In this document: one piece after another, positions 1 to 64,000 of the stretch | Position numbering within the stretch: position 1 is the stretch's first letter | Layout of the letters: the number at the start of each line of letters is the position of its first letter | Assembly: GCA_046350795.1 (NCBI GenBank) | Contig: JAXLZT010000001.1 | Span: forward strand, 2,411 to 66,410 | Origin: Minisyncoccota bacterium | GTDB lineage: Bacteria; Patescibacteriota; Minisyncoccia; Phycocordibacterales; CALRHW01 | Direction: 5' to 3' | DNA length: 64,000 nucleotides | Notes under the pieces: model-generated | What the model saw: the letters and a program-made list of their open reading frames with translations, nothing else | Databases searched by the model: none | What the model was told of the DNA's origin: nothing | Program-made: the position numbers and the translations under genes

Positions 1-202
<202 letters not shown>

Positions 203-281
203 TCAAAAAAAGGTGCTAAAAACAAAGCTTTTTACGAGTTACTTTAAGTCACTTTTGTGGTCTAAAATCGTTATAATCATA

Positions 282-310
282 TTGACATATATTTTATAGT
301 ATGATATAAT
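282..310 (+). promoter_or_regulatory. Consensus sigma70 promoter (TTGACA-17 nt-TATAAT)
   Basis: TTGACA at 282-287, 17-nt spacer, TATAAT at 305-310; predicted TSS near 317. Confidence 0.6.
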
Positions 311-390
311 TAAGCAAGTAAGGTAGTGGTAATCCGACTGACGCTCGTAGCGTCAAAGCCACCGCCTTAAGTCCTTTTTTGGAGCCAGAA

Positions 391-492
391 ATGCACAATC
401 TCACCCTCGTCATCTTCTCAGACGGTACCGTCATCGACAGCGACCATCTCGACGATGGTCCGGTCCATCCGGGACCCGGTGGCGATCACTAG
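391..492 (+). CDS. Small ORF (33 aa, MHNLTLVIFSDGTVIDSDHLDDGPVHPGPGGDH) inside a GC-rich promoter-to-terminator unit
   Basis: GGAG 6 nt upstream of ATG; consensus promoter upstream and intrinsic terminator downstream; GC ~60% versus ~35% background; no recognisable homology. Confidence 0.35.
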   Translation: MHNLTLVIFSDGTVIDSDHLDDGPVHPGPGGDH

Positions 493-529
493 ATCGTCCA
501 ACCCGAAACGACAACCGCAGAGATGTGAA

Positions 530-566
530 CACCCCGCTTAATTTTGATGCGGGGTTTCTTATTTAT
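530..566. terminator. Intrinsic terminator hairpin (ACCCCGC...GCGGGGT) plus T-tract
   Basis: 7-bp GC stem followed by TTTCTTATTT; lies between the small unit (+) and pheT (-) stop. Confidence 0.6.
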
Positions 567-595
567 ATGGATAATTTTTTATACTGATAAAAATC

Positions 596-2560
596 CTATC
601 TCACCTGCCAACCCTTTTTTGCATTTAATTCATTTGTCACTTTTTCCATTATCATATTTACCTCATCATCAGAAAGAGTTTTTTCTTGTGATTGAAATAC
701 TAAGTTATAAGCATATGAGGTCTTTGAGGTACCATCTTCAAGCTTCTTAGTAAACACATCAAACAGTGAGCTCTGCACCAAGAGGTCGCTAGCATTTTCC
801 ACAATCACAGCTATCACCTCAACTGCGGACACGTCTTCTGGCACAAACACAGCTATATCACGCAAAACAAAAGGATATGGAGATATCTTTTTATATCGTG
901 TCTGTTTTTCTGACTTCTCAGGAATAATTTTTTTGTGTTTTGGGTCTTTAAGTGTATCAAAAATATTGTTTAAGTTTATTTCTATACCGTGAGAACTATA
1001 TATCTTATTTGATATTTCTACACCAAGCTCTTTTTCTAATGCAATGCAGACACTATCAAGCATATCTTTCACGACAGCATCTGCGTTCTTTATTTTTTTT
1101 ACTGGAGCAATAGAAAAACCCAGATGCAAATATTCACCGTCCACAGAAAACACATGGCCTATTTCAAATATTTTTACAAAATCTTGTAAACCTAAAAGAG
1201 GTGCGTTGTGGACATTGAGCACAAGACTTTCTTTTAGTCCATCTGTCAGATTTGCGCGTAAATATTTTTTATCAGAAGCTAGCGGGTTTTCCAATTCCCT
1301 TTTCCCGTTATTTCTAAATGAGTATGTATACACCTCAGAAAATCCACAATCAATCAAAACTGCACGAACAGTATCAACATAAAAAATGTTTTTTTCTATA
1401 TGCACCCCACCCTTAAATTTTTTAGGTTCAATAGGAGAAATATTTAAATATCCGTACAATCGGCCTATTTCTTCTATCAAATCTTCTTTAATAACCAGAT
1501 CCAAGCGTTCAAACGGCAATGCAACAGAAAACAAATTTTCTTTTTTCTCTACAACACATCCAATACTTATCAAAATATTCGCTATTTTTTCTGGCTCAAT
1601 AGAAAAACCCAATACATTTTCTATATCAGAAAAATGTAGATCTAGAGTACGTGATACATCTTTTATATGATGATTATCAACAAGAGCAGTCACATTACCA
1701 CCCGCCAACTCACTTATTAACGCAGATACATCTTGCAAAGCCATCACCGTAAAATCTGGTGCAATGTCATTTTCAAAACGTACTGATGCGTCTGTGCGCA
1801 AACCCAACGCTTTGGCTGTAGCGCGAATTTTTATAGGATCAAAATTGGCTGATTCTATTAAAATATTTTTTGTACCAGAACTAATTTCAGCATGAGCTCC
1901 ACCTTTTATACCAGCAATACCAAGAATTTTATTATCTTTACAGTTTTCATCTGTTATAACTAAAGTGTTTGTAGGCAAACCATATGTCTTGCCATCAAGT
2001 GCAAGCATTTTTTCTTTATCCTTTGAATTACGCACCAAGATGCGATAGACACCGTTTTTTTCTACAAGCTTATCTAAATCAAATACATGTAAAGGCTGAC
2101 CCAAAGAAAACATTACATAATTAGCAGAATCAACTATGTTGTTAATTGATTTTTGACCGATAGCATGCAAAAAATCTATCAACCACTGTGGAGATGGACC
2201 TACCGATATATCTTTCATTACAATAGCACTATATCTGCGACACAAATTTTCATCTAAAATGTTTATACCTATAGCACCACTAACAAAAGACGTACTGAGG
2301 TCATCTTTTGTTTCCTCTATTTTTAAAGGATAGCCCAACAGAGCAGATATTTCCTTAGCAACACCCCTATGTGACAAACAATCGTGGGCGCGATTTGGTA
2401 ATATTTTTATATCAAAAACAAAATCAACACTATCACCGCCTTCATATTTTTCTACAGACTCGACCTCAAAAGAGTTCATGGTTAAAAGATCAGATAAATC
2501 TGATGGTTCAGGAAGTTTTTTATTAAAATATTTTTGTAACCAATTGTATGAAACTTTCAT
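596..2560 (-). CDS. pheT: Phenylalanine--tRNA ligase beta subunit (short form, 654 aa)
   Basis: Starts MKVSYNWLQKYF (tRNA-binding domain), then B3/4, B5 and anticodon-binding-like regions; directly follows pheS. Confidence 0.9.
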   Translation of the reverse strand: MKVSYNWLQKYFNKKLPEPSDLSDLLTMNSFEVESVEKYEGGDSVDFVFDIKILPNRAHDCLSHRGVAKEISALLGYPLKIEETKDDLSTSFVSGAIGINILDENLCRRYSAIVMKDISVGPSPQWLIDFLHAIGQKSINNIVDSANYVMFSLGQPLHVFDLDKLVEKNGVYRILVRNSKDKEKMLALDGKTYGLPTNTLVITDENCKDNKILGIAGIKGGAHAEISSGTKNILIESANFDPIKIRATAKALGLRTDASVRFENDIAPDFTVMALQDVSALISELAGGNVTALVDNHHIKDVSRTLDLHFSDIENVLGFSIEPEKIANILISIGCVVEKKENLFSVALPFERLDLVIKEDLIEEIGRLYGYLNISPIEPKKFKGGVHIEKNIFYVDTVRAVLIDCGFSEVYTYSFRNNGKRELENPLASDKKYLRANLTDGLKESLVLNVHNAPLLGLQDFVKIFEIGHVFSVDGEYLHLGFSIAPVKKIKNADAVVKDMLDSVCIALEKELGVEISNKIYSSHGIEINLNNIFDTLKDPKHKKIIPEKSEKQTRYKKISPYPFVLRDIAVFVPEDVSAVEVIAVIVENASDLLVQSSLFDVFTKKLEDGTSKTSYAYNLVFQSQEKTLSDDEVNMIMEKVTNELNAKKGWQVR

Positions 2561-2562
2561 AT

Positions 2563-3300
2563 TTAAAACTGATTAGTAACACGTAGATCTCCTTGGTACA
2601 AAAGCCGTACATCATCAATGCCATATTTAAGCATTGCTAGTCTATCTATACCTCCACCAAAAGCAAAACCACGATACTTTGTAGGATCTATACCCGCACT
2701 TTCTAATACCTTTGGATGCACCATTCCAGCGCCCATTATTTCTATCCAACCAGTATTTTTGCAAACAGAACAGCCTGCTCCAGCACATTTAAAACAAGAC
2801 ATATCTATCTCTACTCCTGGTTCGACAAAAGGAAAATAACTCGGTCGAAAACGAACAGACACATTTTCAGAGAAAAGTCTTCTGAAAAAATTTTCAAGAA
2901 CCCATTTCAAATGAGTAAGAGATACATCTGTATCGATCATCAAACCTTCTATTTGATAAAACTGCGCTTCGTGTGTGGCATCTGTAGCCTCATGACGAAA
3001 AACTTTTCCTGGTGCAATAATGCGAATAGGAGGCTTGTTACTCTCCATATGTCTAATCTGTACCGGAGATGTATGTGTACGCAAAAGCTGTCGAGCGTTT
3101 AATGGTTTCAGCCAAAAAGTATCCCACATATCACGAGCTGGGTGATGAGCCGGAATATTTAAAGCATCAAAGTTGTAGTGTTCATTCTCTATTTCCGGAC
3201 CATTTGCAACAGAAAAGCCCATCTCATCAAAAATAGAGATAATTTCTTTTGTAATTATTGTAATAGGATGCAAATGTCCTTTTTTATTTTCTATTTCCAT
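2563..3300 (-). CDS. pheS: Phenylalanine--tRNA ligase alpha subunit (short form, 245 aa)
   Basis: Class II aaRS motifs (FRPSYFPFVEPGVEIDM, GAGMVHPKVL, GFAFGGGIDRLAML). Confidence 0.9.
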   Translation of the reverse strand: MEIENKKGHLHPITIITKEIISIFDEMGFSVANGPEIENEHYNFDALNIPAHHPARDMWDTFWLKPLNARQLLRTHTSPVQIRHMESNKPPIRIIAPGKVFRHEATDATHEAQFYQIEGLMIDTDVSLTHLKWVLENFFRRLFSENVSVRFRPSYFPFVEPGVEIDMSCFKCAGAGCSVCKNTGWIEIMGAGMVHPKVLESAGIDPTKYRGFAFGGGIDRLAMLKYGIDDVRLLYQGDLRVTNQF

Positions 3301-3303
3301 AAA

Positions 3304-4164
3304 TTAAATCTCCGCTAACTCAAACAAAGACTTACCGTCTTTGACATATATTCGGCCATTATTTATACGAAAATCTGGATTTTTACCCTTAAAAAGAGGG
3401 TAAAAATTATGATATGAACGTGTATCTATTTCTGTAGCATATACACCATCACCCAATGACATTATTATAGCGTCATCTCTATCAGGATAAAAATCAACGT
3501 GACGTATAGGAGATACAGCATCAAATACAGTTAGAATCGGATCACACGTCTTATTTTGACAAAAATACGGAGGTATTCTAGTTATGCTTCCGGTCCATTT
3601 TGCAAAAATTTTATTGTCATCACCCCAAATCTTCATTTTATTTTTCAAAAGACCGTGAGATTCGGCAGTAGATGTAGCTGTAGTGGTTGCATCAATCGCA
3701 AGGTTAGACGTTGAAACTGGCGCGGTGTTGGTTGGTACAAAAAAATCCGACACCTTTTTGTATTCCTGTGTAGAAGTAGCGCTAGATATTTCACGAACCA
3801 CCATATTTTTCGGAACTAAAAATGGATAGAGTGGAGAAACTTCCCTTTCTGCCACTTCAACTTTCTTTGCCCAAGGATAAAAATCCTTATTAGAAACTAT
3901 CACCATATATGATTTTGGTTTTAGATTTTGCACAAAAAGCTCACGTTGAAATGTGCCAGTAGTTTTTTTAAGTTCATTATCTAAGTAGATTTCTGAACCA
4001 TACTCCGAGACAAACACATATATTCCACCTCTTTCAGCAATAGAATAATCATTAGTGAAAGTATATCCTAGAGAAAAAAGTATTATAAATGGAGAAATTG
4101 CAACAAAAATAACAGCGAAAAAAATAAAGAAAAAAGCTCGTTTTTTGGGTGCCATCGGTTTCAT
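3304..4164 (-). CDS. Membrane-anchored hypothetical protein, possibly PEGA-like
   Basis: N-terminal TM helix; no catalytic motif recognised. Confidence 0.5.
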   Translation of the reverse strand: MKPMAPKKRAFFFIFFAVIFVAISPFIILFSLGYTFTNDYSIAERGGIYVFVSEYGSEIYLDNELKKTTGTFQRELFVQNLKPKSYMVIVSNKDFYPWAKKVEVAEREVSPLYPFLVPKNMVVREISSATSTQEYKKVSDFFVPTNTAPVSTSNLAIDATTTATSTAESHGLLKNKMKIWGDDNKIFAKWTGSITRIPPYFCQNKTCDPILTVFDAVSPIRHVDFYPDRDDAIIMSLGDGVYATEIDTRSYHNFYPLFKGKNPDFRINNGRIYVKDGKSLFELAEI

Positions 4165-4186
4165 AAATATAACTATATCATAGTGA

Positions 4187-5731
4187 TTATTTTGCAGATC
4201 GATGCTTTGGCGTAACCCAAAAACCCATATATCTACCCAACATCAAACGTGTCTGGGCTTCAAGACCAGGAATAGCACCAAATATAGTAATGGTAATAGG
4301 AATAAACACCCACTGTAATATCATAAATATTTTTCTATGAAATCTAGAGTTGGCGGGAGCGGGCGGAAGAAAACTAATAGAAATAATGGCTGACATTACA
4401 AGTCCACTCATCGCCAAGATCATTAAGTTACGCGTAATGAAAGGCAAATTGTATGAAAGTATAGTTGTGTTAAATCTACCGCCTCCAAGCAATATAGGAA
4501 GCCAACCCAAAATAAAAATTAAGATTGGATTTGTGGCAAGAGACCAAAATCCCTCAAGTTGAACAAAAGCAACTCGGATTTTTTTTCTTAAAGGAATGTT
4601 TTTGTTTTTTATAATCCCAAATAAAATATATGGCACATTTTCTACTCCCCAACCCCAACGACGCTGTTGTTTATAAATATTTTTTATAGTTTGCCAAAAA
4701 GTCGGCGCCAAGTTGGCATCCATGGATACAGGATAAGAAATTGGTACAACAGAATAATTTCCATCAGAAGCGATGAAAGCATTCCAATAAATACGAGAAT
4801 CCTCTGAAACCATGTTTTTTTGCCAATAACCAATCTCATAAAGAGTCTTAAATGTAAGTGCGTGAGATGAGAAAGTTGCAAGCTTTTCTGGTCGCTCTTG
4901 TTGTATCATCTGCCAAAATGTACCAGATGTAGCTACAACACGAGACAATGCAGGAGCCTGCCATATATTATTGTTATAAAGAGGTACTGGCTGAAATGAA
5001 ACCCTATATGGATTTTCAGCAGTCAAAAAATACCAAGTGAGACATAAAAAGTACTGTTTGTAAGCAACAGTGTCTATGTCAAAAGCAGAAACAAGAACGT
5101 CTTCGTATTTTAGGTTATTTGGATCAAGTATTTTTAGACGTGCTTGTTCTGCAGAATACGCAATGTTTGAACCCTTACCAGGCATCTCTCCCGACACACC
5201 CTTTGGATGTACTGTCACCAAAAAATACCCAAACTTGTCTGCATATGTTTTTGTAATATAGTCTGATATTTCTTTTGCTTGTGGACCATCTGCTTCTTCT
5301 GAGGCAAGCACGACAGCAAGCTTTTTGTGATCATACTGTGTTTCCAAAAGAGCTTGGATACTTTTTTCCACAACCTCCAATGATTCTTTAAAATATGGAA
5401 GTATCACAAGATGCACTATGTGTTCATATTTTAGATTAGAAAACATAGTACTCCAATCGAGTTTCATATTGTGCTTCATTCGCTTCCAGTTTTGTCGTAA
5501 GTAAACAGAAAGATAGACTGTTTTTAAAAGCCAATAAAAATCAAAAATAATAATAAAAATCGCAGCATAAACTGGAAAAAAATAAGAAAGAAAAACCGCA
5601 CCCAGGATTGTGCCCCAAGCTAAAAAACCTGGAAGTATTTCCAACGAACGATACAAAAGCCTGTCTTTACCAGAAAGTTCTGTGGCCCGTCCAATATGAA
5701 TGGGTTTCTTGAGTTGGTTCATTTCTGGCAT
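4187..5731 (-). CDS. Processive family-2 glycosyltransferase, membrane-embedded (cellulose/chitin-synthase-like)
   Basis: Multi-TM protein with a QRRWGWG (QxxRW) motif and D-rich catalytic region. Confidence 0.7.
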   Translation of the reverse strand: MPEMNQLKKPIHIGRATELSGKDRLLYRSLEILPGFLAWGTILGAVFLSYFFPVYAAIFIIIFDFYWLLKTVYLSVYLRQNWKRMKHNMKLDWSTMFSNLKYEHIVHLVILPYFKESLEVVEKSIQALLETQYDHKKLAVVLASEEADGPQAKEISDYITKTYADKFGYFLVTVHPKGVSGEMPGKGSNIAYSAEQARLKILDPNNLKYEDVLVSAFDIDTVAYKQYFLCLTWYFLTAENPYRVSFQPVPLYNNNIWQAPALSRVVATSGTFWQMIQQERPEKLATFSSHALTFKTLYEIGYWQKNMVSEDSRIYWNAFIASDGNYSVVPISYPVSMDANLAPTFWQTIKNIYKQQRRWGWGVENVPYILFGIIKNKNIPLRKKIRVAFVQLEGFWSLATNPILIFILGWLPILLGGGRFNTTILSYNLPFITRNLMILAMSGLVMSAIISISFLPPAPANSRFHRKIFMILQWVFIPITITIFGAIPGLEAQTRLMLGRYMGFWVTPKHRSAK

Positions 5732-5744
5732 AACTCTCCTCTAG

Positions 5745-5817
5745 AGCCACCTGTCAGGCTTGAACTGACGACCTGCCGTTTACAAAACGGCTGCTCTACC
5801 AACTGAGCTAAGGTGGC
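5745..5817 (-). tRNA. tRNA-Thr (anticodon TGT)
   Basis: Cloverleaf GCCACCT / TAGCTCAGTTGGTAGAGC / GCCGT-TTTGTAA-ACGGC / GTCAG-TTCAAGC-CTGAC / AGGTGGC-T. Confidence 0.85.
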
Positions 5818-5819
5818 GT

Positions 5820-6260
5820 TTAATTTATCTTATCTTCTGTTGTGTTTTCTGTAAAATCTGGATGACCAACAGGTTCTACAGATGCGACTGGATCTGAATT
5901 TTTGTATTCAGAGATATTTTTCATATATTCTGATACTTCACCTGCCTGTTTTATCATATTTCTGCCACGTACAGCATGCTCTATCTTTTCATACTTTTGT
6001 CTTATACCGGCAGTCAAATCTCTCGCTTTGTTCCATACATAAAATGGAATGTGATGTGTAACAAAGAAAGAAACTTCTTGTTTTTTCTTTAAAAAATCAG
6101 ATTTTATTGTTTTCAATTTTACCTCTAGAGTTGCATCGACTTTATTTAAAAAATCTGTCGGTGCAAAAGCTCTTTTTTGCTTTAGCTCTATGGTGCGCAT
6201 AATAATCATAACAGCACACACCACAAATGATACTGCAAAAATTGAAAGAGTGATAATCAT
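5820..6260 (-). CDS. Hypothetical membrane protein (146 aa)
   Basis: ORF with N-terminal TM helix. Confidence 0.45.
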   Translation of the reverse strand: MIITLSIFAVSFVVCAVMIIMRTIELKQKRAFAPTDFLNKVDATLEVKLKTIKSDFLKKKQEVSFFVTHHIPFYVWNKARDLTAGIRQKYEKIEHAVRGRNMIKQAGEVSEYMKNISEYKNSDPVASVEPVGHPDFTENTTEDKIN

Positions 6261-6263
6261 GAT

Positions 6264-6851
6264 TTATTTTTTTGTAGAAAAACGAGCAAAACGTCCTATC
6301 TCTGTTTTTTCACCAAACTTTTGAACCGCACCCTCTATCAAACCACGTATAGTTATATCTGGGTTTTTGACATATGGCTGATCTAAAAGGGTGCGCTCTC
6401 CAAAATATGATGCGAGTTTCCCCTCCATTATCTTTGATTTCAATTCCTCTGGCTTACCCTCTATGTCTTGTGCAAATATTTCTTCAGCAGATTTTATAGC
6501 GTCTGCACCTATATCTTCTTTGCTCAAATACTGTGGATCAGCGGCAGCGATATGCATAGCTATATCATAGGCAAGCTTTTTGAAATCTTCGTTTTTTGCC
6601 ACGAAATCAGTCTCACACATTAGCTCTACTAGCACACCCACAGATCCAGTAGAGTGGAGGTAAGCTTGTACTACACCAGATCCTAGTGTGCGTTCTGTCT
6701 TTTTTAAAGCAGTTGCTTTGCTGTTTTTTTGCAAAACCATTATAGCTTTTTCCATATCACCTCCCGCTTCTTCCAATGCTTTTTTACATTGCATTACAGA
6801 TACACCGGTCTTGTCTCTTAAATCTTTTATTTGATTCGTAGTGATTTCCAT
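6264..6851 (-). CDS. tsf: Elongation factor Ts
   Basis: MEITTNQIKDLRDKTGVSVMQCKKALEEAGGDMEKA (UBA-like EF-Ts N-terminus); downstream of rpsB. Confidence 0.9.
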   Translation of the reverse strand: MEITTNQIKDLRDKTGVSVMQCKKALEEAGGDMEKAIMVLQKNSKATALKKTERTLGSGVVQAYLHSTGSVGVLVELMCETDFVAKNEDFKKLAYDIAMHIAAADPQYLSKEDIGADAIKSAEEIFAQDIEGKPEELKSKIMEGKLASYFGERTLLDQPYVKNPDITIRGLIEGAVQKFGEKTEIGRFARFSTKK

Positions 6852-6890
6852 ATTATTAAAGAACAATTATAAATCTCGTACTTATAAAAC

Positions 6891-7601
6891 TTATGCTGAT
6901 TTTTTTGCGCTTTTTCCTTCTTTGTAAGCAGAAGCTATTTCACCCACAATGTATGCAATACTTTGCATTGATACATCGTTGCCTGGAATAGCATAATCTA
7001 CTTCACTTAGATCACAATCTGATCCAGAAAGACTTACTATTTTTATGCCAGCCTGTTTTGCCTCCGCTATAGCGATGTGTTCCTTTTTAGAATCAACCAC
7101 AAATAATGCCTTAGGGAGCTCTTTCATTGGTAGAATTCCTGAAAAACTTGTGTTTAGTCTTTCAATATCTCGGTCTATAAGAAGGCGCTCTTTTTTTGTA
7201 TACTTTGCAAGCTCACCTTTTTCTTTTTGAGCTGTTAGAGTCTCTAGCTTTGTTACTCTCTTTCTGATTTCTGGGAAATTTGTGATGGTACCACCAATCC
7301 AACGTCCAGCAACATATGGCATACCCAGAGATGAAGCTATGTTTTTTACTGTTTCTTTTGCCTCACTCTTTCCTGTAACAAAAAGAATCTGACCGCCAGT
7401 TTCGCCTATTTTTCTAACAAAATCTTTTGCCTTTTCTAACTCTACGTGTGTCTTTTCAAGATCAAATATTTCAACCTTGTTTTTTACCCCAAAAATAAAT
7501 GGTTTTGCTGAAGGATGTCTTCGTGATTTTGCATAAGCAAAATGGGCTCCGGCTTTAAAGAGGTTTTCTACTGCGTTTTTTGATGTTTTCTGTGATTCCA
7601 T
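6891..7601 (-). CDS. rpsB: 30S ribosomal protein S2
   Basis: S2 family sequence; conserved rpsB-tsf arrangement. Confidence 0.9.
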   Translation of the reverse strand: MESQKTSKNAVENLFKAGAHFAYAKSRRHPSAKPFIFGVKNKVEIFDLEKTHVELEKAKDFVRKIGETGGQILFVTGKSEAKETVKNIASSLGMPYVAGRWIGGTITNFPEIRKRVTKLETLTAQKEKGELAKYTKKERLLIDRDIERLNTSFSGILPMKELPKALFVVDSKKEHIAIAEAKQAGIKIVSLSGSDCDLSEVDYAIPGNDVSMQSIAYIVGEIASAYKEGKSAKKSA

Positions 7602-7658
7602 AATTAAAATTAGTGACTAGGAGAGTCTACCAGATTATGTGGCTTCGTGCAATGGCTT

Positions 7659-8630
7659 TTATGACTTTTCAGACACACTGCCTTCTTGCCCATATTTACT
7701 GCAAGCTTCGATGATTTGATCTAGATTTCCAAGGAAAATCTGCTCTATATTGTGCCAAGACTCTTTTATACGATGATCTGTGACTCTGTCCTGGAGCACA
7801 TTATAGGTACGGATTTTTTCTGATCTATCTGCTGTACCTATTTGCCCTTTTCTGTCCTGAGATATCTTTTTTGCAGCCTCCTCCTGAGCCAACATTTCTA
7901 GCTTCGCACCCAAAATACTCATTGCCATTTCACGGTTTTTGAGCTGACTTCTTTGAGAAGTACAACGTACATCTATGCCTGTCGGCTTGTGTATGATGCG
8001 CACAGCTGTCTCCACTTTGTTTACGTTTTGACCGCCAGCACCACCAGACCGAGAAAATTCTATTTCTAGATCAGCAGGATTTATTTCTACTGTAATCTTT
8101 TTACGCATTGGCATTATAGCCACAGATGCAGTAGATGTGTGCACACGGCCCATCTTTTCTGTAGCGGGTATGCGCTGGATGCGGTGTACACCTGTCTCAA
8201 AACGCAACTCTTTATATACATCTTTTCCTTTTATCTCAAAAGAAGCTTCTTTATAACCACCAAGCGAGCTTTGGGATTCATCTATTTTTTTAAAAACCCA
8301 GCCACGTTTTGCAGAATATTTTTCGTACATCTCCGCTAGTTCCTGGGCAAAAAGAGAGGCTTCATCACCACCGGCCCCCGCTCGGACCTCTAAAATAATC
8401 TCATTTGGAAATTCATCTTCTTCTTTTTCAGAAGCCAAGATCTCATCCATTTGTTTGAGTAAATCAGCCTTTTGAGACTCAATATTTTTTAACTCCTCTG
8501 TAGCCAACTCTTTCATTGTAGCGTCTCCCTGAGACATTTCTAAAACTCCAGCTTCTTCTTTTAAAAGGCTTTGATAGTGCTCGGCGAGGTAGCTCGTTTT
8601 GACGTTATTTTTGTATTTTTCTAGGTCCAT
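7659..8630 (-). CDS. prfA: Peptide chain release factor 1 (323 aa)
   Basis: GGQ motif ([11 protein letters not shown]) and PAT tripeptide ([14 protein letters not shown]). Confidence 0.9.
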
Positions 8631-8690
8631 TATTTATTGATTATACTAGCAAAAAACTCGTTTGAATAATGCTTTTGTGATACGAAAAAA

Positions 8691-8806
8691 GCGAAAATTG
8701 ATTAATGAGTTTTATGAGACTCGCGCAGGCACTACGGTGCCGAGCGGAGCAACAATCGCAGCAGCGATTGACGCATGCTCAGAAAAATCATTAATCACTT
8801 TTCGCG
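8691..8806. repeat. 28-bp imperfect inverted repeat flanking a GC-rich ~70-nt core
   Basis: GCGAAAATTGATTAATGAGTTTTATGAG (8691-8718) pairs with the reverse complement of CTCAGAAAAATCATTAATCACTTTTCGC (8779-8806), 25/28 matches; core is GC-rich with internal hairpins (GGCAC-TACG-GTGCC); T-tracts on both sides. Confidence 0.5.
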
Positions 8807-9064
8807 TTAACCTTTTTTATTAGAAGAAACCTTCACTTTCTTCTCTTTCTTTGGAATAGCCTCTGACTTTGTGCGTCGAGATTTGAATTTTTCTACACGT
8901 CCAGCTGTATCAAGCACCTTTTCAGCACCAGTGTAAAATGGATGACAAGCACTGCAAATTTCCACCTCGATTTTCTCTTTTGTTGAGCCGAGTGTAAATT
9001 TGTTTCCACAGGCACATACTATGGTTGCCTCAGGAAAATATGTAGGATGTAACTCTTTCTTCAT
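8807..9064 (-). CDS. rpmE: 50S ribosomal protein L31 (zinc-ribbon type) with Lys-rich C-terminal tail
   Basis: [23 protein letters not shown]...[10 protein letters not shown]. Confidence 0.85.
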
Positions 9065-9115
9065 GGGCGATACTATAACAATAAAGCGCTTTTTTTGCAA
9101 CACTTACCAGATTTT

Positions 9116-10522
9116 TTACAAATCATTTAATGGATCAATCATATTGACCTGTATGCTCTGCGCAGTGGCCATTACCTGATCACCGTAAAACACGTTGGCT
9201 GGCTTTCTGCCAGGTAAACAAGCGGCGCCTGAATAATATTTACAAGCGGCATTACGCTCTGCACTATACATACCAGAGCCAGCGCCTAGATCTTTCATAT
9301 ATATACCAGTAGCCATAAAAGCATGCTCGGGAATCCACGGATCAGCTTCGTCTGCACTTAGACCCAAAGCCTTACCGATAGCCACCTTGAAAAGCTCCCA
9401 TGTAGAAGGGATAAATTGTGATGGACCCATACCCCCACCAAAACCTCGACCGACATAATACACAGTACTTGGTGGGCAGGACACCGGAGTAGAGCTATAA
9501 CTGCGACCGAGTCTATCTGTAATATTTTTAAAAGGTACAGTATCGCGAGGCGCTTTCATAATCTGCTGAAAAGCTGTGCCGGTATTTTTTCCAATACCAT
9601 TTCCTGTACTTATATCAGTCACCAAACAAGACCCAACATTTTTACCCAGATTTGATTCTTGAGTCAAAATAGCCAAAAGAAAAGCTGGCCGTACACCGGT
9701 CTTTTTTGAAACTTCATTTGCATACTCCAAAGCATCACCAAAAGGAATAGCTGCACTATCTCTCAAAGAGAAAAGCGCTGTACGTATCTGAGCCGCTTTC
9801 TGTTGTCTTTCAGCAAGCACTTGTGCATATGTTTTTTCCTGATTCTTGTTTATGCTTATGAGCCTCTTTTTTTCTGCTTCATTTGCCTCTACTTTTTTCT
9901 TTTCCAGCTCTATAGCTGCCTTTGTATCCATCTCTTGATTTTGCTTTTTTGCCAACTCAGCTTTTTCTTTTTCTGTTAGTTCTTTATTTTCTCGTATATC
10001 TGAAAAAAGATCTGCGAGTGACCTTTTTATAGAATCAAAAGCATCAGTATCTTCAAAAAAGCCAGATAAATCATCATTTGAAAGCATCACTTCTACAGCT
10101 GAATAAGAATCTATCTCATTTGTTTTTCTAATTATTTGGGATAGAGACTCTTTGCCACGCTCTATTTTTTCTTCAAGTGTTTCTATTGTTTTTTCTTTTT
10201 GACCAATATCTTTTCCAAGATTTTCAATAGCAAGACTTCTTGCTTTTATCACAAGCTTTGCTTGCTGTATTTTTGCATTTAAAATCTCTGCATCACGAGA
10301 CAGAGAAGCCGTCTCACTTTGTTTACTTTTTAAAATATCCTGCCACTGTGCTATCTCCTTTTCTGTCTGTTCGAGCTCTGCGCGTAGCTCAGCTTCACGA
10401 GCTGCAATCTTTTTTTCACTACTTGAGGATTGTGCAAAGACAAAATCAGGAAAGGTTATTTTACCAATCCACACTAATACTGTAATAAGTACTATAAATA
10501 CAAAAAGTTTAGATCTACGCAT
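9116..10522 (-). CDS. Secreted/membrane-anchored coiled-coil protein with a putative C-terminal murein hydrolase (lytic-transglycosylase-like) domain
   Basis: N-terminal TM, ~250-aa coiled coil, C-terminal region with AILTQESNLG (ES catalytic-like motif). Confidence 0.5.
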   Translation of the reverse strand: MRRSKLFVFIVLITVLVWIGKITFPDFVFAQSSSSEKKIAAREAELRAELEQTEKEIAQWQDILKSKQSETASLSRDAEILNAKIQQAKLVIKARSLAIENLGKDIGQKEKTIETLEEKIERGKESLSQIIRKTNEIDSYSAVEVMLSNDDLSGFFEDTDAFDSIKRSLADLFSDIRENKELTEKEKAELAKKQNQEMDTKAAIELEKKKVEANEAEKKRLISINKNQEKTYAQVLAERQQKAAQIRTALFSLRDSAAIPFGDALEYANEVSKKTGVRPAFLLAILTQESNLGKNVGSCLVTDISTGNGIGKNTGTAFQQIMKAPRDTVPFKNITDRLGRSYSSTPVSCPPSTVYYVGRGFGGGMGPSQFIPSTWELFKVAIGKALGLSADEADPWIPEHAFMATGIYMKDLGAGSGMYSAERNAACKYYSGAACLPGRKPANVFYGDQVMATAQSIQVNMIDPLNDL

Positions 10523-10551
10523 AAAACAAAAGAGTTTGTTTTATTCTAACA

Positions 10552-11217
10552 TTATTCTGATTTTGTAGCTTCTGCACTAGAACCCTCTGCACCCTCCTCT
10601 TCTTTCTTACCCTTCTTTTCTACTTCAATAGCAGATAGATCTATAGGAGCAGATACCTCTTCTACGATTTCTTTTGCTTCAGCAACGAGAGCTACTACTT
10701 CGTCTGCACCCTCTACTAGAGTTACGCCAGATGGAAGCACTATATCTTTTGCAAGTATTTGACTATCAAAATTTGTTAGTGTTGAAATGTCTACTTTTAT
10801 TTCATGAGGAAGATCTTTTGGCATAGCTTCAATCTTGAGCTCACGCAACACCTTAACAAGTGTACCGCCCAAGTCTTTTACACCAGGAGCCACACCAACG
10901 AATTCAAGTGGAATATGCACTTCGATTTTGTGACCTTTTTCGAAAACATAAAAATCAGCATGACGAGGAGTATCTGTCACTGGATCTAGGTCTACTTCGT
11001 GGATAAGAGCCTCTAAATCCTCACCATCCTCTCGTTTTAGAGCTACAACAGATGATTCTCCAGCCTTTTTCCAAACCTTCAAAAACTCAGCAAGAGATAC
11101 AGAAACAGGGGTAGATTTCTCCTTTTTTCCATAAAAAACAGCCGGCATTTGGCCTTTTGATTTGAGACTTTTTAGATTTTGCGGTATTTTCCGCGTTTCT
11201 ATTTTTAAACTAAGCAT
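10552..11217 (-). CDS. rplY: 50S ribosomal protein L25 / general stress protein Ctc
   Basis: MLSLKIETRK...MPAVFYG; acidic C-terminal extension. Confidence 0.85.
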   Translation of the reverse strand: MLSLKIETRKIPQNLKSLKSKGQMPAVFYGKKEKSTPVSVSLAEFLKVWKKAGESSVVALKREDGEDLEALIHEVDLDPVTDTPRHADFYVFEKGHKIEVHIPLEFVGVAPGVKDLGGTLVKVLRELKIEAMPKDLPHEIKVDISTLTNFDSQILAKDIVLPSGVTLVEGADEVVALVAEAKEIVEEVSAPIDLSAIEVEKKGKKEEEGAEGSSAEATKSE

Positions 11218-11279
11218 TCAGACATTATATATATGTAGTGTAAAAAATCAATAGGTATGATGCCTTTAGGGATTTTTGG

Positions 11280-12968
11280 CTATTTATTGGCTAAATGTGC
11301 CATCATATAGTCTGTAGAGCCCCCCACTTTTTTACCTGGATTGAATATGTTCTGCGGGTCAAAAATGTCTTTTGTTTTTTGGAAAAGTGCGGTAATCTCC
11401 GGGCCAAACATTTTTTCTAGATATGGTGTGCGAATGATGCCGTCGTTGTGCTCACCAGTAAATGAACCTTCATATGATTTTACGAGATCAAAAATTTCTT
11501 CTGAAACTATAGGTATGAGATCATGATTTTCTTTTTTGGTCATGTCCATGAGTGGAATGATGTGGAAATTGCCATTGCCCGCATGACCAGCAATGGTGTA
11601 AATGAGTTTGTATCGGTCGAGTATTGCACGCATCTTTGGTAAAAATTCTGGTAAAAATTCTGGGCGCACTACAACGTCGTCTATAAAAGGAGCCGTGCGC
11701 ATACCGCGTACATGCTTGCGAAGTAGATTGAAACTCTCGCGACGTATAGTCCAATATTTTTCTGATTCACTCATGCTTTTTGTGGCGCGCATTTTAAATT
11801 TAAAATGAGCAATCTTTAGACGAAGCGCTTTCATTTTTTCATCAATTTTCTTTTCATCATTTCCGCTAAACTCTACGAGTAAAATGAGTTTTGGTATGCC
11901 ACCAGTAAGCATCATAAAAGCTTCAGGAATAAAGCTAAAAATGAGTTTGAAAAAGCTACCAGTCTTCATAGAGCGCAACATTTCTGGTAAAAATCTAATA
12001 GCAAGCTTCATCGTGCTATCGTCATAAGACTCGACTGTCTCTGGATTAAGCTCCAGCACTTCACGCACTAGATTGCCTAGATTTTTTAGATCACGCATAA
12101 AGACGACAAAAAGTTTTGAATATTTTTCCACAGGCACAAGTCCGAGCTTTGCCTCTGTCACTATACCGAGTGTGCCCTGAGAACCAACGATGAGTTTGGT
12201 CAGATCAAAAATCCCCGCCTTTTCATCCCACACATTCCATAAATAATATCCTGCAGAATTTTTTGAAACTTTTGGTTTGGCGGAAGAGATTTTTTCGCGA
12301 TTTTCTGTGATAAGAGAGAAGATATTTTTGTAAATATTTCCTTCGTAGTCACCCTGCGCCATCTTTTTATCTAGCTCGGATTGTGTCAGTGGCTTTACTG
12401 TATACTCTTTTCCATCAGCAAAAATAACACGAAGCTCTTGTACAAAATCCTCCATTTTGCCGTATCGGAGAGTCTTTTCACCAGCAGCGTTGTTGGCAAT
12501 CATACCACCAAGGGCGCATAGATTTTTAGATGCCGTAAAACAAGGCAAAATAAGGCCTTTTTCAAGAGTTTTTGGTTCAAAGTCACGATAAAAAGTACCT
12601 GGTAAAATACGAGCACTACCACCCCGAACATGATTACCAAAAACACCATCTTTAGCGCCAGATTCCACATCTATCGAAAGCACTCCCTGCATATTTTTTG
12701 AAACGTCAGCAATAATTGACTCGTTTAGTGATCCGCCGGACATACAGCTACCAGCGGCGCGCATTGTTATTGACAATGTCGGATCTTGTGCACGATTTTC
12801 ATTTACAAATTTTACCAAGGCCTGTAGATCTGCAGAATCTTTTGGAAAAACTACCAAGCGCGGTGTCACCTCAAGCAAGCTAGCGTCACGACTGTGTATA
12901 TCGAGCGTCTTTGCATCATCTACACATTCGCCTTTTATTGCTTTCTTCAGTTCTTCTTTTAGATTCAT
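11280..12968 (-). CDS. FAD-linked oxidase (GlcD / D-lactate dehydrogenase family)
   Basis: FAD-binding PCMH domain followed by C-terminal oxidase domain. Confidence 0.75.
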   Translation of the reverse strand: MNLKEELKKAIKGECVDDAKTLDIHSRDASLLEVTPRLVVFPKDSADLQALVKFVNENRAQDPTLSITMRAAGSCMSGGSLNESIIADVSKNMQGVLSIDVESGAKDGVFGNHVRGGSARILPGTFYRDFEPKTLEKGLILPCFTASKNLCALGGMIANNAAGEKTLRYGKMEDFVQELRVIFADGKEYTVKPLTQSELDKKMAQGDYEGNIYKNIFSLITENREKISSAKPKVSKNSAGYYLWNVWDEKAGIFDLTKLIVGSQGTLGIVTEAKLGLVPVEKYSKLFVVFMRDLKNLGNLVREVLELNPETVESYDDSTMKLAIRFLPEMLRSMKTGSFFKLIFSFIPEAFMMLTGGIPKLILLVEFSGNDEKKIDEKMKALRLKIAHFKFKMRATKSMSESEKYWTIRRESFNLLRKHVRGMRTAPFIDDVVVRPEFLPEFLPKMRAILDRYKLIYTIAGHAGNGNFHIIPLMDMTKKENHDLIPIVSEEIFDLVKSYEGSFTGEHNDGIIRTPYLEKMFGPEITALFQKTKDIFDPQNIFNPGKKVGGSTDYMMAHLANK

Positions 12969-12984
12969 ACTTTGGTTGTGCCCT

Positions 12985-13854
12985 TTAATTAAGCTTATTA
13001 AAAGTCTTGAGTTTTGACTCCACTACTTTTTCTACGGCCACTACAGCACTTTTCAAAATCTTGTAAGGAGCTACTTCGTCAGGATTTTCTTGTAGGAAAA
13101 GTTTAAGCGCATCACGATATGCAACGCGGATTTCTGTGTTTATATGTACGATACCTACTCCAGCAGAGATACCAGCTTGAAAATCTTCGGCAGAATTACC
13201 AGAGCCACCATGCAAAACAAGTGGAATTTTTATTGCTTCTGAAATTTCTTTTATGCGCTCTATATTTAATTTAGGATCTACACCACCACGAAGCATGCCG
13301 TGAAAATTACCGACAGCAGGAGCAAGCATGTCTACACCAGTTTGCGCGACAAAATCTTTTGCTTGCTGTGCACTCGTCAAAGTATCCGTACCGAGATCTA
13401 CACCTTCTGGGATAGCATCCAAAACTTTTGATGACTGACCGATATATCCAAGCTCGCCTTCCACAAGCACATCCCGTCCGCAAGCACGTGCATACTCGAC
13501 ACATTGTTTTGCCATAGCCACATTTTCTTCAAATGGAAGCTTAGCGCCATCAACAATGACAGAATCAAAACCAGCGTCTATCGCCTCTTTCACTTTTTCT
13601 ACTGAGTAGGTGTGATCTGCGTTTAGAAAAATCGGGTAATCGTACTCTTCGCGAATACTTTTTACTAGAGCAGCGACCTGACGAACACCCACAAACTCTC
13701 TTTCACCCTCTGATACGCCGATAATCACGGGCACATTTAGCTTTTTTGCTGCATTAAAGATTCCCCACAGCGCCTCAAGATTTGAAATATTAAAATGACC
13801 AACTGCCACACCTTTTTGCATCGCTTCCGCGACTGTTTCTCGTAATGTTTTCAT
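12985..13854 (-). CDS. fba: Class II fructose-bisphosphate aldolase
   Basis: GHFNISNLE, LNADHT, VLHGGSG motifs. Confidence 0.85.
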   Translation of the reverse strand: MKTLRETVAEAMQKGVAVGHFNISNLEALWGIFNAAKKLNVPVIIGVSEGEREFVGVRQVAALVKSIREEYDYPIFLNADHTYSVEKVKEAIDAGFDSVIVDGAKLPFEENVAMAKQCVEYARACGRDVLVEGELGYIGQSSKVLDAIPEGVDLGTDTLTSAQQAKDFVAQTGVDMLAPAVGNFHGMLRGGVDPKLNIERIKEISEAIKIPLVLHGGSGNSAEDFQAGISAGVGIVHINTEIRVAYRDALKLFLQENPDEVAPYKILKSAVVAVEKVVESKLKTFNKLN

Positions 13855-13890
13855 GCAGTATATTTTAGCACATAAAAACAAGACCAATAA

Positions 13891-14181
13891 TTAGGCACTG
13901 TAAAGCCACAAAAAAGCCAAACCCATTAATAGAACAACGTTTATTACCAAGAAAATCGAATTCGCATAATCCAACATCCTATCTGTTTTTGAATGATTCC
14001 GAATGTTCATAATAATTAATAGAACGCTAAAAGCAAAAAGAAATTGCATGACAGCCAAAAAAGGCCCTGAAGCAATGGTTAGCATTTCATATGTATAAAT
14101 ACCCATACCGATCCAAAAAATTGCTAAAACAGTATTCGATATAATAAAAAATTTTGACATATTATCAATATTTATAAACAC
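13891..14181 (-). CDS. Small membrane protein (96 aa, 3 TM)
   Basis: Hydrophobic ORF. Confidence 0.4.
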   Translation of the reverse strand: MFINIDNMSKFFIISNTVLAIFWIGMGIYTYEMLTIASGPFLAVMQFLFAFSVLLIIMNIRNHSKTDRMLDYANSIFLVINVVLLMGLAFLWLYSA

Positions 14182-14213
14182 CTAATGAATAAAAATTATA
14201 GTATAATCATATC

Positions 14214-15215
14214 ATGTTCAAACAATTAGATTTTTTAGCAATTGGTGATATTACGACCGATGCTTTTATCAGAATCAAAGATGCCAGTGTCAACTGTGAC
14301 ATCAACAAAGAAAACTGCCAGATATGCATGGCTTTTGGTGAAAAAATTCCTTTTGAGTTTGCAGAAATAGTAAAGGCCGTGGGAAACAGCGCAAATGCCG
14401 CTGTGTCTGCGGCGCGACTCGGGCTAAATGCTGGGCTTGTAAGTGATGTTGGTAATGATCAAAATGGAAAAGAGTGTATTGCTGAGCTCAAAAGAAATAA
14501 AGTTTACACAAAATATATAAATATTCATAAAGGATTACCCACCAACTATCACTACGTTCTTTGGTACGAAGACGAGCGCACTATTTTAATCAAGCAAACA
14601 GAATATCCATATGAACTCAACTACATTGGTACACCAAAGTGGATTTACTTGAGTTCCATGGCATCCAACTCTTTGCCATATCATCTAGAGCTGGCTAATT
14701 ATTTAAAAAAATATCCGCAAATAAAGCTTGCTTTTCAACCTGGCACATTTCAGATGAAGCTCGGATATGAAAAGTTAAAAGGTTTGTATGAAAGATGTGA
14801 GGTTTTTTTCTGTAATGTGGGTGAAGCAAAAAGAATTCTCGGAATTTCAGAAAAAGATCATGTGGACACAAAAGATTTACTTGAACGAGTACATCGACTT
14901 GGACCAAAAACGGTGTGTATCACAGATGGTCCAAAGGGTGCGTATGCATATGACGGAAAAGAAGCTTGGTTTATGCCGCCATACCCTGATCCAAAGCCTC
15001 CGTACGAACGCACTGGCGCTGGTGACTCTTTTGCTTCTACTTTTACTGTGGCATTGTCGCTCGGAAAGAGTTTAGAAGAAGCACTCATGTGGGGACCGAT
15101 CAACTCAATGTCTGTAGTGCAATACGTTGGTGCGCAAAAAGGTTTGCTATCACGCAAAGCACTTGAAGAATTTTTGAAAAATGCTCCGGCGGACTATAAG
15201 CCGAGAAAAATATAA
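14214..15215 (+). CDS. PfkB-family carbohydrate/nucleoside kinase
   Basis: PfkB signature GAGDSFASTF; TATAAT at 14199-14204. Confidence 0.8.
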   Translation: MFKQLDFLAIGDITTDAFIRIKDASVNCDINKENCQICMAFGEKIPFEFAEIVKAVGNSANAAVSAARLGLNAGLVSDVGNDQNGKECIAELKRNKVYTKYINIHKGLPTNYHYVLWYEDERTILIKQTEYPYELNYIGTPKWIYLSSMASNSLPYHLELANYLKKYPQIKLAFQPGTFQMKLGYEKLKGLYERCEVFFCNVGEAKRILGISEKDHVDTKDLLERVHRLGPKTVCITDGPKGAYAYDGKEAWFMPPYPDPKPPYERTGAGDSFASTFTVALSLGKSLEEALMWGPINSMSVVQYVGAQKGLLSRKALEEFLKNAPADYKPRKI

Positions 15216-15245
15216 AAAGGAGACAATATAAAATAAAAACATTGT

Positions 15246-15286
15246 GGGCCCGGCGGATTGCATCCGCCGGGCCCATTTGATTTCTT
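15246..15286. terminator. Bidirectional intrinsic terminator (GGGCCCGGCGGAT-TGCA-ATCCGCCGGGCCC)
   Basis: 13-bp perfect GC stem plus ATTTGATTT; between convergent genes. Confidence 0.7.
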
Positions 15287-15318
15287 GTCTACCTACTTGT
15301 CCACGATCCACGAACTGT

Positions 15319-15816
15319 TCACACCCTTGCCATCGAATGCAGAGGAAAACCCTTGATGGCCATCAGTGCGCCATCAATGATCATCACCTGCTCATGAAAC
15401 GGACCGATGGGAGGAGCGACCCCGAGAAATTCCTCGAGGTAATCCTTCACCTGCTCATAGGTTGCCCCGGACAGGATCATCTGGCGAGAGCTTGTGAGCG
15501 TGTATCGGATTCCCTGACGGATGAGCTCGGGGGTGGTGGGGCTAACCTCACCACCATCCTTACCACTCACCTCCAGGCACGCGTCCCTCTTCTCCTCGAT
15601 CTTGATCTGCTCTTCCCAGCAGTTCCGGGCCCACTCCACAGACCTCAGAGCAAGACGCGCCCTGGTGACCCGGAGAATCCGTGAGGCCGTCTTGCGACGG
15701 AAACCCATGGACCTGAGCTCCTTGAACTGCTCTTCAGCAAAGATCTTGCGCCTCTTCATCTTGCTCTGCCCACGAGACCAACGATCCCTCTGCATGATTG
15801 TTTCCAATCTGCCCAA
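15319..15816 (-). CDS. Hypothetical basic protein (about 158-165 aa) in a high-GC island
   Basis: GC ~57% ORF; N-terminus KMKRRK-rich; no recognisable family. Confidence 0.45.
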   Translation of the reverse strand: MGRLETIMQRDRWSRGQSKMKRRKIFAEEQFKELRSMGFRRKTASRILRVTRARLALRSVEWARNCWEEQIKIEEKRDACLEVSGKDGGEVSPTTPELIRQGIRYTLTSSRQMILSGATYEQVKDYLEEFLGVAPPIGPFHEQVMIIDGALMAIKGFPLHSMARV

Positions 15817-15953
15817 TTAAGGGTTTGGTCGAGCCCTACTGCTCGACAGGGTGAAATGTGTGAACCGGGTGGTAGGATACCCAGTAAGTGACGACGAACG
15901 CCTCAAAAACCATAACACACATATCAAAATAAAGCAAGCAGTGGCTCGCTTTC

Positions 15954-16943
15954 TTATTTTCTCTTCAAAACTCTTTCCACCGCACTAGCGATAGCCTTCT
16001 CCCCCATTCCATAATGCTCGATAAGCTCTGCTGGTGTACCCGACTGTCCAAATTTATCATCCACACCCACAAACTCTACTGGCACTGGATTATTTTTTAC
16101 CAAACATTCTGCAACAGCACTTCCCATTCCACCGTGTATCTGATGCTCCTCTACTGTGACTATTGCACCAGCTTCTTTTGCTAGCTCTATAATAGAACGC
16201 TCATCAAGTGGCTTTATGGTAGACAAATTTAAAACCTTAACGCCAACTTTTTTTGATTCAAAATCTCGCGCAACCATTATTGCTTTATGTACAAGTGCGC
16301 CTGTAGCTACAATACCCACCTGTGTCTTCACTTTCTCTGGCTTAAAAAATATTTCTGCCTTACCTATTTCAAAATCTGTAGCCTCTGTCGTGATGATAGG
16401 AGTCTTGTCACGGGCAAGTCGTATGTATGTCGGCTCTTTTGTCTTTGCTGCAGCAATAGTCGCCTTCTTTGCTTCGATAGAATCACATGGAGAAAGTACG
16501 ACCATGTTTGGCATGACACGCATAATAGCAATGTCTTCTATTGCCTGATGTGTGCCTCCGTCTGGACCGACAGATATGCCAGCATGAGAACCCGCTATTT
16601 TTACCGGTTGATCATTGTATGCAATAGTCGTGCGTATTTGCTCCCAATTTCTTCCTGGAGAAAACATCGCATAAGATGTGATAAAAGGAATTTTGCCCAT
16701 CGCAGCCATGCCACTAGCAACAGATGCTAAATTTTGCTCAGCCACACCAATTTCTATAAAACGTTTTGGAAATTTTTGTGCAAAAAGATGCATTTGTGTA
16801 GATTCGGTCAGATCGGCGCAAAGCCCCACCACACGCTCATCTGCAATACCAGCAGAAAGCAAACCTTCACCGAAACCTTTTCGTATCGGCACCTGCTCCA
16901 CATCTTTATCAAATATTTTTGGGTTTAAATTACTCATGTTCAC
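15954..16943 (-). CDS. tkt: Transketolase, C-terminal (pyrimidine-binding) subunit
   Basis: Split transketolase; Pyr and C-terminal domains. Confidence 0.85.
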   Translation of the reverse strand: MNMSNLNPKIFDKDVEQVPIRKGFGEGLLSAGIADERVVGLCADLTESTQMHLFAQKFPKRFIEIGVAEQNLASVASGMAAMGKIPFITSYAMFSPGRNWEQIRTTIAYNDQPVKIAGSHAGISVGPDGGTHQAIEDIAIMRVMPNMVVLSPCDSIEAKKATIAAAKTKEPTYIRLARDKTPIITTEATDFEIGKAEIFFKPEKVKTQVGIVATGALVHKAIMVARDFESKKVGVKVLNLSTIKPLDERSIIELAKEAGAIVTVEEHQIHGGMGSAVAECLVKNNPVPVEFVGVDDKFGQSGTPAELIEHYGMGEKAIASAVERVLKRK

Positions 16944-17799
16944 TTTTTATCTTACCGCCAAGAGTGCGCAAAGCCGCCAGAGCCATTTCTGCTTCTTGCG
17001 CGTTTGGTGTCTTGCCGTGCCATTCAAATTTTCTTTCAAACTCAGGCACACCCTTTCCAGGAATAGTGTGGGCAATGATTAATGACGGCTTTTCAAAAAC
17101 AGCTTTTGCTTTGCCTACAGCATTTATAATGTCAGTAAAACTGTGTCCATTTATTTCTATAACATGCCAACCAAACGATCTCCATTTTTCAGCAAGTGGC
17201 TCTAGTGGCATGATATCTTCTGTAAATCCATCTATTTGAATATTATTTCGATCAATAAAACCTATTAGATTGTGCAATTTATTTTTTCCTGCAAGCATAG
17301 CTGCTTCCCATATTTGTCCTTCATTTAGCTCACCATCACTCATGAGACAATACACAAACTGCCCACTAGATACACCCTGATCGATTTTTAAAGCAAGTGC
17401 CATACCCACTGCCTGTGACAGACCAGAACCAAGAGGACCAGAACTAGTCTCAAGCATTTTTAAATACTCACGATGAGGATGACCCTGTAAACGTGAGCCA
17501 AATTTACGCAAAGTCATGAGTTCTTCTACCGGAAAATATCCAGCATGCGCCATGGTTGCATACATCACAGGACAAATATGCCCATTGGAGAGTACGAGTC
17601 TGTCTCGCTCGGCCCATTTTGTGTCATGCGGTTTGTGTCGGAGAATATGAAAATATAATGCGGTAAAAATATCCGCCATTCCCAGAGGTCCAGCAGTATG
17701 TCCAGAACCAGCTTCTAAAAGCATATGAATAATAGACTGGCGTATTTCATTTGCCTTTAGCTCTAGCCATTTTATTTTTTCGTCTGTGAGTTCTATCAT
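16930..17799 (-). CDS. tkt: Transketolase, N-terminal (thiamine-diphosphate-binding) subunit
   Basis: GSGHTAGPLGMADI and GDGELNEGQIWEA motifs. Confidence 0.85.
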   Translation of the reverse strand: MIELTDEKIKWLELKANEIRQSIIHMLLEAGSGHTAGPLGMADIFTALYFHILRHKPHDTKWAERDRLVLSNGHICPVMYATMAHAGYFPVEELMTLRKFGSRLQGHPHREYLKMLETSSGPLGSGLSQAVGMALALKIDQGVSSGQFVYCLMSDGELNEGQIWEAAMLAGKNKLHNLIGFIDRNNIQIDGFTEDIMPLEPLAEKWRSFGWHVIEINGHSFTDIINAVGKAKAVFEKPSLIIAHTIPGKGVPEFERKFEWHGKTPNAQEAEMALAALRTLGGKIKSEHE

Positions 17800-17807
17800 T
17801 TAAAAAT

Positions 17808-18512
17808 TTATGAAAACAAAGACTGAAATTCTGTCAAAGCACTCTCTACATTTTCCTGACCAAAGATTGCAGATCCTACCACCAACCTATTTACTCCCGC
17901 TTCAGCTAGTTTGGGCGCTACAGATAAACTTACGCCACCATCAATACTAATTATATGTTCAGGATATCTGTTGCGCAAATCTTCAATCTTTGCAAAAACT
18001 TCTTCATTAAAAGGATTGCCCTGCACACCTATTTCGGATATACCCATAAACTGCACAAAATCTATTTGCTCCATAAGTGGATAAAGCACTTCGTTTGGTG
18101 TGGCTATATTTATAGCGAGTCCTATCTGTGTATAAAGTGGCGAATCTTTTGCCACACTATTTTTGCGTAAAGTTTCTAAAAATATGCGTGGCTCACTGAT
18201 AGATTCAAAATGAAAAATAATTCTTTTTGCTCCAGCACTGACCCAGTCTCGCCAAATTTTCTCTGGCTCTTTGACCATAAGGTCCACTTCAAAATCCAAA
18301 TCGTTCCAAAATGGAAAACCTTCTTCTTCACGCAAGATTGATAGAAAGTTTTTGTCTTGTTCTGATGTTGCATAAGGCCAAGTCTTCTTTGTAGTCAATC
18401 TACCGTCCATAATATCTATTTGTACAAGCGATGTGAGCCCTACCACTGAATGCATTTTTTCTTCAAGGTCAGCAAAACTTGTTGGCATTATTGCAGGAAT
18501 AATTTCAACCAT
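17808..18512 (-). CDS. rpe: Ribulose-phosphate 3-epimerase-like protein
   Basis: TIM-barrel; position in the pentose-phosphate cluster. Confidence 0.65.
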   Translation of the reverse strand: MVEIIPAIMPTSFADLEEKMHSVVGLTSLVQIDIMDGRLTTKKTWPYATSEQDKNFLSILREEEGFPFWNDLDFEVDLMVKEPEKIWRDWVSAGAKRIIFHFESISEPRIFLETLRKNSVAKDSPLYTQIGLAINIATPNEVLYPLMEQIDFVQFMGISEIGVQGNPFNEEVFAKIEDLRNRYPEHIISIDGGVSLSVAPKLAEAGVNRLVVGSAIFGQENVESALTEFQSLFS

Positions 18513-18516
18513 ATAT

Positions 18517-18999
18517 TTAATTTATTTTAATTTCGTCTAGCTTTTTAAGTCTTCTCACGTGACGTTCATCATTTGAAAATTGAGTGGCAAGCCATACTTC
18601 TACAGCGTCTTTTGCATCTTTTTCAGATAGAAAGCGTGCGCCGAGTGAAAGAATGTTTGCGTCATTGTGCTCCCTTGATGTAATTATCTCTTCAGGAATG
18701 TGTCTGTTGTCGTTTGTTTTATATTGTCCGTTGAAAACTACAGCTCGCACATGCGGAAATCTGTTTGCTACCATGGCCTCACCCTGACCAGAACCACCTA
18801 AAATAATTCCCTTTTCTGTACCACCACTTTCTGATACAGCCTTTGCAAGCGGTGCAATAAAATCTGGATAATCATCATCAGCGTTAAATTCAAAAGCGCC
18901 AAAATCCTGGACCTCATAGCCCAAATCTCGCAAAAAAGGCATTAATTCATTTTTTAATTCAAAACCAGCGTGGTCTGATGCTATAAATATCTTTTTCAT
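18517..18999 (-). CDS. rpiB: Ribose-5-phosphate isomerase B
   Basis: MKKIFIASDHAGFELK, GGSGQGEAM. Confidence 0.85.
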   Translation of the reverse strand: MKKIFIASDHAGFELKNELMPFLRDLGYEVQDFGAFEFNADDDYPDFIAPLAKAVSESGGTEKGIILGGSGQGEAMVANRFPHVRAVVFNGQYKTNDNRHIPEEIITSREHNDANILSLGARFLSEKDAKDAVEVWLATQFSNDERHVRRLKKLDEIKIN

Positions 19000-19093
19000 G
19001 ATCTTATTGTAACATTTTCAATATTATTATAGAATCACCGTTGAAATGTTCTCGACGTAGAGAGCAATACGTAAGTTCACAAGGAGGAACGGT

Positions 19094-19681
19094 ATGGGTA
19101 CAACAACACCAGACAAAACCGGTCCTGTGGAGATGAAGACCGGACTCAGTCTGAGCAGGTGTATTCCCCAGATCGCATCTGGGATCGTCGCGGAGGAAAA
19201 TGTGGCGAGGATCATCACCGCTACCAAGTACAACAGCGAGGAGAAGTGGAAACTCGCTGAAGACAAGCTCGCGAATGGTGACTGGGCAGCACATCCCGAG
19301 GCGGTGAACATTCTCCGGAGACTTCGTGTCGCCGGCAAGATCGTTCAGCCCCTCCTCGACAAGGGTCAGAAACCTGTTCTGCCAACTGATGGCAGGATCT
19401 GGATCTCTGAAGACGAAGAAGAAGATCTGCAGTGGACAACAGCTATCCCGGTTTCCGAGAAGGCTTCTCCCAGCCCAGCTGTCACTACTGATCCGATTGA
19501 AGTCATGGACGATCCCGCCCCAACGACGGCAAAGGCTCGTGCCACCACACCATCGGCCACCCGTACGACCCCACCCGTACGCGACATGCCACCCGCCACA
19601 CCAAAGGTGACTGGATGGAGGAGTTTCTTCGCCATCCCCAACTGGATCCGTCTGAGGTCGAAGAGGTCGAAACACAAGTGA
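19094..19681 (+). CDS. Hypothetical protein (195 aa) with Pro/Thr-rich C-terminal half, high-GC island
   Basis: Strong SD AAGGAGG 7 nt upstream; terminator downstream; GC ~55%. Confidence 0.55.
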   Translation: MGTTTPDKTGPVEMKTGLSLSRCIPQIASGIVAEENVARIITATKYNSEEKWKLAEDKLANGDWAAHPEAVNILRRLRVAGKIVQPLLDKGQKPVLPTDGRIWISEDEEEDLQWTTAIPVSEKASPSPAVTTDPIEVMDDPAPTTAKARATTPSATRTTPPVRDMPPATPKVTGWRSFFAIPNWIRLRSKRSKHK

Positions 19682-19726
19682 ATCACCTCGACATTCGACC
19701 AAAACCATCGCGAGACAAGGACCCAC

Positions 19727-19762
19727 CGTCCTGCTGTCGCGGTGGTTCTTTGTTTATAAGAT
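19727..19762 (+). terminator. Intrinsic terminator (CCACCG...CGGTGG plus TTCTTTGTTT)
   Basis: Hairpin plus T-tract after the 19094..19681 ORF. Confidence 0.5.
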
Positions 19763-19809
19763 TAAAAAATAAATCAAGAAAACCAGACAGATTTTAAATC
19801 TTAAAAAAA

Positions 19810-20448
19810 TTAAAATCCTTTTATTTTTAATGTTGCGTCCATCTCCCTTAATTGCGCCTTCAATTTAACGTCTTTTATGTTTCCAGAATTAAGAAGTTTT
19901 CTTGCTTCCTCATACTTACCCAACTCCATATATATATAAATTAAACTGTATGTAATTCGCTCTCGATTAGTTTCATCTATCGTGACATCTTTCAAATTTT
20001 CATTTGCTCTTTCAGCAGCTCTTAGGAAATAAGTTTGCGCCTGAGATGAATCACCCTTTTCTCTCAATATCATTCCAAAGCACAGATAGGCGGTATACCT
20101 TTCATGATCAAGTAGCCAAACTTGATTACATCTCTTCATAGCGGTGTCAAAATCTTTTGGATCTTTTTCTATATAAGAAAGAGCCCCACCAAAGATTCCA
20201 TCAGTAGCATCTACTAGATTTTTTTGTGAAAGAGCCGAGCGCACAAAAGTTTCATCAATCTTTTTTATTTCTTCAGATCTATTTGCAATATATGACTTAT
20301 AATCTTCTGCGCCATACATTGGCTTAATATTTGTAAAATTTCCATTACTTTTTGAGAGGTTTTTTACAAAAAATAAAGCAACCATAATAATCGCGACTAA
20401 CGCAACGACGAAAAAAACCTTCGAAAAACCTCTCCGTGAATTTAACAT
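19810..20448 (-). CDS. Membrane-anchored TPR-repeat protein
   Basis: N-terminal TM; TPR-like repeats. Confidence 0.55.
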   Translation of the reverse strand: MLNSRRGFSKVFFVVALVAIIMVALFFVKNLSKSNGNFTNIKPMYGAEDYKSYIANRSEEIKKIDETFVRSALSQKNLVDATDGIFGGALSYIEKDPKDFDTAMKRCNQVWLLDHERYTAYLCFGMILREKGDSSQAQTYFLRAAERANENLKDVTIDETNRERITYSLIYIYMELGKYEEARKLLNSGNIKDVKLKAQLREMDATLKIKGF

Positions 20449-20456
20449 GATTTAAT

Positions 20457-21482
20457 TTAAATAAACTGGCCAGATTTCACCACATGATCTACGAGCGTAT
20501 GGGTATACCCCATTTCGTTGTCATACCATGCAAGTACTTTTACAAGATTTCCGCCCACTACACGTGTAAAAGAAAGATCTGCGATAGACGCAAAACGACT
20601 TCCCTTTATGTCAGATGATACCAACTGTTCTTCTGTGACAGAAAATATATTTACCCAACGTTCATCCTTTGAAGCTTTTTTCAAAATTTCATTTACTTCT
20701 TCTTTTGTTGTATCGCGCTTGGCAATAAAAGTAATGTCTGCAATAGAACCCACCACAACAGGAACACGCATAGATATACCATCAAACTTTCCTACAAGCT
20801 CAGGAAAAGCTTTTGTTACAGCAATAGCTGCACCAGTAGATGATGGCACTATGTTTTGTGCAGCAGATCTACCTTCACGAAAATCTTTTTTATTTGGACC
20901 ATCGACTATAGACTGACTCGCTGTATAAGCATGCACTGTGTTTAGCATTGCTTTTTCTATACCTATAGCTTCATGCAAGATTGCAATAAGAGGACTCGCT
21001 GAGTTTGTAGTACAAGAAGCGTTTGAAGTAACAACACAGCTAGCAAACTTGTCTTCGTTGATACCCATTAAAATAGTAGCGCCATCTGCAGGAGCTTCGT
21101 CTTTTGCAGGAGCACTAATCACTACACGTTTTGCGCCAGCAGTGATATGCACCTTTGCACTTTCAAAAGAAGTGAAAAGTCCTGTTGACTCCACCACAAC
21201 ATCAACACCCAAATCTCCCCAAGGCAAAGCCGCTGGTTCTTTTTCACTAAAATACTTTACTGTCTTTCCATCAACCAACAAAGATTTTTTATCTTCAGCA
21301 ACAGAAACATCAAAAGGAGTCACACCATAAGCAGTGTCGTACTTTAGTAAATAAGCAATGTTGTCTATGTTGCCGAGATCATTTACAGCAACGACTTCCA
21401 AATCCTTTCTACCATGAGCTACTTTTATAAATGCTCGCCCTATTCGCCCCGCACCATTTATCGCAACTTTTATTTTTTTCAT
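20457..21482 (-). CDS. gap: Glyceraldehyde-3-phosphate dehydrogenase
   Basis: INGAGRIGR Rossmann motif, SNASCTTN active site. Confidence 0.9.
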   Translation of the reverse strand: MKKIKVAINGAGRIGRAFIKVAHGRKDLEVVAVNDLGNIDNIAYLLKYDTAYGVTPFDVSVAEDKKSLLVDGKTVKYFSEKEPAALPWGDLGVDVVVESTGLFTSFESAKVHITAGAKRVVISAPAKDEAPADGATILMGINEDKFASCVVTSNASCTTNSASPLIAILHEAIGIEKAMLNTVHAYTASQSIVDGPNKKDFREGRSAAQNIVPSSTGAAIAVTKAFPELVGKFDGISMRVPVVVGSIADITFIAKRDTTKEEVNEILKKASKDERWVNIFSVTEEQLVSSDIKGSRFASIADLSFTRVVGGNLVKVLAWYDNEMGYTHTLVDHVVKSGQFI

Positions 21483-21528
21483 TAATAAATATTCTTAATC
21501 TATAAGTGCTCTTAATTATATAACATTA

Positions 21529-22548
21529 TTACTCTATAGACATTGGCTCTGATTTTTTCTCTTCTTTCTTTCCATGAGAATGTCCATCTACTTCGTAGCT
21601 AGTGTTTTGTGCTTCAAAGAAATTTACAAGCTCATACACGTCTGTAGCTGTACTCATCCACTTTGCTGGATTTGTAACATTGTAATGCTTTGGCAAACCG
21701 AGCTCTTCGAGTCGGCGATCAGCTACATATTGTACGTATTGATTTACATAGTCTGCGTTTAGACCAAGTATTCCACGAGGGAAAAGATCTTTGTTGTAAG
21801 CGACTTCCAAATCAACTCCTTCTATTACTATGTTTCTTATTTCGTTTGCAAACTCTTCTGTGAGAAGCGCCTGATTTTCTTCCAAAATATTGTGAATTAG
21901 ATTTATTCCAAACTGTAGATGAAGACTCTCATCGCGAAGAACCCAATTTATCATTGAACCAAAATTGCGAAGCTGATTGCGCTGACGGAAAGAAAGGGCA
22001 ACCATAAATCCACTGTAAAACCAAATGCCTTCCATCACTATGTTTGTAGCAACAAGATTTCTAATGAAGTCTTTTTTTCCTTCTACAGTAGATATATCAA
22101 GAGTATCTTCTGTCATCCTCTTCATGTATTTTCCGATATAAGCTTCTTTTGCAAGCATTGAAGGCACCTGTAGATGAAGATCGAAAATCTTTTCTCGATC
22201 AAAAGGGAAAGTTTCAAGAACGTACTCAAAAGCTACACAATGATTTGCTTCTTCCCACATTTGCTTTGCGAGATACAAATGACATTCTGGAGATTTGAGG
22301 TAAGGATAAATACCGAGAGCGATAGATCTGTTGACTATGAGTTCGGCTGGATTAAAGAACGCCATTAAAAATTTAACAGCGTGTCTTTCATCTTCTGTCA
22401 TTTTTTCCCAATCTTCCAAATCTTCTTTAAGAGCGATTTCATGTGGAAACCATGTATTTCTTACTGCTTGATTATATAGATCGTATGCCCACTTATAATT
22501 TAGTGGATGCAAATTCATATCTTCTGGTGAGGCTTTTCCTATGAGCAT
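21529..22548 (-). CDS. nrdB: Ribonucleoside-diphosphate reductase beta subunit (class I)
   Basis: Ferritin-like di-iron ligands (EEANH, ESLHL). Confidence 0.85.
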   Translation of the reverse strand: MLIGKASPEDMNLHPLNYKWAYDLYNQAVRNTWFPHEIALKEDLEDWEKMTEDERHAVKFLMAFFNPAELIVNRSIALGIYPYLKSPECHLYLAKQMWEEANHCVAFEYVLETFPFDREKIFDLHLQVPSMLAKEAYIGKYMKRMTEDTLDISTVEGKKDFIRNLVATNIVMEGIWFYSGFMVALSFRQRNQLRNFGSMINWVLRDESLHLQFGINLIHNILEENQALLTEEFANEIRNIVIEGVDLEVAYNKDLFPRGILGLNADYVNQYVQYVADRRLEELGLPKHYNVTNPAKWMSTATDVYELVNFFEAQNTSYEVDGHSHGKKEEKKSEPMSIE

Positions 22549-22575
22549 ATTTTATTTTTATTATCGTTCTTGTAA

Positions 22576-25230
22576 TTACTGACAACTATCACAAACATTT
22601 GCTTCTGAAGGATCTTCTGGCATATGCACTTTATATTCCTTCTTCATCTCTACATGACTCGATGGTGGTGTAAAAGATGTTGGTGTAGAAGACGCGACGG
22701 AAGCAAATCCTTTCATTTCTACTTTTGGTGTTTGTACATTTTGAGCTACAAAAGAAGGTTGCGCTGGAACTGTTTCTAGTGGTAAAGGAGAAGTCACCGC
22801 ACCCACAGCAGCAAAAGCGGGAGTAGAGAGTGGTGACGCAGCTTTCATAGAGGAAACACCAGCAAATCCAACCTTTCCTATTTTCTGTGCTTTATTTACA
22901 GACACGGTGCTCTGTTCGGCAGTATGACGAGGCTTCATGTGTAGATAGTAAGTAGTCTTTACTCCCTTTTCCCAAGCACTCATGTAAATATTTATAGTCT
23001 CATCAATATCTCTAGTCTCTAGATACATATTTCTAGACAGAGCTTGATCAATCCACTTTTGAGCACGAGCTGCGACTTCTACATAAGCATAAGGAGAAGT
23101 TGTAAATGATGTTTTGTAAATATCTTTTATGTGCTGAGGTATTTGCTCTATTTGAGAAATATCTCCCTGGTTTTCGATAATCAAAGCTCTTGTCTGCTCC
23201 CAAATACCCATGTTCTTTAAATCTTTCACAAGATTGTGATTCAAATCCAAATATTTTCCTGAAATTTTATTTCTAGAAAAAACCTGCGCAAAACGTGGAT
23301 CAATACCAGGAGTAGTAGCTGCAACCAATCCAATATTTGCGTTTGGAGCGACAGCCATCAAGGTAGCGTTTCTGATTCCGTTTTTCACTTTTGCTCGTAG
23401 CACGTCCCAATTTAATCCTTTGTGTTTACTTTCTTTTGAAACAGTCAGTGGTATTCCTCTATCAGCTTCAAGTGTTTGCAATGTATCAAAAGGAACTTTT
23501 CCTTTTGACCATTCTGATCCTGCAAAATTTGTATAACTTCCCCTCTCTTGAGCAAGATTTGCGCTTTCATCTATCGCCATGTAGCTAATGAATTCAAAAA
23601 TCCTGTCAGCAAAATCCCAAGCATGAGGGCTGTCATATGACATGCCGAGTTTTTCTATCGTATCTGAAAAGCCCATGACACCGAGACCCACAGCTCTATT
23701 TTCTCTATCTGATTTTACAGCTTCAGGTATAGGGAGCTCGTTTATATCAATCAAATTGTCTAACTGTCGCACAGCGAGGCGAATACTGTCTTCCAATTTT
23801 CCCCAATTTACCTCTTTGTTTTTTACGTGAGCAGCTAGATTTAGAGAAGCTAGATTACATACAGCTACATTGTCTTTGTCTTGAGGTAGACAAATCTCAG
23901 TACAGAGATTGGACATATGGATAGTGCCGGTATTGTTGTTTAAAGCACGCAAATTTATAGGATCTTTCCAAGTCAACCAAGGGTGAGATGTTGTTTGCAA
24001 AGCAACGAGGATTTGTCTGAATTGTTCTCTAGCTGGAACCTTTTTGAAAGTTCGAAGCTTACCAGCATTCGCCATCTCTATGTATTCTGCATATCTCTTT
24101 GCAAATTTTTGTCCGTAAAGCTCGTTTAAATCTGGAGTTTCTTTTGGATCAAACATATACCAATCTTCACTTGCCTTCACACGACGCATAAATTCATCAG
24201 AAAGAAACGCAGCGGTATTTGCAGTACGCATTCTCATGTAATCATCTCCAGCGTTGTGTTTCCAATCAATAAATTCTGGAAAATCAAGATGCCAATTTTC
24301 CATATAGAAACAAAGTGCTCCCTTCTTTTTACCTCCTCTTTGAATAGCACGGATAGCTGTATCGATAATTTTTGCAAAAGGTGTAGGACCTGTAGATGTG
24401 CCGTTGTTTGAAAGCAAAGGAGAACCCGCTGCGCGAAGTTTTGTCATTGACGCACCAATACCTCCAGAGCCTTTTGACAACTTCATTACATCAGAAACTG
24501 ATTTTGCAATATGATCCATGTCGTCGTGGATTTCAAGCAAGAAACAATTTGAAAGAGATGGTCGAGTAGTACCTGCACCCAAGTTTGTTGATCCTCCCGC
24601 AAGATATTCGAGCTTAGACATTTTGTTGTAAAACTTTTTTGCTTGCTCAGTCGGATCTTTTTCGTTGTAAGAAAGTCCCATCGCAACTCTCATGAAAAAA
24701 TATTGCGGGGTCTCGCGAGGGGTTTGATCTAAATTTTTTAAAGCATATCTGTTGAGCAAACTAGAAAGTCCTGCGTATTGAAAAAATTCATCACGTTCAA
24801 TATGAAGTGCGTCTGCTATTTCTTCAAGACGAAACTTCTCAATCATATTTTTATGAAGTTTTCCTTCTTCTACTCCTTTTTTTATAAAAGAAATGAAGGT
24901 TTGCTTGTGTCTTCTTTCCAAATCCGCATCATCATCCTTATCAAACTCACCAATCACCTTTCGGTAGACAGTTTTTAGCAAAAGTCTTGTTGCAACCTTG
25001 TCATAATCAGTGTCTTCTTTGACGTTTTGTAGTGCAGCATTGATAGTAGCCTGATCTATTTCTTCTGTTGTGATGCCATCATATAAAGTGAGACGAGTTT
25101 CTGTTGCAATCTGAGTCACCATTCCTATCGGATCAAGCATTCCCTTACAAGCTCGCTCGATTGATCTATTTATTTTATCTGCATTAAAAGATTCGTGGGC
25201 TCCGTCTCTCTTTTTTATTGTGATGCTCAT
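22576..25230 (-). CDS. nrdA: Ribonucleoside-diphosphate reductase alpha subunit (class I) with ATP-cone and ~150-aa Ser/Thr/Pro-rich C-terminal extension
   Basis: ATP-cone at N-terminus (KRDGAHESFNADKINRSIERA), catalytic NLCTEI..C, C-terminal CDSCQ. Confidence 0.9.
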   Translation of the reverse strand: MSITIKKRDGAHESFNADKINRSIERACKGMLDPIGMVTQIATETRLTLYDGITTEEIDQATINAALQNVKEDTDYDKVATRLLLKTVYRKVIGEFDKDDDADLERRHKQTFISFIKKGVEEGKLHKNMIEKFRLEEIADALHIERDEFFQYAGLSSLLNRYALKNLDQTPRETPQYFFMRVAMGLSYNEKDPTEQAKKFYNKMSKLEYLAGGSTNLGAGTTRPSLSNCFLLEIHDDMDHIAKSVSDVMKLSKGSGGIGASMTKLRAAGSPLLSNNGTSTGPTPFAKIIDTAIRAIQRGGKKKGALCFYMENWHLDFPEFIDWKHNAGDDYMRMRTANTAAFLSDEFMRRVKASEDWYMFDPKETPDLNELYGQKFAKRYAEYIEMANAGKLRTFKKVPAREQFRQILVALQTTSHPWLTWKDPINLRALNNNTGTIHMSNLCTEICLPQDKDNVAVCNLASLNLAAHVKNKEVNWGKLEDSIRLAVRQLDNLIDINELPIPEAVKSDRENRAVGLGVMGFSDTIEKLGMSYDSPHAWDFADRIFEFISYMAIDESANLAQERGSYTNFAGSEWSKGKVPFDTLQTLEADRGIPLTVSKESKHKGLNWDVLRAKVKNGIRNATLMAVAPNANIGLVAATTPGIDPRFAQVFSRNKISGKYLDLNHNLVKDLKNMGIWEQTRALIIENQGDISQIEQIPQHIKDIYKTSFTTSPYAYVEVAARAQKWIDQALSRNMYLETRDIDETINIYMSAWEKGVKTTYYLHMKPRHTAEQSTVSVNKAQKIGKVGFAGVSSMKAASPLSTPAFAAVGAVTSPLPLETVPAQPSFVAQNVQTPKVEMKGFASVASSTPTSFTPPSSHVEMKKEYKVHMPEDPSEANVCDSCQ

Positions 25231-25539
25231 GGTTTTTTGATTCGTTAATACAGTTGTAAAAGTTTGTCATATCATTTTACATTAAAAAAGTAGTCACCAG
25301 AACAGTGGATAAGCCTATTTTTGGTGGTTAGATAATAGAAAAACGGCAACGTAAAGATGGCTCTTAAATGAGCCTTATATAACAAAACAAAATGACAGAT
25401 TTTTGAAGAAAAAATAAAGAAAAAATAAAAAAATAACCGGTTTTTGTAAGAAAAAGTGAAAAAATTAATGAAAAGGGGGCGAGTCCTGCTAAACTCGCTC
25501 CCTGTGGCAATTCATTGGCGCAATTTCCCGCGCACGCAT

Positions 25540-26502
25540 TTAGATTGATGTCTTAGCGATCTTTCGATCTGGTGTTTTTACATTCCACACGAGTCCCAAC
25601 AAACGGAAGGTGCAGATGATGTAATAACTCGGATCGATTTCCCACCAACGATGTTGCACCGTGGCAGATACCTGATCGTAGTGATGGTTGTTGTGCCAAC
25701 CCTCACCACCAGTAATGATCGCAACCCACCAACTATTGCGTGACTCATCTTTTGACTTGTAGTTTTGGTAACCCCACATGTGTGTCGCCGAATTGACGAG
25801 CCAAGTGGAGTTCCAAAAAAACACAGTCCTCACCGCAACACCCCAAACAACGAAGCTGAGTGCCGTCTGGTAAGCTTTGGTGATGCCGTCTTGCGCAAAA
25901 CCAATAACAAAACCGACAGCAAAGATGACGATGGCGTGCAAGAGCCACACCAAAAGCCAACGGTTGTGCCTGTGCATCCACACGTGGAAAGGATCTCTCT
26001 GCAAATCTCTGGTGTTTTGGTACACTGCCTCTCCCTCAATCGCCTTATTGAAAAAGAGGAGCCAACCAATGTGAGACCACAAGAAATTTACTAGTGGCGT
26101 ATGCGGATCGGGTTGTGTGTCGGAATGATGATGATGCCTGCGATGTACAGACACCCACCAAAGACTCGAACCTTCAAGGTTGCAGAAAGCGAGCATTGTG
26201 AGAAGTCGCTCAAACCACCTTGAACATTCAAAACTACGGTGAGTGAGTAGACGGTGGTAGCAGATGCCGATGCCACACCAACCAATGGGCACGATCAGCG
26301 CAAACATCAAGGCAAGAGCCGAGCCAGAAAAAAAACTCGGCACCAATCCGCACAGCGCAAGTACACCACCCACAACAACAAACAAGTGCAGTGAGATGAT
26401 GAAGATCGCGCTTACCCAGTTGGGTGATATCACACCCTCAGGTATCTGTAGTGGATCCACGTTAGAGGGATCACGCACAGAATCAGCTTTAATAACACTC
26501 AT
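25540..26502 (-). CDS. Membrane fatty-acid (acyl-CoA/acyl-lipid delta-9-type) desaturase, high-GC island
   Basis: Three His boxes HRLLTH, HRRHHHHSD, HNNHHYD; 4 TM; SD AAGGAG 9 nt upstream; GC ~55%. Confidence 0.8.
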   Translation of the reverse strand: MSVIKADSVRDPSNVDPLQIPEGVISPNWVSAIFIISLHLFVVVGGVLALCGLVPSFFSGSALALMFALIVPIGWCGIGICYHRLLTHRSFECSRWFERLLTMLAFCNLEGSSLWWVSVHRRHHHHSDTQPDPHTPLVNFLWSHIGWLLFFNKAIEGEAVYQNTRDLQRDPFHVWMHRHNRWLLVWLLHAIVIFAVGFVIGFAQDGITKAYQTALSFVVWGVAVRTVFFWNSTWLVNSATHMWGYQNYKSKDESRNSWWVAIITGGEGWHNNHHYDQVSATVQHRWWEIDPSYYIICTFRLLGLVWNVKTPDRKIAKTSI

Positions 26503-26556
26503 GGTGATCGTCTCCTTGGATAGATCTAAGAGGAAATGGAAGGAACGCAAACTATA

Positions 26557-27015
26557 CTATAGCACAACCCTGTCTCCCACCTTTATCTTATTTTTTTCTA
26601 CAAAACCAGAATTAACTTCCAAAACATACATGGCTTCTTTTGGTGGAATAAATATCTCAGGAAAAGATTCTGGCTTTGCGTCTTCTTTTATATAAATAAC
26701 GTGGAAATTTTCATCAATCCAGACTATATCTATCGGAAATTTCATATCTTTCATCCAAATACCGGCTAATTGAGGCTTTTCAAATACAAAAAACAAACCA
26801 GAGTCAGGAGGCAAAGAGTCACGACCAGACAAACCGTGCATTCTTTTTTCTTCTGTATCTACCTTCTCTATATTTATGTAAACACCTCCTATAGAAAATC
26901 CGTTGACTGGAGCAAGAGTCGCCTTTTTGTAATAGAAAAAACAAAAAAGCAAAATTAGAAAAATAGAAACGGCAAGAAAAACACTTTTTTTATTTTTCAT
27001 CTTTCTTTGGATCAA
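26557..27015 (-). CDS. DUF192-family protein (secreted)
   Basis: N-terminal TM; DUF192-like core (FPIDIVWIDENFHVIYI). Confidence 0.6.
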   Translation of the reverse strand: MIQRKMKNKKSVFLAVSIFLILLFCFFYYKKATLAPVNGFSIGGVYINIEKVDTEEKRMHGLSGRDSLPPDSGLFFVFEKPQLAGIWMKDMKFPIDIVWIDENFHVIYIKEDAKPESFPEIFIPPKEAMYVLEVNSGFVEKNKIKVGDRVVL

Positions 27016-27361
27016 GAGTAAGACAAATAGAATTTATACAATATCTATGTCCGGTCTCTGTGGGACCATCTGGAAAGACATGTCCGAGATGTGCTCCACA
27101 TTTTTTACAAAGCACTTCGGTGCGAGTCATCCCCAGATCGTTGTCTTCACGTGTTTCAATATTTTCGTTTGAAATTACGCTATCAAAACTCGGCCAACCA
27201 GTGCCCGAATCAAACTTTGTATCGGAGGAAAAAAGTTCTGTACCACAAGACGCGCATTTGTAGGTGCCTTTTTCTTTTGAGTTCCAATATTTTCCAGAAA
27301 AAGGAGCTTCTGTCCCCTTTTCCCACATTACTTTCTTTTGTTCTGGAGTTAGATCTTCCAT
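26990..27361 (-). CDS. msrB: Peptide methionine sulfoxide reductase MsrB
   Basis: Two CxxC zinc pairs and catalytic RYCINS motif. Confidence 0.9.
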   Translation of the reverse strand: MEDLTPEQKKVMWEKGTEAPFSGKYWNSKEKGTYKCASCGTELFSSDTKFDSGTGWPSFDSVISNENIETREDNDLGMTRTEVLCKKCGAHLGHVFPDGPTETGHRYCINSICLTLDPKKDEK

Positions 27362-27382
27362 AAAGATAATTATAGCAAAAAA

Positions 27383-27961
27383 TTATCTCCTATATCTAAA
27401 GCAATCAACCGTATGATCATTAATCATTCCTACCGCCTGCATAAAAGCGTAGCAAATAGTAGAGCCGACAAACTTAAATCCACGCGCTTTCATATCGGCG
27501 CTCATTGCATCAGACTCTACAGAACGAGATGGTAGATGTTTATGCGTCTTCCATTTATTTATTTTTGGCTTACCTCCCACAAACTGCCAAATATATTTAT
27601 CAAAAGTGCCAAACTCTTTTTGTATCTGCAAAAATTGCTGTGCGTTTGTGATAGTCGCGCGGATTTTTAGCTGATTGCGGATTATGCCGGCGTCTTTCAT
27701 TAGAGACGCGATTTTCTTTTCATTGTACCTGGCGATTTTCTTCGCATCAAAATTATTAAAAGCCTTACGAAAATTTTCTCGCTTTTTTAAAATAGTTAGC
27801 CACGATAGACCAGCCTGAAATGCATCTAGCACCACAGCTTCAAAAAGTTTTTGATCATCATGTACTGGCATACCCCATTCTGTATCATGGTATGCGCGAT
27901 ATATGGCGTCATCACTCACCCATCCGCAACGGATTTTTTGTTTTTGAAGAGTTTTTTTCAT
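27383..27961 (-). CDS. tag: DNA-3-methyladenine glycosylase I
   Basis: Tag family; start moved to M33 of the ORF because upstream codons overlap tRNA-Ser. Confidence 0.85.
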   Translation of the reverse strand: MKKTLQKQKIRCGWVSDDAIYRAYHDTEWGMPVHDDQKLFEAVVLDAFQAGLSWLTILKKRENFRKAFNNFDAKKIARYNEKKIASLMKDAGIIRNQLKIRATITNAQQFLQIQKEFGTFDKYIWQFVGGKPKINKWKTHKHLPSRSVESDAMSADMKARGFKFVGSTICYAFMQAVGMINDHTVDCFRYRR

Positions 27962-27964
27962 TTC

Positions 27965-28054
27965 TTGGCGGAAAGAGAGGGATTCGAACCCTCGATACCC
28001 TTTCGGATATACCACCTTTCCAGGGTGGCCCATTCGACCGCTCTGGCATCTTTC
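27965..28054 (-). tRNA. tRNA-Ser (anticodon GGA), long variable arm, CCA encoded
   Basis: GGAAAGA acceptor, CCACC-CTGGAAA-GGTGG anticodon arm, long variable arm, GGTTCGAATCC T-arm, CCA. Confidence 0.8.
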
Positions 28055-28076
28055 CAATACTATATATAGAACAATA

Positions 28077-28976
28077 CTATACTCTGTCTTTCATCCCTCG
28101 CAAAATAGCAACGCGCTCGGCGACCGGTGGATGCGTCATGAAAAGTTTGCCAAGTGCGTGGGCGCGCGCGCCAAACGGATTGGAAATAAAAAGGTGCGCC
28201 GTCGCATTCGTAGCCCGACTCATTGGTGCGCGCGCGCCGGCAGAAGATATTTTTTCTAGCGCCGAAGCGAGACCTTCTGGATAGCGAGTGAGCAATGCAC
28301 CAGAAGCATCAGCAAGAAATTCACGCTTACGAGAAATAGCCAGCTGAATAAGCAAAGCCACAATCGGCGAAAGAATAGCCAATACTATTCCAATAAGCAT
28401 AATAATACCTCCACCATTATCACGATCACGGTTTCCACCTCCAAACATTCTCATTCTCAAAAACATATCCGAAAGAATAGATACAAAACCCACCAAAACC
28501 ACCACCACAGTAGAAAGCAACATGTCTCTATTTCCAATATGAGAAAGCTCGTGCGCAATGACACCTTCAAGCTCCGTGCGATCTAGTATTTGCAAAAGTC
28601 CACTAGTCACTGCCACCACAGCATGCTCTTTGTTGCGACCAGTAGCAAAAGCATTTGGGGATGCGTCTGAAATAATATAGAGCTTGGGCATTGGTAGACC
28701 AGCAGTAATAGAGAGATTTTCTACAATATTCCATAGCTCTCTATGCTCATCACGTGCCACCGGCACAGCTCGATACATTTTTAAAACAAGCTTGTCAGAA
28801 AACCAATACGCACCAATATTCATAGCTATACTGAAAAAGACTGCGAAATACAAAATACCAGGATTATTGTATGCGACACCAAAAAACCAACCGAAAGCTA
28901 TGATGACAACAAAAAATATTGCCATCAAAAACCAAGTCTTAAAAATATTGGCAGACTGATGTTTGTAGATATTCAT
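28077..28976 (-). CDS. htpX: Zinc metalloprotease HtpX (M48)
   Basis: HELSHIGNRD (HExxH) plus TM helices. Confidence 0.85.
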   Translation of the reverse strand: MNIYKHQSANIFKTWFLMAIFFVVIIAFGWFFGVAYNNPGILYFAVFFSIAMNIGAYWFSDKLVLKMYRAVPVARDEHRELWNIVENLSITAGLPMPKLYIISDASPNAFATGRNKEHAVVAVTSGLLQILDRTELEGVIAHELSHIGNRDMLLSTVVVVLVGFVSILSDMFLRMRMFGGGNRDRDNGGGIIMLIGIVLAILSPIVALLIQLAISRKREFLADASGALLTRYPEGLASALEKISSAGARAPMSRATNATAHLFISNPFGARAHALGKLFMTHPPVAERVAILRGMKDRV

Positions 28977-28988
28977 ATTTTTACCAAA

Positions 28989-29549
28989 CTAAAACTTCAC
29001 ATTTACTGGCTCTTGCGCAGGAGCATTGTCTGGCAGGTCAAAGAATTCCATTTTTGAAAACTTAAAAATACCCGCTACGATTTTGCCCGGGAAAGATTCT
29101 ACAGAAATATTAAGGTCACGTACATTTGTATTATAAAAACGTCGTGCTGCTTGGATTTTGTTTTCTGTATCTGAGAGCTCTCGCTGAAGCTCGAGAAAAT
29201 TGGTATTCGCTTTTAGATCTGGATACGCTTCGGCAACAGCAAAAACACTTTTAAGTGCATCTGTTAGCATATTTTCTGCCTTTCCCTTTTCTGCCAAACC
29301 ACCTGCTCCTGCACCGACACCCATCGCTGCTGCGCGCGCTTTTGTAACATTTTCAAAAGCATTACTTTCATGTGTTGCGTATCCCTTTACAGTATTTACT
29401 AGATTTGGGATGAGATCATATCGGCGTTTTAGCTGTACCTCTATATCAGACCAAGCCTCTTTTGCACGATTTACCAAACGGACAAAACTGTTGTAGGCAA
29501 ATACAAACCAAAGTGCAATAACCACCAAAATCAATATAGCTATAAACAT
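28989..29549 (-). CDS. lemA: LemA-family protein
   Basis: N-terminal TM and LemA core; usual lemA-htpX pairing. Confidence 0.8.
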   Translation of the reverse strand: MFIAILILVVIALWFVFAYNSFVRLVNRAKEAWSDIEVQLKRRYDLIPNLVNTVKGYATHESNAFENVTKARAAAMGVGAGAGGLAEKGKAENMLTDALKSVFAVAEAYPDLKANTNFLELQRELSDTENKIQAARRFYNTNVRDLNISVESFPGKIVAGIFKFSKMEFFDLPDNAPAQEPVNVKF

Positions 29550-29649
29550 GGTTTTTTTGATTTATTATCTATTAGAAAGCAAATTATACCACAAAAAGCC
29601 CATATATAGAGTATTTGCATTATTTCCCCAAATTTGTATAATCTTTTAA

Positions 29650-29886
29650 ATGACAATTATTGCTTCTATATTACCGTATATACAGATAGCGTTATCTATA
29701 GTACTGATCGCTCTGGTACTACTACAGCGATCTGAAGCCGGCCTCGGTGGCGCCTTTGGCGGAGGAGATGGTTTTAGCTCTGGATTTCATACGCGAAGAG
29801 GTTTAGAAAAAACTCTATTTATAGGAACCATTGTCGTTGCTGGCTTATTTGTTGTTGCGTCTTTTCTCTCATTTTTCCTAAAATAA
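29650..29886 (+). CDS. secG: Preprotein translocase subunit SecG
   Basis: Two-TM protein with the Gly-rich loop. Confidence 0.75.
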   Translation: MTIIASILPYIQIALSIVLIALVLLQRSEAGLGGAFGGGDGFSSGFHTRRGLEKTLFIGTIVVAGLFVVASFLSFFLK

Positions 29887-29935
29887 TCTCTTAAAATTAA
29901 ACAAAACTTAAATTGTATTAGTTTGTCTATTCTAT

Positions 29936-31672
29936 ATGAATACTCGTAATAGGGCGCGCGTCCCTTTCTCAAAAAAAATCCTTACTCCAATAAAAACTTT
30001 TTCTGTATTAGAAAGAAGCATATTTTTTGTATTTTTTGGACTTTTTATTTTAAGTGGTCTTTCTATAATTTGGAATATAAACGAACACTTTTTAGTAGAT
30101 GTACCAAACCGTGGCGGTACACTCACAGAAGGTATTGTTGGGTCACCTCGTTTTATCAATCCACTATTATCAATATCTGATGCTGACGAAGATCTCACCT
30201 CTCTCATTTATTCTGGTCTACTCAAAGCCACTCCAAGCGGAGAACTCATAGATGACCTCAGCAAAGAGCATCACATCTCAGACGACGGCCTAGAATACTC
30301 TTTTACATTAAAAGACAATATTTACTTTCATGATGGTGAACCAGTTACCGCAAGCGACGTAGAATTTACCGTAAAAAAAGCCCAAGACAGCCAGCTCCGC
30401 AGTCCAAAACGTATCAACTGGGATGGAATAACTGTAAAAAAAATAGACGATAAAAATATCAAGTTTATTTTAAAACAACCATATTCCCCTTTTATAGAAA
30501 ATCTCACAATGGGCATCCTACCTGAGCACATCTGGAGAAGTCTAGACTCAGACCAGTTTGCTGCAAGTCTTTTCAATACAGAACCAGTGGGCTCTGGGCC
30601 ATATAAAATAAAAAAAATAAAAAGAAACTCTGGTGGTGTACCAACATATTACCAGCTTGAACCATTTTCTAAATATTCACTCGGTGAGCCATATATAAAA
30701 AATCTTTTACTATCATTTTACACAAATGAAGAAGATGCCTTAGAAGCCTTTACAAACGGTGATATAGAAAGTATTAGTGGTATACCACCACAGACAGTAA
30801 ATCAGATAATAAACCAAAGAACTCGTATAGAAAAATCTTCTTTACCACGCATATTTGGAGTGTTTTTTAATCAAAATCAAGCGCCAGTACTCATCAATAA
30901 AGAAGTACGCGCAGCACTCAATATGGTAGTAGAAAAAAATAGAATAGTGCAAAGCGTTCTTGGTGGATACGGTATGGTTATAAACGGACCACTTCCTTTT
31001 GCAAATCTAAAACAAGAAGAAAATACAGATGTATCAACATCTACACCGACAGATATGGCTCTAGAGTTACTTAGTAGAAATGGCTGGACACTAAATCAGA
31101 CTACAGGCGTAATGGAAAAGAAAACAAAAAAAGAAACCATTCCACTATCTTTTTCAATATCAACAGGAGATGCACCTGAACTAAAACAAACAGCCCTAAT
31201 CCTACAAGAAGAATGGCAAAAGATCGGTGCTCATGTAGATATAAAAATATTTGAAACCGGAGATTTAAATCAAAATATTATCCGACCACGCAAATACGAT
31301 GCTTTGCTTTTTGGTGAGGTAACGGGCAGAGATTTTGACCTATACCCCTTCTGGCATTCTTCACAGAGAAACGATCCAGGTCTAAACATAGCAATGTATG
31401 TAAACAGTAAAGCAGATAAACTTTTAGAAGAAATGAGATCAACCACAGACAATGCCGTAAAAGAGGAAAAGTATGCTGGATTTGAACAACTGATAAAAGA
31501 TGACATACCAGCGATATTTACATATACACCAGATTTTATATATCTTGTACCCACAAAGTTAAAAAATATAAAACTTGGAGAAGGTATAAAAGCATCAGAA
31601 AGATTTATGAATGTTCACGAATGGTACATAGAAACAAACAAAGTATGGAAGATATTTGTTAAAAACAATTAA
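29936..31672 (+). CDS. ABC transporter substrate-binding protein, family 5 (oligopeptide-type), membrane-anchored
   Basis: N-terminal TM; SBP_bac_5-like; no permease genes adjacent. Confidence 0.65.
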   Translation: MNTRNRARVPFSKKILTPIKTFSVLERSIFFVFFGLFILSGLSIIWNINEHFLVDVPNRGGTLTEGIVGSPRFINPLLSISDADEDLTSLIYSGLLKATPSGELIDDLSKEHHISDDGLEYSFTLKDNIYFHDGEPVTASDVEFTVKKAQDSQLRSPKRINWDGITVKKIDDKNIKFILKQPYSPFIENLTMGILPEHIWRSLDSDQFAASLFNTEPVGSGPYKIKKIKRNSGGVPTYYQLEPFSKYSLGEPYIKNLLLSFYTNEEDALEAFTNGDIESISGIPPQTVNQIINQRTRIEKSSLPRIFGVFFNQNQAPVLINKEVRAALNMVVEKNRIVQSVLGGYGMVINGPLPFANLKQEENTDVSTSTPTDMALELLSRNGWTLNQTTGVMEKKTKKETIPLSFSISTGDAPELKQTALILQEEWQKIGAHVDIKIFETGDLNQNIIRPRKYDALLFGEVTGRDFDLYPFWHSSQRNDPGLNIAMYVNSKADKLLEEMRSTTDNAVKEEKYAGFEQLIKDDIPAIFTYTPDFIYLVPTKLKNIKLGEGIKASERFMNVHEWYIETNKVWKIFVKNN

Positions 31673-31706
31673 AATTTAATTAAAAACATTTAAAAGAAAT
31701 AAAAAA

Positions 31707-33620
31707 ATGAAAAACGAAGATATACAGATTCCAGATATGCCAAAAGCGACAATGCCTGCCACACGCACAGTTGCGCCCACTACACCATCACGTACACCAA
31801 CAACAACTCATAGAAGTGCTGGTATACATTCTCGTGGTGGACAGAGAAATAGAACTGGCGGACATCACAGCCGACGCCCTATGGGTATGCGCCGTGATCC
31901 AGCACCAAAAGCAAGAAAGCCGGATGATGTTATCCCCCCTATCGGAGACAGTATTCGCATTATTCCACTTGGAGGTGTAGAGGAAGTTGGAAAAAACATG
32001 ACAGCTATTGAGTATGGAAATGACATTATCGTACTCGATATGGGTTTTGGTTTTAAAGAAGAAGATACTCCTGGAGTAGACTATATTTTGCCAAACACAA
32101 AATATCTAGAAGACAGGAAAGACAAAATCCGTGCAGTCATCATTACTCACGGACATCTCGATCACATCGGCGGTATTCCTTTTATCATGCCTCGTATTGG
32201 CAATCCCCCTTTATATTCTCGCTATCTGACTACACTCATGATACGCAAGCGACAAGAAGAATTTCCACATCTTCCACCTTTTGAAATAAACGTAGTAGAA
32301 AAAGACGATCGCATCAAAATCGGCAATCTTTCTGTACGATTTTTTGCTGTGACTCATACTATCCCCGACTCTATGGGAGTTATTATTGAGACACCTTATG
32401 GATCTATTGTAAACGCTGGTGATCCAAAACTAGATCATGACGATGGTATTCCTACAGAAGCAGAAGAAAAAGAGTATGCAAAATTCCAAAAAGAAAAGGT
32501 GCTACTTTTCATGAACGATTCAACAAACGTTGAAAATCCCGGCTTCTCTACTCCAGAAAAATTGGTACACAAAAACCTAGAAGAAATCATAAAAAACATA
32601 AAAGGTCGCCTCATCATCGGTACTTTTGCATCTCAGCTTGAGCGCATCATAAAAATAATCCAGATTTGTGAAAAATATGGCAAAAAAGTGATAGTTGAGG
32701 GCCGTAGTATGAAAACAAACGTAGAGATTGCAAAACTTGCAAACATGTTTAGTACAAAAAAAGATACTATCATCCCTATCGAAGACGCAGAAAAGTATCC
32801 GCCAGAAAAAGTGCTAGTACTAGCTACCGGTCCACAAGGTGAAGAATTTTCAGTACTTGCTCGTATGGCAAATAGAACCCACAAGAGCTTTAAAATAAAT
32901 AAGCGTGACACTATTTTGCTTTCATCTTCTATTATTCCAGGCAATGAAAAAAAGGTGCAGAAACTAAAAGACAACATTGCTCGGCAAGGTGTGAAAATAA
33001 TTCACTATCGTACTTCTGACGTGTATATTCATTCTACAGGTCACGGCAATCGTGGTGAGCTAGAGTGGATGTTTAAAAAAGTAAATCCAAAGTTTTTCAT
33101 GCCTATTCACGGCAACCACTACATGCTTCGTCTACACGCTCAGACTATAGAAGCACTTGGTATGCCTGAAGAAAATATCATCATTCCTGACAACGGCACA
33201 ATCATAGAAATACAAGACAAAGGCACAAAGCTCGTAAGACTAAAAGAGACTGCGCCAAGCAATATGATGATGGTGGACGGATTTTCTGTTGGTGATATGC
33301 AGGAGGTAGTGTTGCGTGATAGAAAAATGCTAGCCGAAGATGGTATGTTTGTCATCATTGCGAGTATAAACCTAAAGACTGGAAAATTACGTAAATCTCC
33401 AGATATTATTTCTCGAGGGTTTGTGTATCTGCGAGAATCTCAAGACCTACTTCAAGACGCAAGACATTTAATTAAGAAAACAGTAGAAGATACTACTGCG
33501 GGAATGAATCCTATCAACTTTGATTATGTAAAAGAAAACATTTCAGAGACTGTTAGCAGATTCCTTTTCCAAAAAACAGCAAAAACTCCTATCGTAATAC
33601 CTGTAGTGCTTGGAGTTTAA
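31707..33620 (+). CDS. rnj: Ribonuclease J (metallo-beta-lactamase/beta-CASP) with ~85-aa disordered Arg/Thr/Pro-rich N-terminal extension
   Basis: HGHLDHIGG motif, beta-CASP and C-terminal domain. Confidence 0.85.
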   Translation: MKNEDIQIPDMPKATMPATRTVAPTTPSRTPTTTHRSAGIHSRGGQRNRTGGHHSRRPMGMRRDPAPKARKPDDVIPPIGDSIRIIPLGGVEEVGKNMTAIEYGNDIIVLDMGFGFKEEDTPGVDYILPNTKYLEDRKDKIRAVIITHGHLDHIGGIPFIMPRIGNPPLYSRYLTTLMIRKRQEEFPHLPPFEINVVEKDDRIKIGNLSVRFFAVTHTIPDSMGVIIETPYGSIVNAGDPKLDHDDGIPTEAEEKEYAKFQKEKVLLFMNDSTNVENPGFSTPEKLVHKNLEEIIKNIKGRLIIGTFASQLERIIKIIQICEKYGKKVIVEGRSMKTNVEIAKLANMFSTKKDTIIPIEDAEKYPPEKVLVLATGPQGEEFSVLARMANRTHKSFKINKRDTILLSSSIIPGNEKKVQKLKDNIARQGVKIIHYRTSDVYIHSTGHGNRGELEWMFKKVNPKFFMPIHGNHYMLRLHAQTIEALGMPEENIIIPDNGTIIEIQDKGTKLVRLKETAPSNMMMVDGFSVGDMQEVVLRDRKMLAEDGMFVIIASINLKTGKLRKSPDIISRGFVYLRESQDLLQDARHLIKKTVEDTTAGMNPINFDYVKENISETVSRFLFQKTAKTPIVIPVVLGV

Positions 33621-33638
33621 AAAATAAAAAAACAAAAG

Positions 33639-33675
33639 GTCGCCTCCGAATGAGGAGGCGACCCGTTTGGTTTTG
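33639..33675. terminator. Bidirectional intrinsic terminator (GGTCGCCTCC-gaatga-GGAGGCGACC)
   Basis: 10-bp stem plus CGTTTGGTTTT. Confidence 0.65.
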
Positions 33676-33702
33676 GTAGGAGTCCCTACCTAGGGATTGG
33701 AC

Positions 33703-34377
33703 CTACTTGCTCGTGGGCGGTTGCGTCGCAGGGCTCTGGGTGATGGAGCAACTCGAGGCTCCAGGCCCCCCGGCAGAACAGGAGGCGCTGCTGGCCTGAC
33801 TGCCGAGCACGCACTTGCACACCGGGTAGATGCCACTCGAGTTGAAGTTGCAGCAGGCGAAGTAGGCACTGTTGCCACAGGTCACCTGACACGTCTGAGG
33901 GCCCGCCGATGACGGGTTTCCATCAGCCGACGTCGAAACGTCAACGAAGGATCCCACGACCACCATGTTCCCAGCTCCGAGCTTGAGAACTTCCGGCTGA
34001 GACCCACCCATGATGAACTCGACGTCGGTGTGGCCACGATTCCAAATGAGCCCAGAGACAATCTCCTCGCCCATGGGAACCATGTCCGGGAACGTGTAGA
34101 CACGCCCAGACACCGTCGTGAGACGCCCGATCACGGTCAAGAGACCGGCGTCGTTCACGTACAGGGGTGCGGGGACGACGATGTACTCAGCCACGTTGAA
34201 CGTGAGGCCGATCGTTGCCATTTCCTCCGGCGACACCGAGGTCGCCCAGAGAAGGGTCCGCAGATCCCGGTCTTCCACCTTGCCGTTGGTAGAAGCGGTG
34301 GACGTCGAAGTGGTGATGAACGCCACCAGGCCCAGCACCAAGAGAACGAGAGCAGACAACGTCCGTGTCCGATTCAT
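33703..34377 (-). CDS. Secreted Cys-rich hypothetical protein, high-GC island
   Basis: Signal peptide (MNRTRTLSALVLLVLGLVAF); C-terminal Cys-rich tail; GGAG SD; GC ~58%. Confidence 0.55.
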   Translation of the reverse strand: MNRTRTLSALVLLVLGLVAFITTSTSTASTNGKVEDRDLRTLLWATSVSPEEMATIGLTFNVAEYIVVPAPLYVNDAGLLTVIGRLTTVSGRVYTFPDMVPMGEEIVSGLIWNRGHTDVEFIMGGSQPEVLKLGAGNMVVVGSFVDVSTSADGNPSSAGPQTCQVTCGNSAYFACCNFNSSGIYPVCKCVLGSQASSASCSAGGPGASSCSITQSPATQPPTSK

Positions 34378-34479
34378 GTGAATTCTCCAGTGAGTTACAG
34401 GATGCTTTGGCCTCAACGCACCTTGCGTCAAGTAGATTCCAATGTGCATCTAAAATTCACGATACGCTCATATAAAACT

Positions 34480-34508
34480 TTGTCAAGTCACCTAAGCAGA
34501 GATATAAT
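34480..34508 (+). promoter_or_regulatory. Sigma70-like promoter (TTGTCA-17-TATAAT) giving a near-leaderless MFS mRNA
   Basis: TTGTCA 34480-34485, TATAAT 34503-34508, ATG at 34519. Confidence 0.5.
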
Positions 34509-34518
34509 ATACACCAGT

Positions 34519-35700
34519 ATGTTACACACATTATCACGTCACAAACTAGCCGTTATTTATATCTCAAATCTCCTGCTTTCTTTTCACTACTTTTTGATAC
34601 TTTATATTCATTCTTCATATATCGGTACGTATTTTAGTGAATCAAAACTCGCAATGCTCTATATTGTTGGTTCGGGAGTCAATCTGATTTTATTTTTTAA
34701 TATTCCCCATATCTTAGACCGCATCGGTAATTACAAATTTACCCTTTGGGCTATCATTTTAGAAGCAGTAGCTATCACTGGACTAATTGTTGGCACCTCA
34801 CAGCTATCTATCGGTCTTTCTTTTGTATTACATCAAGCTGTCATATCCATGATACTTTTTGGATTAGATATTTTTCTAGAGGGTGCAACAAAAAATGAAA
34901 AAGAGACTGGATCAATACGCGGTCTTTACCTTACACTATCAAATACAACCTTGGTCTTTTCACCACTTATTATCGGTATTTTACTCACAGGTAATAATTT
35001 TTGGATAGTATATTTGGTTTCACTTGTATTTCTATTTCCACTATTTTTCTTGATTAGAAAATATTTAAGAGATGCAAAATACAAAAAGAAAGAAAAGGTC
35101 TACATTATAAAGACAATAAAACAGCATAGAAAAAATAAAAACATCACCGCGATTTTGTATTCACATTTTATGCTTCAATTTTTCTATGCATGGATGGTGA
35201 TATATATGCCAATATATTTACATCAACATATCGGCTTTTCTTGGCAAGAGATAGGAACAATCTTTACAGTAATGTTACTGCCTTTTATGCTCTTTGAGTT
35301 GCCACTTGGCACCGTTGCAGATAAAAGATTTGGAGAAAAAGAAATACTTGTGATTGGTTTTATTATCATGGCAATTTCTACTTTTTTAATACCCACAATC
35401 AAAAGTCCTTCTGTAATAATTTGGGCAATAATTCTTTTTATGACTCGTACTGGCGCAAGCTTTGTAGAAGTTACATCTGAAAGTTATTTTTTCAAACACG
35501 TAAACGAAGAAAATACTGGACTTATTAGTCTTTTTAGAATGGCGCGACCATTTGCATATATTAGCGCACCAATGATAGCAACAATGACTATTTACTTTTT
35601 TAGTACGCAAAATACGTCGTACGGATATATATTTTCTGTCTTAGCGATACTAATGCTTGTTGGTGTACGATATAGCCTGAGAATAAAAGATACTAAATAA
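34519..35700 (+). CDS. MFS transporter (12 TM)
   Basis: Start set at MLHTLS; upstream ORF codons overlap the opposite-strand gene and look spurious. Confidence 0.7.
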   Translation: MLHTLSRHKLAVIYISNLLLSFHYFLILYIHSSYIGTYFSESKLAMLYIVGSGVNLILFFNIPHILDRIGNYKFTLWAIILEAVAITGLIVGTSQLSIGLSFVLHQAVISMILFGLDIFLEGATKNEKETGSIRGLYLTLSNTTLVFSPLIIGILLTGNNFWIVYLVSLVFLFPLFFLIRKYLRDAKYKKKEKVYIIKTIKQHRKNKNITAILYSHFMLQFFYAWMVIYMPIYLHQHIGFSWQEIGTIFTVMLLPFMLFELPLGTVADKRFGEKEILVIGFIIMAISTFLIPTIKSPSVIIWAIILFMTRTGASFVEVTSESYFFKHVNEENTGLISLFRMARPFAYISAPMIATMTIYFFSTQNTSYGYIFSVLAILMLVGVRYSLRIKDTK

Positions 35701-35709
35701 ATCTAGCTC

Positions 35710-36471
35710 TTATACACCTTTCTTTATCTCCAAATACATGAACAGTGGAATTTCTTTTCTCATTCTGTCTTCTTCTTTTTGCCTTGGACCCGCGTCGCTT
35801 TTTTTATGAGAAATCCACTCTTCTAGACGAGTCACAACAAATCCTCCAGAACGAAATAATTTAAAATAAAACTGAATTGGTCTATGAAAAGAAATGGTTT
35901 GTTCTTTTTCTTTTTGTCCTGGATGCATATCTATTTCTACTTTTGATTCTGAAATATACTTATCTATACGACGATATTGTTTTTGAGCAACATCATCCCA
36001 ACCCCAAGATGATCCTTTCGGGATTCTAAAAGATGGATGATTGAGTACTATGTGCATACTTCCGCCTTGCGACAAAACCCTACTGCATTCATACAACATT
36101 TCTTTTACCTCCTCTATATTTTGAATAGCAAGCACAAGAGAAATCTTGTCTACTGACGCATCAGCTATTCCCTTTAACTTATGTGCAGGTGTAACAACGT
36201 ATTTTATATTTGGATCAGAATTTTTCCTAGCAATACTGATGAGCTCTTTTGAAATATCTACACCCATCACCTTTTTTGATAAAGTAAAAAATTCTCGAGT
36301 AAAAAAACCTGTGCCACAAGCCAAATCTAAAATACTATCAGTAGGCTTGATATCAATTAGCCGAAGTAGGTTTGGTAAAATCACTTTCTTATGATAAGAA
36401 TCTTGATTTTCTGAAAGATGATTTTCATACCAATCCGCTACCACGCCCCATGATGTATTTTTATTTTTCAT
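35710..36471 (-). CDS. Class I SAM-dependent methyltransferase
   Basis: Motif I ILDLACGTGFFT. Confidence 0.75.
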   Translation of the reverse strand: MKNKNTSWGVVADWYENHLSENQDSYHKKVILPNLLRLIDIKPTDSILDLACGTGFFTREFFTLSKKVMGVDISKELISIARKNSDPNIKYVVTPAHKLKGIADASVDKISLVLAIQNIEEVKEMLYECSRVLSQGGSMHIVLNHPSFRIPKGSSWGWDDVAQKQYRRIDKYISESKVEIDMHPGQKEKEQTISFHRPIQFYFKLFRSGGFVVTRLEEWISHKKSDAGPRQKEEDRMRKEIPLFMYLEIKKGV

Positions 36472-36473
36472 AT

Positions 36474-37037
36474 CTAAAATTTTATCGGTATACTTATACT
36501 TTCATCATTCTCTGGTAAACCAGATGGATTGTCACGCTGTAAAATAAGTGTACCTGTATCCGTGGTAACACCATCAAATTTAAGCTCAGCATAAAAACCC
36601 ACAAAATCTTTGGTCATCCAATCAGTCTTTGCCGTCACCGGTATTGTGGCTATTTCTTTTCCATCCGCATCTAAAAGTCGAGCAGGAAATGATGCCTCAA
36701 AAAACCAGCTACCCCTCGCCTCACCTTCGATCTTTATCGGATTTGAAACAGTATCACCTGGTTTTGGACTTGTGACTTTTATATTACCAACCACAGTCTC
36801 ATCATTTGATGGAAGAGATGCGGTTGATATTTTTTCATCAAAACCCCTGCCGTCTGGCAGAGTACACCTGCGAGGATATGATTCAGTGACCGGATACCCA
36901 TTTTCTGCACAGGCTATAAAGCTATCTATAGAAAGCATGGCCTTTTTTTCTCTCATATAAAAAACCGTAAAGTACAACGAGACCATCAGTACAAGTGTCA
37001 GTATAATGATTATTTTTTTCATATATCTATTATGCAC
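36474..37037 (-). CDS. Hypothetical secreted/membrane-anchored protein
   Basis: N-terminal TM. Confidence 0.45.
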   Translation of the reverse strand: MHNRYMKKIIIILTLVLMVSLYFTVFYMREKKAMLSIDSFIACAENGYPVTESYPRRCTLPDGRGFDEKISTASLPSNDETVVGNIKVTSPKPGDTVSNPIKIEGEARGSWFFEASFPARLLDADGKEIATIPVTAKTDWMTKDFVGFYAELKFDGVTTDTGTLILQRDNPSGLPENDESISIPIKF

Positions 37038-37135
37038 TTTTTAACAAATCAGCAAATTTCTACCCATTTCATTGCATCAAAAATATCCCCCGCCCAACAC
37101 AGCGATCTCGTTGTTTGTGATTTCTTTCATATAGA

Positions 37136-37510
37136 TTAGTTTGCTCTTGGACCCAAAAGAAAGAGAGAAAAAGTGGCTATAGCTAGACCACCATCACGCA
37201 CACCAGTAGGACTTAAACCAAAAGACCAAGCAATACCAGCAAGGTGTAAAGCCAACAAAAGAGCAACGATGCGAGTAAAAATATTTAATATAAGCAAGAC
37301 AGCTCCTATAATCTCCAAAATACCATTTGTAAGTATAATTTTTTCAGAAGTAAAAAAAGCAGGAAGGGATTTTAATATAGCCCAGTCAGGCAACATGCGA
37401 ACCCATTGTGATGGATGCATTACTTGTTGTATACCAAACCATAAAAAGACAGCAGCGATACCAAAGCGCAATACTATAAAACCAAACCTCTGCATTTTAT
37501 ATGAATCCAT
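37136..37510 (-). CDS. DoxX-family membrane protein
   Basis: 4-TM DoxX-like. Confidence 0.6.
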   Translation of the reverse strand: MDSYKMQRFGFIVLRFGIAAVFLWFGIQQVMHPSQWVRMLPDWAILKSLPAFFTSEKIILTNGILEIIGAVLLILNIFTRIVALLLALHLAGIAWSFGLSPTGVRDGGLAIATFSLFLLGPRAN

Positions 37511-37516
37511 AAAAAA

Positions 37517-37912
37517 TTAATTAATTAATACACCAATAAAAAATCCGTCTAACTCATTTGCTGGTCTAGACTGTCCACCGTGCTGATCGTTGAAAGCAGG
37601 ACTTCCATCTTTTCCGCAAATGCTGAGTATAGCTCCCTGTCCACCTGGATGTTGTCCTATCCAAGAAGTAAGGTTGTAAACTTTGCCATTGATAGCACTC
37701 CAGCAATCAGTCTTTGAGTTGTGTGTTTGCACTTGAGCCATGGTAAAAGATGATGCGGTCTGAGTTGTAGGTGCAGGTGTAGATGTGGGTGCAGTCGTAG
37801 ATGTAGGTGCAGATGGATTTTGTTTATCATTTCCGTTGCTAGATATAGTAAAAATAATGCCACCAGCAAGGACAATCAAAATCACGACACTAATTATTAT
37901 ATTTCTATTCAT
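37517..37912 (-). CDS. Membrane-anchored cytochrome b5-like heme-binding domain protein
   Basis: N-terminal TM, TP-rich linker, cyt-b5 fold with HPGG and FNDQHGG motifs. Confidence 0.7.
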   Translation of the reverse strand: MNRNIIISVVILIVLAGGIIFTISSNGNDKQNPSAPTSTTAPTSTPAPTTQTASSFTMAQVQTHNSKTDCWSAINGKVYNLTSWIGQHPGGQGAILSICGKDGSPAFNDQHGGQSRPANELDGFFIGVLIN

Positions 37913-37954
37913 GATTATTTAATTATACCAAAATCAAATTTATTTTCTATTTTA

Positions 37955-38503
37955 CTAAATAGCTTTCACCTCAATAAGTTTTGTATTTATAATTTTCAAA
38001 TATTTAGATACACCAAAAGACGGCCTGACGGACATTGGTTCATCAGCACCCCTTTCAGCATAGTTAACTATTATTTGCCCATCTCTTATCTCTGTTGTCT
38101 GCGGTGCTATCCTGTCTCCAATAAAAACAGCATTCGTGCCTGTATAACCCTTTTTACTACCCAAAGCAACGACAACGTAGAAAAAAGTACCACTGCCACC
38201 GCCATCTTGCGTCACCAAAAAAGCAACATCTGATATTCCATCAGCATTCAAATCCCCCACCGCTTCATTTCCAAAATACTCAGTTGTGATCTTTGATATA
38301 GATTCTGGGGAAACTTTTGTTTGTGCAAAACCATTTTTTAGTGTAATTTTTTGACCCTCTATGTCATAAGTAGCATCTTTAAAGTTTGAAGTAGGAGCAT
38401 AAACCATCGGACGATCAACTTTAAAAAATAGTATGGTTGCAATAATAAACAAAACCACAATCACCATAAGAAACAAAAAATTTCTCTTTAAAATAATTGC
38501 CAT
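37955..38503 (-). CDS. Hypothetical membrane-anchored protein
   Basis: N-terminal TM. Confidence 0.45.
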   Translation of the reverse strand: MAIILKRNFLFLMVIVVLFIIATILFFKVDRPMVYAPTSNFKDATYDIEGQKITLKNGFAQTKVSPESISKITTEYFGNEAVGDLNADGISDVAFLVTQDGGGSGTFFYVVVALGSKKGYTGTNAVFIGDRIAPQTTEIRDGQIIVNYAERGADEPMSVRPSFGVSKYLKIINTKLIEVKAI

Positions 38504-38730
38504 TGGTTAATTATAGCAAAAAAACTTGCAATGGTTTTATATGGTTCGTCTGTACAACCAAGATCACTCCAACTGTGGATAACTTCATTGAAAAGAGAAC
38601 CGATGGGTATAGTATTAAGGATGAATTCGTTCAAACACTCGTACCCCAAGATGGGACAGCTCATCTTTCTCCCCTCCGCCACCCCGGCCAATGACAACAA
38701 GGCTGGGGTGGTTTTCCATATTTATTAAAG

Positions 38731-39735
38731 CTAAATCTTGTCTTTGTGTTCAGAAAAATAGACATTCTTTTTAGCTATGCCCATTTTGGCAAATTTTTTC
38801 AAGAGAAAGTCTTTCATCTCTTTTTCGCTTTTAAAAGCAATCTTCTTTTTTCCATCTAGCACCGCCCATTGTCCCACCTTTCGAAGTACATCCATTTTGC
38901 TTAACACTATGCGATTGACGCCGTTCATCCTTATCGCGCGCTCCATCAGATTTAGATTCATCCAGTTGCACTGACGAGGTCGGCCAGTAGTAGATCCGTA
39001 TTCCTCACCTACTTTTCTGATTTCTTCAAAAATTTTGTCTGCAGGCTCAAACTTTTTGTTGCCGACATAGGTCTCGTATATTTTTGCTACACCCCAGACA
39101 TCTTTTATTGCAGTAAAAGGCACTGCGTTTAAAATCATACCGCCCACTGTACAGTGGCTAGATGTTACAAAAGGATAATCTCCCCAATCAATATCGAGTC
39201 CAAAACCCTGAGCACCCTCACCGAGCACATATGTATTTTTATTTTTTACATGAAACTCTTCGTATAGGTCTATGAGATACGGCTTTAGCTCTGGCACACT
39301 CTCAGCTCGGATACCTGTGCGAGCATATTTGTTTCTGTAGGTCGGACCATTGCCACGTTTTGTCGTACCTATCTTACTATCAGAACCGTCTTCATTTTTA
39401 TTTTCTTCTGTGATGATATGAGTATTTTTTGCAATGAAAATTTTGCCTTTTGTCTTTATACCACCAGCCTCTAGCTCTTTTATCTCTTTCATAAACTGCA
39501 CTGGATCGAGCACACAGCCCGGACCAATGACAGATTTTATTCCAAAAAACACACCGACAGGTATGTGATGCGTCACAAACTTTTTCCCCTTATGATAAAT
39601 AGTGTGGCCCGCATTGCACCCTCCGTTGTAACGCAAAACGTGTGTAAACTTTTTAGTCTTGCACAAATGATGCGCTACTTTTCCCTTCGCACAATCTCCA
39701 TATTGCAAATCAACAATTACGTCTGTTTTAATCAT
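38731..39735 (-). CDS. purA: Adenylosuccinate synthetase (short form)
   Basis: P-loop-like QYGDCAKGKV, GTTKRGNGP, GSTTGRPRQ. Confidence 0.85.
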   Translation of the reverse strand: MIKTDVIVDLQYGDCAKGKVAHHLCKTKKFTHVLRYNGGCNAGHTIYHKGKKFVTHHIPVGVFFGIKSVIGPGCVLDPVQFMKEIKELEAGGIKTKGKIFIAKNTHIITEENKNEDGSDSKIGTTKRGNGPTYRNKYARTGIRAESVPELKPYLIDLYEEFHVKNKNTYVLGEGAQGFGLDIDWGDYPFVTSSHCTVGGMILNAVPFTAIKDVWGVAKIYETYVGNKKFEPADKIFEEIRKVGEEYGSTTGRPRQCNWMNLNLMERAIRMNGVNRIVLSKMDVLRKVGQWAVLDGKKKIAFKSEKEMKDFLLKKFAKMGIAKKNVYFSEHKDKI

Positions 39736-39852
39736 ACGAAAGAATCATATCAGAAAAAAACTGTTTTTAAAATTGGCTTGGCAAAAGTGACTTTATAACA
39801 TAATCTATACCTTGGATAGGAAACACCACCAAACAACAGGAGAAAGCTACCA

Positions 39853-40656
39853 ATGGGGACAAACGGAAAATCAAATCCGGACCGCTCCAAAGAGAGCGAC
39901 TCCGTGGATGTCTGGAAGCAGTACAAAGAGAATCCGAGCCAAGAGCTACGGAACAAACTCATACTCATGCATTACGGGGTTCTACTCGGCCACGCAAAAC
40001 GACAACACATCAGACTGAGGAAAATACTTTCCGTTGAAGAACTCGCGTCATACGGGCTCGATGGACTGATAGATGCCATTAATGCGTTTGATCCTGAACG
40101 TGGCATCAGGTTTGAGACATTCTGTTCACCCAGGATCTGGGGCTCGATGATAGACGGAATCCGCGAGATGGACTGGATCCCTCGCCTAGTCCGATCTAGA
40201 ACACGCAAGATTGAATCTGCGAGGGATCGTCTCAAACTGTCCTTGGGTCGAGATCCAACCCCCGAGGAAATACGAGAGGAACTCAAACTCAGCCCTGAAC
40301 AATATGAGAAAGAGAGTGGTGATTCACAACCAAAACACACCAACTCCCTCTCTCGTGAAGTGTGTGGGAATCAGCAAGGTGGCCGTGAGGTCTCACAAAT
40401 AGACTTCATCGAAGACGATGGATGTGAGAAGCCTGGAGATGAAGCCGATAGACAGGACCTGAGAAGATTCATGACTCGGGGGCTAGACCAGAAAAGTAGG
40501 CTCATCATCATCCTTCATCACTTCGAAGGCTTCAGCATGAAGGAGGTTGGTGAAATACTCTTCATGAGTGAGTCTCGGATATCTCAAATGCACACCGCAG
40601 CAATAGACGTGATTAGGTCAAACCTCGCACTGAAAGAGCTGTTGGACAAGCGTTGA
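39853..40656 (+). CDS. RNA polymerase sigma factor, sigma-70 family (FliA/WhiG-like group 3), high-GC island
   Basis: Region 2 (YGLDGLIDAINAFDPERGIRFETF), region 3, region 4 HTH (FSMKEVGEILFMSESRISQMHTAAIDVIRSNL); GGAG SD; GC ~55%. Confidence 0.8.
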   Translation: MGTNGKSNPDRSKESDSVDVWKQYKENPSQELRNKLILMHYGVLLGHAKRQHIRLRKILSVEELASYGLDGLIDAINAFDPERGIRFETFCSPRIWGSMIDGIREMDWIPRLVRSRTRKIESARDRLKLSLGRDPTPEEIREELKLSPEQYEKESGDSQPKHTNSLSREVCGNQQGGREVSQIDFIEDDGCEKPGDEADRQDLRRFMTRGLDQKSRLIIILHHFEGFSMKEVGEILFMSESRISQMHTAAIDVIRSNLALKELLDKR

Positions 40657-40678
40657 GAACAAAAAACAAAAACGCCTT

Positions 40679-40710
40679 TGGGCCGCCACGAAAGTGGCGG
40701 CCCATTTCAC
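40679..40710 (+). terminator. Intrinsic terminator (GGGCCGCCAC-gaaa-GTGGCGGCCC)
   Basis: 10-bp GC stem plus ATTTCACAT. Confidence 0.55.
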
Positions 40711-40791
40711 ATCATGTTATTGCCAAAAAAATATCATTGTGATTATATTGTGGGTGAAAAGTACACGCACAACCAACCCAGGAGCAACGAA

Positions 40792-41718
40792 ATGCCCAGC
40801 AAAAGCACCAGTGCAACCAAGTCAGAAAACGGTCAAGAACAGACCGGACAAATGCTCACGGTGGATATCAATCGTATTCGTCCGTTCAAAGAACAGCCGA
40901 GAACGTACTTCGAATCGACAGGTATCACCAACCTATCGAAAAGCATCAGGAACAAGCAGCGCCTCCCGATTTCCGTCATGCGCATTGAGGATGATCCCAG
41001 GCATGACTTCGAAATCATTGACGGAGAGCGTCGATTTCGAGCCGCAAAGGAGGCCGGGGTCAACAGGATTCTCGTTTGGATCAAGACCATCAGAAGCAAA
41101 GATGAGCAGTTCATCGACTCTGTGGTCTCCAACTTCGGACGAGAAAACCACACGGTTTTGGAGAAGGTAAACGCCTTCACTCGACTGCGACAGTGGTACA
41201 GCGCAGAAGAGATCGCTGAGCTGTGTGGTTGTCACTTCACGACCGTCTACCAGTACTTGTCACTTTCGAAGTTGGTGCCGGAAGCGTTGAAGAGGCTCGA
41301 TCCGAGCCTGCCAGAAGATGAGATGCTCAACTTCTCCACAGCAGCAAGACTCGCAACCCTTGATCCAGAGATCCAGCTCGACGTGCTTGAGCAGATCAGT
41401 GGCAAGAAGATGCCACATCGAGAAGTTCGACATTTCGTCCGGGCAAGAGCGCACGAGTCTGGAAAGCTGTCCAGCAGCAAGACGAAACCTGACAAGTATC
41501 GTCACAGACACTGGAACATGTTCACAGGATTTGTGAACCGGAGCGTTCAGGAGGCGAAAAGCATTGCCGACATGCCTGACAGCATGTTCGTGGAGGCTGT
41601 CACATCACGAACGAGAGCAGAAATGGAGTATTTCGAGAAGGAGGCCAACGCCCTCATTCGTGAGATCGAGAAACTCAAGAACAAGGTGATGAGAGCCAAG
41701 AAAACATCCTCGAAGTAG
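40792..41718 (+). CDS. ParB-like protein (ParB/Srx N-domain with GERRFRAA CTP-binding box, HTH, C-terminal coiled coil), high-GC island
   Basis: IIDGERRFRAAKEAG; HTH (SAEEIAELCGCHFTTVYQYL); start set at MPSKS with AGGAG SD. Confidence 0.75.
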   Translation: MPSKSTSATKSENGQEQTGQMLTVDINRIRPFKEQPRTYFESTGITNLSKSIRNKQRLPISVMRIEDDPRHDFEIIDGERRFRAAKEAGVNRILVWIKTIRSKDEQFIDSVVSNFGRENHTVLEKVNAFTRLRQWYSAEEIAELCGCHFTTVYQYLSLSKLVPEALKRLDPSLPEDEMLNFSTAARLATLDPEIQLDVLEQISGKKMPHREVRHFVRARAHESGKLSSSKTKPDKYRHRHWNMFTGFVNRSVQEAKSIADMPDSMFVEAVTSRTRAEMEYFEKEANALIREIEKLKNKVMRAKKTSSK

Positions 41719-41756
41719 TGGCGACCCAGAGGATTAGAAATCAACCAAAGCCATTC

Positions 41757-41790
41757 GGGGCCCCGCAATCTGTCGCGGGCCCCTTTTAAT
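41757..41790. terminator. Bidirectional intrinsic terminator (GGGGCCCCGC...GCGGGCCCC)
   Basis: GC stem plus TTTTAATTTT. Confidence 0.65.
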
Positions 41791-41797
41791 TTTATAT

Positions 41798-42199
41798 TTA
41801 CCCTACCATCTGCGTACAATGAGCACATCTAGTCGCTTCGAGAGGAATTTCGCTCAAACACTCTTTGCATTTTTTTGTAGTCGGATCTGCTGGTGGAGCC
41901 TTGCGAGAACGAGATACGAGCATGTTCATTGGCTTTATAACAAAAAAGAAAATAGCACCTGCGACCAGAATAAAAGAAATAACTGCGTTTATAAGATGTC
42001 CGATCATAAACTGACTGCCATTTATGGTAAAAAACCAGCCAGAAAAATCTGGCACTTTTGCAATCGCTGAAATAAATGGCGTGAGCAGATCTGACACCAG
42101 AGCGTTGACCACCGTACCAAAAGACGCTCCGACCACGACTCCGACTGCCAAATCAATCACATTTCCTCTGAGTAAAAATTGTTTGAATTCTTTTAGCAT
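41798..42199 (-). CDS. mscL: Large-conductance mechanosensitive channel MscL with C-terminal 4-Cys zinc-ribbon-like tail
   Basis: NVIDLAVGVVVGASFGTVVNALVSDLLTPFI; C-terminus CKECLSEIPLEATRCAHC. Confidence 0.85.
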   Translation of the reverse strand: MLKEFKQFLLRGNVIDLAVGVVVGASFGTVVNALVSDLLTPFISAIAKVPDFSGWFFTINGSQFMIGHLINAVISFILVAGAIFFFVIKPMNMLVSRSRKAPPADPTTKKCKECLSEIPLEATRCAHCTQMVG

Positions 42200-42214
42200 A
42201 ATAATTAATTTAAA

Positions 42215-42676
42215 TTATTGGAATATAAAATTCCAAATTCTACTAAACAAACCCACTCGTTTTGTCTGCACTACTGGTTCAGTTTTTTGTTCCACTGGAG
42301 CTGTTTTTACTACTTCTGCCACGGGCTTTTGCACTGGCAAAGTTTTTTTCACCTCAGTTTTTACAGGAGTCATGTTTTTTACCGGAGCCACAATCGGCTC
42401 CACTATCGGTTGCACAGTGGTCTTCTGCTCGATAATTTTTGGCTCTATATATTTCTCTGGTTCATCATATGAAGCACACATGATCATTGATGAATACTGA
42501 ACACTACTATTTCTCCAGCCATCCTTACAAATAACACTACCATCACTATCTCGCCCAGACGCACAACTCACTCCCCCATGACCAGAACACGCTCCGCTCG
42601 TAGCGAAAGCCAAAGTGGGAGTGAGTAAAATAAATGCTAGTACAGTTAGCAATTTTTTCATATTAAGTTTTATCAA
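42215..42676 (-). CDS. Secreted hypothetical protein with Cys-rich N-domain and PV/KT-rich repeats
   Basis: Signal peptide; repeat-like low complexity. Confidence 0.45.
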   Translation of the reverse strand: MIKLNMKKLLTVLAFILLTPTLAFATSGACSGHGGVSCASGRDSDGSVICKDGWRNSSVQYSSMIMCASYDEPEKYIEPKIIEQKTTVQPIVEPIVAPVKNMTPVKTEVKKTLPVQKPVAEVVKTAPVEQKTEPVVQTKRVGLFSRIWNFIFQ

Positions 42677-42820
42677 AATAATTTAAATAAAAATATATTT
42701 GTGGCCCACAAATCTTTGATACTTCAACCAAAGATTCTTTAGGGGGTGAAAACTTCTCCTGCTGGGACCATATCTATCTTATTATCTTTAATATTTTAAT
42801 AGTAAGACAGAATTCAAAAA

Positions 42821-43015
42821 CTATTTATCCTTAGACACAACCACTAAACCATCTTGTGTCAGAGCCCACACAAGAGATATAACCCAACCAACAACAGTAA
42901 AACCTAGAAAAAAATTCAAAGCAAATATTGCGCCTTTATTTCTTTTGCGCTTATTGAAAGCAATAATACTTGGTAAAAAATAAAATAGTATTAATAATAT
43001 GATAAAAATCAACAT
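42821..43015 (-). CDS. Small membrane protein (64 aa, 2 TM)
   Basis: Hydrophobic ORF. Confidence 0.35.
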   Translation of the reverse strand: MLIFIILLILFYFLPSIIAFNKRKRNKGAIFALNFFLGFTVVGWVISLVWALTQDGLVVVSKDK

Positions 43016-43178
43016 GTAATATATTGTATTATAAGAATAACATGAATGAAAGTGCTGGTCGTATCAAACTAGAACCGTAGTCGGTCAAGCTCGGTAAAGT
43101 TATTTTAGCATCTTTTCGTTTTTCAAATCGATGTATCTTGAGCATATAGAAAAACCGTGCTTATATTAGTTCATATTT

Positions 43179-43919
43179 ATGGAATACAGGAAATGGAAAG
43201 ATAACAACATCATCGTCTGCCTGACAAAAAAAGAGATTGGTATATTCCTGAAGCAAGCAAAATGGGAACTAATAGAGAAGATTATGGTGGAGAAGAGGTG
43301 GAGTCTAGCTGATGTAATGGCGGATCAGAAAAAGGTACTGGAAGTTGTCCAGCCAGTTTCTGAGTCTCTTGCTGAAGACAAGGATGAGGTAGAAATATTT
43401 GTCGCCTTCGACTCGATTGTAGATTTCTACAAATCCGACAGTCTAATATGCTTTCCATTGCGGGCAAACTTCAATACAAGTCGAGATACAATAAATAGTT
43501 TTTCAGAACTAAAGAATTCAATCGAGGAAGCAAGTCCTGATGACATTATTATCTTTGATGGTGTCAACTATCGATCCTTTCAAATGAAACGATACCGAGG
43601 AAAGCTTGAGACTCAGGATATCGGTAAATATATTGTCAATAAGATTGAAGGGTACGGCAACCTAGGCGACCGAAATTTGCTCGTCATTCCACAATCTGAT
43701 CTTCCATTCAATATTGATTTTCATGAGCTGCACGATTTCCTAAAGAACGAGAAGCCACCGATTACCGGACAGGTTCTTGTTGGATTCAACGCCAACAACA
43801 AAGAATTCTTACTTAATCAAGTGTACCCAGACCTGAATACTAGTTCTATCCCCATAAGAGAGTCTGCACAAAAACTATCTAAAGTCTGGAGGAAAATGAA
43901 AAACAATAACGATCAGTAG
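43179..43919 (+). CDS. Hypothetical protein (246 aa), upstream partner of the DUF4238 gene
   Basis: Stop at 43917-43919 followed 2 nt later by the DUF4238 start (operon); GC elevated relative to flanks. Confidence 0.55.
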   Translation: MEYRKWKDNNIIVCLTKKEIGIFLKQAKWELIEKIMVEKRWSLADVMADQKKVLEVVQPVSESLAEDKDEVEIFVAFDSIVDFYKSDSLICFPLRANFNTSRDTINSFSELKNSIEEASPDDIIIFDGVNYRSFQMKRYRGKLETQDIGKYIVNKIEGYGNLGDRNLLVIPQSDLPFNIDFHELHDFLKNEKPPITGQVLVGFNANNKEFLLNQVYPDLNTSSIPIRESAQKLSKVWRKMKNNNDQ

Positions 43920-43921
43920 AT

Positions 43922-44821
43922 ATGCAAAAGCGACACCACACAGTACCTCGTTGCTATCTTGAGCAGTTCATTGATACGAACGGTGATATTTGGAGTCTAG
44001 ATACAAGCAATAAAATATTTAATACTAAACCGAACAACATTCTCGTCGAAAGCCACTTCTACCGGATAACGCTAAAGGACGGGAGTAAAAGTGTGGTTGT
44101 TGAAAATACACTTGCCGACATTGAGGGCAGATACGCCGAAATATTCAGGAATAAACTTTCTCAAGACAAGTTCCTTACATCTGAGGAACGTGCGTATGCG
44201 TCTGTGTTCTTGGCATCTTTACTGCATCGAACTAGACCAAATAGAGAGGGTCTGAGAGGTATGCTCTCTAGCCTCAAGAAATCGGCTGAAGAATGGAGGG
44301 AGCAACTAAAATGGCTTTCACCGGAACAAAAGCGTATCATAAGTGCAACCCCCTCTACTGGAGAGTCCATAAATATTGAGGATCTGGAGAAAGGACTGGA
44401 GAACTGGGATGAGCATCATTCTGCAAGCTTGATTGACCACATTACACACACAGCACAAGTACTTTTCAATATGAATTGGTCAGTCTGGAAGTATCCGTCT
44501 GGTCAAGGAAGCTTCCTAACTTCTGACGACCCGTTCGTGATGAGGCGTCCTGCAGCAGAATTGAAATACGGGAAAAATGCTATCGGTAGCCAAGCGGGTC
44601 TTCTTTTTAAAGATGTAGAGATAACCATTCCCCTTTCCAAAGAGCGCCTTCTCCTAGCCGGTTGGATACTAGAACGCGATAGCTATATCGAAGCTACAGC
44701 TGACACAGCAGAAGCAATGAACCAGCGGACAATTTTGGCTTCGTCAAAACACGTTATCGCTTGCAATAAGAAGCAGTTGGAAGAAGTCATAAAAAAGTAT
44801 CCTCCTCTCCCCAAGCCATAA
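43922..44821 (+). CDS. DUF4238 domain protein (anti-phage-associated family)
   Basis: N-terminus MQKRHHTVPRCYLEQF matches the DUF4238 signature (HH-VP--YL--F). Confidence 0.7.
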   Translation: MQKRHHTVPRCYLEQFIDTNGDIWSLDTSNKIFNTKPNNILVESHFYRITLKDGSKSVVVENTLADIEGRYAEIFRNKLSQDKFLTSEERAYASVFLASLLHRTRPNREGLRGMLSSLKKSAEEWREQLKWLSPEQKRIISATPSTGESINIEDLEKGLENWDEHHSASLIDHITHTAQVLFNMNWSVWKYPSGQGSFLTSDDPFVMRRPAAELKYGKNAIGSQAGLLFKDVEITIPLSKERLLLAGWILERDSYIEATADTAEAMNQRTILASSKHVIACNKKQLEEVIKKYPPLPKP

Positions 44822-44871
44822 CAATCCTGAAATAAAACGCCTCTCGAGTGCGATAACCCATCTCAACCTAG

Positions 44872-44942
44872 CTGCCGATCAGGGACTCGAACCCCAATTA
44901 ACCGCTCCAGAGGCGGTCGTCCTACCATTAGACGAATCGGCA
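44872..44942 (-). tRNA. tRNA-Gln (anticodon CTG)
   Basis: TGCCGAT acceptor, ACCGC-CTCTGGA-GCGGT anticodon arm, GGGGTTCGAGTCCC T-arm. Confidence 0.8.
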
Positions 44943-44995
44943 ATATTATCCCTACGATACTGGAAAAAGACACTATTTTCAACTATAATAATGGA

Positions 44996-46546
44996 ATGTC
45001 ATCAGAACCAATGAAAAATCTAGCTACAAAGCTAGCCACAATACAGACACAGACACTTTCTTCCGACAAAAGCAAACAAATATTCGAAGTTAACAATCTC
45101 ATAGGTAAAGCGGCCACTTTTTACGAAAAAGTGCGATACCTTGTCGACTACAAAGAAGAGCACACTATTAGACGCAATGCATTGGAGCGCATCCTCAAGA
45201 GAAAGATGGTCATCGAGGGTCGCAACGTCACAGGAGTCTCTATCCTCCAAGAGCTTGCTAGTGGACAATACATTCCTGAAGAAGTAGTAACAGAAGAGCT
45301 GGGCCAAAAGCTAAATAGCATTCTTTTAAAATTCCTGAGGCTCGAAGAGCTGTCCGGCGAGACCGGTGTCGTAGCAAAAAGACTACTTAGCTTTACTGCT
45401 TCAGAGATAGACTACACACTGAGTCACTATCATCATGTCACCGACCATGCCATCATCGATACTTTCTATGAAATGATGCGTAAAAATGTGTCCATGTCTG
45501 GCGTGATGGAGCGAGAGCTGGACAATGCTCTCTACTGCGCATGCCACCGAGCTCTCGTGCGTGCTGATGATGAAGGTCTAGCATATGCTCTATGGCTAAA
45601 GTATGTTCCAGAATGGCACACTATTACTGATGACGGACTTGCTGATCTAGCAAAGCAACTAAAACAAACTATTTCTGCTATAGATGCTTCTGTAAAAAAT
45701 CCTCTACAATGGCGACTCGTACAAAAACTAAAAAACGAAACGATTTATTTTTTGATCGTACGCGAGCTAGTCCAACAATATGGACCAGAATCTAGCCGAA
45801 TACTCGAGACTCCGGGTGAAATGGAAATATTTACACAGTCTTTACTTGAGAAAAAATACAAAAAAGAAAATGAACGTATACGAAAGAGTGGTATTCGCGC
45901 CGTTATTTATCTTTTCTTTACCAAGGCAATATTTGCTCTAGGACTAGAACTACCATATGAATACCTCGTGCTTAGCACAATGAACTACGTGCCTATTTTA
46001 GTAAACTTACTCTTCCCCCCTATCCTTCTTTTTATCGCTACACGCGGAGTGGGATCATTCAACAAAAACAATACAAAAGCAGTACTCACTGGCATGAGAG
46101 AGATGTTTTATGATGGCAAGATAGCAAAGATTAAAATAAAATCACACAGTACTGTCATTGCTTTCATATTTACTCTCGTATATCTAGTCTTTGCTGGTGC
46201 TGTATTTGGCGCGATGGTCTCTGTACTTCATTTCTTCCATTTCAATGTCGTTAGTATAGCCATTTTCCTTTTCTTCTTGGCGCTCGTAAGCTACTTTGCT
46301 TTCCGCATCAGATACAATGCAAAGAGATGGAAAACCACTCAAAAAGAAAATATTATTACACTCATCACCAGCTTGCTTACCGTGCCAGTCATTCGTACAG
46401 GACGATGGCTGAGCCAGTCTTTCTCTAGTATCAATGTGTTTGTCATCATCATGGACTTCATCATTGAAACTCCATTCAAGCTACTGCTCGATTTTTCAAA
46501 TCAATTTATCACTTATTTAAAAGAAAAGACTCCGGAGATTTATTAA
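44996..46546 (+). CDS. Hypothetical membrane protein (516 aa; soluble N-terminal ~300 aa plus 4-5 C-terminal TM)
   Basis: ORF with TM segments. Confidence 0.5.
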   Translation: MSSEPMKNLATKLATIQTQTLSSDKSKQIFEVNNLIGKAATFYEKVRYLVDYKEEHTIRRNALERILKRKMVIEGRNVTGVSILQELASGQYIPEEVVTEELGQKLNSILLKFLRLEELSGETGVVAKRLLSFTASEIDYTLSHYHHVTDHAIIDTFYEMMRKNVSMSGVMERELDNALYCACHRALVRADDEGLAYALWLKYVPEWHTITDDGLADLAKQLKQTISAIDASVKNPLQWRLVQKLKNETIYFLIVRELVQQYGPESSRILETPGEMEIFTQSLLEKKYKKENERIRKSGIRAVIYLFFTKAIFALGLELPYEYLVLSTMNYVPILVNLLFPPILLFIATRGVGSFNKNNTKAVLTGMREMFYDGKIAKIKIKSHSTVIAFIFTLVYLVFAGAVFGAMVSVLHFFHFNVVSIAIFLFFLALVSYFAFRIRYNAKRWKTTQKENIITLITSLLTVPVIRTGRWLSQSFSSINVFVIIMDFIIETPFKLLLDFSNQFITYLKEKTPEIY

Positions 46547-46627
46547 TCAATATAAAGAAAAGCCACCGGGTTAGGGTGGCAGAGGGGTGTCGTGAGTGGT
46601 GAGAAAAGATGACGGTCGATGGCAGGA

Positions 46628-46825
46628 TCAGAGTGGCTGACCAAACCGGTCAAGGGCCAGACAGCCACTGCAATCCTTCCAAAACCCCTGACGCTTGTCG
46701 TAGTGCAGACCGTGTGCCCTCCCAGCATCCCGGTTTTGCGGATTGCTCGGGAGCAAGTCGCTGTCAAACTGAGGCTTGGCGGGCTCAGTCACCTTTTGCG
46801 ACGACAACTCCGCTTTCTTTTCTGA
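46628..46825 (-). CDS. Small hypothetical protein (~66 aa), high-GC islet
   Basis: CAGGAG SD 8 nt upstream of MSEKK; hairpin terminator at 46572-46588 (CCACC-gggttag-GGTGG) plus T-tract. Confidence 0.4.
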   Translation of the reverse strand, partial: SEKKAELSSQKVTEPAKPQFDSDLLPSNPQNRDAGRAHGLHYDKRQGFWKDCSGCLALDRFGQPL

Positions 46826-46878
46826 CATGTGTGTCTCCTGTTTCGTGGTGTGCAAACCCAGAGTAATGTATCACGGTT

Positions 46879-48564
46879 TTAAGGTTTCTTCCAGTCTTTT
46901 AAAGATGCTTTTACAAAAGCAGTAAAAAGAGGATGTGGATCTAGGGGTCGCGCCTGAAACTCTGGATGAAACTGTGTGGCAACGAAAAACGGATGATCTT
47001 TGCGCGGTAGCTCTATGATTTCCATGAGCTTGCGACTAGGCGACACCCCAGAAAATACAAGTCCCGCTTTTTTTAATTTTTCTACATAATCTGGATTGAC
47101 CTCATATCGATGTCGATGTCGTTCAGAAATATTTCCTGAATCATATGCCTCACGCGCAATACTTCCCTTTTCTAGTCTAGCTGGATATGCACCAAGTCGC
47201 ATTGTGCCACCATAATTATTTTCCATCATATTTCTCTCCTGCTCTGGCATGATGTAAATCACCGGATACTCTGTCTTTGGATTGACTTCTGTGGTATGCG
47301 CACCAGACAATCCAGCCATGTTGCGCGCATATTCTATGACGGCGAGTTGCATACCATAGCAAATACCAAAAAACGGAATCTTATTTTTTCGCACATATTC
47401 TATTACTTTTATTTTCCCTTCGACAGCAGTCTTGCCAAATCCACCCGGTACGAGCACGCCATCATATTTATCCAGCTCGCTTAAATCTTTTTTACCAGAC
47501 TCAAAATCTCCAGCGTTTAAGTAGTGAAGCTTTGGCTTTACACCAAGCCTGTATGCAGAAAATTTTATAGCGTGGATGATAGAGATATATGCATCTGAAA
47601 GAGAAAACTCACCTGAATCAAAATATTTTCCCACTATCGCTATGTTGACCTCGCCATTTCCATTTTTTACATGTTTGATTAATTTTTTCCATTCGGTCAA
47701 ATCGCCCACGCGATTTTTTGGCCTCAAAGAAAGTGTCTCGCAGAGAATGTTACTTAGATTATCACGTTCAAAATTGACTGGCACATCATATATACTTTCT
47801 ACATCGGGGGCAGATATAACATTTTTTGTGTGAATATTACAAAAGAGGGCGATTTTTTCTTTTCTTTTATTATCCAAAGGCACCTCGCTACGCGCAATGA
47901 TGACATCAGCCTGTACGCCCACACTATTTAGTGAGCGAGAAGCGTATTGCGTTGGCTTAGTTTTCATTTCTCCTATTTTGCTTGGCATAGGCAGATAAGA
48001 CACCATAACAAAAGCCACATCGCTTGGATATTTTGAACGCATCATACGAGCGGCCTCGAGAAAAAGTACGTTTTGATACTCACCTATCGTGCCACCTATC
48101 TCTATGACAGTCACGTCAGCATCTGCATTTTTTGCAGCTTTTTCTATACGACGAATCACCTCCAAAGGCACATCTGGCACCACCTCCACAGTCTTGCCTT
48201 TGTATTCTAGATTGCGCTCTTTGCGTATTACCTCCTGATACACGCGACCAGTCGTCATATAGTTGATACGAGTCAGATCAATATTTAGAAAACGCTCATA
48301 GTTGCCCATATCTTGATCTGTTTCATCTCCATCTTTTAGTACAAAAACTTCACCGTGCTCAGTTGGATTCATGGTGCCTGCATCTACGTTGATATATGGA
48401 TCGATTTTTAAAGCAGTAACACTAAAACCACGAGCTTTTAAAATAAGAGCGATAGAAGAAGCAGCGACACCCTTGCCCACACCAGACATTACTCCACCGG
48501 TGACGAAAATATATTTCCTGATTTTCCGAGTACTCCGTTTTTTCTGTGATTTCCGTTTTTTCAT
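46879..48564 (-). CDS. pyrG: CTP synthase
   Basis: Synthetase domain plus glutamine amidotransferase (GICYGMQ). Confidence 0.9.
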   Translation of the reverse strand: MKKRKSQKKRSTRKIRKYIFVTGGVMSGVGKGVAASSIALILKARGFSVTALKIDPYINVDAGTMNPTEHGEVFVLKDGDETDQDMGNYERFLNIDLTRINYMTTGRVYQEVIRKERNLEYKGKTVEVVPDVPLEVIRRIEKAAKNADADVTVIEIGGTIGEYQNVLFLEAARMMRSKYPSDVAFVMVSYLPMPSKIGEMKTKPTQYASRSLNSVGVQADVIIARSEVPLDNKRKEKIALFCNIHTKNVISAPDVESIYDVPVNFERDNLSNILCETLSLRPKNRVGDLTEWKKLIKHVKNGNGEVNIAIVGKYFDSGEFSLSDAYISIIHAIKFSAYRLGVKPKLHYLNAGDFESGKKDLSELDKYDGVLVPGGFGKTAVEGKIKVIEYVRKNKIPFFGICYGMQLAVIEYARNMAGLSGAHTTEVNPKTEYPVIYIMPEQERNMMENNYGGTMRLGAYPARLEKGSIAREAYDSGNISERHRHRYEVNPDYVEKLKKAGLVFSGVSPSRKLMEIIELPRKDHPFFVATQFHPEFQARPLDPHPLFTAFVKASLKDWKKP

Positions 48565-48599
48565 TGGCGGTAAATTTATTATATTTTGGTAATTTTATT

Positions 48600-49526
48600 T
48601 TATACTTTCAGATATCTTTTAACTGCCATGTAGCTAGATACTGCGCCCACAAACACTCCAGAACCTACAACAACCAAAAAGATTTCGCCAAAATTTGATA
48701 CATAATATTCAAAGACATTTATACCCACAAAAAAGCTTTCGGTCATAGAGCCGAGCCATAGAGTAATAGGATAAAAGATACCCAGAGTAAGTAGTCCAGC
48801 AATAACACCGTACATAATACCAGCGACCACAAACGGCCCGCGTATGTATATAGCACTAGCACCCACTAAACGCATGACAGATATTTCCTCGCGAGAGATA
48901 AATATGACGAGACGTATAGTATTAAAAGTAATAAGTATAGAAATAATCACCAAAATAATAGTAGCCAAAAATCCAAGTCTGTCTGCTGAGTCTATGATCT
49001 GTGTGAGCTTATTTATCGCGTCTTTATTTTTTGCATAGTTTATATTATCGACTATCACTTTTCCGTTTTGTGAAAGAATATTTTCACCTTGTAAAAAGTT
49101 TGCGATGCCTTCGTATTGCTGAGGCTCTTTTGCTTTTATGTTTAGTTTTGCACCAAGAGGATTTTCTCCGAGCTCATCGAGAGCTTGCAGAGTAAACTGA
49201 TCATTTTCATGTCGCTTGCGAAAATTGGCCAACTCCTCTTCTCTTGAAACATACTCCACATTTTTTACTTCTGGCAATTTCTCTACAGAACTCTTTATAG
49301 CTAAAATATCACTTTCTTCTGCTGTCGTAACAAAATACACATTCACATCTACTTTGTTGCGTATAGCCTCTAGACTAGAATCTAAAATTGCACCAAAAAA
49401 AATAACAGAGCCAATGACAGATAGCGTCACCACCATCACTAATACAGATGAAAGTGACACAAAGCCATTGCGGAAAAAACCAAAAAAACCAGACTTTATT
49501 ATTCTTTTTATATTAGTTTTGAGCAT
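48600..49526 (-). CDS. ftsX: Cell division permease FtsX
   Basis: 4 TM with periplasmic loop; adjacent to ftsE. Confidence 0.8.
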   Translation of the reverse strand: MLKTNIKRIIKSGFFGFFRNGFVSLSSVLVMVVTLSVIGSVIFFGAILDSSLEAIRNKVDVNVYFVTTAEESDILAIKSSVEKLPEVKNVEYVSREEELANFRKRHENDQFTLQALDELGENPLGAKLNIKAKEPQQYEGIANFLQGENILSQNGKVIVDNINYAKNKDAINKLTQIIDSADRLGFLATIILVIISILITFNTIRLVIFISREEISVMRLVGASAIYIRGPFVVAGIMYGVIAGLLTLGIFYPITLWLGSMTESFFVGINVFEYYVSNFGEIFLVVVGSGVFVGAVSSYMAVKRYLKV

Positions 49527-49528
49527 AC

Positions 49529-50209
49529 TTAAATCACATATTTACCCTCTTTATCATCACGTATGATTCTACCATTTTCCATGGTAATCACGCGCTTGCC
49601 AAGCGAGTCTATAACACCCTTATTGTGTGTAGTCAAAATCACCATAGTACCGAGATCATTTATCTTTTTTAAAATCTGCACTATTTCATATGTGTTGACT
49701 GGATCTAGATTTCCCGTCGGCTCGTCGGCAATGATAATGTCTGGCTGATTGACAATAGCACGAGCTATAGCGACTCTTTGCTTTTCTCCCCCAGAAAGCT
49801 CGTGTGGGAAGCTCCAAATCTTGTGGCCCAGATCTACAAGAGCGAGCACGTGGGGCACATCAGCCTGTATTTCCTCATCTGTCCTACCCGCCGCCTCCAT
49901 AGCAAAAGCAATATTTTCAAAAACAGTCTTATGTGGCAAAAGTCTAAAATCCTGGAAAACCATTCCTATCTTTCGGCGAAAATTGTTGATCTCTTTTGGT
50001 TTCAAAGCATGCACATCTGCTGACTCGATAAACACACGGCCAGAAGTCGGCTTGTCTTCTGCGAGAAGCATTTTTAGTAAAGTTGTCTTCCCTGATCCAG
50101 AATGACCAACTATAGAAACAAACTCTTGAGGCTCAATAGAAAAAGTGACATTTTCAAGTGCGACAGAGTTGTCAGCATATACTTTTGAAACTTTATCAAA
50201 ATAAATCAT
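49529..50209 (-). CDS. ftsE: Cell division ATP-binding protein FtsE
   Basis: Walker A GHSGSGKTT, ABC signature LSGGEKQRVAIARA. Confidence 0.9.
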   Translation of the reverse strand: MIYFDKVSKVYADNSVALENVTFSIEPQEFVSIVGHSGSGKTTLLKMLLAEDKPTSGRVFIESADVHALKPKEINNFRRKIGMVFQDFRLLPHKTVFENIAFAMEAAGRTDEEIQADVPHVLALVDLGHKIWSFPHELSGGEKQRVAIARAIVNQPDIIIADEPTGNLDPVNTYEIVQILKKINDLGTMVILTTHNKGVIDSLGKRVITMENGRIIRDDKEGKYVI

Positions 50210-50312
50210 GGTTTTGGTAGCATTTTCTGGTTAATTGTAGCATGAAAATTGGGTTGTAAAAAATAAGACCGCCCATTGACAGTACGGGGTTATTTATATA
50301 TTTTCTTACATA

Positions 50313-50420
50313 GAAACCGAGGCGTTGTGTCTCGGTTCAATTGTGTTCACAAGTGGTACTTGTGAACATTTACAGGGTTGCATCAGGTTGTTGCAACCAC
50401 AGTGTGGCTGTGCCACAGAG
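50313..50420 (+). promoter_or_regulatory. Cluster of four consecutive palindromes/hairpins upstream of a high-GC gene (candidate operator array or structured leader)
   Basis: AACCGAG-GCGTTGTGT-CTCGGTT (50315-50337); GTTCACAAGT-GGT-ACTTGTGAAC perfect 23-bp palindrome (50345-50367); GTTGCA-N9-TGCAAC (50377-50397); CCACAGTGTGG / GTGGC-TGT-GCCAC (50397-50416). Confidence 0.5.
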
Positions 50421-50426
50421 GAAAAA

Positions 50427-50945
50427 ATGAACAAGAATCCTATACAGATCGCCAGCGAGGAGTACGTGGCTGATTTCCCCTTCATCGAACACTGGGTGAG
50501 GCAGTACTACAACTCGCTCCGAACAATCACTGTAAAGAGATTGGATTTGGAGGCGCTACAACGGGTGGCCGAACTCTTCTATTTGTTCTTCTTTACTCAC
50601 TGGACACAAATCATCTGTGTCAGCAAAGATAAGAAGATCATGTGTGAGGCTCAGTTTGGCGGAACATTCTTTCACATAACTCCCTGGTGGGCTCCATGGA
50701 GGTGGAAGATTTGCAAAGTCGTAGGACATTCAGCTCTAGACACCCTTATGGGGCTCAATGAGCAAGATCTGGCTCGTGTCGGATATGTACTAATGGTCAC
50801 GGGCATAGACAACGGAAGTGTCAACATCATAATCTACAAGCTTCCAAAAGACCGCACTCTCTCGGAGTTTGTGGATGATGAGAAAGCCAGAATCAAATCC
50901 GAGGCTCGAGTAGAAATTGCTCGTGAAGCTTCGGTTGTTCGATAG
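50427..50945 (+). CDS. Hypothetical protein (172 aa), high-GC island
   Basis: GAGGA SD; Trp-rich (PWWAPWRWK); no family recognised. Confidence 0.5.
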   Translation: MNKNPIQIASEEYVADFPFIEHWVRQYYNSLRTITVKRLDLEALQRVAELFYLFFFTHWTQIICVSKDKKIMCEAQFGGTFFHITPWWAPWRWKICKVVGHSALDTLMGLNEQDLARVGYVLMVTGIDNGSVNIIIYKLPKDRTLSEFVDDEKARIKSEARVEIAREASVVR

Positions 50946-50970
50946 ACGATCGATGTGATTGCCAGACAGT

Positions 50971-51004
50971 GGCCCCAGGGATTTCATCCCTGGGGCCATA
51001 TTTT
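50971..51004. terminator. Bidirectional intrinsic terminator (TGGCCCCAGGGAT-ttc-ATCCCTGGGGCCA)
   Basis: 13-bp stem plus TATTTTTTA. Confidence 0.7.
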
Positions 51005-51880
51005 TTACAACCCCCTCTCGGCTTCAATAAACTCATCTAGGTCACCGGCGAGAACACGGTCTATATCTCGCACCTCTACGTCTGTGCGGTGATCCTTTAC
51101 CATTTGATATGGATGCATCACGTATGAGCGGATCTGACTGCCCCACTCATTTGTCGTGGTCTTACTGACATACATCCCCTTTTCTTTGCTTTTTCTATCT
51201 TCTTCTAATTTTTTATATAGTTTGCCTTGCAATACTTTGAGGGCATGCTCACGATTTTGCGCCTGAGAGCGCTCAGAGTCGGCCTGCGTAGCTAGGCCGG
51301 TCGGAATATGCACCACACGTACGGCTGTCTCACGTTTATTTACATTCTGACCTCCAGGACCGCTAGATCTGGAAAATTCAAATCTCAAATCTTCTTCCGG
51401 AATTTTTAAATCATCATGTCTATCAAATTTTGGTATCACTTCTACCATTGAAAAAGAAGTGTGGCGAAGCTGTTTTGAGCTAAATGGAGAAATGCGCACG
51501 AGACGATGCACACCTGATTCATTTTTTAGAGTGCCGTACACATTTTTACCAGATATTTCTATAGTCACATTACGATACCCACCATGATCATTTTCATTTT
51601 TATGCAATGTCGCACAACCCCAACCTTTTTTCTCAATATATTTTAAATACATTTCTAGTAAGATATGGGAAAAATCCTCAGCATCATCTCCGCCGGCGCC
51701 AGAAAAAATAGTCATTATGGCGTCTCCCTTGTCGTATTTCCCTACCCCCTCTAAATCATTTTTTAAATCTCCTAGCTCGCGAACTTTTGCCTGAGCTTTT
51801 TCTTTATCATTCCAAAAATCGGGTGAGGACATTTGTGCTTCAAGCGAAGCAATCTTTTCCAAAATCTCTTCTTTCTTCAT
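51005..51880 (-). CDS. prfB: Peptide chain release factor 2 (short, 291 aa; no programmed frameshift)
   Basis: SPF tripeptide (RISPFSSKQLRHTSF) and GGQ (SGPGGQNVNK). Confidence 0.85.
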   Translation of the reverse strand: MKKEEILEKIASLEAQMSSPDFWNDKEKAQAKVRELGDLKNDLEGVGKYDKGDAIMTIFSGAGGDDAEDFSHILLEMYLKYIEKKGWGCATLHKNENDHGGYRNVTIEISGKNVYGTLKNESGVHRLVRISPFSSKQLRHTSFSMVEVIPKFDRHDDLKIPEEDLRFEFSRSSGPGGQNVNKRETAVRVVHIPTGLATQADSERSQAQNREHALKVLQGKLYKKLEEDRKSKEKGMYVSKTTTNEWGSQIRSYVMHPYQMVKDHRTDVEVRDIDRVLAGDLDEFIEAERGL

Positions 51881-51921
51881 ATTAAAAGTATATCAGGCGA
51901 TTTCGTTTTTTATAAATTAAA

Positions 51922-51957
51922 TGGCCAGGGATCCAACAAGTGGGTCCCTGGCCTTTT
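51922..51957. terminator. Intrinsic terminator hairpin (GGCCAGGGATCC-aacaagt-GGGTCCCTGGCC plus TTTTT)
   Basis: 12-bp stem plus T-tract. Confidence 0.55.
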
Positions 51958-52334
51958 TGCCAGTTACGGGCGTTTCCTTGGGTGACCAAGGGCCGAATGC
52001 GCGGTGCTCTTTAGCGTCCGTGCTCGTGGAGGAGGAAGAGTGGCTTCGAAACACCTATGCACCACAATGCACAGGATCATCGTCGTCTTGTCTTCACTGG
52101 CCTCGACTATCTCCGGTTTTTGCGCCGCCCGACAACTGACAAACCAGGTCTGAAACAGAGCTCCTTGGTAGCTCATGAACCGACCCCTTGGGGTGGCACG
52201 AGGGTTTTGGCCTTGTTGGCCTTGGGCTCGTTTCTTTACTGGATTTGCTCTCTGAAGATGAATATTATACCTCTAATAAAAAAGTGCAAGGGTTTAATTA
52301 TGTGGTTGTGGATTACTAAAAATCACACAATTTC

Positions 52335-52410
52335 TGGAGCCATTGGCCGGGATTGAACCGGCGACCTCGTCATTACCAATGACGTGCTCTACCAACTGAG
52401 CTACAACGGC
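52335..52410 (-). tRNA. tRNA-Thr (anticodon GGT), CCA encoded
   Basis: GCCGTTG acceptor, CGTCA-TTGGTAA-TGACG anticodon arm, GGTTCAATCC T-arm, CCA. Confidence 0.85.
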
Positions 52411-52536
52411 TTATTAGCTAAAGTGCATTACTACCAAGACAGCTACAACGGCTTATTAGCTAAAGTGCATTACTACCAAGACAGCTACAACGGCTTATTA
52501 GCTAAAGTGCATTACTACCAAGACAGCTACAACGGC
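52399..52536. repeat. Tandem direct repeat, 42-bp unit x3.3 (AGCTACAACGGCTTATTAGCTAAAGTGCATTACTACCAAGAC), beginning inside the 5' end of tRNA-Thr(GGT) and extending upstream
   Basis: Three identical units at 52399-52440, 52441-52482, 52483-52524, plus a 12-nt partial; each unit carries the first 12 nt of the tRNA and a TTGGTA...TAATAA promoter-like leader. Confidence 0.85.
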
Positions 52537-52614
52537 GTAAATTAATGATACACAAAGTTTGCAAATCCGCCAAAAATATGGATAATTTTGGGATATACTC
52601 ATTTCAGGAAATAT

Positions 52615-52687
52615 GTCGGGGTAGCTCAGTTGGTAGAGCACAGGACTCATAAGCCTGGGGTCGTGGGTTCGATCCCCACCCTCGACA
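52615..52687 (+). tRNA. tRNA-Met (anticodon CAT; elongator-type or tRNA-Ile2)
   Basis: GTCGGGG acceptor (G1-C72 paired, so not initiator), CTCATAA anticodon loop, GTGGG-TTCGATC-CCCAC T-arm; A31-G39 mismatch noted. Confidence 0.7.
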
Positions 52688-52740
52688 CAAGTTTTGCAAC
52701 ATTGTGCGCAAAACGAAAATTTGTTAGATTATAGCCTATT

Positions 52741-52814
52741 GCGGTCGTAGCTCAACTGGTTAGAGCACTCGCCTGTCACGTGAGAGGTTGAGGGTTCAAG
52801 TCCCTTCGACCGCG
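52741..52814 (+). tRNA. tRNA-Asp (anticodon GTC)
   Basis: GCGGTCG acceptor, CTCGC-CTGTCAC-GTGAG anticodon arm, GAGGGTTCAAGTCCCTT T-arm. Confidence 0.8.
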
Positions 52815-52835
52815 CAGTAAGTATAAAAACAAACC

Positions 52836-52870
52836 AAAAACCGCCCACGAGGGCGGTTTTTGGTTTATAT
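52836..52870 (+). terminator. Intrinsic terminator (AAAAACCGCCC-acga-GGGCGGTTTTT)
   Basis: Hairpin plus T-tract after the tRNA pair. Confidence 0.65.
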
Positions 52871-52925
52871 AGCAAAAGTTTCAGCCACTGCCACTAAGAT
52901 AATTCCGAACATCTTTTTATACTTG

Positions 52926-52996
52926 TTGCGGGAGCTGGAATTGCACCAACGCCTGGAGGTTATGAGCCTCCCGAGATACTACTTCTCTATCCCGCG
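52926..52996 (-). ncRNA. Degenerate tRNA-like element with CAU anticodon loop (possible tRNA pseudogene or tRNA-like RNA)
   Basis: rc reads CGCGGGA-TA-GAGA-AGTAGTA-TCTC-G-GGAGG-CTCATAA-CCTCC-AGGC-GTTGG-TGCAATT-CCAGC-TCCCGCA-A; canonical anticodon arm, C1/A72 mismatch, no G18G19, G at position 55. Confidence 0.35.
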
Positions 52997-53043
52997 ATTA
53001 GGTTTTTATAGTATCACAAAATATCAAAATAACAAGAGGAATA

Positions 53044-53067
53044 GGCGCGCGGCGGACGCCGCGCGCC
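53044..53067 (-). terminator. GC hairpin (GGCGCGCGGC-ggac-GCCGCGCGCC) downstream of the HEPN gene
   Basis: 10-bp stem directly after the stop of the 53072..53779 gene. Confidence 0.5.
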
Positions 53068-53071
53068 ACCT

Positions 53072-53779
53072 TTATATATACTTAAACTCCTCAAAAACAG
53101 ACTTATATAAAGCGATTACACGTCTTGCCTCTCGCTCATTTAGTTCAAAATTGGCACCTTCATGGGCGATCATATTTCTTACCTTATGCGCCTCCCAAGC
53201 ATTGTTGAGAGTATTGAAATCACTTACTTCTATTCCCTTTAGTCTCTCACCCAAGTTGTCACCATGATAACCCATACTTTTTGTCATTTCATCCAAAATA
53301 CTATCTGATTCAATGATCGCTATCTTCCAATCATTTGGATTTGTGGACTCTATATGCTCCAACACACGCTCCCATCTTTTATTTTGCACAGAAACTGGTG
53401 TAGACATCACGCTAGCATTTGAATCTTTTGATTCTGTGATAGCCCCTGCTGGTTTTGCATATTTTGCTTTTATCTGTTTCGAAAGTTTGGACATCTTTCT
53501 GTATACAGAAACTATCATGTACACAAGAAACACTGATACAAAGAAAGAAATAATTTTAAATATCGGTAATGTGCGCCAAAACCATTTTGACAAATGTTCA
53601 AACCAACCAGAATCATCTAAAGGATTGCTACTCTGCAAAAATCCAAAGAAATTGAGCACAGCATAGCTAAGTAAGGCAATCAAAACACCCGCGATAACAA
53701 GAAACTCCCACACATTTGAGGCGCCAAGTGGACCAGCATCTGAAGGAGCTGATTTTTTATCTTTTTTATCGTCTGCCAT
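53072..53779 (-). CDS. Membrane-anchored protein with C-terminal HEPN-like (DUF4145-type) domain
   Basis: Two N-terminal TM helices; C-terminal helical domain with KVRNMIAHEG (Rx4H HEPN motif, the DUF4145 signature RN-AAH). Confidence 0.55.
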   Translation of the reverse strand: MADDKKDKKSAPSDAGPLGASNVWEFLVIAGVLIALLSYAVLNFFGFLQSSNPLDDSGWFEHLSKWFWRTLPIFKIISFFVSVFLVYMIVSVYRKMSKLSKQIKAKYAKPAGAITESKDSNASVMSTPVSVQNKRWERVLEHIESTNPNDWKIAIIESDSILDEMTKSMGYHGDNLGERLKGIEVSDFNTLNNAWEAHKVRNMIAHEGANFELNEREARRVIALYKSVFEEFKYI

Positions 53780-53801
53780 TTATATAAGTATACTATGCAA
53801 A

Positions 53802-55241
53802 CTACTCATTCAAAAATTCTTTTCCCACAGCAAACAAAATATCTTCGCGACACTCGGCTGACATAAACTGTAAGCCTAGTGGTAAATCTACTCCGTCTTT
53901 TTTTACAAAACCAGAAGGTACGGAAAGCGCGGGAATTCTCGCTATGTTTGCTGGCACAGTAAAAATATCCGCTAAATACATTTCGACTGGATTATCTTTC
54001 TTTTCTCCAAGCTTAAAAGCTGGTGTAGGAGTCGTAGGTGTAATGATCACATCTACTTTTTCAAAAGCTTTTGTAAAATCATCAATGATGAGCTTGCGGG
54101 CATTTTGTGCTTTATTGTAATACGCATCATAGTAGCCAGATGAAAGTACGTGTGTACCGACCAATATACGTCGACGCACCTCTTTCCCAAATCCTTTTCC
54201 ACGAGTTTTTTTGTAATCTTCTAGCAAGTTTTTTCCATCAACATGTAGACCAAACTTTACCCCATCAAAACGTGCCAGGTTTGAAGACACTTCTCCCGGC
54301 ATAATGATGTAATACGCGGGTAAGGAATATTTTATATGTGGCAATTCAATATCTTTTATTTCATAGCCAAGCGATTCAAGTTTTTTTATTGATTGATCAA
54401 AATTGGCACGAACTTCTGGATCTAAGCCATCTATATACACCATATCGCGAGGCACACCAATAACAGGCTTTTTTGACTTCAAAGGCTGTGCCTGCATTTT
54501 TTTATACAAATCATTGGGCAGAGTCGTACTATCAAAAGCATCATGTCCACGAATTGTATTAAATAAAATTTCTGCGTCAGTCACGCTGCGAGTAATAGGA
54601 CCTATTTGATCAAGAGACGAGCCCATAGCCATAAGGCCGTAGCGAGATACACTGCCATATGTCGTCTTTAGTCCAACAACACCACAAAAACTTGCAGGCT
54701 GACGCACAGAACCCGCCGTATCAGAGCCCAAAGATGCAAGGGCGCCATGCATAGCGACAGATGCAGCTGCGCCACCAGAAGATCCACCCGGCACCCTACT
54801 CTCATCGAGCGGGTTGCGAGTCACACCATATGCAGAAGTCTCAGTCGAGCTACCCATAGCAAACTCATCCATGTTTGTGCGACCAAGAAAAACAACACCG
54901 GCTTCTTTTAAACGAGTCGCAACAGTAGAATCATATGTCGCAGTGTAGTTTTCAAGTATTTTTGATGATGCACTCGCCTTTTTCCCTTTTACTAAAATAT
55001 TGTCTTTGAGAGCAAGAGGAATACCCGCAAGCACACTGTCTGTACCTGCATCTATCATCTTTTGAGCTTCTTCTATTTGCTCATCCAGATCATCGTAAAG
55101 CTCGAGGTATGCGTGCACTGTCTTGTCACGTTTTTCTATCTCATCTAAATACGCCTGACAAAGTTCGCGCACCGAAAAATCTTTTTTTATAAGATGATCG
55201 TGTGCTTTGGCGATAGTCATTTTATCCAAATCAATTTTCAT
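53802..55241 (-). CDS. gatA: Glutamyl-tRNA(Gln) amidotransferase subunit A
   Basis: Amidase signature GGSSGGAAASVA. Confidence 0.9.
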   Translation of the reverse strand: MKIDLDKMTIAKAHDHLIKKDFSVRELCQAYLDEIEKRDKTVHAYLELYDDLDEQIEEAQKMIDAGTDSVLAGIPLALKDNILVKGKKASASSKILENYTATYDSTVATRLKEAGVVFLGRTNMDEFAMGSSTETSAYGVTRNPLDESRVPGGSSGGAAASVAMHGALASLGSDTAGSVRQPASFCGVVGLKTTYGSVSRYGLMAMGSSLDQIGPITRSVTDAEILFNTIRGHDAFDSTTLPNDLYKKMQAQPLKSKKPVIGVPRDMVYIDGLDPEVRANFDQSIKKLESLGYEIKDIELPHIKYSLPAYYIIMPGEVSSNLARFDGVKFGLHVDGKNLLEDYKKTRGKGFGKEVRRRILVGTHVLSSGYYDAYYNKAQNARKLIIDDFTKAFEKVDVIITPTTPTPAFKLGEKKDNPVEMYLADIFTVPANIARIPALSVPSGFVKKDGVDLPLGLQFMSAECREDILFAVGKEFLNE

Positions 55242-55261
55242 TGTCGTTTTTTATTATGTTT

Positions 55262-55552
55262 TTACAGAATTTTCTTTACTTTCAAATAATCACCTTCTCG
55301 ATCAGGCATTTCAGCCAAAATCTCCTCCGTAAAAGCACCTGTCTCGTGCGGAGTATGATCCTCTCGCATCACATTATTTACTAGCGCATCATCGCTTTTC
55401 TCAATTTTTTCTGTCTTGATATTGGCATCTTCTATCTGACCAACGTATTTCAGAATATTTTCTAAATCCTTTTGAAAACCAGCCTTTTCCTCCTCCGGTA
55501 TCTCTAGGCGAGCCAAATCTGCCAGCTTTTCTATATCTTTTATTTCAATCAT
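55262..55552 (-). CDS. gatC: Glutamyl-tRNA(Gln) amidotransferase subunit C
   Basis: MIEIKDIEKLADLARLEIPEEEKAGF; start set at the internal Met to avoid overlap with ligA. Confidence 0.75.
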   Translation of the reverse strand: MIEIKDIEKLADLARLEIPEEEKAGFQKDLENILKYVGQIEDANIKTEKIEKSDDALVNNVMREDHTPHETGAFTEEILAEMPDREGDYLKVKKIL

Positions 55553-55556
55553 GTTC

Positions 55557-57626
<2,070 letters not shown>

Positions 57627-57642
57627 TCAATTATTAAATGGC

Positions 57643-58227
57643 TTAATAAACGGTTCGCAGAGCACGCTCAAGTCGACGTGAATTGTTGATATCACAAGTA
57701 TTATACCCACGTGATTCTATAGTAGTAATGATAATACCAGATGGCTCACCCAACAACGGATCACTTGGTCGCTTATTTACACGCACTATAGCACAAGGTC
57801 CAGTAATATCACCGTTTCCGTTTATGAAAAACTGAAAAATACTGTTTACTTGACCACTACCATCTGCGTCACCGCCAAGCTTTGCTGTAGTAGGTGTGGG
57901 TGGAGTAGGTACAGTGTACACCTCAGAAACACCATTGATAATTTCATTTCCATTACAATTAATGTCGTTAGCGGCATTTCCATTTGTGTAAAAGGCACTC
58001 TGTCCATTTGGATTTCTAGGATTTTTTGTATCCCAAAAAAGAGCACACTCTACACCAGTATCTGCAGCATAAAAAGCAGTCTGTGAATCCTTTCCTACAT
58101 ATGAAAGCAAAAGTTCTTTTAAAGATACATTGGAAAGTGCATATGTCACAAGAAGAAGGGTGCTCGTAATAATCACAGCCATAAGCAATGCAAATCCTTT
58201 TTCTTTTTTAATGTTTTTTATTTTCAT
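57643..58227 (-). CDS. Type IV minor pilin / pseudopilin-like protein
   Basis: Prepilin-type N-terminus KGFALLMAVIITSTLLL. Confidence 0.6.
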   Translation of the reverse strand: MKIKNIKKEKGFALLMAVIITSTLLLVTYALSNVSLKELLLSYVGKDSQTAFYAADTGVECALFWDTKNPRNPNGQSAFYTNGNAANDINCNGNEIINGVSEVYTVPTPPTPTTAKLGGDADGSGQVNSIFQFFINGNGDITGPCAIVRVNKRPSDPLLGEPSGIIITTIESRGYNTCDINNSRRLERALRTVY

Positions 58228-58228
58228 T

Positions 58229-58852
58229 TTAATAATCCAAATCTTTAAGTTGTTGCCAGTTGTACAAATTTTCTGACACTTCCACAGATCTATCTATACC
58301 GTTTTGTTTCCAATTGACCCTAACTTTTACTACAATCTGATTTTCACCATTATCCTGAGGATCACCGTCTTCTCTAAATATACTTATCTCTCTGTAAAAA
58401 GAACTCTGTGTCTTATTTAAATTTGATTCATATTGAAATTGTCCTGTTATATCATTCATGTAAAAAAGTGGGCATCCTTCTGCTGGACACGGCAAAGGTT
58501 TTCCATATAGTGGATTGCCTTCTGGATCAGAAAGTTCACCTGTACTATCAACAAAACACTCCTGGTCACCGTAACAAGGATCATTTTGGTCTTTCGCAAA
58601 ACCATTAAGCCAGGAAACATCTTCTGATCTATTTTTTAACATTTCCAAACCATTATTGTCTCTCAAGTGTCTTATTTGTTCTATTCCCTCTTGCGCCAAA
58701 TAGTAAGCAGTGATTTTGTTTTTAGCATAATTTGTAGACTGCAAACTTGATTGAGCGACAGCAAAAGTACCAGTAATAGAAAGAAGTAAAATAGATATAG
58801 CCACCAAAGCTTCGATAACTGTAAATCCTTTTTTTAGAAAATAATTTTTCAT
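58229..58852 (-). CDS. Type IV minor pilin-like protein
   Basis: N-terminus KKGFTVIEALVAISILLL (G/FTxIE prepilin motif). Confidence 0.65.
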   Translation of the reverse strand: MKNYFLKKGFTVIEALVAISILLLSITGTFAVAQSSLQSTNYAKNKITAYYLAQEGIEQIRHLRDNNGLEMLKNRSEDVSWLNGFAKDQNDPCYGDQECFVDSTGELSDPEGNPLYGKPLPCPAEGCPLFYMNDITGQFQYESNLNKTQSSFYREISIFREDGDPQDNGENQIVVKVRVNWKQNGIDRSVEVSENLYNWQQLKDLDY

Positions 58853-58855
58853 AAA

Positions 58856-59545
58856 TTATTTGTATACTATATCCAAAGATCTCTGGGTAATGGTCGTCTG
58901 TATATTAAACTGTGTTTTTGTAGACTCTTTTACACCAGCATATCCGCGCACCACCATTACCACACGTGGCTGTCTAGTATCTCCATCTGCAAAACCAGTT
59001 TGTTTATCTACAATAAGTGGCTCTGTATCAAAAACATAAAAAGATAGACTTTCTATATCCACCTCTGGAGAAGTAATCGAAACAAAAGAATCATCTTCTG
59101 TGCTATTTATAGATCTTTCTACTCGACCAATGTTTGTTTCTGGATCATTTACAAATCTATATCTAATTACGTCATTCACATTTCCGTCACCATCTAAATC
59201 TTTATTTGATAACATTGTTATTTCTTTTCCTGGATCAGTATTTTGACCTGCATTTTGATTACAATCAGCATTTTCGCCAATATAATCTCCTGGATTATTT
59301 CCATTTGGATACAAACTGTCTGCTATACCACAAAAATATCCTTTGCTCACAGTCATATTTTTTGCCATACCGTTTATCACCAAATTTAGATTATTTATCA
59401 CCGACTTCATGCTCTGATTTTTTTTGTTTACGTCTAAGATAGATAAAACGGCCGTAATACTAATGAGCATTACAATAGTAAAGATAGAGACCGCTACAAG
59501 CATTTCTATCAAGAGGAAACCATTTTTTTTATTTCTTTTTATCAT
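58856..59545 (-). CDS. Type IV minor pilin-like protein
   Basis: N-terminus KNGFLLIEMLVAVSIFTIVM. Confidence 0.65.
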   Translation of the reverse strand: MIKRNKKNGFLLIEMLVAVSIFTIVMLISITAVLSILDVNKKNQSMKSVINNLNLVINGMAKNMTVSKGYFCGIADSLYPNGNNPGDYIGENADCNQNAGQNTDPGKEITMLSNKDLDGDGNVNDVIRYRFVNDPETNIGRVERSINSTEDDSFVSITSPEVDIESLSFYVFDTEPLIVDKQTGFADGDTRQPRVVMVVRGYAGVKESTKTQFNIQTTITQRSLDIVYK

Positions 59546-59565
59546 TATCTTATTATCAAACCTAC

Positions 59566-60279
59566 CTATTCAAAAGCATTGCCTGGATCACCATTATCGA
59601 TAGGATCACCCGCCTCTTCAGACAAATATACAAGACACGAATCATTTACTATAGAAATTTGTCCTGTGGTATAAACATCTATTTGTTTTTCTCTACCTTG
59701 TGGCGACATGAGACATACCCTCACGGCTTGTGAAGCATGCCCACTACTAAACTCAAATCTAGCGTCTGGATCTGGTCGAGTAAATGTAATATCCAACTTG
59801 TCTCTTTTTACGTTGCCATTTCCATCATTAACGTCACAATACCAACCACTACTAGTACCAGCCTGCTCACATAAAGCGAATATATAATTGCCCCTACCGA
59901 TATCTGTCTTTTTTAATACCACATCTTGCATAGCATTATATTTTCCATCATGAACACCAAAAGCATCGGCAACATCAGCAAAAAATATAAAACTTAGATT
60001 ATCTTTACTTTTTCCAGTCGCAGTAGCGCCGAAATGTATACCGTATGGAGTATTAAATCTTTCTTCTTCTGGAGTATTTACACCCTCTTTAAAATCTCGC
60101 GCGCTCACCCCATATACCTGTGCCTGACGCAAAGCGAGTGCAACTTCATAGGATAAGTTTGTTATTTCTAGATTGTCGTTAAATTTTTGATGATTATAAA
60201 TAATAACAGCAGAAACAACGGCCATAATGGAAAAAGAGACCATTAGTTCAATCAGTGTAAATCCTTTTTTATATTTCAT
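59566..60279 (-). CDS. Type IV minor pilin-like protein
   Basis: N-terminus KKGFTLIELMVSFSIMAVV. Confidence 0.65.
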   Translation of the reverse strand: MKYKKGFTLIELMVSFSIMAVVSAVIIYNHQKFNDNLEITNLSYEVALALRQAQVYGVSARDFKEGVNTPEEERFNTPYGIHFGATATGKSKDNLSFIFFADVADAFGVHDGKYNAMQDVVLKKTDIGRGNYIFALCEQAGTSSGWYCDVNDGNGNVKRDKLDITFTRPDPDARFEFSSGHASQAVRVCLMSPQGREKQIDVYTTGQISIVNDSCLVYLSEEAGDPIDNGDPGNAFE

Positions 60280-60288
60280 GAATTTGTG

Positions 60289-61083
60289 CTAAAAAAAAGC
60301 CAAATATTTAGAGATATGAATGATATCCCAACCAAAGAAAAACACGAGCAGAGTACCGATGATAATAAACGGTCCAAAAGGTATTTCACTCTTCATTGTA
60401 AGATTTTTAGAAGACAAAGACAATACGCGACTCAAGATAATGAGCGTCAAACCCACTATCGCACCGATCCAAAAGGCCAATACAAGCGCAGAAATACCGC
60501 GCACAAAACCAAGCATAAAACCTACACCAACGACGATTTTGGCATCACCCAAACCTATCCATCGCCCACCAGACACCAGCCATAAAAGTGCGAAAGGTAG
60601 AGCAAGTATTGGACCAGCTAGAACATCCAAAAGAGAGTTGTTATGTAAGTAAAAAAAAGAGAAGAGAGAGAAAGCTAGCGTCACTGCCCCAAAAATAAAA
60701 GACCAAGAATCTGGAATTATTTTATGCTTAAAATCATAAATACTGATAACAATCAAAATACTGATAACAAAAAAATAATAGAAAATGAGCGGACTCAGAC
60801 CGACGTGTAAAAAAGTAGCCAAGAAAAGGAGTCCAGTGACAAGCTCAACGAGCGGATATTGTAGCGAGATCTTGCTTTTACACGCACTGCATTTACCTCC
60901 AAGAAAAATAAAACTAAACACAGGAATTAATTCATACCAATGAAGTGTTTTGCTACAAGAAAAACATTGTGATCTGCCACGCGCTATAGGCAATCCTGTA
61001 TTATGTCTCAAAGCAACGACGTTTAAAAAACTGCCCACTATAGTTCCAAAAATAAATATAAAAAATGAAATAAGTAAATACAT
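60289..61083 (-). CDS. pilD: Prepilin peptidase (A24 family)
   Basis: N-terminal CFSC...CSAC zinc cluster; multi-TM A24 core. Confidence 0.8.
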   Translation of the reverse strand: MYLLISFFIFIFGTIVGSFLNVVALRHNTGLPIARGRSQCFSCSKTLHWYELIPVFSFIFLGGKCSACKSKISLQYPLVELVTGLLFLATFLHVGLSPLIFYYFFVISILIVISIYDFKHKIIPDSWSFIFGAVTLAFSLFSFFYLHNNSLLDVLAGPILALPFALLWLVSGGRWIGLGDAKIVVGVGFMLGFVRGISALVLAFWIGAIVGLTLIILSRVLSLSSKNLTMKSEIPFGPFIIIGTLLVFFFGWDIIHISKYLAFF

Positions 61084-61089
61084 TAATAA

Positions 61090-61587
61090 CTAATTACAAG
61101 TAACGTCACCCGAAGCTAAATTTGTTGTTATTTCTTTTGATACGCCAGTACTATCTATACACCAAAAATTTCCGTTGCTTGGCAGGGTCACAGTCATGGC
61201 ATATGCATCACCAGTAGATCTGCATGTAATGGTAGATCCCGCTGGATAAAGAGTGTGGCTGGTAAGCTGAAACATCCCCGAAGGCACATCTTCAAAAAAT
61301 ATCACGTCTGGTCCAGCTTCGGCAGCAAAAACTGATTTAAATATTCGCCATCCAACTTCTGGACCTATAGTCCGACACAAATCTGTATCATCGCCATAAT
61401 TTTCATGCTCTGAGTAATAAAGAGCTGCGGCTTTTTTTACACTATCCAACTGAGATTTTACTGCACTGTCCCGTGCTTTTATACGAGCAGTTTGCAATGA
61501 AGCAAGCACCACAGATGAGAGTAGGCCAATAATAGCGATAACGACTAGCAATTCGATAAGTGTAAATCCTTTTTTTACAGATTTCAT
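61090..61587 (-). CDS. pilA: Type IV major pilin (PilA-like)
   Basis: MKSVKKGFTLIELLVVIAIIGLLSSVVLASL; start set at MKSVKK. Confidence 0.8.
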   Translation of the reverse strand: MKSVKKGFTLIELLVVIAIIGLLSSVVLASLQTARIKARDSAVKSQLDSVKKAAALYYSEHENYGDDTDLCRTIGPEVGWRIFKSVFAAEAGPDVIFFEDVPSGMFQLTSHTLYPAGSTITCRSTGDAYAMTVTLPSNGNFWCIDSTGVSKEITTNLASGDVTCN

Positions 61588-61632
61588 TACAAATAATTCT
61601 AACACACAAATCTTCACATTAATCCACACAAC

Positions 61633-61660
61633 AAAAAACCGCCTTTGGGCGGTTTTTTGT
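61633..61660 (-). terminator. Intrinsic terminator (AAAAAACCGCC-tttg-GGCGGTTTTTT)
   Basis: Hairpin with flanking A/T tracts downstream of the second pilin gene. Confidence 0.65.
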
Positions 61661-61681
61661 TTCTATAAAATCAAGAAATGA

Positions 61682-62215
61682 TTAACATTTAACTGAACCG
61701 TTTGCAGGACCAGGAGCCTTTGGTGTAATTTCGCCAGCAAAACCACTACTGTCTATACACATAGCTTTAGCAGTGTTTGACAACACAACCTGAATGAAGT
61801 ATTCATCAGCATCAGCTGTACATGTAACAGCGCCTGCTGTAGATGGAGCTGTACCACCGCCACCGACAGTACCAAGAGTGTAATTATCACCACCCCCACC
61901 ACCACCAGTCAAAGCAGTACCAACCAAAGATCTTGAAACAGAATCCAATGATGTAAGAACAGCGGAAGCATTTGTTCCTGCTACCGGCGGATTAGCATCT
62001 GTAGGACAAGTGTTTGCGTATGAACCAGTATTTGAATCATAAGCCAATTCAGCTCCAGCTCTAGCCTGGTTTAGACCAGCCTTAGCAGCCGCATCCTTTC
62101 CTTTTGATCGAGCAGTATTCAAAGAAGCCAAAACAACTGATGACAAGATACCAATGATAGCGATAACAACTAGCAATTCGATAAGTGTGAAACCTTTTTT
62201 AGTATTTTTAAACAT
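61682..62215 (-). CDS. pilA: Type IV major pilin (PilA-like), Gly-rich variant
   Basis: MFKNTKKGFTLIELLVVIAIIGILSSVVLASL; C-terminal Cys pair. Confidence 0.8.
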   Translation of the reverse strand: MFKNTKKGFTLIELLVVIAIIGILSSVVLASLNTARSKGKDAAAKAGLNQARAGAELAYDSNTGSYANTCPTDANPPVAGTNASAVLTSLDSVSRSLVGTALTGGGGGGDNYTLGTVGGGGTAPSTAGAVTCTADADEYFIQVVLSNTAKAMCIDSSGFAGEITPKAPGPANGSVKC

Positions 62216-62392
62216 ATTAAACTTTTTATTAATAATTTTTATAACTTTATAATGTAAATTATTTTCTGCTTCCCTCCGCGGGAAGGGTATAAATCGACCG
62301 CTTTGTCCCTCGTCGGGAAACGTTTCTTAAAAACGTATGTATGTATTATATCTCAAATAAACAAGTGCAACAAAGACCGTGTGGATAACCGC

Positions 62393-63595
62393 CTAAAATG
62401 AAGAAGCAATGTTGTAAATAGGCATCAAAACAGATGCGAGGAGAGTTCCTACACCAAGACCAAGACCCACCACCATTACTGGCTCAATCAAATCAACAAG
62501 CGTGTCCACAGCAGCGACCACTTCTCGCTGATAAAATTTTGCAAGAGTTTTTAAAATATTTCCAAGCTCTCCAGTCTCCTCTCCCACTTTTATCATCTGT
62601 GTCATGATGCTTGGTATTTCTACAAACTGACTAAATGCTGTAGATAGCGAGCTACCACCCTTTACCGCCTCCAAGCTTCTATCCAAAATATCTTTATAAA
62701 TATCATTACCTACCACGGCAGAAGTAGTTTCGATCGCCTTTACCATTGATATACCACTGAGCACCATGGTGTTCATGTTGTCTGCGATACGAGAGAGGTA
62801 GAGCTTGCGATACAAATCACCTAGATATGGCACGCTAAGCTGAAACTGATTGAAAGCTTGTTTACCCTGCTTTGTATCTATGTATTTTTTAAATAAAAAT
62901 CCGCCAATAATAAGTGCGATTACAAAATACAATCCGTAGTTTATAAAAAAGCCACTCAAACCAAGAACGATTTTTGTATATATAGGTAGCTCTTGACCAG
63001 ATTCTTCTAGTATTGGTGCTATTTTTGGAATGATCACCGTAAACATCAAAGCCATCACGCCCACGAAAGCGACCACAACAAAAGCCGGATAAATAAGTGC
63101 ATGCTTTGCTTTTGATGACACTTCATATGAACGATCCAGATAGTCAGCAAGGTATCCAAAAGTTTGGTCTAGCTTACCAGACTCTTCACCAGATCGGACC
63201 ATATTGATATAGAAATCAGAAAAAATATGTGGATGTTTTTCGAGTGCTTTTGAAATAGCGCTTCCCTCCTGAATATCATCTGCCACCTTACTTAGAGCAT
63301 CGCGAAGCTGAGTATTTTCTACTTGGGCTGCAAGAAGTTTGAAAATACGTAGCGCAGACACCTGTGCTTCAAAGAGTGTTGCCATCTGTCTAGAAACTAT
63401 GACAATATCCTTATTTGAAACACGATTCAAAAAGGGAATCTTTTTCAAAAAAGATCCGCTACGAACTGGTTTTATATACGAAATCACAAGTCCACGCCCT
63501 TGAAGCAAAGTAACAGCTGTGTCCAAACTAGATGCTTCTACAGATCCATCTTTTGTTTCACCTGTATTATCTATTGCTTTATAGTTGAAGAGCAT
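62393..63595 (-). CDS. pilC: Type IV pilus assembly platform protein PilC (GspF family)
   Basis: Two GspF repeats; 3 TM. Confidence 0.85.
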   Translation of the reverse strand: MLFNYKAIDNTGETKDGSVEASSLDTAVTLLQGRGLVISYIKPVRSGSFLKKIPFLNRVSNKDIVIVSRQMATLFEAQVSALRIFKLLAAQVENTQLRDALSKVADDIQEGSAISKALEKHPHIFSDFYINMVRSGEESGKLDQTFGYLADYLDRSYEVSSKAKHALIYPAFVVVAFVGVMALMFTVIIPKIAPILEESGQELPIYTKIVLGLSGFFINYGLYFVIALIIGGFLFKKYIDTKQGKQAFNQFQLSVPYLGDLYRKLYLSRIADNMNTMVLSGISMVKAIETTSAVVGNDIYKDILDRSLEAVKGGSSLSTAFSQFVEIPSIMTQMIKVGEETGELGNILKTLAKFYQREVVAAVDTLVDLIEPVMVVGLGLGVGTLLASVLMPIYNIASSF

Positions 63596-63609
63596 ATTTT
63601 TTTAAAAGA

Positions 63610-64000
63610 TTAAAGAAGTTTCTCAAGAACTTTTGGATTACTAGAAAACTTATAAGCATTTTCTACTGTTATCTCTCCAGCACGCACAAGCTCCACCAAA
63701 GAACGATTGAGGTCTATCATTCCTTCACCTGAGCTTGTTTCTATAATTGTATTTATCTCATGTGTTCTTTTGTCACGAATTACGTTTGCCACAGCGGTGT
63801 TGTTGATGAGAAGCTCATATGCTGGTATGAGTCCACCGGAAATACGCGGTATAAGTCTTTGTGAAAATATTCCAACCAAGCTTCCCGCCAACTGCAAACG
63901 AATCTGAGATTGTTGTTCTGGTGGAAATGAATCAATGATACGCTCCACTGTCTGAGATGCGCTATTGGTATGAAGTGTAGAAAAAACCATGTGACCTGTT
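63610..64000 (-). CDS. pilT: Type IV pilus ATPase (PilT/PilB family), C-terminal part; gene continues past window end
   Basis: His-box region MVFSTLHTNSASQTVERIID and C-terminal domain. Confidence 0.75.
   Translation of the reverse strand, partial: TGHMVFSTLHTNSASQTVERIIDSFPPEQQSQIRLQLAGSLVGIFSQRLIPRISGGLIPAYELLINNTAVANVIRDKRTHEINTIIETSSGEGMIDLNRSLVELVRAGEITVENAYKFSSNPKVLEKLL

Follow-up and report, generated by a model that had tools for sequence, protein, structure and literature searches.

The GC-rich segments scattered along a 64,000-nucleotide stretch of DNA (the window) from a Candidatus Paceibacterota (CPR/Patescibacteria) chromosome are best read as cassettes of mixed age that were acquired horizontally from outside Paceibacteria and were then inherited and allele-swapped, a reading to which we assign a probability of roughly 0.7. 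The window is part of a 562,216-bp contig of a metagenome-assembled genome (MAG) of a tiny bacterium of symbiotic type; the island proteins carry the NCBI MAG locus tags U0522_*, and the relatives of its ribonucleotide reductase (RNR) come from Parcubacteria/Paceibacteria MAGs. On this reading, about nine xenologous cassettes would lie scattered through the conserved operons of an AT-rich chromosome whose native genes lack Shine-Dalgarno (SD) sites. They would have arrived by separate horizontal acquisitions that differ in age, and their sources, outside Paceibacteria, would be richer in GC and use SD sites.

GC-rich cassettes and their start signals

The nine GC-rich segments make up 10.9% of the window, with a pooled GC content of 51.8% compared with 38.4% for the backbone. 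A check in 300-bp intervals (median GC 0.390, robust standard deviation 0.044) returned ten above z = 3 where 0.29 would be expected; nine of these fall within the listed islands, and a GC-rich segment was present at or near every predicted position. The tenth interval (54601-54900) falls within gatA, a conserved gene, where no island is listed. The original prediction had placed the islands at 55-60% GC against a background of ~35%; 56-59% is reached by islands 1, 2 and 4 alone, but the five other segments (desaturase, sigma/ParB, 46550, 50290 and 51900) have 47-52%, and the measured backbone value does not agree with the background claimed. By dinucleotide signature, islands are closer to one another (delta* 65-127) than to the backbone (133-176). 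The island observation as a whole was partly confirmed, being real but overstated.

The cassettes share a common build. A sigma70-type promoter sits at the island edge or close to it, and the 5'UTR that follows is GC-rich, 45-130 nt long and equipped with an SD; next come one or two ORFs, GC-rich at third codon positions, and a GC hairpin as terminator. The cassettes would presumably be expressed in the cell. The features are as follows.

282..566, + strand: '317-566 unit', sigma70-type promoter with TTGACA at 282-287 and TATAAT at 305-310
393-488, + strand: ORF of this unit, 31 codons, 6 nt downstream of GGAG
~533-556, + strand: hairpin terminator of this unit
15230..15930, - strand: island 1 (GC 0.56-0.57, z = 3.8-4.0), between convergent pfkB-kinase and transketolase-C genes
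15319-15795, - strand: island-1 ORF, single orphan, 158 aa, GC3 0.71
19037..19760, + strand: island 2, divergent from rpiB, hairpin terminator at 19717-19750
19094-19681, + strand: island-2 ORF, 195 aa, strong SD AAGGAGG
25470..26560, - strand: island 3, between DUF192 and RNR
25540-26502, - strand: island-3 acyl-CoA/lipid desaturase gene, 320 aa, PF00487 at 4e-21, GC3 0.54
33632..34470, - strand: island 4, with a -35 box that is the reverse complement of the -35 box of the MFS gene, and with two hairpins on its 3' side
33703-34377, - strand: island-4 gene for a Cys-rich secreted orphan protein, 224 aa, SD GGAG, GC3 0.77
39790..41790, + strand: island 5, two-gene module
39853-40656, + strand: FliA/WhiG-like sigma factor gene, sigma-70 family, regions 2/3/4
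40792-41718, + strand: ParB-like gene (ParB_N) from its ATG, ORF from 40678
46550..46880, - strand: island 6, between convergent genes, hairpin terminator at 46560-46590
46628-46828, - strand: island-6 putative ORF, orphan, 66 codons, SD AGGAG, GC3 0.66
50215..51004, + strand: island 7, between ftsE and a release-factor gene, hairpin terminator
50427-50945, + strand: island-7 ORF, orphan, 172 aa, GC3 0.55
51885..52334, - strand: island 8, transcription unit adjoining a tRNA-Thr/tRNA cluster
~52255-52284, - strand: island-8 promoter, TTGCAC-N17-TATAAT
51923-51957, - strand: island-8 terminator, strong hairpin
51964-52176, - strand: island-8 ORF, 70 codons, doubtful, without SD core

We scored an SD core as GGAG, GAGG or AGGA at -20 to -5. 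Such a core precedes 8 of the 10 island ORFs compared with 2 of the 48 backbone ORFs (Fisher p = 9.8e-7), and six island ORFs carry an SD 5-mer. A clear GGAG/AAGGAGG site had been claimed for every island gene; this is largely borne out, the exceptions being the ORFs of islands 1 and 8, in which GGAA only and GGGG only were found. The claims that core genes lack an SD and that the lineage initiates independently of it hold well for the backbone ORFs taken as a set and for the loci of relatives, in which 5 of 288 orthologue starts have an SD core; among Paceibacteria of 50-57% GC, none of 68 orthologue starts has an SD. Judged from these start regions, SD-less initiation appears to be a lineage trait, clade-wide and at any GC content. 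Because SD-less starts would be a trait of the lineage, an SD can serve as a valid foreign mark, and since Paceibacteria of any GC content lack it, the donors probably lie outside Paceibacteria or are mobile elements. A -10 box stands at -22 to -9 before the ATG in 20 of the 48 backbone ORFs, compared with none of the 10 island ORFs, and the position of the backbone boxes just 5' of the ATG suggests leaderless mRNAs.

Insertion, inheritance and exchange

Backbone gene order is conserved across dozens of Paceibacteria, and islands 1, 2, 3, 4 and 7 break gene adjacencies kept in many relatives. The gap orthologous to island 1 measures 0-60 bp in four relatives (L016, L043, L066 and L071), with unrelated inserts in others; that of island 7 measures 20-160 bp in most of ~50 relatives. 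Island 2 and island 4 are both cleanly missing from L171; island 2 is also missing between the GAPDH and RpiB orthologues of L002, the gap being ~11 bp in many relatives, and island 4 is likewise precisely absent in L006. Similar GC-rich, mostly SD-bearing islets occur in relatives, some of these islets at the same hot spots. Within the window we found no integrase, recombinase, att-like direct repeat or target-site repeat, and the only tRNA-linked junction is that of island 8, adjoining tRNA-Thr. The cassettes would have entered between genes through illegitimate recombination, with prior uptake of DNA a plausible step.

The cargo named in the original prediction was recovered by profile for the desaturase (PF00487), the sigma-70 family protein and ParB_N, and by reading the sequence for the Cys-rich secreted protein, but the remaining ORFs are orphans, any function of which is presumptive. 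No homologue beyond their own species or near relatives was found for six of the ten island ORFs, namely the 31-codon one and the ORFs in islands 1, 4, 6, 7 and 8. Island 1 has a ~130-nt GC-rich leader with a hairpin upstream of its ORF and a perfect 13-bp GC hairpin downstream (15247-15277); its protein falls in a 90% cluster of 2 members annotated as hypothetical. Island 7 combines a TTGACA promoter, a ~100-nt structured leader and a GAGG motif, and its protein belongs to a 90% cluster of 3 members, with an AlphaFold model (pLDDT 39) that is unusable. The N-terminal 100 aa of the island-2 ORF resemble a hypothetical family of ~100 aa, the top match being another Paceibacterota MAG; homologues were found only there or are unnamed.

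The islands differ in phyletic depth. The island-3 desaturase, with its extended -10 promoter (TGCTATAGT), SD AAGGAG and hairpin terminator, is found at one and the same junction, DUF192-RNR, in five lineages or more at 64-72% aa identity (syntenic in L001, L003, L171 and the P0277 contig); more distant relatives lack it and have a gap of 140-370 bp instead. Island 4 is present in L087 at 79% aa identity, in a backbone 84% identical at the nucleotide level, and there has a tandem paralogue with a duplicated promoter; a search of 5.8 billion proteins returned only itself and this orthologue. Comparison of the two gave dS 0.53 and dN/dS 0.21, with dS 0.78-0.94 in the flanks, and purifying selection acts on both island 4 and the sigma gene.

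Alleles have also been replaced. The tree of the desaturase gene conflicts with that of the backbone, and relative to L001 the desaturase has dS ~2.0 compared with 0.18 for RNR; the sigma allele is replaced in L088, with a breakpoint at ~39967. Hypermutation of the desaturase was excluded because the gene is identical in a 98.5% identical strain (L169). Strains whose flanks are 96-100% identical have island alleles that are 20-30% apart, which we attribute to homologous recombination through these conserved flanks, by which cassettes would be exchanged among related Paceibacteria. After acquisition the cassettes would have been inherited and partly ameliorated, still ~10-20% GC above the backbone. 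Desaturase GC3 is 0.52-0.57 in three lineages whose third positions are saturated, and polarised changes of the gene are almost as frequent from W to S as from S to W (S->W to W->S 73:62, by parsimony that is biased at this divergence); both would fit poorly with simple decay.

Recurrent acquisition, as proposed originally, is upheld by several independent events at differing sites and phyletic depths. As a general claim, "recent" fails: the desaturase is syntenic across lineages, island 4 is common to an 84% relative, and the sigma-ParB pair is a conserved module with other copies at only 48%/41% aa identity, so that some islands are indeed ancient and syntenic in relatives. The horizontal-acquisition interpretation as a whole is partly supported.

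Vehicles, sources and alternative explanations

Both genes of island 5 come with a separate AT-rich promoter, SD and terminator. The sigma factor resembles FliA/WhiG sigma-28 in regions 2, 3 and 4 (FliA_WhiG profile 1e-52), but scores below the curated FliA_WhiG cut-off (179.1 vs 189.6) and has no flagellar or sporulation gene context. Its partner resembles ParB/Spo0J, with ParB_N and HTH_ParB domains and a score above the TIGR00180 cut-off, but has no ParA partner, and the sigma-ParB pair recurs near recombinases as a mobile module. We found it in two other genomic contexts. In L084 a sigma-ParB(-180 aa) module forms a GC-rich, SD-bearing island; genes for a serine recombinase and a transposase lie 3-5 kb from it, and another GC island follows. 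In L173 the module adjoins a tyrosine recombinase, with which a 3.2-kb contig of ~52% GC throughout begins. The module promoter, TTG[CG]CA...TAATCT, is conserved in all copies. The immediate vehicle of the pair would be an integrative mobile element.

This raises the alternative that all islands are debris or cargo of one GC-richer (~52%), SD-using family of integrative elements specialised on AT-rich, SD-less CPR, which brings its own sigma factor, ParB and recombinase and of which the other islets are morons or remnants. The module conserved in three contexts with its promoter, the recombinases beside the copies in L084 and L173, the transposase and second GC island in L084, the mutual closeness of the islands' dinucleotide signatures and a GC offset that persists over deep divergence are what such a family would leave. 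However, the window itself holds neither recombinase nor repeat, and the islands are single genes scattered over eight sites and not one block. Moreover, the homologues in L084 and L173 are of sigma and ParB only, IMG/VR scans and tblastn against phage and plasmid records returned no close relative, and the desaturase has long been chromosomal and syntenic. We consider a single element family unlikely as the source of all islands.

The three smallest units (317-566, 46550-46870 and 51900-52300) could instead be native structured ncRNA genes and not foreign protein cassettes, since genes of this kind usually stand out by high GC where the genome is AT-rich. Each runs from promoter to terminator in 250-370 nt, and their ORFs are short (31, 66 and 70 codons). 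RNA folding z-scores are -3.2 for the GC-rich transcript of the 317-566 unit, -2.25 for island 6 and -5.1 for island 8. The last of these abuts the tRNA cluster, and its ORF, absent from the protein collection, has neither an SD nor codon-position structure (GC1/GC2/GC3 flat at 0.56/0.52/0.58); island 8 may be a structured RNA instead of a protein cassette. Yet the 317-566 unit and island 8 match no Rfam family, even at E<0.1, and none of the units is conserved in the ~170 relatives' loci, as native housekeeping RNAs would be expected to be; no homologue of the 317-566 unit was found there, and none of island 6. The 317-566 unit and island 6 also have a well-spaced GGAG or AGGAG before the ATG, and the island-6 ORF, with GC3 > GC1 > GC2, looks coding. 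For the 317-566 unit, either a small-protein cassette or an sRNA is conceivable. Taken for all three units together, a native ncRNA origin seems to us quite doubtful.

For foreign cassettes, high-GC donors had been predicted, and for the desaturase and sigma the nearest non-CPR relatives are indeed high-GC bacteria, but no sampled donor is close, since the best outside homologues are only 42-52% identical, and the assignment rests on these two genes only, because most island ORFs are orphans. The best named sigma matches are Planctomycetota FliA (42-44%), and the named outgroup matches of the desaturase are almost all Planctomycetota (44-48%). The closest non-CPR desaturase homologue among those whose DNA we examined (51%) lies on a contig of uniform 67% GC with GC3 0.84 (L172). 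The density with which groups are named in databases could, however, also produce this Planctomycetota signal.

A Planctomycetota host in physical association, whose DNA a competent epibiont took up and repeatedly fixed, would account for this agreement between two unrelated genes and for the PEP-CTERM proteins in GC islands of L005, L007 and L008, and would be in keeping with reported CPR-Planctomycetes consortia (PMC9040852). We find it improbable in view of the low identities, a Rhizobiaceae match that ranks among the Planctomycetota desaturase matches, an island dinucleotide signature far from the one planctomycete locus compared (L086, delta* = 191), and the reported predominance of other Patescibacteria as sources of transfer into Patescibacteria (PMC12455944).

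GC enrichment in situ, through recombination hot spots and GC-biased gene conversion, could explain why allele replacement is concentrated at two islands and why desaturase GC3 appears stationary. It is barely credible, given that ancestral sites lack the islands, that the islands bear SD sites unused by the clade, that backbone recombination tracts (e.g. 27340-27939) have no GC rise, and that GC-rich outside homologues already exist for two genes. To our knowledge, the effects of GC-biased gene conversion reported in bacteria all fall far short of an increase from 38% to 59% GC.

Although the source is a MAG and base composition changes abruptly, assembly or binning chimeras are a negligible prospect and were ruled out, as each island has backbone on both sides within a few hundred bp, independent assemblies reproduce several of them, and other species carry orthologous islands at the same sites. 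Two other runs yielded Logan assemblies that contain the interval 29853-50656 (~21 kb, islands 4, 5 and 6) at 99.99-100% identity; a further Logan contig is short and covers 38718-40665 only (the start of island 5). The interval 22540-29502 was matched at 98.5% in another run of another project, the sequence across island 3 being independently assembled from two further runs. Mis-assembly is thereby excluded for both intervals.

Relation to known systems

The foreign cassettes can be compared with the morons of tailed phages, autonomous promoter-gene-terminator units of deviant composition that lie between conserved genes. The units in the window are alike in having one ORF, their own promoter, a factor-independent terminator and deviant composition, and in lying between genes adjacent in relatives, but they sit in housekeeping operons (pentose-phosphate, RNR, ftsEX, pyrG) of a cellular chromosome and not in a prophage; PHROGs matches were obtained for the sigma and ParB proteins only. 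In replacement-type flexible genomic islands, strains that live together differ in the version they carry at one locus, and the versions are divergent. The loci of the desaturase and of sigma follow this pattern, with strongly divergent alleles between nearly identical flanks, but they are single genes and not multi-gene glycosylation or surface clusters, and their alleles are orthologous replacements and not differing gene contents.

In Patescibacteria, up to ~13% of genome length has been attributed to horizontal transfer, as genomic islands and single-gene transfers; most of the transferred genes are reportedly old, with a mean divergence of 24%, and other Patescibacteria are their main exchange partners, with competence and pili proposed as the uptake route (mSystems 2025, PMC12455944). 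The window likewise shows individually transferred genes in a streamlined CPR genome, over a similar share of its length. It differs in that its cassettes are single-gene units told by GC and SD in an SD-less lineage, that the donors are apparently outside the phylum, and that alleles were replaced between near-identical strains at two islands. The phenomenon is ordinary horizontal transfer, known biology in the form of islets in Patescibacteria, but unusually visible here.

Composition, anatomy and start signals of the GC-rich islands

The window has an overall GC content of 39.8%, and its backbone consists of genes whose order is kept in dozens of relatives, among them pheT, rpiB, rpe, transketolase, GAPDH, class I RNR, RNase J, purA, pyrG, ftsEX, release factor, gatA and ligA. 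The RNR is 99% identical to that of a Patescibacteria MAG and 66-83% identical to those of ~80 Parcubacteria/Paceibacteria genomes. Nine GC-rich segments, islands 1 to 8 and a short unit, lie in this backbone; exact protein look-up assigned their proteins to locus tags U0522_00100 to U0522_00300.

317-566, short GC-rich unit
~15230-15930, island 1, orphan ORF
~19037-19760, island 2, protein of a hypothetical family
~25470-26560, island 3, desaturase (gene at 25540-26502)
~33632-34470, island 4, Cys-rich protein
~39790-41790, island 5, sigma factor and ParB
~46550-46880, island 6, orphan ORF
~50215-51004, island 7, orphan ORF
~51885-52334, island 8, transcript on the minus strand (51915-52285)

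The original prediction had placed islands of 55-60% GC at these sites. We found raised GC at every one of them, but the values had been overstated: islands 1, 2 and 4 have 56-59% GC, whereas most, namely the other islands, have 47-52%. Pooled, the nine units comprise 6,969 bp (10.9% of the window) with 51.8% GC versus 38.4% elsewhere. Among 300-bp windows (median GC 0.390, robust SD 0.044) ten exceeded z = 3, with 0.29 expected, and nine of these fall within the islands, which reach z = 3.1-4.7. The tenth (54601-54900; 52.7% GC, z = 3.1) is no island but part of the conserved gatA (Amidase) gene, so that a GC threshold by itself gives false positives. GC3 is 0.53-0.77 in island ORFs versus roughly 0.22-0.43 in backbone ORFs. 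The base composition of the islands deviates from that of the host genome with a dinucleotide delta* of 119; individual islands, which are short segments, are closer to one another (delta* 65-127) than to the backbone (133-176), island 8 being the exception. Their dinucleotide signature is unlike that of the one planctomycete locus compared (L086).

Each island reads as a self-contained unit of promoter, leader, SD site, ORF and terminator, with a single ORF except in island 5, which has two. The putative promoters are AT-rich, with sigma70-like hexamers, and sit at the island edge; the leaders are GC-rich, ~45-130 nt long and often contain hairpins; and at the 3' end a GC hairpin followed by a T-run forms a predicted simple terminator. 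No 6- or 7-mer is common to the islands beyond shuffled controls.

The start signals of the two gene sets differ sharply. An SD core (GGAG, GAGG or AGGA at -20 to -5) precedes 8 of the 10 island ORFs versus 2 of the 48 backbone ORFs (Fisher p = 9.8e-7), bearing out the claim that island genes carry SD sites which native genes lack. Conversely, a TATAAT-like box with its first base 9-22 nt before the ATG was present at 20/48 backbone and 0/10 island ORFs (p = 0.011). Native -10 boxes typically end ~5-9 nt before the ATG (for example at 7659-8630, 14214-15215, 37517-37912 and 37955-38503), and such proximity suggests that these genes produce leaderless mRNAs. When the starts of orthologues were located with tblastn in loci of relatives that span 28-57% GC, an SD core was present at 5 of 288 starts overall and at none of 68 in Paceibacteria of 50-57% GC. 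Because SD cores are rare even in these GC-rich genomes, SD-less initiation is a clade trait and not a by-product of AT-richness; the pattern suggests that leaderless or SD-independent initiation extends across the Paceibacteria. The 0/68 count makes GC-rich Paceibacteria unlikely donors of the islands.

Insertion into conserved gene order

The islands are not assembly artefacts. The segment 29853-50656, which spans islands 4, 5 and 6, is reproduced at 99.99-100% identity over 20.8 kb in Logan assemblies of two other runs, a third Logan contig of 1.9 kb matches 38718-40665 at 99.9%, and 22540-29502 with island 3 is found at 98.2-98.5% in two runs of another project. Chimeric assembly, which the original prediction wanted checked, is thus excluded by independent assemblies containing islands 3-6.

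Absence from the orthologous site in related genomes was shown for islands 1, 2, 4 and 7 and, outside its sub-clade, for island 3; the flanks of islands 5, 6, 8 and the 317-566 unit are not conserved among the compared loci, and the absence comparison therefore covers the other islands. In several genomes 0-60 bp separate pfkB from transketolase-C, the pair that flanks island 1. GAPDH and rpiB are ~11 bp apart in many genomes and 1,458 bp apart in the window, where the gap holds island 2 and an AT-rich TPR gene. The DUF192-RNR gap (island 3) is 140-370 bp outside one sub-clade, the RNase J-MFS gap (island 4) is ~80 bp in the relatives L006 and L171, and release factor and ftsE (island 7) are separated by 20-160 bp in most of ~50 relatives. 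When L171 (~80% nucleotide identity in the backbone) was aligned with the window, islands 2 and 4 were cleanly missing and the host promoters intact. The release factor gene at 51005-51880 is itself short (291 aa), its PCRF match beginning at profile position 88 of 194, and its N-terminal domain appears truncated.

Other lineages hold other inserts at the same sites, GC-rich in L010 and L016 (island-2 site) and as AT-rich as the host in L097 and L135. Inserts of both kinds mark these sites as permissive hot spots for accessory genes generally, among which only the GC-rich arrivals stand out. Beside island 2, the close strain L001 is 95-99% identical to the window from 20481 to ~25360 and has nothing in common with it past the GAPDH 3' end, where ~8 kb of different sequence follow (7585-15505 in L001); this indicates a strain-level rearrangement or replacement.

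Two further observations concern the region between islands 5 and 6. The segment 41798-46546 encodes MscL, a 153-aa orphan, an Imm_superinfect ORF, a 246-aa orphan, DUF4238, tRNA-Gln and a 516-aa orphan, at a GC3 of 0.40-0.43. None of these genes has a counterpart downstream of pyrG in ~80 relatives, and the segment looks like a larger, older variable region. Where ORF 44996-46546 gives way to island 6, an imperfect 32-nt tandem repeat (46504-46569; 75% identity, 34-nt spacing) spans the junction; it could be an insertion scar or a chance match.

The ORFs of islands 1, 6, 7 and 8 and a 31-codon ORF were orphans in profile, protein-collection and loci searches, and structure models of the island-1 and island-7 orphans had pLDDT values of 47 and 39, too low for use. 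The first 100 residues of the island-2 protein match a family of ~100-aa hypothetical proteins, the best match being from another Paceibacterota MAG. DNA-level homologues of the small islands were absent from ~170 relatives' loci. Islands 1, 2, 6, 7 and 8 were found in this species only, in 90% clusters of 2-3 members, and may be younger. A structured-RNA explanation was set aside: Rfam searches at the gathering threshold and at E < 0.1 returned tRNAs only. The island-8 transcript folds much more stably than shuffled controls (z = -5.1), has no Rfam match and contains an ORF that looks non-coding; it may be an unknown sRNA beside tRNA-Thr.

In relatives, the products of comparable GC islets include PEP-CTERM proteins as well as secreted and small Cys-rich ones, and most of these islets have SD sites. 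Islands of 52-58% GC in three of these loci (L005 579-2105, L007 432-2096, L008 1711-3522) encode proteins ending in a PEP-CTERM signal (VPEPMSFALMGAGLIGIAALRRR). Such signals normally go with the exosortase systems of Gram-negative bacteria, and are odd cargo for CPR cells. Homologous Cys-rich ORFs of ~91-96 aa occur in GC-rich islets at different loci in L016 (15531-15806; MPTFEQL...GSCFVVTDSSRLR) and L017 (6774-7064; MPTVEDW...GSCYGVTDASRLR), and may represent another cassette family circulating in the clade.

Origin, age and allele exchange

The desaturase of island 3 scored 76.3 bits against PF00487 (cut-off 29.7), and its translation contains the three histidine boxes HRLLTH, HRRHHHH and HNNHH, in keeping with a predicted membrane fatty-acid desaturase of this family. 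Its closest homologues form a small Parcubacteria clade (64-72% identity), followed by proteins at 44-52%, of which nearly all named ones are from Planctomycetota and one is from Rhizobiaceae; one homologue, at 51%, comes from a contig of uniform 67% GC with a GC3 of 0.84. The gene occupies the same junction in L001, L003, L171 and a P0277 contig, and was thus acquired before the sub-clade radiated. Its GC is ~10% above that of the local backbone in every genome examined. GC3 is 0.52-0.57 in three lineages whose third positions are saturated, and a rough calculation showed that decay from ~0.84 to ~0.54 is compatible with the observed divergence. Three-taxon parsimony gave 73 S->W versus 62 W->S changes, a test biased at saturation; as the method assigns the wrong polarity to parallel S->W changes at such divergence, we did not take the near-balanced counts as GC maintenance. 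An AT-rich native cytochrome b5 gene (37517-37912) lies 11 kb from the desaturase gene, with DoxX and Gmad2 genes nearby. Since acyl-CoA desaturases usually take their electrons from cytochrome b5, the import may have joined an existing partner.

The sigma factor of island 5 has regions 2, 3 and 4 and matches FliA/WhiG models; it stays below the curated cut-off of FliA/WhiG TIGR02479 (179.1 versus 189.6 bits) and passes that of the generic sigma-70 model TIGR02937 (72.9 versus 42.9). Leaving aside a strain variant (80% identity) and two copies at 48%, its top matches reach 42-44%, and every named one is a planctomycete FliA. In contrast to a genuine FliA locus with FlhF/FlhG, as in L086, it has no flagellar context, and no flagellar genes were found in the window. 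The sigma factor as driver of the other islands was rejected, since sigma-28-like consensus sites (TAAA-N15-GCCGATAA) were absent upstream of every island gene. Its neighbour passes the cut-offs of TIGR00180 (77.1 versus 58.45) and PF02195 (53.1 versus 26.3) and falls slightly below that of HTH_ParB (22.0 versus 22.6), and is ParB/Spo0J-like in its N-terminal and HTH domains; no ParA-like ORF was found in island 5 or adjoining the homologous sigma-ParB modules.

Copies of the sigma-ParB pair (48%/41% amino acid identity) occur in two further contexts, accompanied by a third gene of 180 aa. The L084 genome has 37% GC and native genes devoid of SD sites; there the module makes up an island of 53% GC with SD sites, and a serine recombinase and a transposase lie a few kb away. 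In L173 a tyrosine recombinase immediately precedes it on a contig of 52% GC. This recurrence beside recombinases identifies a mobile module. The island-5 promoter (TTG[CG]CA-N17-19-TAATCT) is kept in three very divergent copies, and so belongs to the module.

Phage origin of the islands was considered and rejected: PHROGs matched the sigma factor and ParB only, IMG/VR scans with ParB, the Cys-rich protein and two alignments yielded no close relative, and ParB reached at most 32% identity to phage and plasmid records in tblastn.

The Cys-rich protein of island 4 has a sole homologue among 5.8 billion proteins, its orthologue in L087 (84% backbone identity). Between the two, dS is 0.53, versus 0.78-0.94 for the flanking genes, and dN/dS is 0.21, indicating an old gene under selection. 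L087 carries a tandem paralogue of the gene with a duplicated promoter. The island-4 -35 box is the reverse complement of the -35 box of the neighbouring MFS promoter; as this sequence also exists in an island-free relative, the island-4 promoter is partly host-derived.

The foreignness claimed for the islands is directly supported for the sigma factor and the desaturase, and GC3, SD sites and insertion status argue for it in the remaining genes. The idea that the islands are generally recent did not hold: the desaturase and island 4 are old, the sigma-ParB pair is a recurring mobile module, and ages are mixed.

Island alleles are also exchanged between strains. L001 is 95-99% identical to the window in the backbone and 60-78% identical precisely across the desaturase island; against L001 the desaturase has dS ~2.0 and dN 0.22, versus 0.18 and 0.007 for the adjacent RNR, and in the desaturase tree L001 groups with L003 and not with the window. 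Compared with L088, identity is 96-100% along the flank and over the initial ~115 nt of the sigma gene, and falls to 71-85% in the remainder of that gene. Local hypermutation of islands is ruled out by L169, a 98.5% strain whose desaturase is essentially identical to that of the window. The simplest reading of these alignments is that the swaps arose by homologous recombination with more divergent Paceibacteria bearing the same island, in line with a published report that other Patescibacteria are the source of most transfers into this group (PMC12455944). Identity to L169 also falls to 0.90-0.96 at 27340-27939 in the adenine-glycosylase gene, a backbone recombination tract, and thus allele import is not limited to islands. 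On the same strand, the longest adenine-glycosylase ORF (27383-28057) overlaps at its 5' end with a tRNA-Ser (GGA) at 27966-28055, and this overlap places the true start further downstream than the longest ORF and the Logan gene call.

Significance and comparison with known elements

Together these results show that this CPR genome acquired its islands horizontally, as accessory cassettes that differ in age and are ordinary in kind; genomic islands and single-gene transfers are already documented in Patescibacteria (PMC12455944). Current views of HGT are unchanged, and the window offers a clear example of a known process. The useful details are the SD-versus-leaderless marker, the sigma-ParB mobile module and the allele swapping. 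With native genes that lack SD sites, many of them apparently leaderless, and imported genes that have long leaders and SD sites, the start-signal contrast provides a second marker of foreign genes in this clade, independent of composition. It could improve HGT calling in CPR MAGs, and raises the testable question of SD use by the CPR ribosome. Swapping of island alleles between near-identical strains makes accessory genes a recombining pool in tiny genomes. For CPR bacteria, with their minimal genomes and dependence on other cells, imported genes indicate needs; those seen here include genes for an additional sigma factor, a lipid desaturase and a Cys-rich secreted protein.

We regard as improbable a stronger version, in which Paceibacteria would keep a separate, long-lived pool of GC-richer, SD-dependent cassettes, including a sigma-ParB-recombinase element, that long retain their foreign composition and translation signals and are recombined among strains. 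If true, it would mean a second, SD-dependent expression mode reserved for accessory or symbiosis genes, and the pool might also record a Planctomycetota host association.

As accessory cassettes, the islands differ from several known elements. No recombinase ORF lies in or beside any island of the window, no direct repeats (target-site duplications or att repeats) were found across island boundaries, and a tRNA adjoins island 8 only; they are not classical integrase-mediated islands. Neither are they integron gene cassettes, which form attC arrays with IntI, whereas the islands are dispersed over 52 kb, have their own promoters, lack an integrase and end in simple terminator hairpins. They are closer to phage morons: a putative promoter and a predicted intrinsic terminator around a single ORF between conserved genes give the same unit architecture, but here in a chromosome, among housekeeping genes and outside any phage or prophage. 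In their strain-level allele swapping they resemble replacement-type flexible islands.

Follow-up and report, generated by a model that had tools for sequence, protein, structure and literature searches.

Complete pathways for making lipids are missing from CPR bacteria, which probably obtain them from other cells (PMC7242380; PMC12455944), and a gene for an O2-dependent fatty acid desaturase in such a genome raises the questions of where it came from, on which acyl chains its product would act, and what would supply its electrons. The gene lies in a 64-kb stretch of DNA (the window, to which all positions refer) that an initial annotation, made from the letters alone, had taken to be CPR-like; the NCBI label of the source, a "Candidatus Paceibacterota bacterium" MAG, agrees. 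Our search of the literature on fatty acid desaturases in Patescibacteria, CPR, or Parcubacteria returned nothing relevant, with matches confined to gut microbiomes, carotenoid desaturases, and community-level statements.

Organization of the desaturase locus

The desaturase gene is situated between a DUF192 gene and the genes for a ribonucleotide reductase (RNR), with the following features:

21529 to 25230, reverse strand: nrdA (22576 to 25230) and nrdB (21529 to 22548), class I O2-dependent ribonucleotide reductase, bounding the slot on its downstream side (Pfam ATP-cone, Ribonuc_red_lgN, Ribonuc_red_lgC, and Ribonuc_red_sm; NCBI name)
25410 to 25436, reverse strand: 27-nt AT-rich tract TTATTTTTTTATTTTTTCTTTATTTTT, 3' of the terminator, marking the common noncoding frame of the slot (motif search)
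25417 to 26612, no strand: divergent cassette segment (sliding-window DNA identity to the related locus L005)
25470 to 25503, reverse strand: GC-rich hairpin and then a T-run, probable intrinsic terminator of an msrB-DUF192-desaturase unit (sequence and RNA fold)
25540 to 26502, reverse strand: type A desaturase coding sequence (CDS), 320 aa, SCD1/DesC type of the Delta9 family (Pfam PF00487, SCD1 match, AF2 model)
26511 to 26517, reverse strand: Shine-Dalgarno sequence AAGGAGA, with an 8-nt spacer to the ATG at 26502 (read from the sequence)
26557 to 27015, reverse strand: DUF192 gene, the upstream border of the slot (Pfam DUF192, 2.6e-30)
26990 to 27361, reverse strand: msrB (SelR, methionine sulfoxide reductase B), at the head of the probable msrB-DUF192-desaturase unit (Pfam SelR)

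The desaturase open reading frame (ORF) extends from 25540 to 26550, but the ATG at 26502 is the likely true start, and the strong Shine-Dalgarno sequence reported in the initial annotation is indeed found in front of it. Automatic annotation at NCBI names the product "fatty acid desaturase." A promoter-like site with an extended -10 (10/12 match) is located at 27398 to 27369, at msrB, and the class I RNR and MsrB genes in the neighborhood of the desaturase gene give it an oxic context. Just past the desaturase stop codon is the hairpin with its T-run (25503 to 25470), the end of which had been taken as the left edge of the desaturase region, and comparable hairpins are found 3' of the desaturase gene in the relatives L005, L006, L031, L032, L117, and L119. 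We refer to it as a terminator because of its shape, its T-run, and its recurrence in relatives, although a consensus terminator scanner does not list it and its fold z-score is a weak -1.7.

The desaturase CDS is 48.5% GC (0.46 to 0.51 in 300-bp windows), below the ∼55% first given for it, a value reached only by its GC3 (∼54 to 55%); the ORFs of the window have means of 40% for GC and 33.5% for GC3 (standard deviation, 10). L005, L006, and L031 show this contrast as well, whereas in L032 amelioration has nearly erased it. Several other ORFs in the window are also GC rich, and two GC-rich orphan segments (15.2 to 15.8 kb and 19.0 to 19.7 kb) have no Rfam match at gathering and E-value thresholds.

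The gene codes for an SCD1-type membrane desaturase

The gene product is a genuine membrane di-iron desaturase of the SCD1/Ole1/DesC ("first" or Delta9) type, and the initial identification of a membrane desaturase with three canonical His boxes stands, with both the His-box spacing and the SCD1 fold present. The protein matches Pfam FA_desaturase (PF00487) with 76.3 bits against a gathering cutoff of 29.7 (E = 4e-21; profile positions 5 to 223 of 253), and phmmer aligns it end to end with mammalian SCD1 (4YMK, 5e-25; see also PDB 4ZYO and 6WF2), although the two are just 23 to 25% identical. The boxes HRLLTH (residues 83 to 88), HRRHHHHSD (120 to 128), and HNNHH (270 to 274) align, as HRLLTH/HRRHH/HNNHH, with HRLWSH/HRAHH/HNYHH of SCD1 in the same order and with the spacing HX4H, HX2HH, and HX2HH. 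In addition, NSTWLVNSATH aligns with NATWLVNSAAH of SCD1, placing an NxxxH motif at N237 and H241, which correspond to the water-bridging Asn and the ninth metal-ligand His of the 4YMK and 4ZYO structures. All nine metal-binding His residues are present, and 39 homologs show no variation at H83, H88, H120, H123, H124, N237, H241, H270, H273, and H274; dN/dS values of 0.09 to 0.11 indicate purifying selection. The protein is not a member of the NCBIfam equivalog NF049918 ("DesA family fatty acid desaturase"), against which it scores 88 bits with a cutoff of 400.

The protein has hydrophobic segments at residues 33 to 51, 63 to 81, and 183 to 201, a helix at 207 to 242, and a basic, His-rich loop at 82 to 182. 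We read this as two transmembrane hairpins (four helices in all) and presume the His boxes to be on the cytoplasmic side, like the four membrane helices and cytosolic di-metal site of SCD1. The AF2 model has a pLDDT of 87.3, and a Foldseek search of the PDB with it returns only SCD1 entries (E ∼1e-11; TM scores, 0.71 to 0.77). At one aligned position of the substrate tunnel, E is found in the CPR clade and in the greater part of the sister clade, whereas Q is found in SCD1 and in the majority of bacterial homologs; the surrounding motif is NLEGSS in the CPR proteins, compared with LQGS in the homolog consensus and AFQND in SCD1. Delta9 regiospecificity and the substrate form (acyl-lipid or acyl-CoA) are putative, and the automatic names of homologs conflict, including acyl-CoA, acyl-lipid, and sn-2 palmitoyl-lipid 9-desaturases. 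Whereas SCD1 acts on acyl-CoA, the substrate of the CPR enzyme may be a membrane lipid.

Horizontal acquisition of the desaturase gene

In 48 of the 80 loci that have an NrdA relative, DUF192 is directly upstream of nrdA without a desaturase gene, at a spacing of 73 to 476 bp; the median gap in these empty loci is 260 bp, compared with 1,327 bp in the window. The type A desaturase is in this gap in only one small CPR clade, and none of the empty-slot lineages belongs to the carrier clade in an NrdA tree, although nrdA may itself recombine and is therefore an imperfect proxy for organismal phylogeny. Neighbor-joining trees of the desaturases (∼290 columns, with support given out of 200 replicates) show that the CPR clade is monophyletic (200/200) and nested among Planctomycetota sequences, and most named members of the surrounding radiation are from that phylum. 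Its sister group, with moderate support (134/200), includes a Phycisphaerae protein, but most of its sequences are unnamed. The nearest non-CPR relatives are Planctomycetota Delta9 desaturases (44 to 52% identity over >80% of the length) of equal length and with equal motifs; none of them is known to be a characterized enzyme, and cyanobacterial DesC is presumably their characterized analogue. Unlike these enzymes, the CPR desaturase is encoded in an AT-rich, reduced genome and its gene stands alone in the gap between DUF192 and nrdA.

A comparison with L005, an otherwise nearly identical relative, shows that the gene and its immediate surroundings have a history different from that of the flanks. 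DNA identity is 53 to 77% within the segment from 25417 to 26612 and 89 to 99% in both flanks, with sharp edges, and the NrdA, NrdB, and adjacent GAPDH proteins are 98 to 99% identical, whereas the desaturases are 73% identical. Correspondingly, dS is ∼2.0 for the desaturase gene (dN/dS, 0.11) and 0.16 to 0.18 for nrdA, nrdB, the adjacent GAPDH gene, and the DUF192 gene.

Horizontal acquisition of the gene, as proposed in the initial annotation, is strongly supported by these sequence comparisons, because the empty site, the nesting among Planctomycetota, the composition (GC3 of 54% versus 33.5%), and the discordant dS all point to it. No integrase or transposase gene is adjacent, and no att-like direct repeats are found beyond AT-rich low-complexity sequence; desaturases in phage records and IMG/VR are only distant (≤32% identical). 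A 24-nt AT-rich inverted pair (25401/26582) near the cassette edges is read as a chance occurrence, because it is of low complexity and one arm lies within the DUF192 CDS.

A second desaturase in the same slot

In sister lineages, the DUF192-nrdA gap holds a second Delta9 desaturase (type B) that is 31% identical to type A and is separated from it with support of 192 to 200 out of 200; it also has Planctomycetota affinity. Type B is carried by L034, in which a stop codon interrupts the third His box, and in intact form by L117/L118 and L119. The type A carriers together with L034 and L119 form one fully supported NrdA clade, all seven members of which carry either type A or type B. Between the A and B carriers of this clade, the upstream spacers and the hairpins resemble each other, and the 27-mers are identical. 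Allowing up to 3 mismatches, this 27-mer is found only in the seven desaturase-carrying loci of the clade and has no match in the remaining 82 sequences of the search, which comprise nrdA-containing loci, L033, and L117/L118, although it could be a clade-specific element upstream of nrdA instead of a part of the cassette frame. Because the same gap holds an unrelated type B gene in sister lineages, the slot is best described as a refilled or replaced cassette, and the presence of type B within the common frame indicates xenologous replacement in situ, together with sustained selection for having some desaturase; the direction of the replacement is deduced rather than observed. This reuse of one slot for two different xenologous desaturases, which the initial annotation had not noticed, is what tells most about the locus.

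Several other histories could produce parts of this pattern. Types A and B could represent two independent insertions into a hot-spot gap, as their 31% identity and the presence of type B without the 27-mer in the distant lineage L117 (71% NrdA identity) would suggest; since the types are so dissimilar, homologous replacement of the CDS alone would need flanking homology. The shared spacer, hairpin, and 27-mer of the clade speak against independent insertions, and with seven of seven members holding one type or the other, we consider independent insertion somewhat unlikely and replacement in situ the better reading. Rapid adaptive evolution in place, without recombinational import of an old allele, might be invoked for a desaturase that differs so much more between the window and L005 than its neighbors do, but positive selection is highly improbable here, as synonymous sites are saturated, dN/dS is low, and the sharply bounded divergent segment takes in noncoding sequence. 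Least probable of all is that the gene is a relic or contaminant, either mis-binned or chimeric Planctomycetota DNA or a decaying pseudogene without a role. Its GC content above that of the surroundings and the stop codon in the related slot occupant of L034 are what such an origin might leave, but the ORF in the window is intact, with all ligands conserved, purifying selection, and its own Shine-Dalgarno sequence and terminator, and its neighbors along a 562-kb contig are CPR genes. Independent assemblies and five related lineages have this gene, too, in the same setting and with conserved synteny, and it is thus not an assembly artifact.

The cytochrome b5 and DoxX genes

The window also codes for a cytochrome b5-domain protein, which the initial annotation correctly described as membrane anchored, with an HPGG motif, and next to a DoxX protein:

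37136 to 37510, reverse strand: DoxX membrane protein, conserved downstream partner of the b5 gene (Pfam DoxX, 3.4e-8)
37517 to 37912, reverse strand: cytochrome b5-domain protein, 131 aa, N-terminally anchored (Pfam Cyt-b5, 4e-20, 72 bits)

The b5 ORF ends 6 nt before the DoxX gene. Like microsomal cytochrome b5, its product has a Cyt-b5 domain with HPGG (residues 88 to 91) and both axial His residues, the second within FNDQH; all 120 homologs have HP[GA]G and the second His. However, microsomal b5 is cytosolic and C-terminally tail anchored, whereas the window protein has a single hydrophobic segment that forms an N-terminal signal-anchor, followed by a linker of ∼48 aa rich in S, T, and P and a C-terminal heme domain. 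An N-terminal anchor is found in 113 of the 120 homologs and a C-terminal tail anchor in none, and net charge averages +1.5 in the N-flank but 0.03 after the helix, with an N-flank of at least +1 in 107 of the 113 anchored homologs. Because of the N-terminal anchor, the positive N-flank, the linker, and the lack of a tail anchor, the heme domain is predicted by the positive-inside rule to be extracytoplasmic, whereas the di-iron site of the desaturase is predicted to be cytoplasmic.

The distribution of the b5 gene also differs from that of the desaturase gene, with at least 216 clusters across the Patescibacteria, compared with 7 for the desaturase clade. The b5 gene is 11 kb from the desaturase gene and has a native composition (GC3, 0.27), and unlike microsomal b5, it is coupled genetically to DoxX and not to a desaturase. 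The b5-then-DoxX pair recurs in the differing neighborhoods of L115 and L116 with no desaturase gene within 6 kb, and L032 has the desaturase and DoxX, but tblastn detects no b5 anywhere in its 20-kb locus. The b5 protein is thus probably native to Patescibacteria and part of a separate, widespread extracytoplasmic b5-DoxX module.

Lipid and electron supply

The O2-independent FabA/FabB route to unsaturated acyl chains belongs to the fatty acid synthesis pathway. No fab, acp, acc, or pls genes are present among the ∼60 annotated genes of the 64-kb window, and no ferredoxin, flavodoxin, or reductase candidates were found in it, either by a motif scan for ferredoxin, rubredoxin, thioredoxin, and glutaredoxin signatures in all ORFs of ≥40 aa or by Pfam searches of the remaining ORFs. 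Both searches cover these 64 kb, or ∼11% of the 562-kb contig, and the genome is at least as large as that contig. We infer that fatty acid synthesis is absent genome-wide and, likewise, what kind of electron donor is used; that the desaturase remodels scavenged lipids is plausible from the gene content.

Two comparisons bear on how the enzyme would be supplied. In contrast to SCD1, it would operate in a bacterial host without an endoplasmic reticulum (ER) and without a cytosolic tail-anchored b5 or b5 reductase. Ferredoxin or flavodoxin supplies the acyl-lipid desaturases of bacteria and plastids, and b5 is the donor for enzymes of the ER (PMC9825965). Bacillus subtilis Des, a Delta5 acyl-lipid desaturase that modifies existing membrane phospholipids with electrons from ferredoxin or flavodoxin (PMC9825965), may by analogy serve as a working model, although it belongs to another desaturase subfamily with another regiospecificity, and the CPR gene has neither a DesK/DesR-type regulator nor a donor gene nearby.

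Two alternatives for the role of the enzyme must be weighed against these expectations. If FAS II genes are located elsewhere in the genome, as the ∼11% coverage of the contig allows, the desaturase would be an ordinary housekeeping enzyme of aerobic unsaturated fatty acid synthesis with no scavenging involved, and a few CPR might indeed synthesize lipids, according to Probst et al. (PMC7242380). We consider this improbable, given the reported lack of fatty acid biosynthesis in Patescibacteria (PMC12455944; PMC7242380), the window's lack of such genes, and the absence of the desaturase from most relatives. The other alternative is that the b5 protein, which the initial annotation had suggested as a possible partner, is a dedicated electron donor of the desaturase, in the manner of the eukaryotic ER. 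Both are membrane proteins of one genome, b5 retains its HPGG and second axial His, eukaryotic SCD1-type enzymes use b5 (PMC9825965), and some homologs carry the JGI label "cytochrome b involved in lipid metabolism." Nonetheless, this pairing is very unlikely, as the heme domain is predicted to be outside the cell, the family is far more widespread than the desaturase, and its conserved neighbor is DoxX; the distance between the two genes, the native composition of b5, and its nondetection in the L032 locus argue in the same direction.

Discussion

We regard as probable the account in which a captured Planctomycetota-like Delta9 desaturase occupies an exchangeable slot and acts on scavenged lipids with electrons from a ferredoxin or flavodoxin. 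The gene would have been acquired by an ancestor of a small Paceibacteria clade from a Planctomycetota-like lineage and inserted exactly at the junction of DUF192 with the nrdAB operon, with msrB farther upstream, within a frame consisting of spacer, CDS, hairpin, and AT tract. Its alleles would then have been swapped between lineages of the clade by homologous recombination through the conserved flanks, and the occupation of the same frame by type B would reflect xenologous replacement in situ under selection for having some desaturase. The enzyme would use O2 and two electrons to desaturate C16/C18 acyl chains in cis, most likely at Delta9; the chains would most probably be those of lipids or fatty acids from other cells, and the unsaturation may tune membrane fluidity in oxic habitats. 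The electrons would most likely come from a soluble cytoplasmic donor of the ferredoxin or flavodoxin type encoded elsewhere, and not from the extracytoplasmic b5.

A broader reading, which is possible but which we offer only tentatively, is that a family-level Paceibacteria clade without fatty acid synthesis desaturates the acyl chains of foreign lipids with a captured O2-dependent Delta9 enzyme acting in acyl-lipid mode, that the slot beside the aerobic RNR genes has been filled twice and its alleles traded by recombination, and that planctomycetes may be hosts or partners. If this is true, the filling of one slot by two unrelated desaturases would mark the trait as valuable to the clade, and with Planctomycetota being the nearest named relatives of both types, planctomycetes may be hosts or close physical partners; the repeated affinity is a lead only on donor or host identity.

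The b5 gene illustrates that a bacterial "cytochrome b5" is not necessarily a desaturase partner, a tempting association that is probably wrong here. For ultra-small bacteria, the locus itself is a clean natural case of cassette exchange through the flanks and of xenologous replacement. For the question of how CPR and Patescibacteria build and tune a membrane without fatty acid synthesis, a conserved O2-dependent desaturase provides a concrete handle, and it argues that at least some CPR may modify the lipids that they scavenge, and not merely accept them.

Desaturase gene and its product

The desaturase lies in the order msrB, DUF192, desaturase, and then the class I ribonucleotide reductase genes, with a promoter-like site preceding msrB. 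The gene and its signals are as follows.
25540-26550, minus strand: open reading frame (ORF)
26517-26511, minus strand: Shine-Dalgarno sequence AAGGAGA, 8 nt upstream of the ATG at 26502
25503-25470, minus strand: GC-rich hairpin and T-run, directly 3' of the desaturase stop codon

The ATG at 26502 is most likely the start codon, which predicts a protein of 320 aa, and the T-run ends at 25470, the left boundary of the desaturase in the initial annotation. The ORF and the three histidine boxes described there are confirmed (HRLLTH, residues 83-88; HRRHHHHSD, 120-128; HNNHH, 270-274), but its figure of ∼55% GC is too high: the coding sequence is 48.5% GC and only its GC3 reaches 54-55%, against window ORF means of 40% GC and 33.5% GC3.

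The protein is a desaturase of the SCD1 kind. It matches Pfam FA_desaturase at 76 bits (cutoff 29.7), and in a phmmer search of PDB sequences mouse and human SCD1 are the sole matches (5e-25), aligning end to end and including the fourth-helix motif NATWLVNSAAH. Residues H83, H88, H120, H123, H124, N237, H241, H270, H273, and H274 are invariant in a 39-homolog alignment and correspond to the nine metal-binding histidines and the asparagine known from SCD1 structures 4YMK and 4ZYO. The hydropathy profile shows a pair of N-terminal helices followed by a His-rich, basic loop of ∼100 residues and then a second helical hairpin. All PDB entries matched by an AlphaFold2 model (pLDDT 87.3, pTM 0.86) are SCD1 (TM 0.71-0.77, E about 1e-11). 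Desaturase topology and His-box spacing, the points on which the initial annotation had staked the assignment, thus both hold. The protein scores 88 bits against the NCBIfam DesA equivalog, below its cutoff of 400, and automatic names on homologs conflict; Delta9 is the default regiospecificity of the family. Residues 108-113 (NLEGSS) correspond to an SCD1 stretch lining the substrate tunnel and carry Glu in the clade from candidate phyla radiation (CPR) genomes and most of its sister clade, whereas Gln is present in SCD1 (AFQND) and in most bacterial homologs (39-homolog consensus, LQGS).

Acquisition between DUF192 and nrdA

The close relatives of the desaturase fall into six clusters (64-99% identity), of which one bears the name Candidatus Parcubacteria; beyond them, identity is ∼50%. 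Among 185,579 species-representative genomes, a close copy (68-72%) is present in only two CPR-type MAGs, and the next best matches are from Planctomycetota (40-48%). A neighbor-joining tree of 144 sequences (295 columns, 200 bootstraps) recovers the CPR desaturases as monophyletic (200/200), and their sister is a group of 14 sequences (134/200), mostly with a high-GC-type amino acid composition and one clustering with a Phycisphaerae protein; both groups sit within a radiation in which most of the named sequences belong to Planctomycetota. All CPR clade members with readable context share the order (msrB-)DUF192-desaturase-nrdA-nrdB-GAPDH.

The gain is directly evidenced by lineages with an empty slot, that is, with no desaturase in the gap between DUF192 and nrdA. 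The window NrdA matches 80 metagenomic loci at 65-81% identity, and in 48 of these DUF192 precedes nrdA by only 73 to 476 bp (median, 260 bp), with no gene in the gap, compared with 1,327 bp in the window; these lineages fall outside the carrier clade in NrdA trees. The GC excess of the desaturase recurs in three carrier relatives (L005, L006, and L031) and is nearly lost in a fourth, L032 (GC3 0.37), as expected if the acquisition is older and has partly ameliorated. Searches for an integrase, att-like repeats, or a close viral relative were negative. The horizontal origin proposed initially is upheld by empty slots, phylogeny, and GC excess. The CPR context also holds; the remaining window genes are typical CPR housekeeping: non-oxidative pentose-phosphate enzymes, ribosomal proteins, release factors, PheST, RNase J, CTP synthase, LigA, GatA, FtsEX, and a type IV pilus cluster.

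Another desaturase occupying the slot

Some related loci have a different, unrelated Delta9-type desaturase (type B) in the DUF192-nrdA gap, separated from that of the window and its CPR clade (type A) with support of 192-200/200.
L034:4780-5826: type B, stop bearing
L117:4716-5615 and L118:8001-8900: type B, intact (protein P0264), CPR-type contigs
L119:6001-6954: type B, intact (protein P0271), CPR-type contig

Type B is 31% identical to the window desaturase, and its nearest named relatives are likewise Planctomycetota (Phycisphaerae, Fimbriiglobus). The L034 gene is GC-rich (about 50-53%), and its product is 29-31% identical to the window desaturase; TAG replaces the Trp of GEGWHNNHH, the N terminus is degraded, and the truncated product is recorded from two contigs. 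The L034 NrdA is the closest to that of the window in the metagenome set (81%), and NrdA of L119 (type B) is 83.5% identical, compared with 83.1% for L032 (type A). Type A carriers group with L034 and L119 in a single NrdA clade with full support, and the A and B genes of this clade share a similar non-coding frame: the spacers 3' of the DUF192 stop are related, the post-gene hairpins are alike (GGGGCGGTTTTCGCGAGAAAACCGCCCC in L005; GGGGCAGTTTTCGCAAGAAAACTGCCCC in L119), and a 27-nt AT-rich tract (≤3 mismatches) is limited to the seven loci of the clade among 89 sequences searched and is identical in the window, L005, and L119. The simplest reading is that one xenolog would have replaced the other in situ, within this shared frame; that the two types entered the slot by two independent insertions is less likely. 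With replacement in situ, type B, present also in the distant L117, is probably the older occupant. That two xenologs have come to occupy a single slot is an argument for selection on desaturase function.

A 'Parcubacteria group bacterium' contig (L022:9926-10738) has a desaturase of yet another lineage, unrelated to A and B (38-40% identity to both), which looks like a separate acquisition. It is 49% GC in 36% GC flanks; a GIY-YIG nuclease gene and an MFS gene border it at one end, and a LexA-like/DNA-methyltransferase-like fusion gene followed by a 363-aa gene at the other.

An old allele in young flanks

Compared with the near-identical relative L005, the desaturase is only 73% identical, against 98-99% for the products of nrdA, nrdB, and the neighboring GAPDH gene, and DNA identity is 53-77% exactly across 25417-26612 but 89-99% on either side. 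Synonymous divergence (Nei-Gojobori) is about 2.0 for the desaturase and 0.16-0.18 for nrdA, nrdB, the GAPDH gene, and DUF192, with a desaturase dN/dS of 0.11. Judged from these divergences, the desaturase allele is old, evolves under purifying selection, and lies within young flanks, which indicates that the cassette would have been swapped by recombination or the flanks homogenized around it. The values do not point to fast adaptive evolution or to decay of the gene.

Similarity to L005 across 20481-27961 is also mosaic outside the desaturase, with 95-99% DNA identity in nrdAB and the GAPDH gene, about 85-92% in msrB and DUF192, and only ∼80% (70% at the protein level) in a 3-methyladenine glycosylase gene; collinearity stops at 20481. 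This mosaicism suggests frequent recombination in the population. The type IV pilus genes of the window, of a kind typical of CPR, are compatible with DNA uptake and would be a plausible route for it.
57643-63990, minus strand: type IV pilus/competence-like cluster, with a PilB-like ATPase fragment, a PilC/T2SSF gene, a prepilin peptidase, four N-methyl-motif pseudopilins, and a PilX_N-domain gene

Cytochrome b5 and electron supply

The initial annotation suggested a cytochrome b5-like protein with an HPGG motif, adjoining DoxX, as possible electron partner of the desaturase.
37517-37912, minus strand: Cyt-b5-domain protein, 131 aa (Cyt-b5 4e-20; HPGG and second histidine)
37136-37912, minus strand: b5-DoxX pair, conserved in distant Patescibacteria (L115:6001-6865; L116:6001-6821)

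The protein is present as described, its gene ending 6 nt from DoxX, but the partnership does not hold up. The gene is native in composition (GC3 0.27), and its homologs form at least 216 clusters, of which all named ones are Patescibacteria (Parcubacteria, Taylorbacteria, Paceibacter, Minisyncoccia). A short basic N terminus, one hydrophobic segment, a linker (∼48 residues, 77% S/T/P/A/G/N/Q), and a C-terminal b5 domain are common to 113 of 120 homologs, and a C-terminal anchor is found in none of the 120. The flank preceding the helix has a net charge of +1.5 and the one following it 0.03, so the positive-inside rule predicts an extracytoplasmic heme domain; the desaturase His boxes are predicted to be cytoplasmic. 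Among three other Patescibacteria examined, DoxX directly follows b5 in two, in otherwise unrelated neighborhoods, and a different small polytopic membrane protein does so in the third (L114); no desaturase is within 6 kb of b5 in any of them. A b5-DoxX pair is odd for organisms that, in the general view, lack heme synthesis and quinones. In the desaturase-bearing L032, DoxX is present and tblastn detects no b5 across the 20-kb locus. Acyl-lipid desaturases of bacteria and plastids take ferredoxin or flavodoxins, b5 being the ER solution (PMC9825965). From composition, distribution, predicted topology, DoxX linkage, L032, and these known donors, we regard b5-DoxX as a separate native module. 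No electron-donor candidate for the desaturase was found within the 64-kb window.

Other GC-rich segments

Several other segments depart from the background composition.
33703-34449, minus strand: 60% GC ORF (GC3 0.75) between RNase J and MFS genes
15244-15816 and 19004-19726: GC-rich (53-58%) segments with only orphan ORFs, on either strand
39853-41718, plus strand: sigma-70 gene and adjoining ParB_N-domain gene (about 50% GC, GC3 0.53-0.63)

The first is probably another foreign islet; its product has a signal peptide, a Cys-rich C terminus, and no Pfam match, and RNase J and MFS genes are directly adjacent in L031 and L032. The public MFS gene call (556 aa, GTG at 34030) is probably ∼160 codons too long, as relatives are 392-393 aa. 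The two orphan segments have no Pfam match and no Rfam match at gathering or E-value threshold, and the one at 19 kb falls in a stretch where L031 and other relatives have a different gene content. The sigma-70/ParB_N block, well above background GC, may be another acquired block. Upstream of nrdA (25231-25400; L035-L082), conserved short elements CTTTACA ... TTATCCAC ... GTAAAAT are common to carriers and empty-slot lineages and may be promoter or regulator boxes of the ribonucleotide reductase operon.

Implications for lipid remodeling

Class I ribonucleotide reductase needs O2 for radical generation, and the gene context, as read from sequence, fits a lifestyle with exposure to oxygen; oxic groundwater is a reported habitat of Patescibacteria (PMC9938205). 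CPR bacteria reportedly have no complete lipid synthesis and probably get lipids from other cells (PMC7242380; PMC12455944), and no lipid-synthesis genes are present within the 64-kb window. On these grounds, the best-supported function is that the desaturase would unsaturate scavenged acyl chains and so adjust membrane fluidity. The enzyme itself is of an already known kind, and the moderate interest of the finding lies in the evolution of the locus and in what it implies for lipid remodeling.

Follow-up and report, generated by a model that had tools for sequence, protein, structure and literature searches.

In phage T4 late transcription, the sliding clamp gp45 activates the sigma factor gp55. 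Orphan ParB-fold proteins encoded on mobile DNA are emerging as long-range regulators of transcription, with KorB, BisD, VirB and HerB as examples; KorB also serves partition together with the ParA homologue IncC, and BisC, the partner of BisD, is FlhC-like. Regulatory precedents for such orphan ParB-fold clamps on mobile DNA have been described for KorB (PMC11790492), BisD (PMC12409273) and HerB (PMC13370423). In CPR bacteria, gene regulation is almost unstudied.

In this study, we analyzed a locus in a chromosome of Candidatus Paceibacterota (CPR), at which a gene for an alternative sigma factor is followed by a gene for a ParB-like protein. The window is the whole stretch of DNA that was analyzed, i.e. 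64 kb of a contig of 562 kb. The reading we favor, to which we give about an even chance of being right as a whole, is that the locus represents a horizontally exchanged, strain-variable accessory cassette with a conserved functional pair of separately transcribed genes, and that this pair entered the lineage from a donor of ~50% GC, is still being reshuffled by recombination and lost the ParB-like gene in some sister strains. What is said on function is deduced entirely from comparative genomics and fold similarity. The flanking genes are purA and mscL, as already annotated initially, and the layout follows the order P1, sigma gene, T1, P2, ParB-like gene, T2. The features are:

38731-39735, minus strand: purA, flank on the sigma side
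39760-44870, no strand: strain-variable region from purA to tRNA-Gln which holds the island, delimited by the break and resumption of homology to L052
39778-39806, plus strand: P1, sigma-70-type promoter-like site (TTGGCA-17-TAATCT) upstream of the sigma gene, supported by conservation
39853-40656, plus strand: gene for a group-3 (FliA/WhiG-like) alternative sigma factor of 267 aa with Pfam regions r2, r3 and r4
39988-40665, plus strand: recombined patch within the sigma gene, ~20% nucleotide divergence from sister strain L053
40679-40704, plus strand: T1, 11-bp GC hairpin between the sigma and ParB-like genes (-25.8 kcal/mol, z = -5.0)
40709-41798, plus strand: ParB cassette (P2, gene, T2), present here and absent in sister strains according to the alignment with L053 and L055
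40720-40749, plus strand: P2, sigma-70-type promoter-like site (TTGCCA-18-TATATT) for the ParB-like gene, 10 of 12 consensus positions
40792-41718, plus strand: gene for an orphan ParB/Noc/KorB-type protein of 308 aa with ParB N-terminal nucleotide-binding domain, HTH and three-helix C-terminal region
41757-41793, plus strand: T2, hairpin and U-run terminator after the ParB-like gene, abutting the stop of the convergent mscL (-19.3 kcal/mol, z = -2.7)
41798-42199, minus strand: mscL, convergent flank on the ParB side

The initial assignment of the first gene to the group-3 sigma-70 factors was borne out, as Sigma70_r2 (residues 36-108), Sigma70_r3 (117-194) and Sigma70_r4 (210-255) all scored above their Pfam cut-offs, in the group-3 architecture of regions 2, 3 and 4 without region 1.1. 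In NCBIfam, WhiG and FliA_WhiG match best; FliA_WhiG (TIGR02479) is the best match at the subfamily level, with a score of 179.1 bits that stays under the cut-off of 189.6. The closest named relatives are FliA/WhiG proteins of Planctomycetota with 41–44% identity. The protein start MGTNG is common to the homologues and is preceded by the Shine-Dalgarno sequence AGGAG at 39838-39842; the same sequence is found at 40780-40784 in front of the ParB-like gene, so that both genes have the ribosome binding sites noted at the outset. Flagellar genes had been reported as absent from the window, and none was found among the ~50 of 59 window ORFs of at least 150 aa that were screened with Pfam.

The type IV pilus genes at 57643-63595, 16 kb from the island, had been proposed as possible targets of the two regulators. 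A scan for sigma-28-type promoters (TAAA-N15-GCCGATAA), from which the true specificity of this sigma factor may differ, gave 16 matches in the 64-kb window versus 22±5 expected, and none of the matches lies upstream of the pilus genes. The promoter matches are thus at or below chance level, and control of the pilus genes is not supported.

For the second gene, the reading as ParB N-terminal domain plus HTH held. PF02195 (ParB_N) matched with 53.1 bits (cut-off 26.3) and TIGR00180 (parB_part) with 77.5 (cut-off 58.45), the motif GERRFRAA is encoded at 41023-41046, and HTH_ParB is borderline with 22.0 bits at a cut-off of 22.6. The start codon is most likely the ATG at 40792 (308 aa) and not the TTG at 40678, because the Shine-Dalgarno sequence is located there and the homologues begin there. 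Of the sequence motifs, box I (QPR) and box II (GERRFRA) are present, and box III reads SNFGR where ENLQR is expected; this box retains Asn and Arg and has Ser (Ser113) in place of the Glu that corresponds to E111 of B. subtilis ParB. With the exchange E111Q, the B. subtilis protein can no longer hydrolyse CTP but still binds it (PMC8494293). The AlphaFold2 model of the protein (pLDDT 87) was matched by Foldseek with a probability of 1.0 to Myxococcus ParB-CTPγS, Noc, Caulobacter ParB, KorB and Thermus Spo0J, and it has three long helices at residues 233-305. The domain ParB_C (PF23552) was not detected in the protein or its close relatives, while distant canonical ParBs in the same search have it. 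The closest relatives that occur as ParB only are found in other CPR genomes.

The best solved-structure and NCBIfam matches, i.e. Spo0J, Noc and parB_part, and the wide distribution of related orphan ParBs in CPR genomes would agree with a chromosomal ParB that binds the centromere and loads SMC in a CPR cell without ParA, in which case the adjacent sigma gene would be incidental. We regard this as very unlikely, since the gene is dispensable in sister strains with flanks of ~99% identity, where it is missing, has a foreign GC3, encodes a protein without ParB_C and with serine for the glutamate of ENLQR, and keeps its linkage to the sigma gene across contexts and gene orders. Nor is there a parS site to go with it: the window holds one match with 3 mismatches to TGTTNCACGTGAAACA, versus 2.6 expected by chance. 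The homologues do not share the palindrome GTTCACA-N5-TGTGAAC located at 41520-41538, a comparison of the cassettes revealed no conserved palindrome, and no k-mer of at least 10 nt is common to at least four of them; the suggested search for parS-like palindromes therefore yielded neither a canonical parS above chance nor a conserved palindrome. A phmmer search of the window with an FlhG/ParA query revealed no ParA-like ORF, in agreement with the missing ParA partner noted before, and within ±6 kb of ~40 related ParB loci no ParA/MinD-like ORF was found. A target promoter or operator did not emerge either. For this organism, the searches covered the 64 kb of the window out of the 562-kb contig, the remainder of which could contain a second parB, a parA or the regulon. 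The ParB-like protein is probably not a partition protein and would have a regulatory role instead.

With regard to transcription, the −10 hexamer of P1 has 3 of 6 consensus positions and falls under the threshold of the consensus scan. With such a weak hexamer, it is conservation rather than agreement with the consensus that supports P1: the block (CTTGCCAAA ... TTGTAATCTCT) is kept in L004, L006 and L027 despite proteins of only ~48% identity. A TTGCyA-18-TAwAT-type site as in P2 is also present in L006, L027 and L059 (−10 hexamers TAAATT, TATATT and TATATA). The hairpin T1 is identical in L053 and L055, and hairpins at the equivalent position occur in L004, L006, L027 and L059; as its U-run is weak, termination may be partial. 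The T2 hairpin is followed by TTTTAATTTT. Contrary to the initial view, the hairpins do not flank the island: one is located between the two genes, the other 3′ of the ParB-like gene, and none was found on the purA side of the island. Because each gene has its own promoter-like site and a hairpin lies between them, co-regulation of the two genes is not forced.

The segment is compositionally foreign and accessory. Its GC content is 49.9% versus 39.9% for the whole 64-kb window, so that the initial value of ~55% had to be corrected (the best 200-bp windows of the island reach 53–54%), while the high-GC anomaly as such stands, the island being the 2-kb stretch with the highest GC of the 64 kb (z = 3.2). 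The recommended check of codon usage also showed a clear deviation, with a GC3 of 53% in the sigma gene and 64% in the ParB-like gene versus 33±10% in the other genes of the window. A GC3 of 50–75% is also found in at least four other single genes of the window, and in this respect the island is not unique. Around the island, the search for flanking repeats or att sites gave short repeats at chance level only; one of them, a 13-nt repeat with an 85% match, is located at 39702 and 41733, with the left copy lying within the conserved purA.

A GC excess could also have arisen without any transfer, from amino-acid composition or from selection acting on the DNA of a vertically inherited pair. GC1 is indeed high in both genes as well, and some ParB relatives match the GC3 of their host (Harrisonbacteria, 35% versus 34%). 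We consider this origin extremely unlikely, as the excess of both genes is greatest at the third codon positions, the locus is polymorphic among close relatives, dS in a part of the sigma gene is ten times that of the flank, and an independent island of the same composition exists in L004, where the cassette has 52–54% GC and the flanks have 40%.

This polymorphism became visible in the comparison with closely related strains. The sister strains L053 and L055 have the order purA, sigma gene, mscL without the ParB-like gene, with flanks that are ~99% identical; their sequences match the window as far as 40708 and again from 41799 on, and 16 unrelated bases replace 1,090 bp. In the more distant relative L052, whose purA region has 92% nucleotide identity, neither gene is present at this locus, and the island is also absent next to purA in L050 and L051. 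An arrangement in which purA and mscL are immediate neighbors with unchanged orientation was not found, L052 having a rearranged purA-mscL region without the sigma gene. The proposed check for an empty site was therefore positive for sigma-only sister strains and for a relative with neither gene, and negative for a clean purA-mscL empty site. Orthologues of the sigma gene do occur at the same locus, in genomes of ~40% GC with a gene of ~50% GC, and thus not in relatives of high overall GC, which had been named as the observation that would speak against an import.

The sigma gene itself is a mosaic in comparison to L053. The upstream region of 117 nt and sigma codons 1-45 are identical, the first mismatch occurs at 39988, and from there to the stop codon 134 mismatches were counted, defining a patch of ~670 bp. 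In this patch, dS is 0.67 and dN/dS is 0.21, while dS of purA is 0.065; the low dN/dS indicates that the sigma gene is under purifying selection. Diversity-generating hypermutation was rejected as the source of the patch, as the spectrum is dominated by transitions and has no single-base bias. Derived substitutions number 24 in the sigma allele of the strains without the ParB-like gene and 9 in the allele of the window (p = 0.014), and in the former the otherwise invariant LSESRVSQ is changed to IGASRVSQ. As the sigma gene persists under purifying selection without the ParB-like gene in the sister strains, the two proteins are not strictly interdependent.

The island is part of a larger variable region. 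Homology to L052 breaks at ~39760 and resumes at tRNA-Gln (44871-44942), and the gap between purA and tRNA-Gln is occupied by different genes in L052, L053 and L055. Besides the island, this region of the window contains a superinfection-immunity gene and a DUF4238-Pers match; at the same place in L053, genes for PtuA/AriA-like and Dsr1-like proteins are found.

Since the segment next to the island carries the DUF4238-Pers match in the window and the PtuA/AriA-like ATPase and the Dsr1-like protein in L053, the pair could be seen as part or regulator of an anti-phage defence or counter-defence system at the edge of a defence hot spot, and ParB-fold proteins such as DndB do occur in defence systems (PMC12704722). 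This interpretation is distinctly improbable: the PADLOC matches are marginal and partial (MzaA, E = 2e-4; mad1, E = 1e-5, limited to the HTH), a nuclease, NADase or toxin domain that could serve as effector is missing, and the neighbors of the pair in L004, L006 and L057 are not defence genes.

A further argument for a functional pair comes from its recurrence. A sigma gene directly followed by a ParB-like gene was found in five other metagenomic contexts (L004/L005, L006, L027/L057, L028 and L059), and L020 adds a sixth context with reversed gene order. In most of these loci P1, P2, the hairpin between the genes and the start codons are kept. The five closest relatives of the ParB-like protein (38–45% identity) have a sigma gene upstream in every case for which upstream sequence is available, and the identities of the two proteins co-vary: L004, L006 and L057 share 58–66% (sigma) and 70–79% (ParB) among themselves, compared to 45–49% (sigma) and 38–42% (ParB) with the window. 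As indicated by this comparison, the sigma and ParB-like genes form a unit. Because the pair travels together in several unrelated genomes, the two genes probably work together as an imported gene-control unit. Of the imported regulatory module suggested in the initial annotation, the foreign composition and the unit of the two genes were supported, and the control of the pilus genes was not.

Differences between the contexts were also detected. In L004, L006 and L057, a third conserved gene of 180–188 aa is located 3′ of the ParB-like gene, and in L006 and L057 a gene for a tyrosine recombinase lies directly upstream of the pair; the window has no counterpart of either. Ten relatives of the ParB-like protein have N-terminal extensions, and a sigma domain is found in none of them; three HTH_31 domains are fused to one of these proteins, an SNF2/ResIII helicase to another. 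A Rosetta-stone fusion to a sigma factor was therefore rejected for these ten.

The recombinase genes in L006 and L057, together with a serine recombinase and a transposase within ~5 kb of the pair in L004, bear on another explanation, in which the island is the decayed remnant of a prophage, plasmid or ICE, as had been supposed initially. The ParB-like protein would then be a former partition or centromere-binding protein and the sigma factor a late-gene regulator, with no joint function now. A location in a variable region by tRNA-Gln with a superinfection-immunity gene, matches to PHROG ParB and phage sigma families, and one ParB relative that adjoins a portal gene on the P22-like phage contig L012 fit this picture. 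We nevertheless judge it rather unlikely. The pair recurs in six contexts with promoters and hairpin mostly kept, an outcome that is not expected from repeated random decay; the dN/dS of 0.21 also argues against decay. In addition, no integrase, replication or structural gene is present in the island, and neither the island nor its immediate surroundings contain a further phage or plasmid gene. With the ParB-like protein as tblastn query, no match exceeded 32% identity among 50,697 phage and 72,556 plasmid records, and a scan of IMG/VR viral contigs gave no match. In L057, the pair is embedded in compositionally uniform DNA among housekeeping-type neighbors (NifS, ClpB).

Concerning the donor, an actinobacterial origin, which had been suggested together with a phage origin for verification by BLAST, was discarded: the nearest named sigma factors are the FliA/WhiG proteins of Planctomycetota mentioned above, and relatives of the ParB-like protein are found in CPR genomes, in metagenome contigs and on the one phage contig. 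The nearest sigma-ParB pairs are located on contigs of ~50% GC.

For the favored cassette with a functional pair, the following mode of action can be proposed. The primary sigma factor of the host would read P1 and P2, both seen as sites in the sequence. The sigma factor of the cassette, from its family membership, would redirect core RNA polymerase to a small regulon. Motifs and fold suggest that a dimer of the ParB-like protein could bind a specific site via its HTH and close as a clamp in a CTP (or other NTP) dependent manner; as serine takes the place of the second catalytic glutamate, such a clamp would probably be long-lived. It might then regulate transcription of the regulon of the sigma factor or of the sigma gene itself, and could either silence or co-activate, like KorB, BisD, VirB and HerB.

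A more specific version, based on analogy, would be that the ParB-like protein is a nucleotide-gated sliding clamp which acts as mobile co-activator or gatekeeper of the neighboring sigma factor, i.e. it would load at a site, travel along the DNA and license distant promoters. We consider this version quite improbable. If it were true, the system would be a bacterial counterpart of gp45/gp55 of phage T4 and a sigma-coupled version of the BisD-CTP clamp, and the cassette would combine sigma factor and clamp in a single transferable, self-contained unit. More generally, if the two proteins act together, a compact transferable unit would install a new promoter specificity and a DNA-clamp regulator at once. 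Strains with sigma factor and ParB-like protein, with the sigma factor only and with neither, in near-identical backgrounds, provide a ready comparison for metagenomic and metatranscriptomic data.

Full-text searches of a collection of papers did not reveal a conserved pairing of an alternative sigma factor with an orphan ParB-fold protein; the nearest case are fusions with Sigma70 (PMC12704722). Compared with FliA/WhiG (sigma-28), the sigma factor of the window shares SESR(I/V)SQ in region 4.2 and FET(F/Y)C(S/A)PRI in region 2 with FliA of Planctomycetota. It differs in scoring below the family cut-off, in being paired with a ParB-like gene instead, and in lacking, within the window, a context of flagellar genes, flhF/flhG, FlgM or sporulation genes, whereas flhF and flhG are located upstream of the gene for the true FliA in L007. 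With chromosomal ParB/Spo0J and Noc, the ParB-like protein has the nucleotide-binding domain, the HTH fold and the motifs QPR and GERRxRA in common, and the target-normalised TM-score of its model is 0.66–0.69 to Noc (7nfu) and Caulobacter ParB (6t1f). In contrast to these proteins, it has no ParA, no N-terminal peptide of the LG(R/K)GL type, no parS and no ParB_C, it carries SNFGR for ENLQR, and its gene is strain-variable and compositionally foreign.

The regulators from mobile DNA are similar in other respects. KorB of plasmid RK2, which acts with KorA or TrbA (PMC11790492, PMC13584720), is likewise a ParB-fold protein with HTH encoded on mobile DNA; it forms a CTP-dependent clamp and controls transcription with a partner, as the protein of the window would do, and Foldseek also retrieved its structures 8qa8 and 8qa9 (E about 5e-11). 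However, the partners of KorB are small repressors and not a sigma factor, the identity is only ~22%, and the C-terminal region of the window protein is different and helical. BisD of ICEclc, with its partner BisC (PMC12409273), is an orphan ParB-like CTP clamp which activates distant promoters together with a factor encoded on the same element. It carries an activator domain of its own, uses defined bisS sites for loading and belongs to an ICE of ~100 kb, whereas here the cassette spans 2 kb and the partner is a sigma factor. HerB (YfjB) of the F plasmid (PMC13370423) is another orphan ParB-like protein of mobile DNA; it has CTP-binding and HTH domains and a novel dimerisation module, and reprograms host transcription, but it has more than 600 residues, is encoded in the leading region of the plasmid and is not accompanied by a sigma factor of its own. 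In the fusions of a ParB-CTPase fold with Sigma70 (PMC12704722), likened here by their description and not by sequence, both parts occur in one polypeptide, as a functional pair would predict; they differ from the pair in the window in being fused and in being reported to bind ATP. With its HTH, its location on transferred DNA and a dedicated partner, i.e. the sigma factor to which it is linked in six other contexts, the ParB-like protein has the features by which ParB-fold regulators of mobile DNA are recognized.

The segment at 39812-41790 carries, as first described, genes for a sigma factor and a ParB-like protein between purA and mscL; the pair is on the plus strand and both flanking genes are on the minus strand. 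The evidence best fits an accessory cassette with an inferred regulatory function. The features are:

38731-39735, minus strand: purA, one flank of the pair
39853-40656, plus strand: sigma factor gene, 267 aa, Sigma70 regions 2, 3 and 4 above Pfam cut-offs
40679-40704: hairpin T1 between the sigma and ParB-like genes (-25.8 kcal/mol, z = -5.0)
40792 onwards, plus strand: ParB-like gene, 308 aa, likely start ATG 40792
41757-41793: hairpin T2 with U-run, 3′ of the ParB-like gene
41798-42199, minus strand: mscL, the other flank
57643-63595, minus strand: type IV pilus cluster (PilX-like protein, three pilin-like proteins with N-methylation motifs, prepilin peptidase, PilC)

The initial annotation had placed GC hairpins on both sides of the island; the two hairpins are real, but T1 lies between the genes and T2 after the ParB-like gene, and the purA side has none. 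The GC content was 49.9% (not ~55%, as claimed) compared with 39.9% for the window, making this the 2-kb window of highest GC within the 64 kb (z = 3.2). The proposed compositional deviation was evident at third codon positions, where the excess was greatest, with a GC3 of 53% (sigma) and 64% (ParB) vs 33 ± 10% for the other genes of the window. At least four other single genes there are GC3-rich, and therefore the host carries several such islets. Four of them, at 15319-15816 (-), 25540-26550 (-), 50325-50945 (+) and 19004-19726 (-), have a GC3 of 50-70% (genome average 33%); three are without Pfam match and one encodes a fatty-acid desaturase. The host seems to accumulate high-GC islets of one gene each. 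No ORF in the window deviates further in composition (60% GC, GC3 75%) than one of 248 aa at 33703-34449 (-), which has no Pfam match and may be another small foreign insert. It abuts the 5′ part of an MFS transporter gene, for which L001 has a different annotated start than L002 and the sister strain L053.

Outside the island, the window is ordinary chromosomal DNA of a CPR bacterium (host Candidatus Paceibacterota), with genes for PheRS, EF-Ts, S2, a release factor, pentose-phosphate and glycolytic enzymes, ribonucleotide reductase, CTP synthase, FtsEX and DNA ligase. At 334 aa, PurA is short and aligns with the 416-position Pfam model in two stretches; the 120 relatives listed have 326-365 aa, except for one entry of 281 aa (84% query coverage), and this adenylosuccinate synthetase appears to be shortened throughout the lineage.

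The best NCBIfam matches of the sigma factor were WhiG and FliA_WhiG (179.1 bits vs a subfamily cut-off of 189.6). Outside the sister strains, its nearest relatives are encoded at the metagenomic loci L004/L005 and L006 (48% identity), each followed by a ParB_N/HTH_ParB gene, while the next relative, P0005 of locus L007, is a genuine flagellar fliA that follows flhF and flhG and has no accompanying ParB. No flagellar genes were found in the window, in agreement with the initial annotation. Its suggestion of control over the type IV pilus genes was not borne out, as sigma-28-type promoters were neither enriched in the window nor present near these genes, and no link between the pilus cluster and the island was found.

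The ParB-like protein matched ParB_N (53 bits) and TIGR00180 (77.5 vs 58.45) with a borderline HTH_ParB score, and the predicted GERRFRAA motif is encoded at 41023-41046. ATG 40792 is the likely start because AGGAG precedes it and the N-termini of homologues agree. In an AlphaFold2 model (pLDDT 87), the first ~220 residues match CTP-bound ParB, Noc, Caulobacter ParB, KorB and Spo0J, while three long helices (233-305) replace the usual C-terminal domain. Box I (QPR) and box II (GERRFRA) are intact, whereas box III reads SNFGR instead of the expected ENLQR, a feature that holds family-wide. In B. subtilis ParB, E78 (GERR) and E111 (ENLQR) are both required for CTP hydrolysis, not for binding or clamp closure (PMC8494293); we therefore infer a protein that probably binds nucleotide with slow or absent hydrolysis. 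An exhaustive HMMER search gave 60 representative clusters at E ≤ 1e-30 and 1,685 at E ≤ 1e-10, many aligning over the full length including the C-terminal part; by these counts the family is sizeable. Many CPR classes have related ParB-only genes, as does a P22-like phage contig (L012 5794-8924, 62% GC), where the relative (E about 1e-29) directly follows the portal gene.

As a much less likely alternative, the protein could be a chromosomal ParB. No ParA was found in the window, as had been noted initially, or within ±6 kb of any of ~40 ParB-family loci; the proposed search for parS-like palindromes yielded none above chance; the N-terminus shows no ParA-stimulating peptide on direct reading; and the gene is dispensable, being absent in sister strains. 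Together, these points argue against a partition or chromosomal role.

The cassette reading draws on the recurrence of the pair. The ParBs of L004/L005 and L006 share 38-41% identity with the window protein over the full length, and three further pairs (L027/L057, L028, L059) came from scans based on the ParB alignment and from subsequent look-ups. Among the five closest ParB relatives, each one with upstream sequence has the sigma gene 5′, sigma identity co-varies with ParB identity across loci, and at L020 the order is reversed, a ParB-like gene preceding a sigma gene (regions 2 and 4). This conserved linkage, the co-variation and the reversed case argue that both proteins act in one pathway. 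Most copies keep a promoter-like site 5′ of sigma (P1, TTGsCA-17-TAATCT), a hairpin 3′ of it, a second site 5′ of ParB (P2, TTGCyA-18-TAwAT-type) and the Shine-Dalgarno sequences before both start codons, which were correctly noted for the window. L004, L006 and L057 are fuller versions with a third conserved gene (180-188 aa, no Pfam match), located at L004 5117-5659, L006 3075-3250 and L057 6316-6882 (+); L004 and L057 are 42% identical here. On the opposite strand, L057 further carries a 102-aa ORF (5809-6117, -) similar to sigma region 4. A further, less likely alternative is a mobile-element remnant, in line with a tyrosine recombinase located 5′ in L006 and L057. The window has neither this recombinase gene nor the third one.

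The L004 cassette is again an island (52-54% GC in ~40% flanks), and the DNA around that of L057 has uniformly ~50% GC, which points to a donor lineage with a similar GC content. That the GC excess arose without transfer is an unlikely alternative. GC3 of ParB-only relatives is often, not always, far from that of the host.

Three locus states were found among close relatives: sigma plus ParB (window), sigma only (L053-L056) and neither (L052). An empty site with purA abutting mscL in the orientation of the window, as sought initially, was not found: the more distant L052 lacks both genes but is rearranged, and the sister strains L053-L056 (purA, sigma, mscL) lack only ParB. Over 10.9 kb, L053 shares 97.8% identity with the window, with 16 bases in place of 1,090 bp (40709-41798; P2, ParB, T2). 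In the flanks, the region 5′ of sigma and codons 1-45 of that gene, the two agree at about 99-100%. The sigma alleles then diverge at 20% of bases between 39988 and the stop codon, and T1 is identical again. With a dS of 0.67 vs 0.065 for purA (sigma dN/dS 0.21), this stretch is a recombination patch. As the distant cassettes invariably pair sigma with ParB, loss of ParB by deletion is the simplest account of the ParB-less state. Its sigma allele has 24 derived substitutions vs 9 in the window allele (p = 0.014), with changes in an otherwise invariant region 4.2 motif. In L052, the purA region is 92% identical at nucleotide level, and homology with the window stops ~24 nt before the start codon of purA, to be regained at tRNA-Gln. 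Its mscL, only 75% identical, follows purA in the same orientation (L052 3962-5532), whereas mscL of the window is upstream of purA, which indicates a local rearrangement or replacement.

The region from mscL to tRNA-Gln differs between strains and carries defence-type genes, and a defence-related function of the pair is accordingly among the less likely alternatives. The genes are DUF4238-Pers and a superinfection-immunity protein in the window (42200-44870) and a PtuA/AriA-like ATPase and a 1,127-aa Dsr1-like protein in L053 (12288-20742); this stretch has the look of a CPR defence hot spot linked to a tRNA.

For the regulatory cassette, the following working is proposed. The host housekeeping sigma factor would transcribe both genes from P1 and P2, and the cassette sigma would, judging by its family, give RNA polymerase a second promoter specificity. 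The ParB-like dimer would bind DNA via its HTH, close as a nucleotide-gated clamp and modulate transcription in one pathway with the sigma factor, with KorB (PMC11790492), BisD (PMC12409273), HerB (PMC13370423) and VirB as precedents. No operator was found. Full-text searches of a paper library found no description of such a pair; fusions of ParB folds to Sigma70 domains have been reported in a survey (PMC12704722).

Compared with known systems, the sigma factor is closest to FliA/WhiG and would work like them, but scores narrowly below the family cut-off and does not have the gene context of the family. The ParB-like protein belongs to the ParB/Spo0J superfamily by domain and fold, but lacks three of the features that define ParABS partition systems. 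The cassette groups with ParB-fold regulators on mobile DNA, of which it would be a variation with a sigma factor as the partner of ParB.
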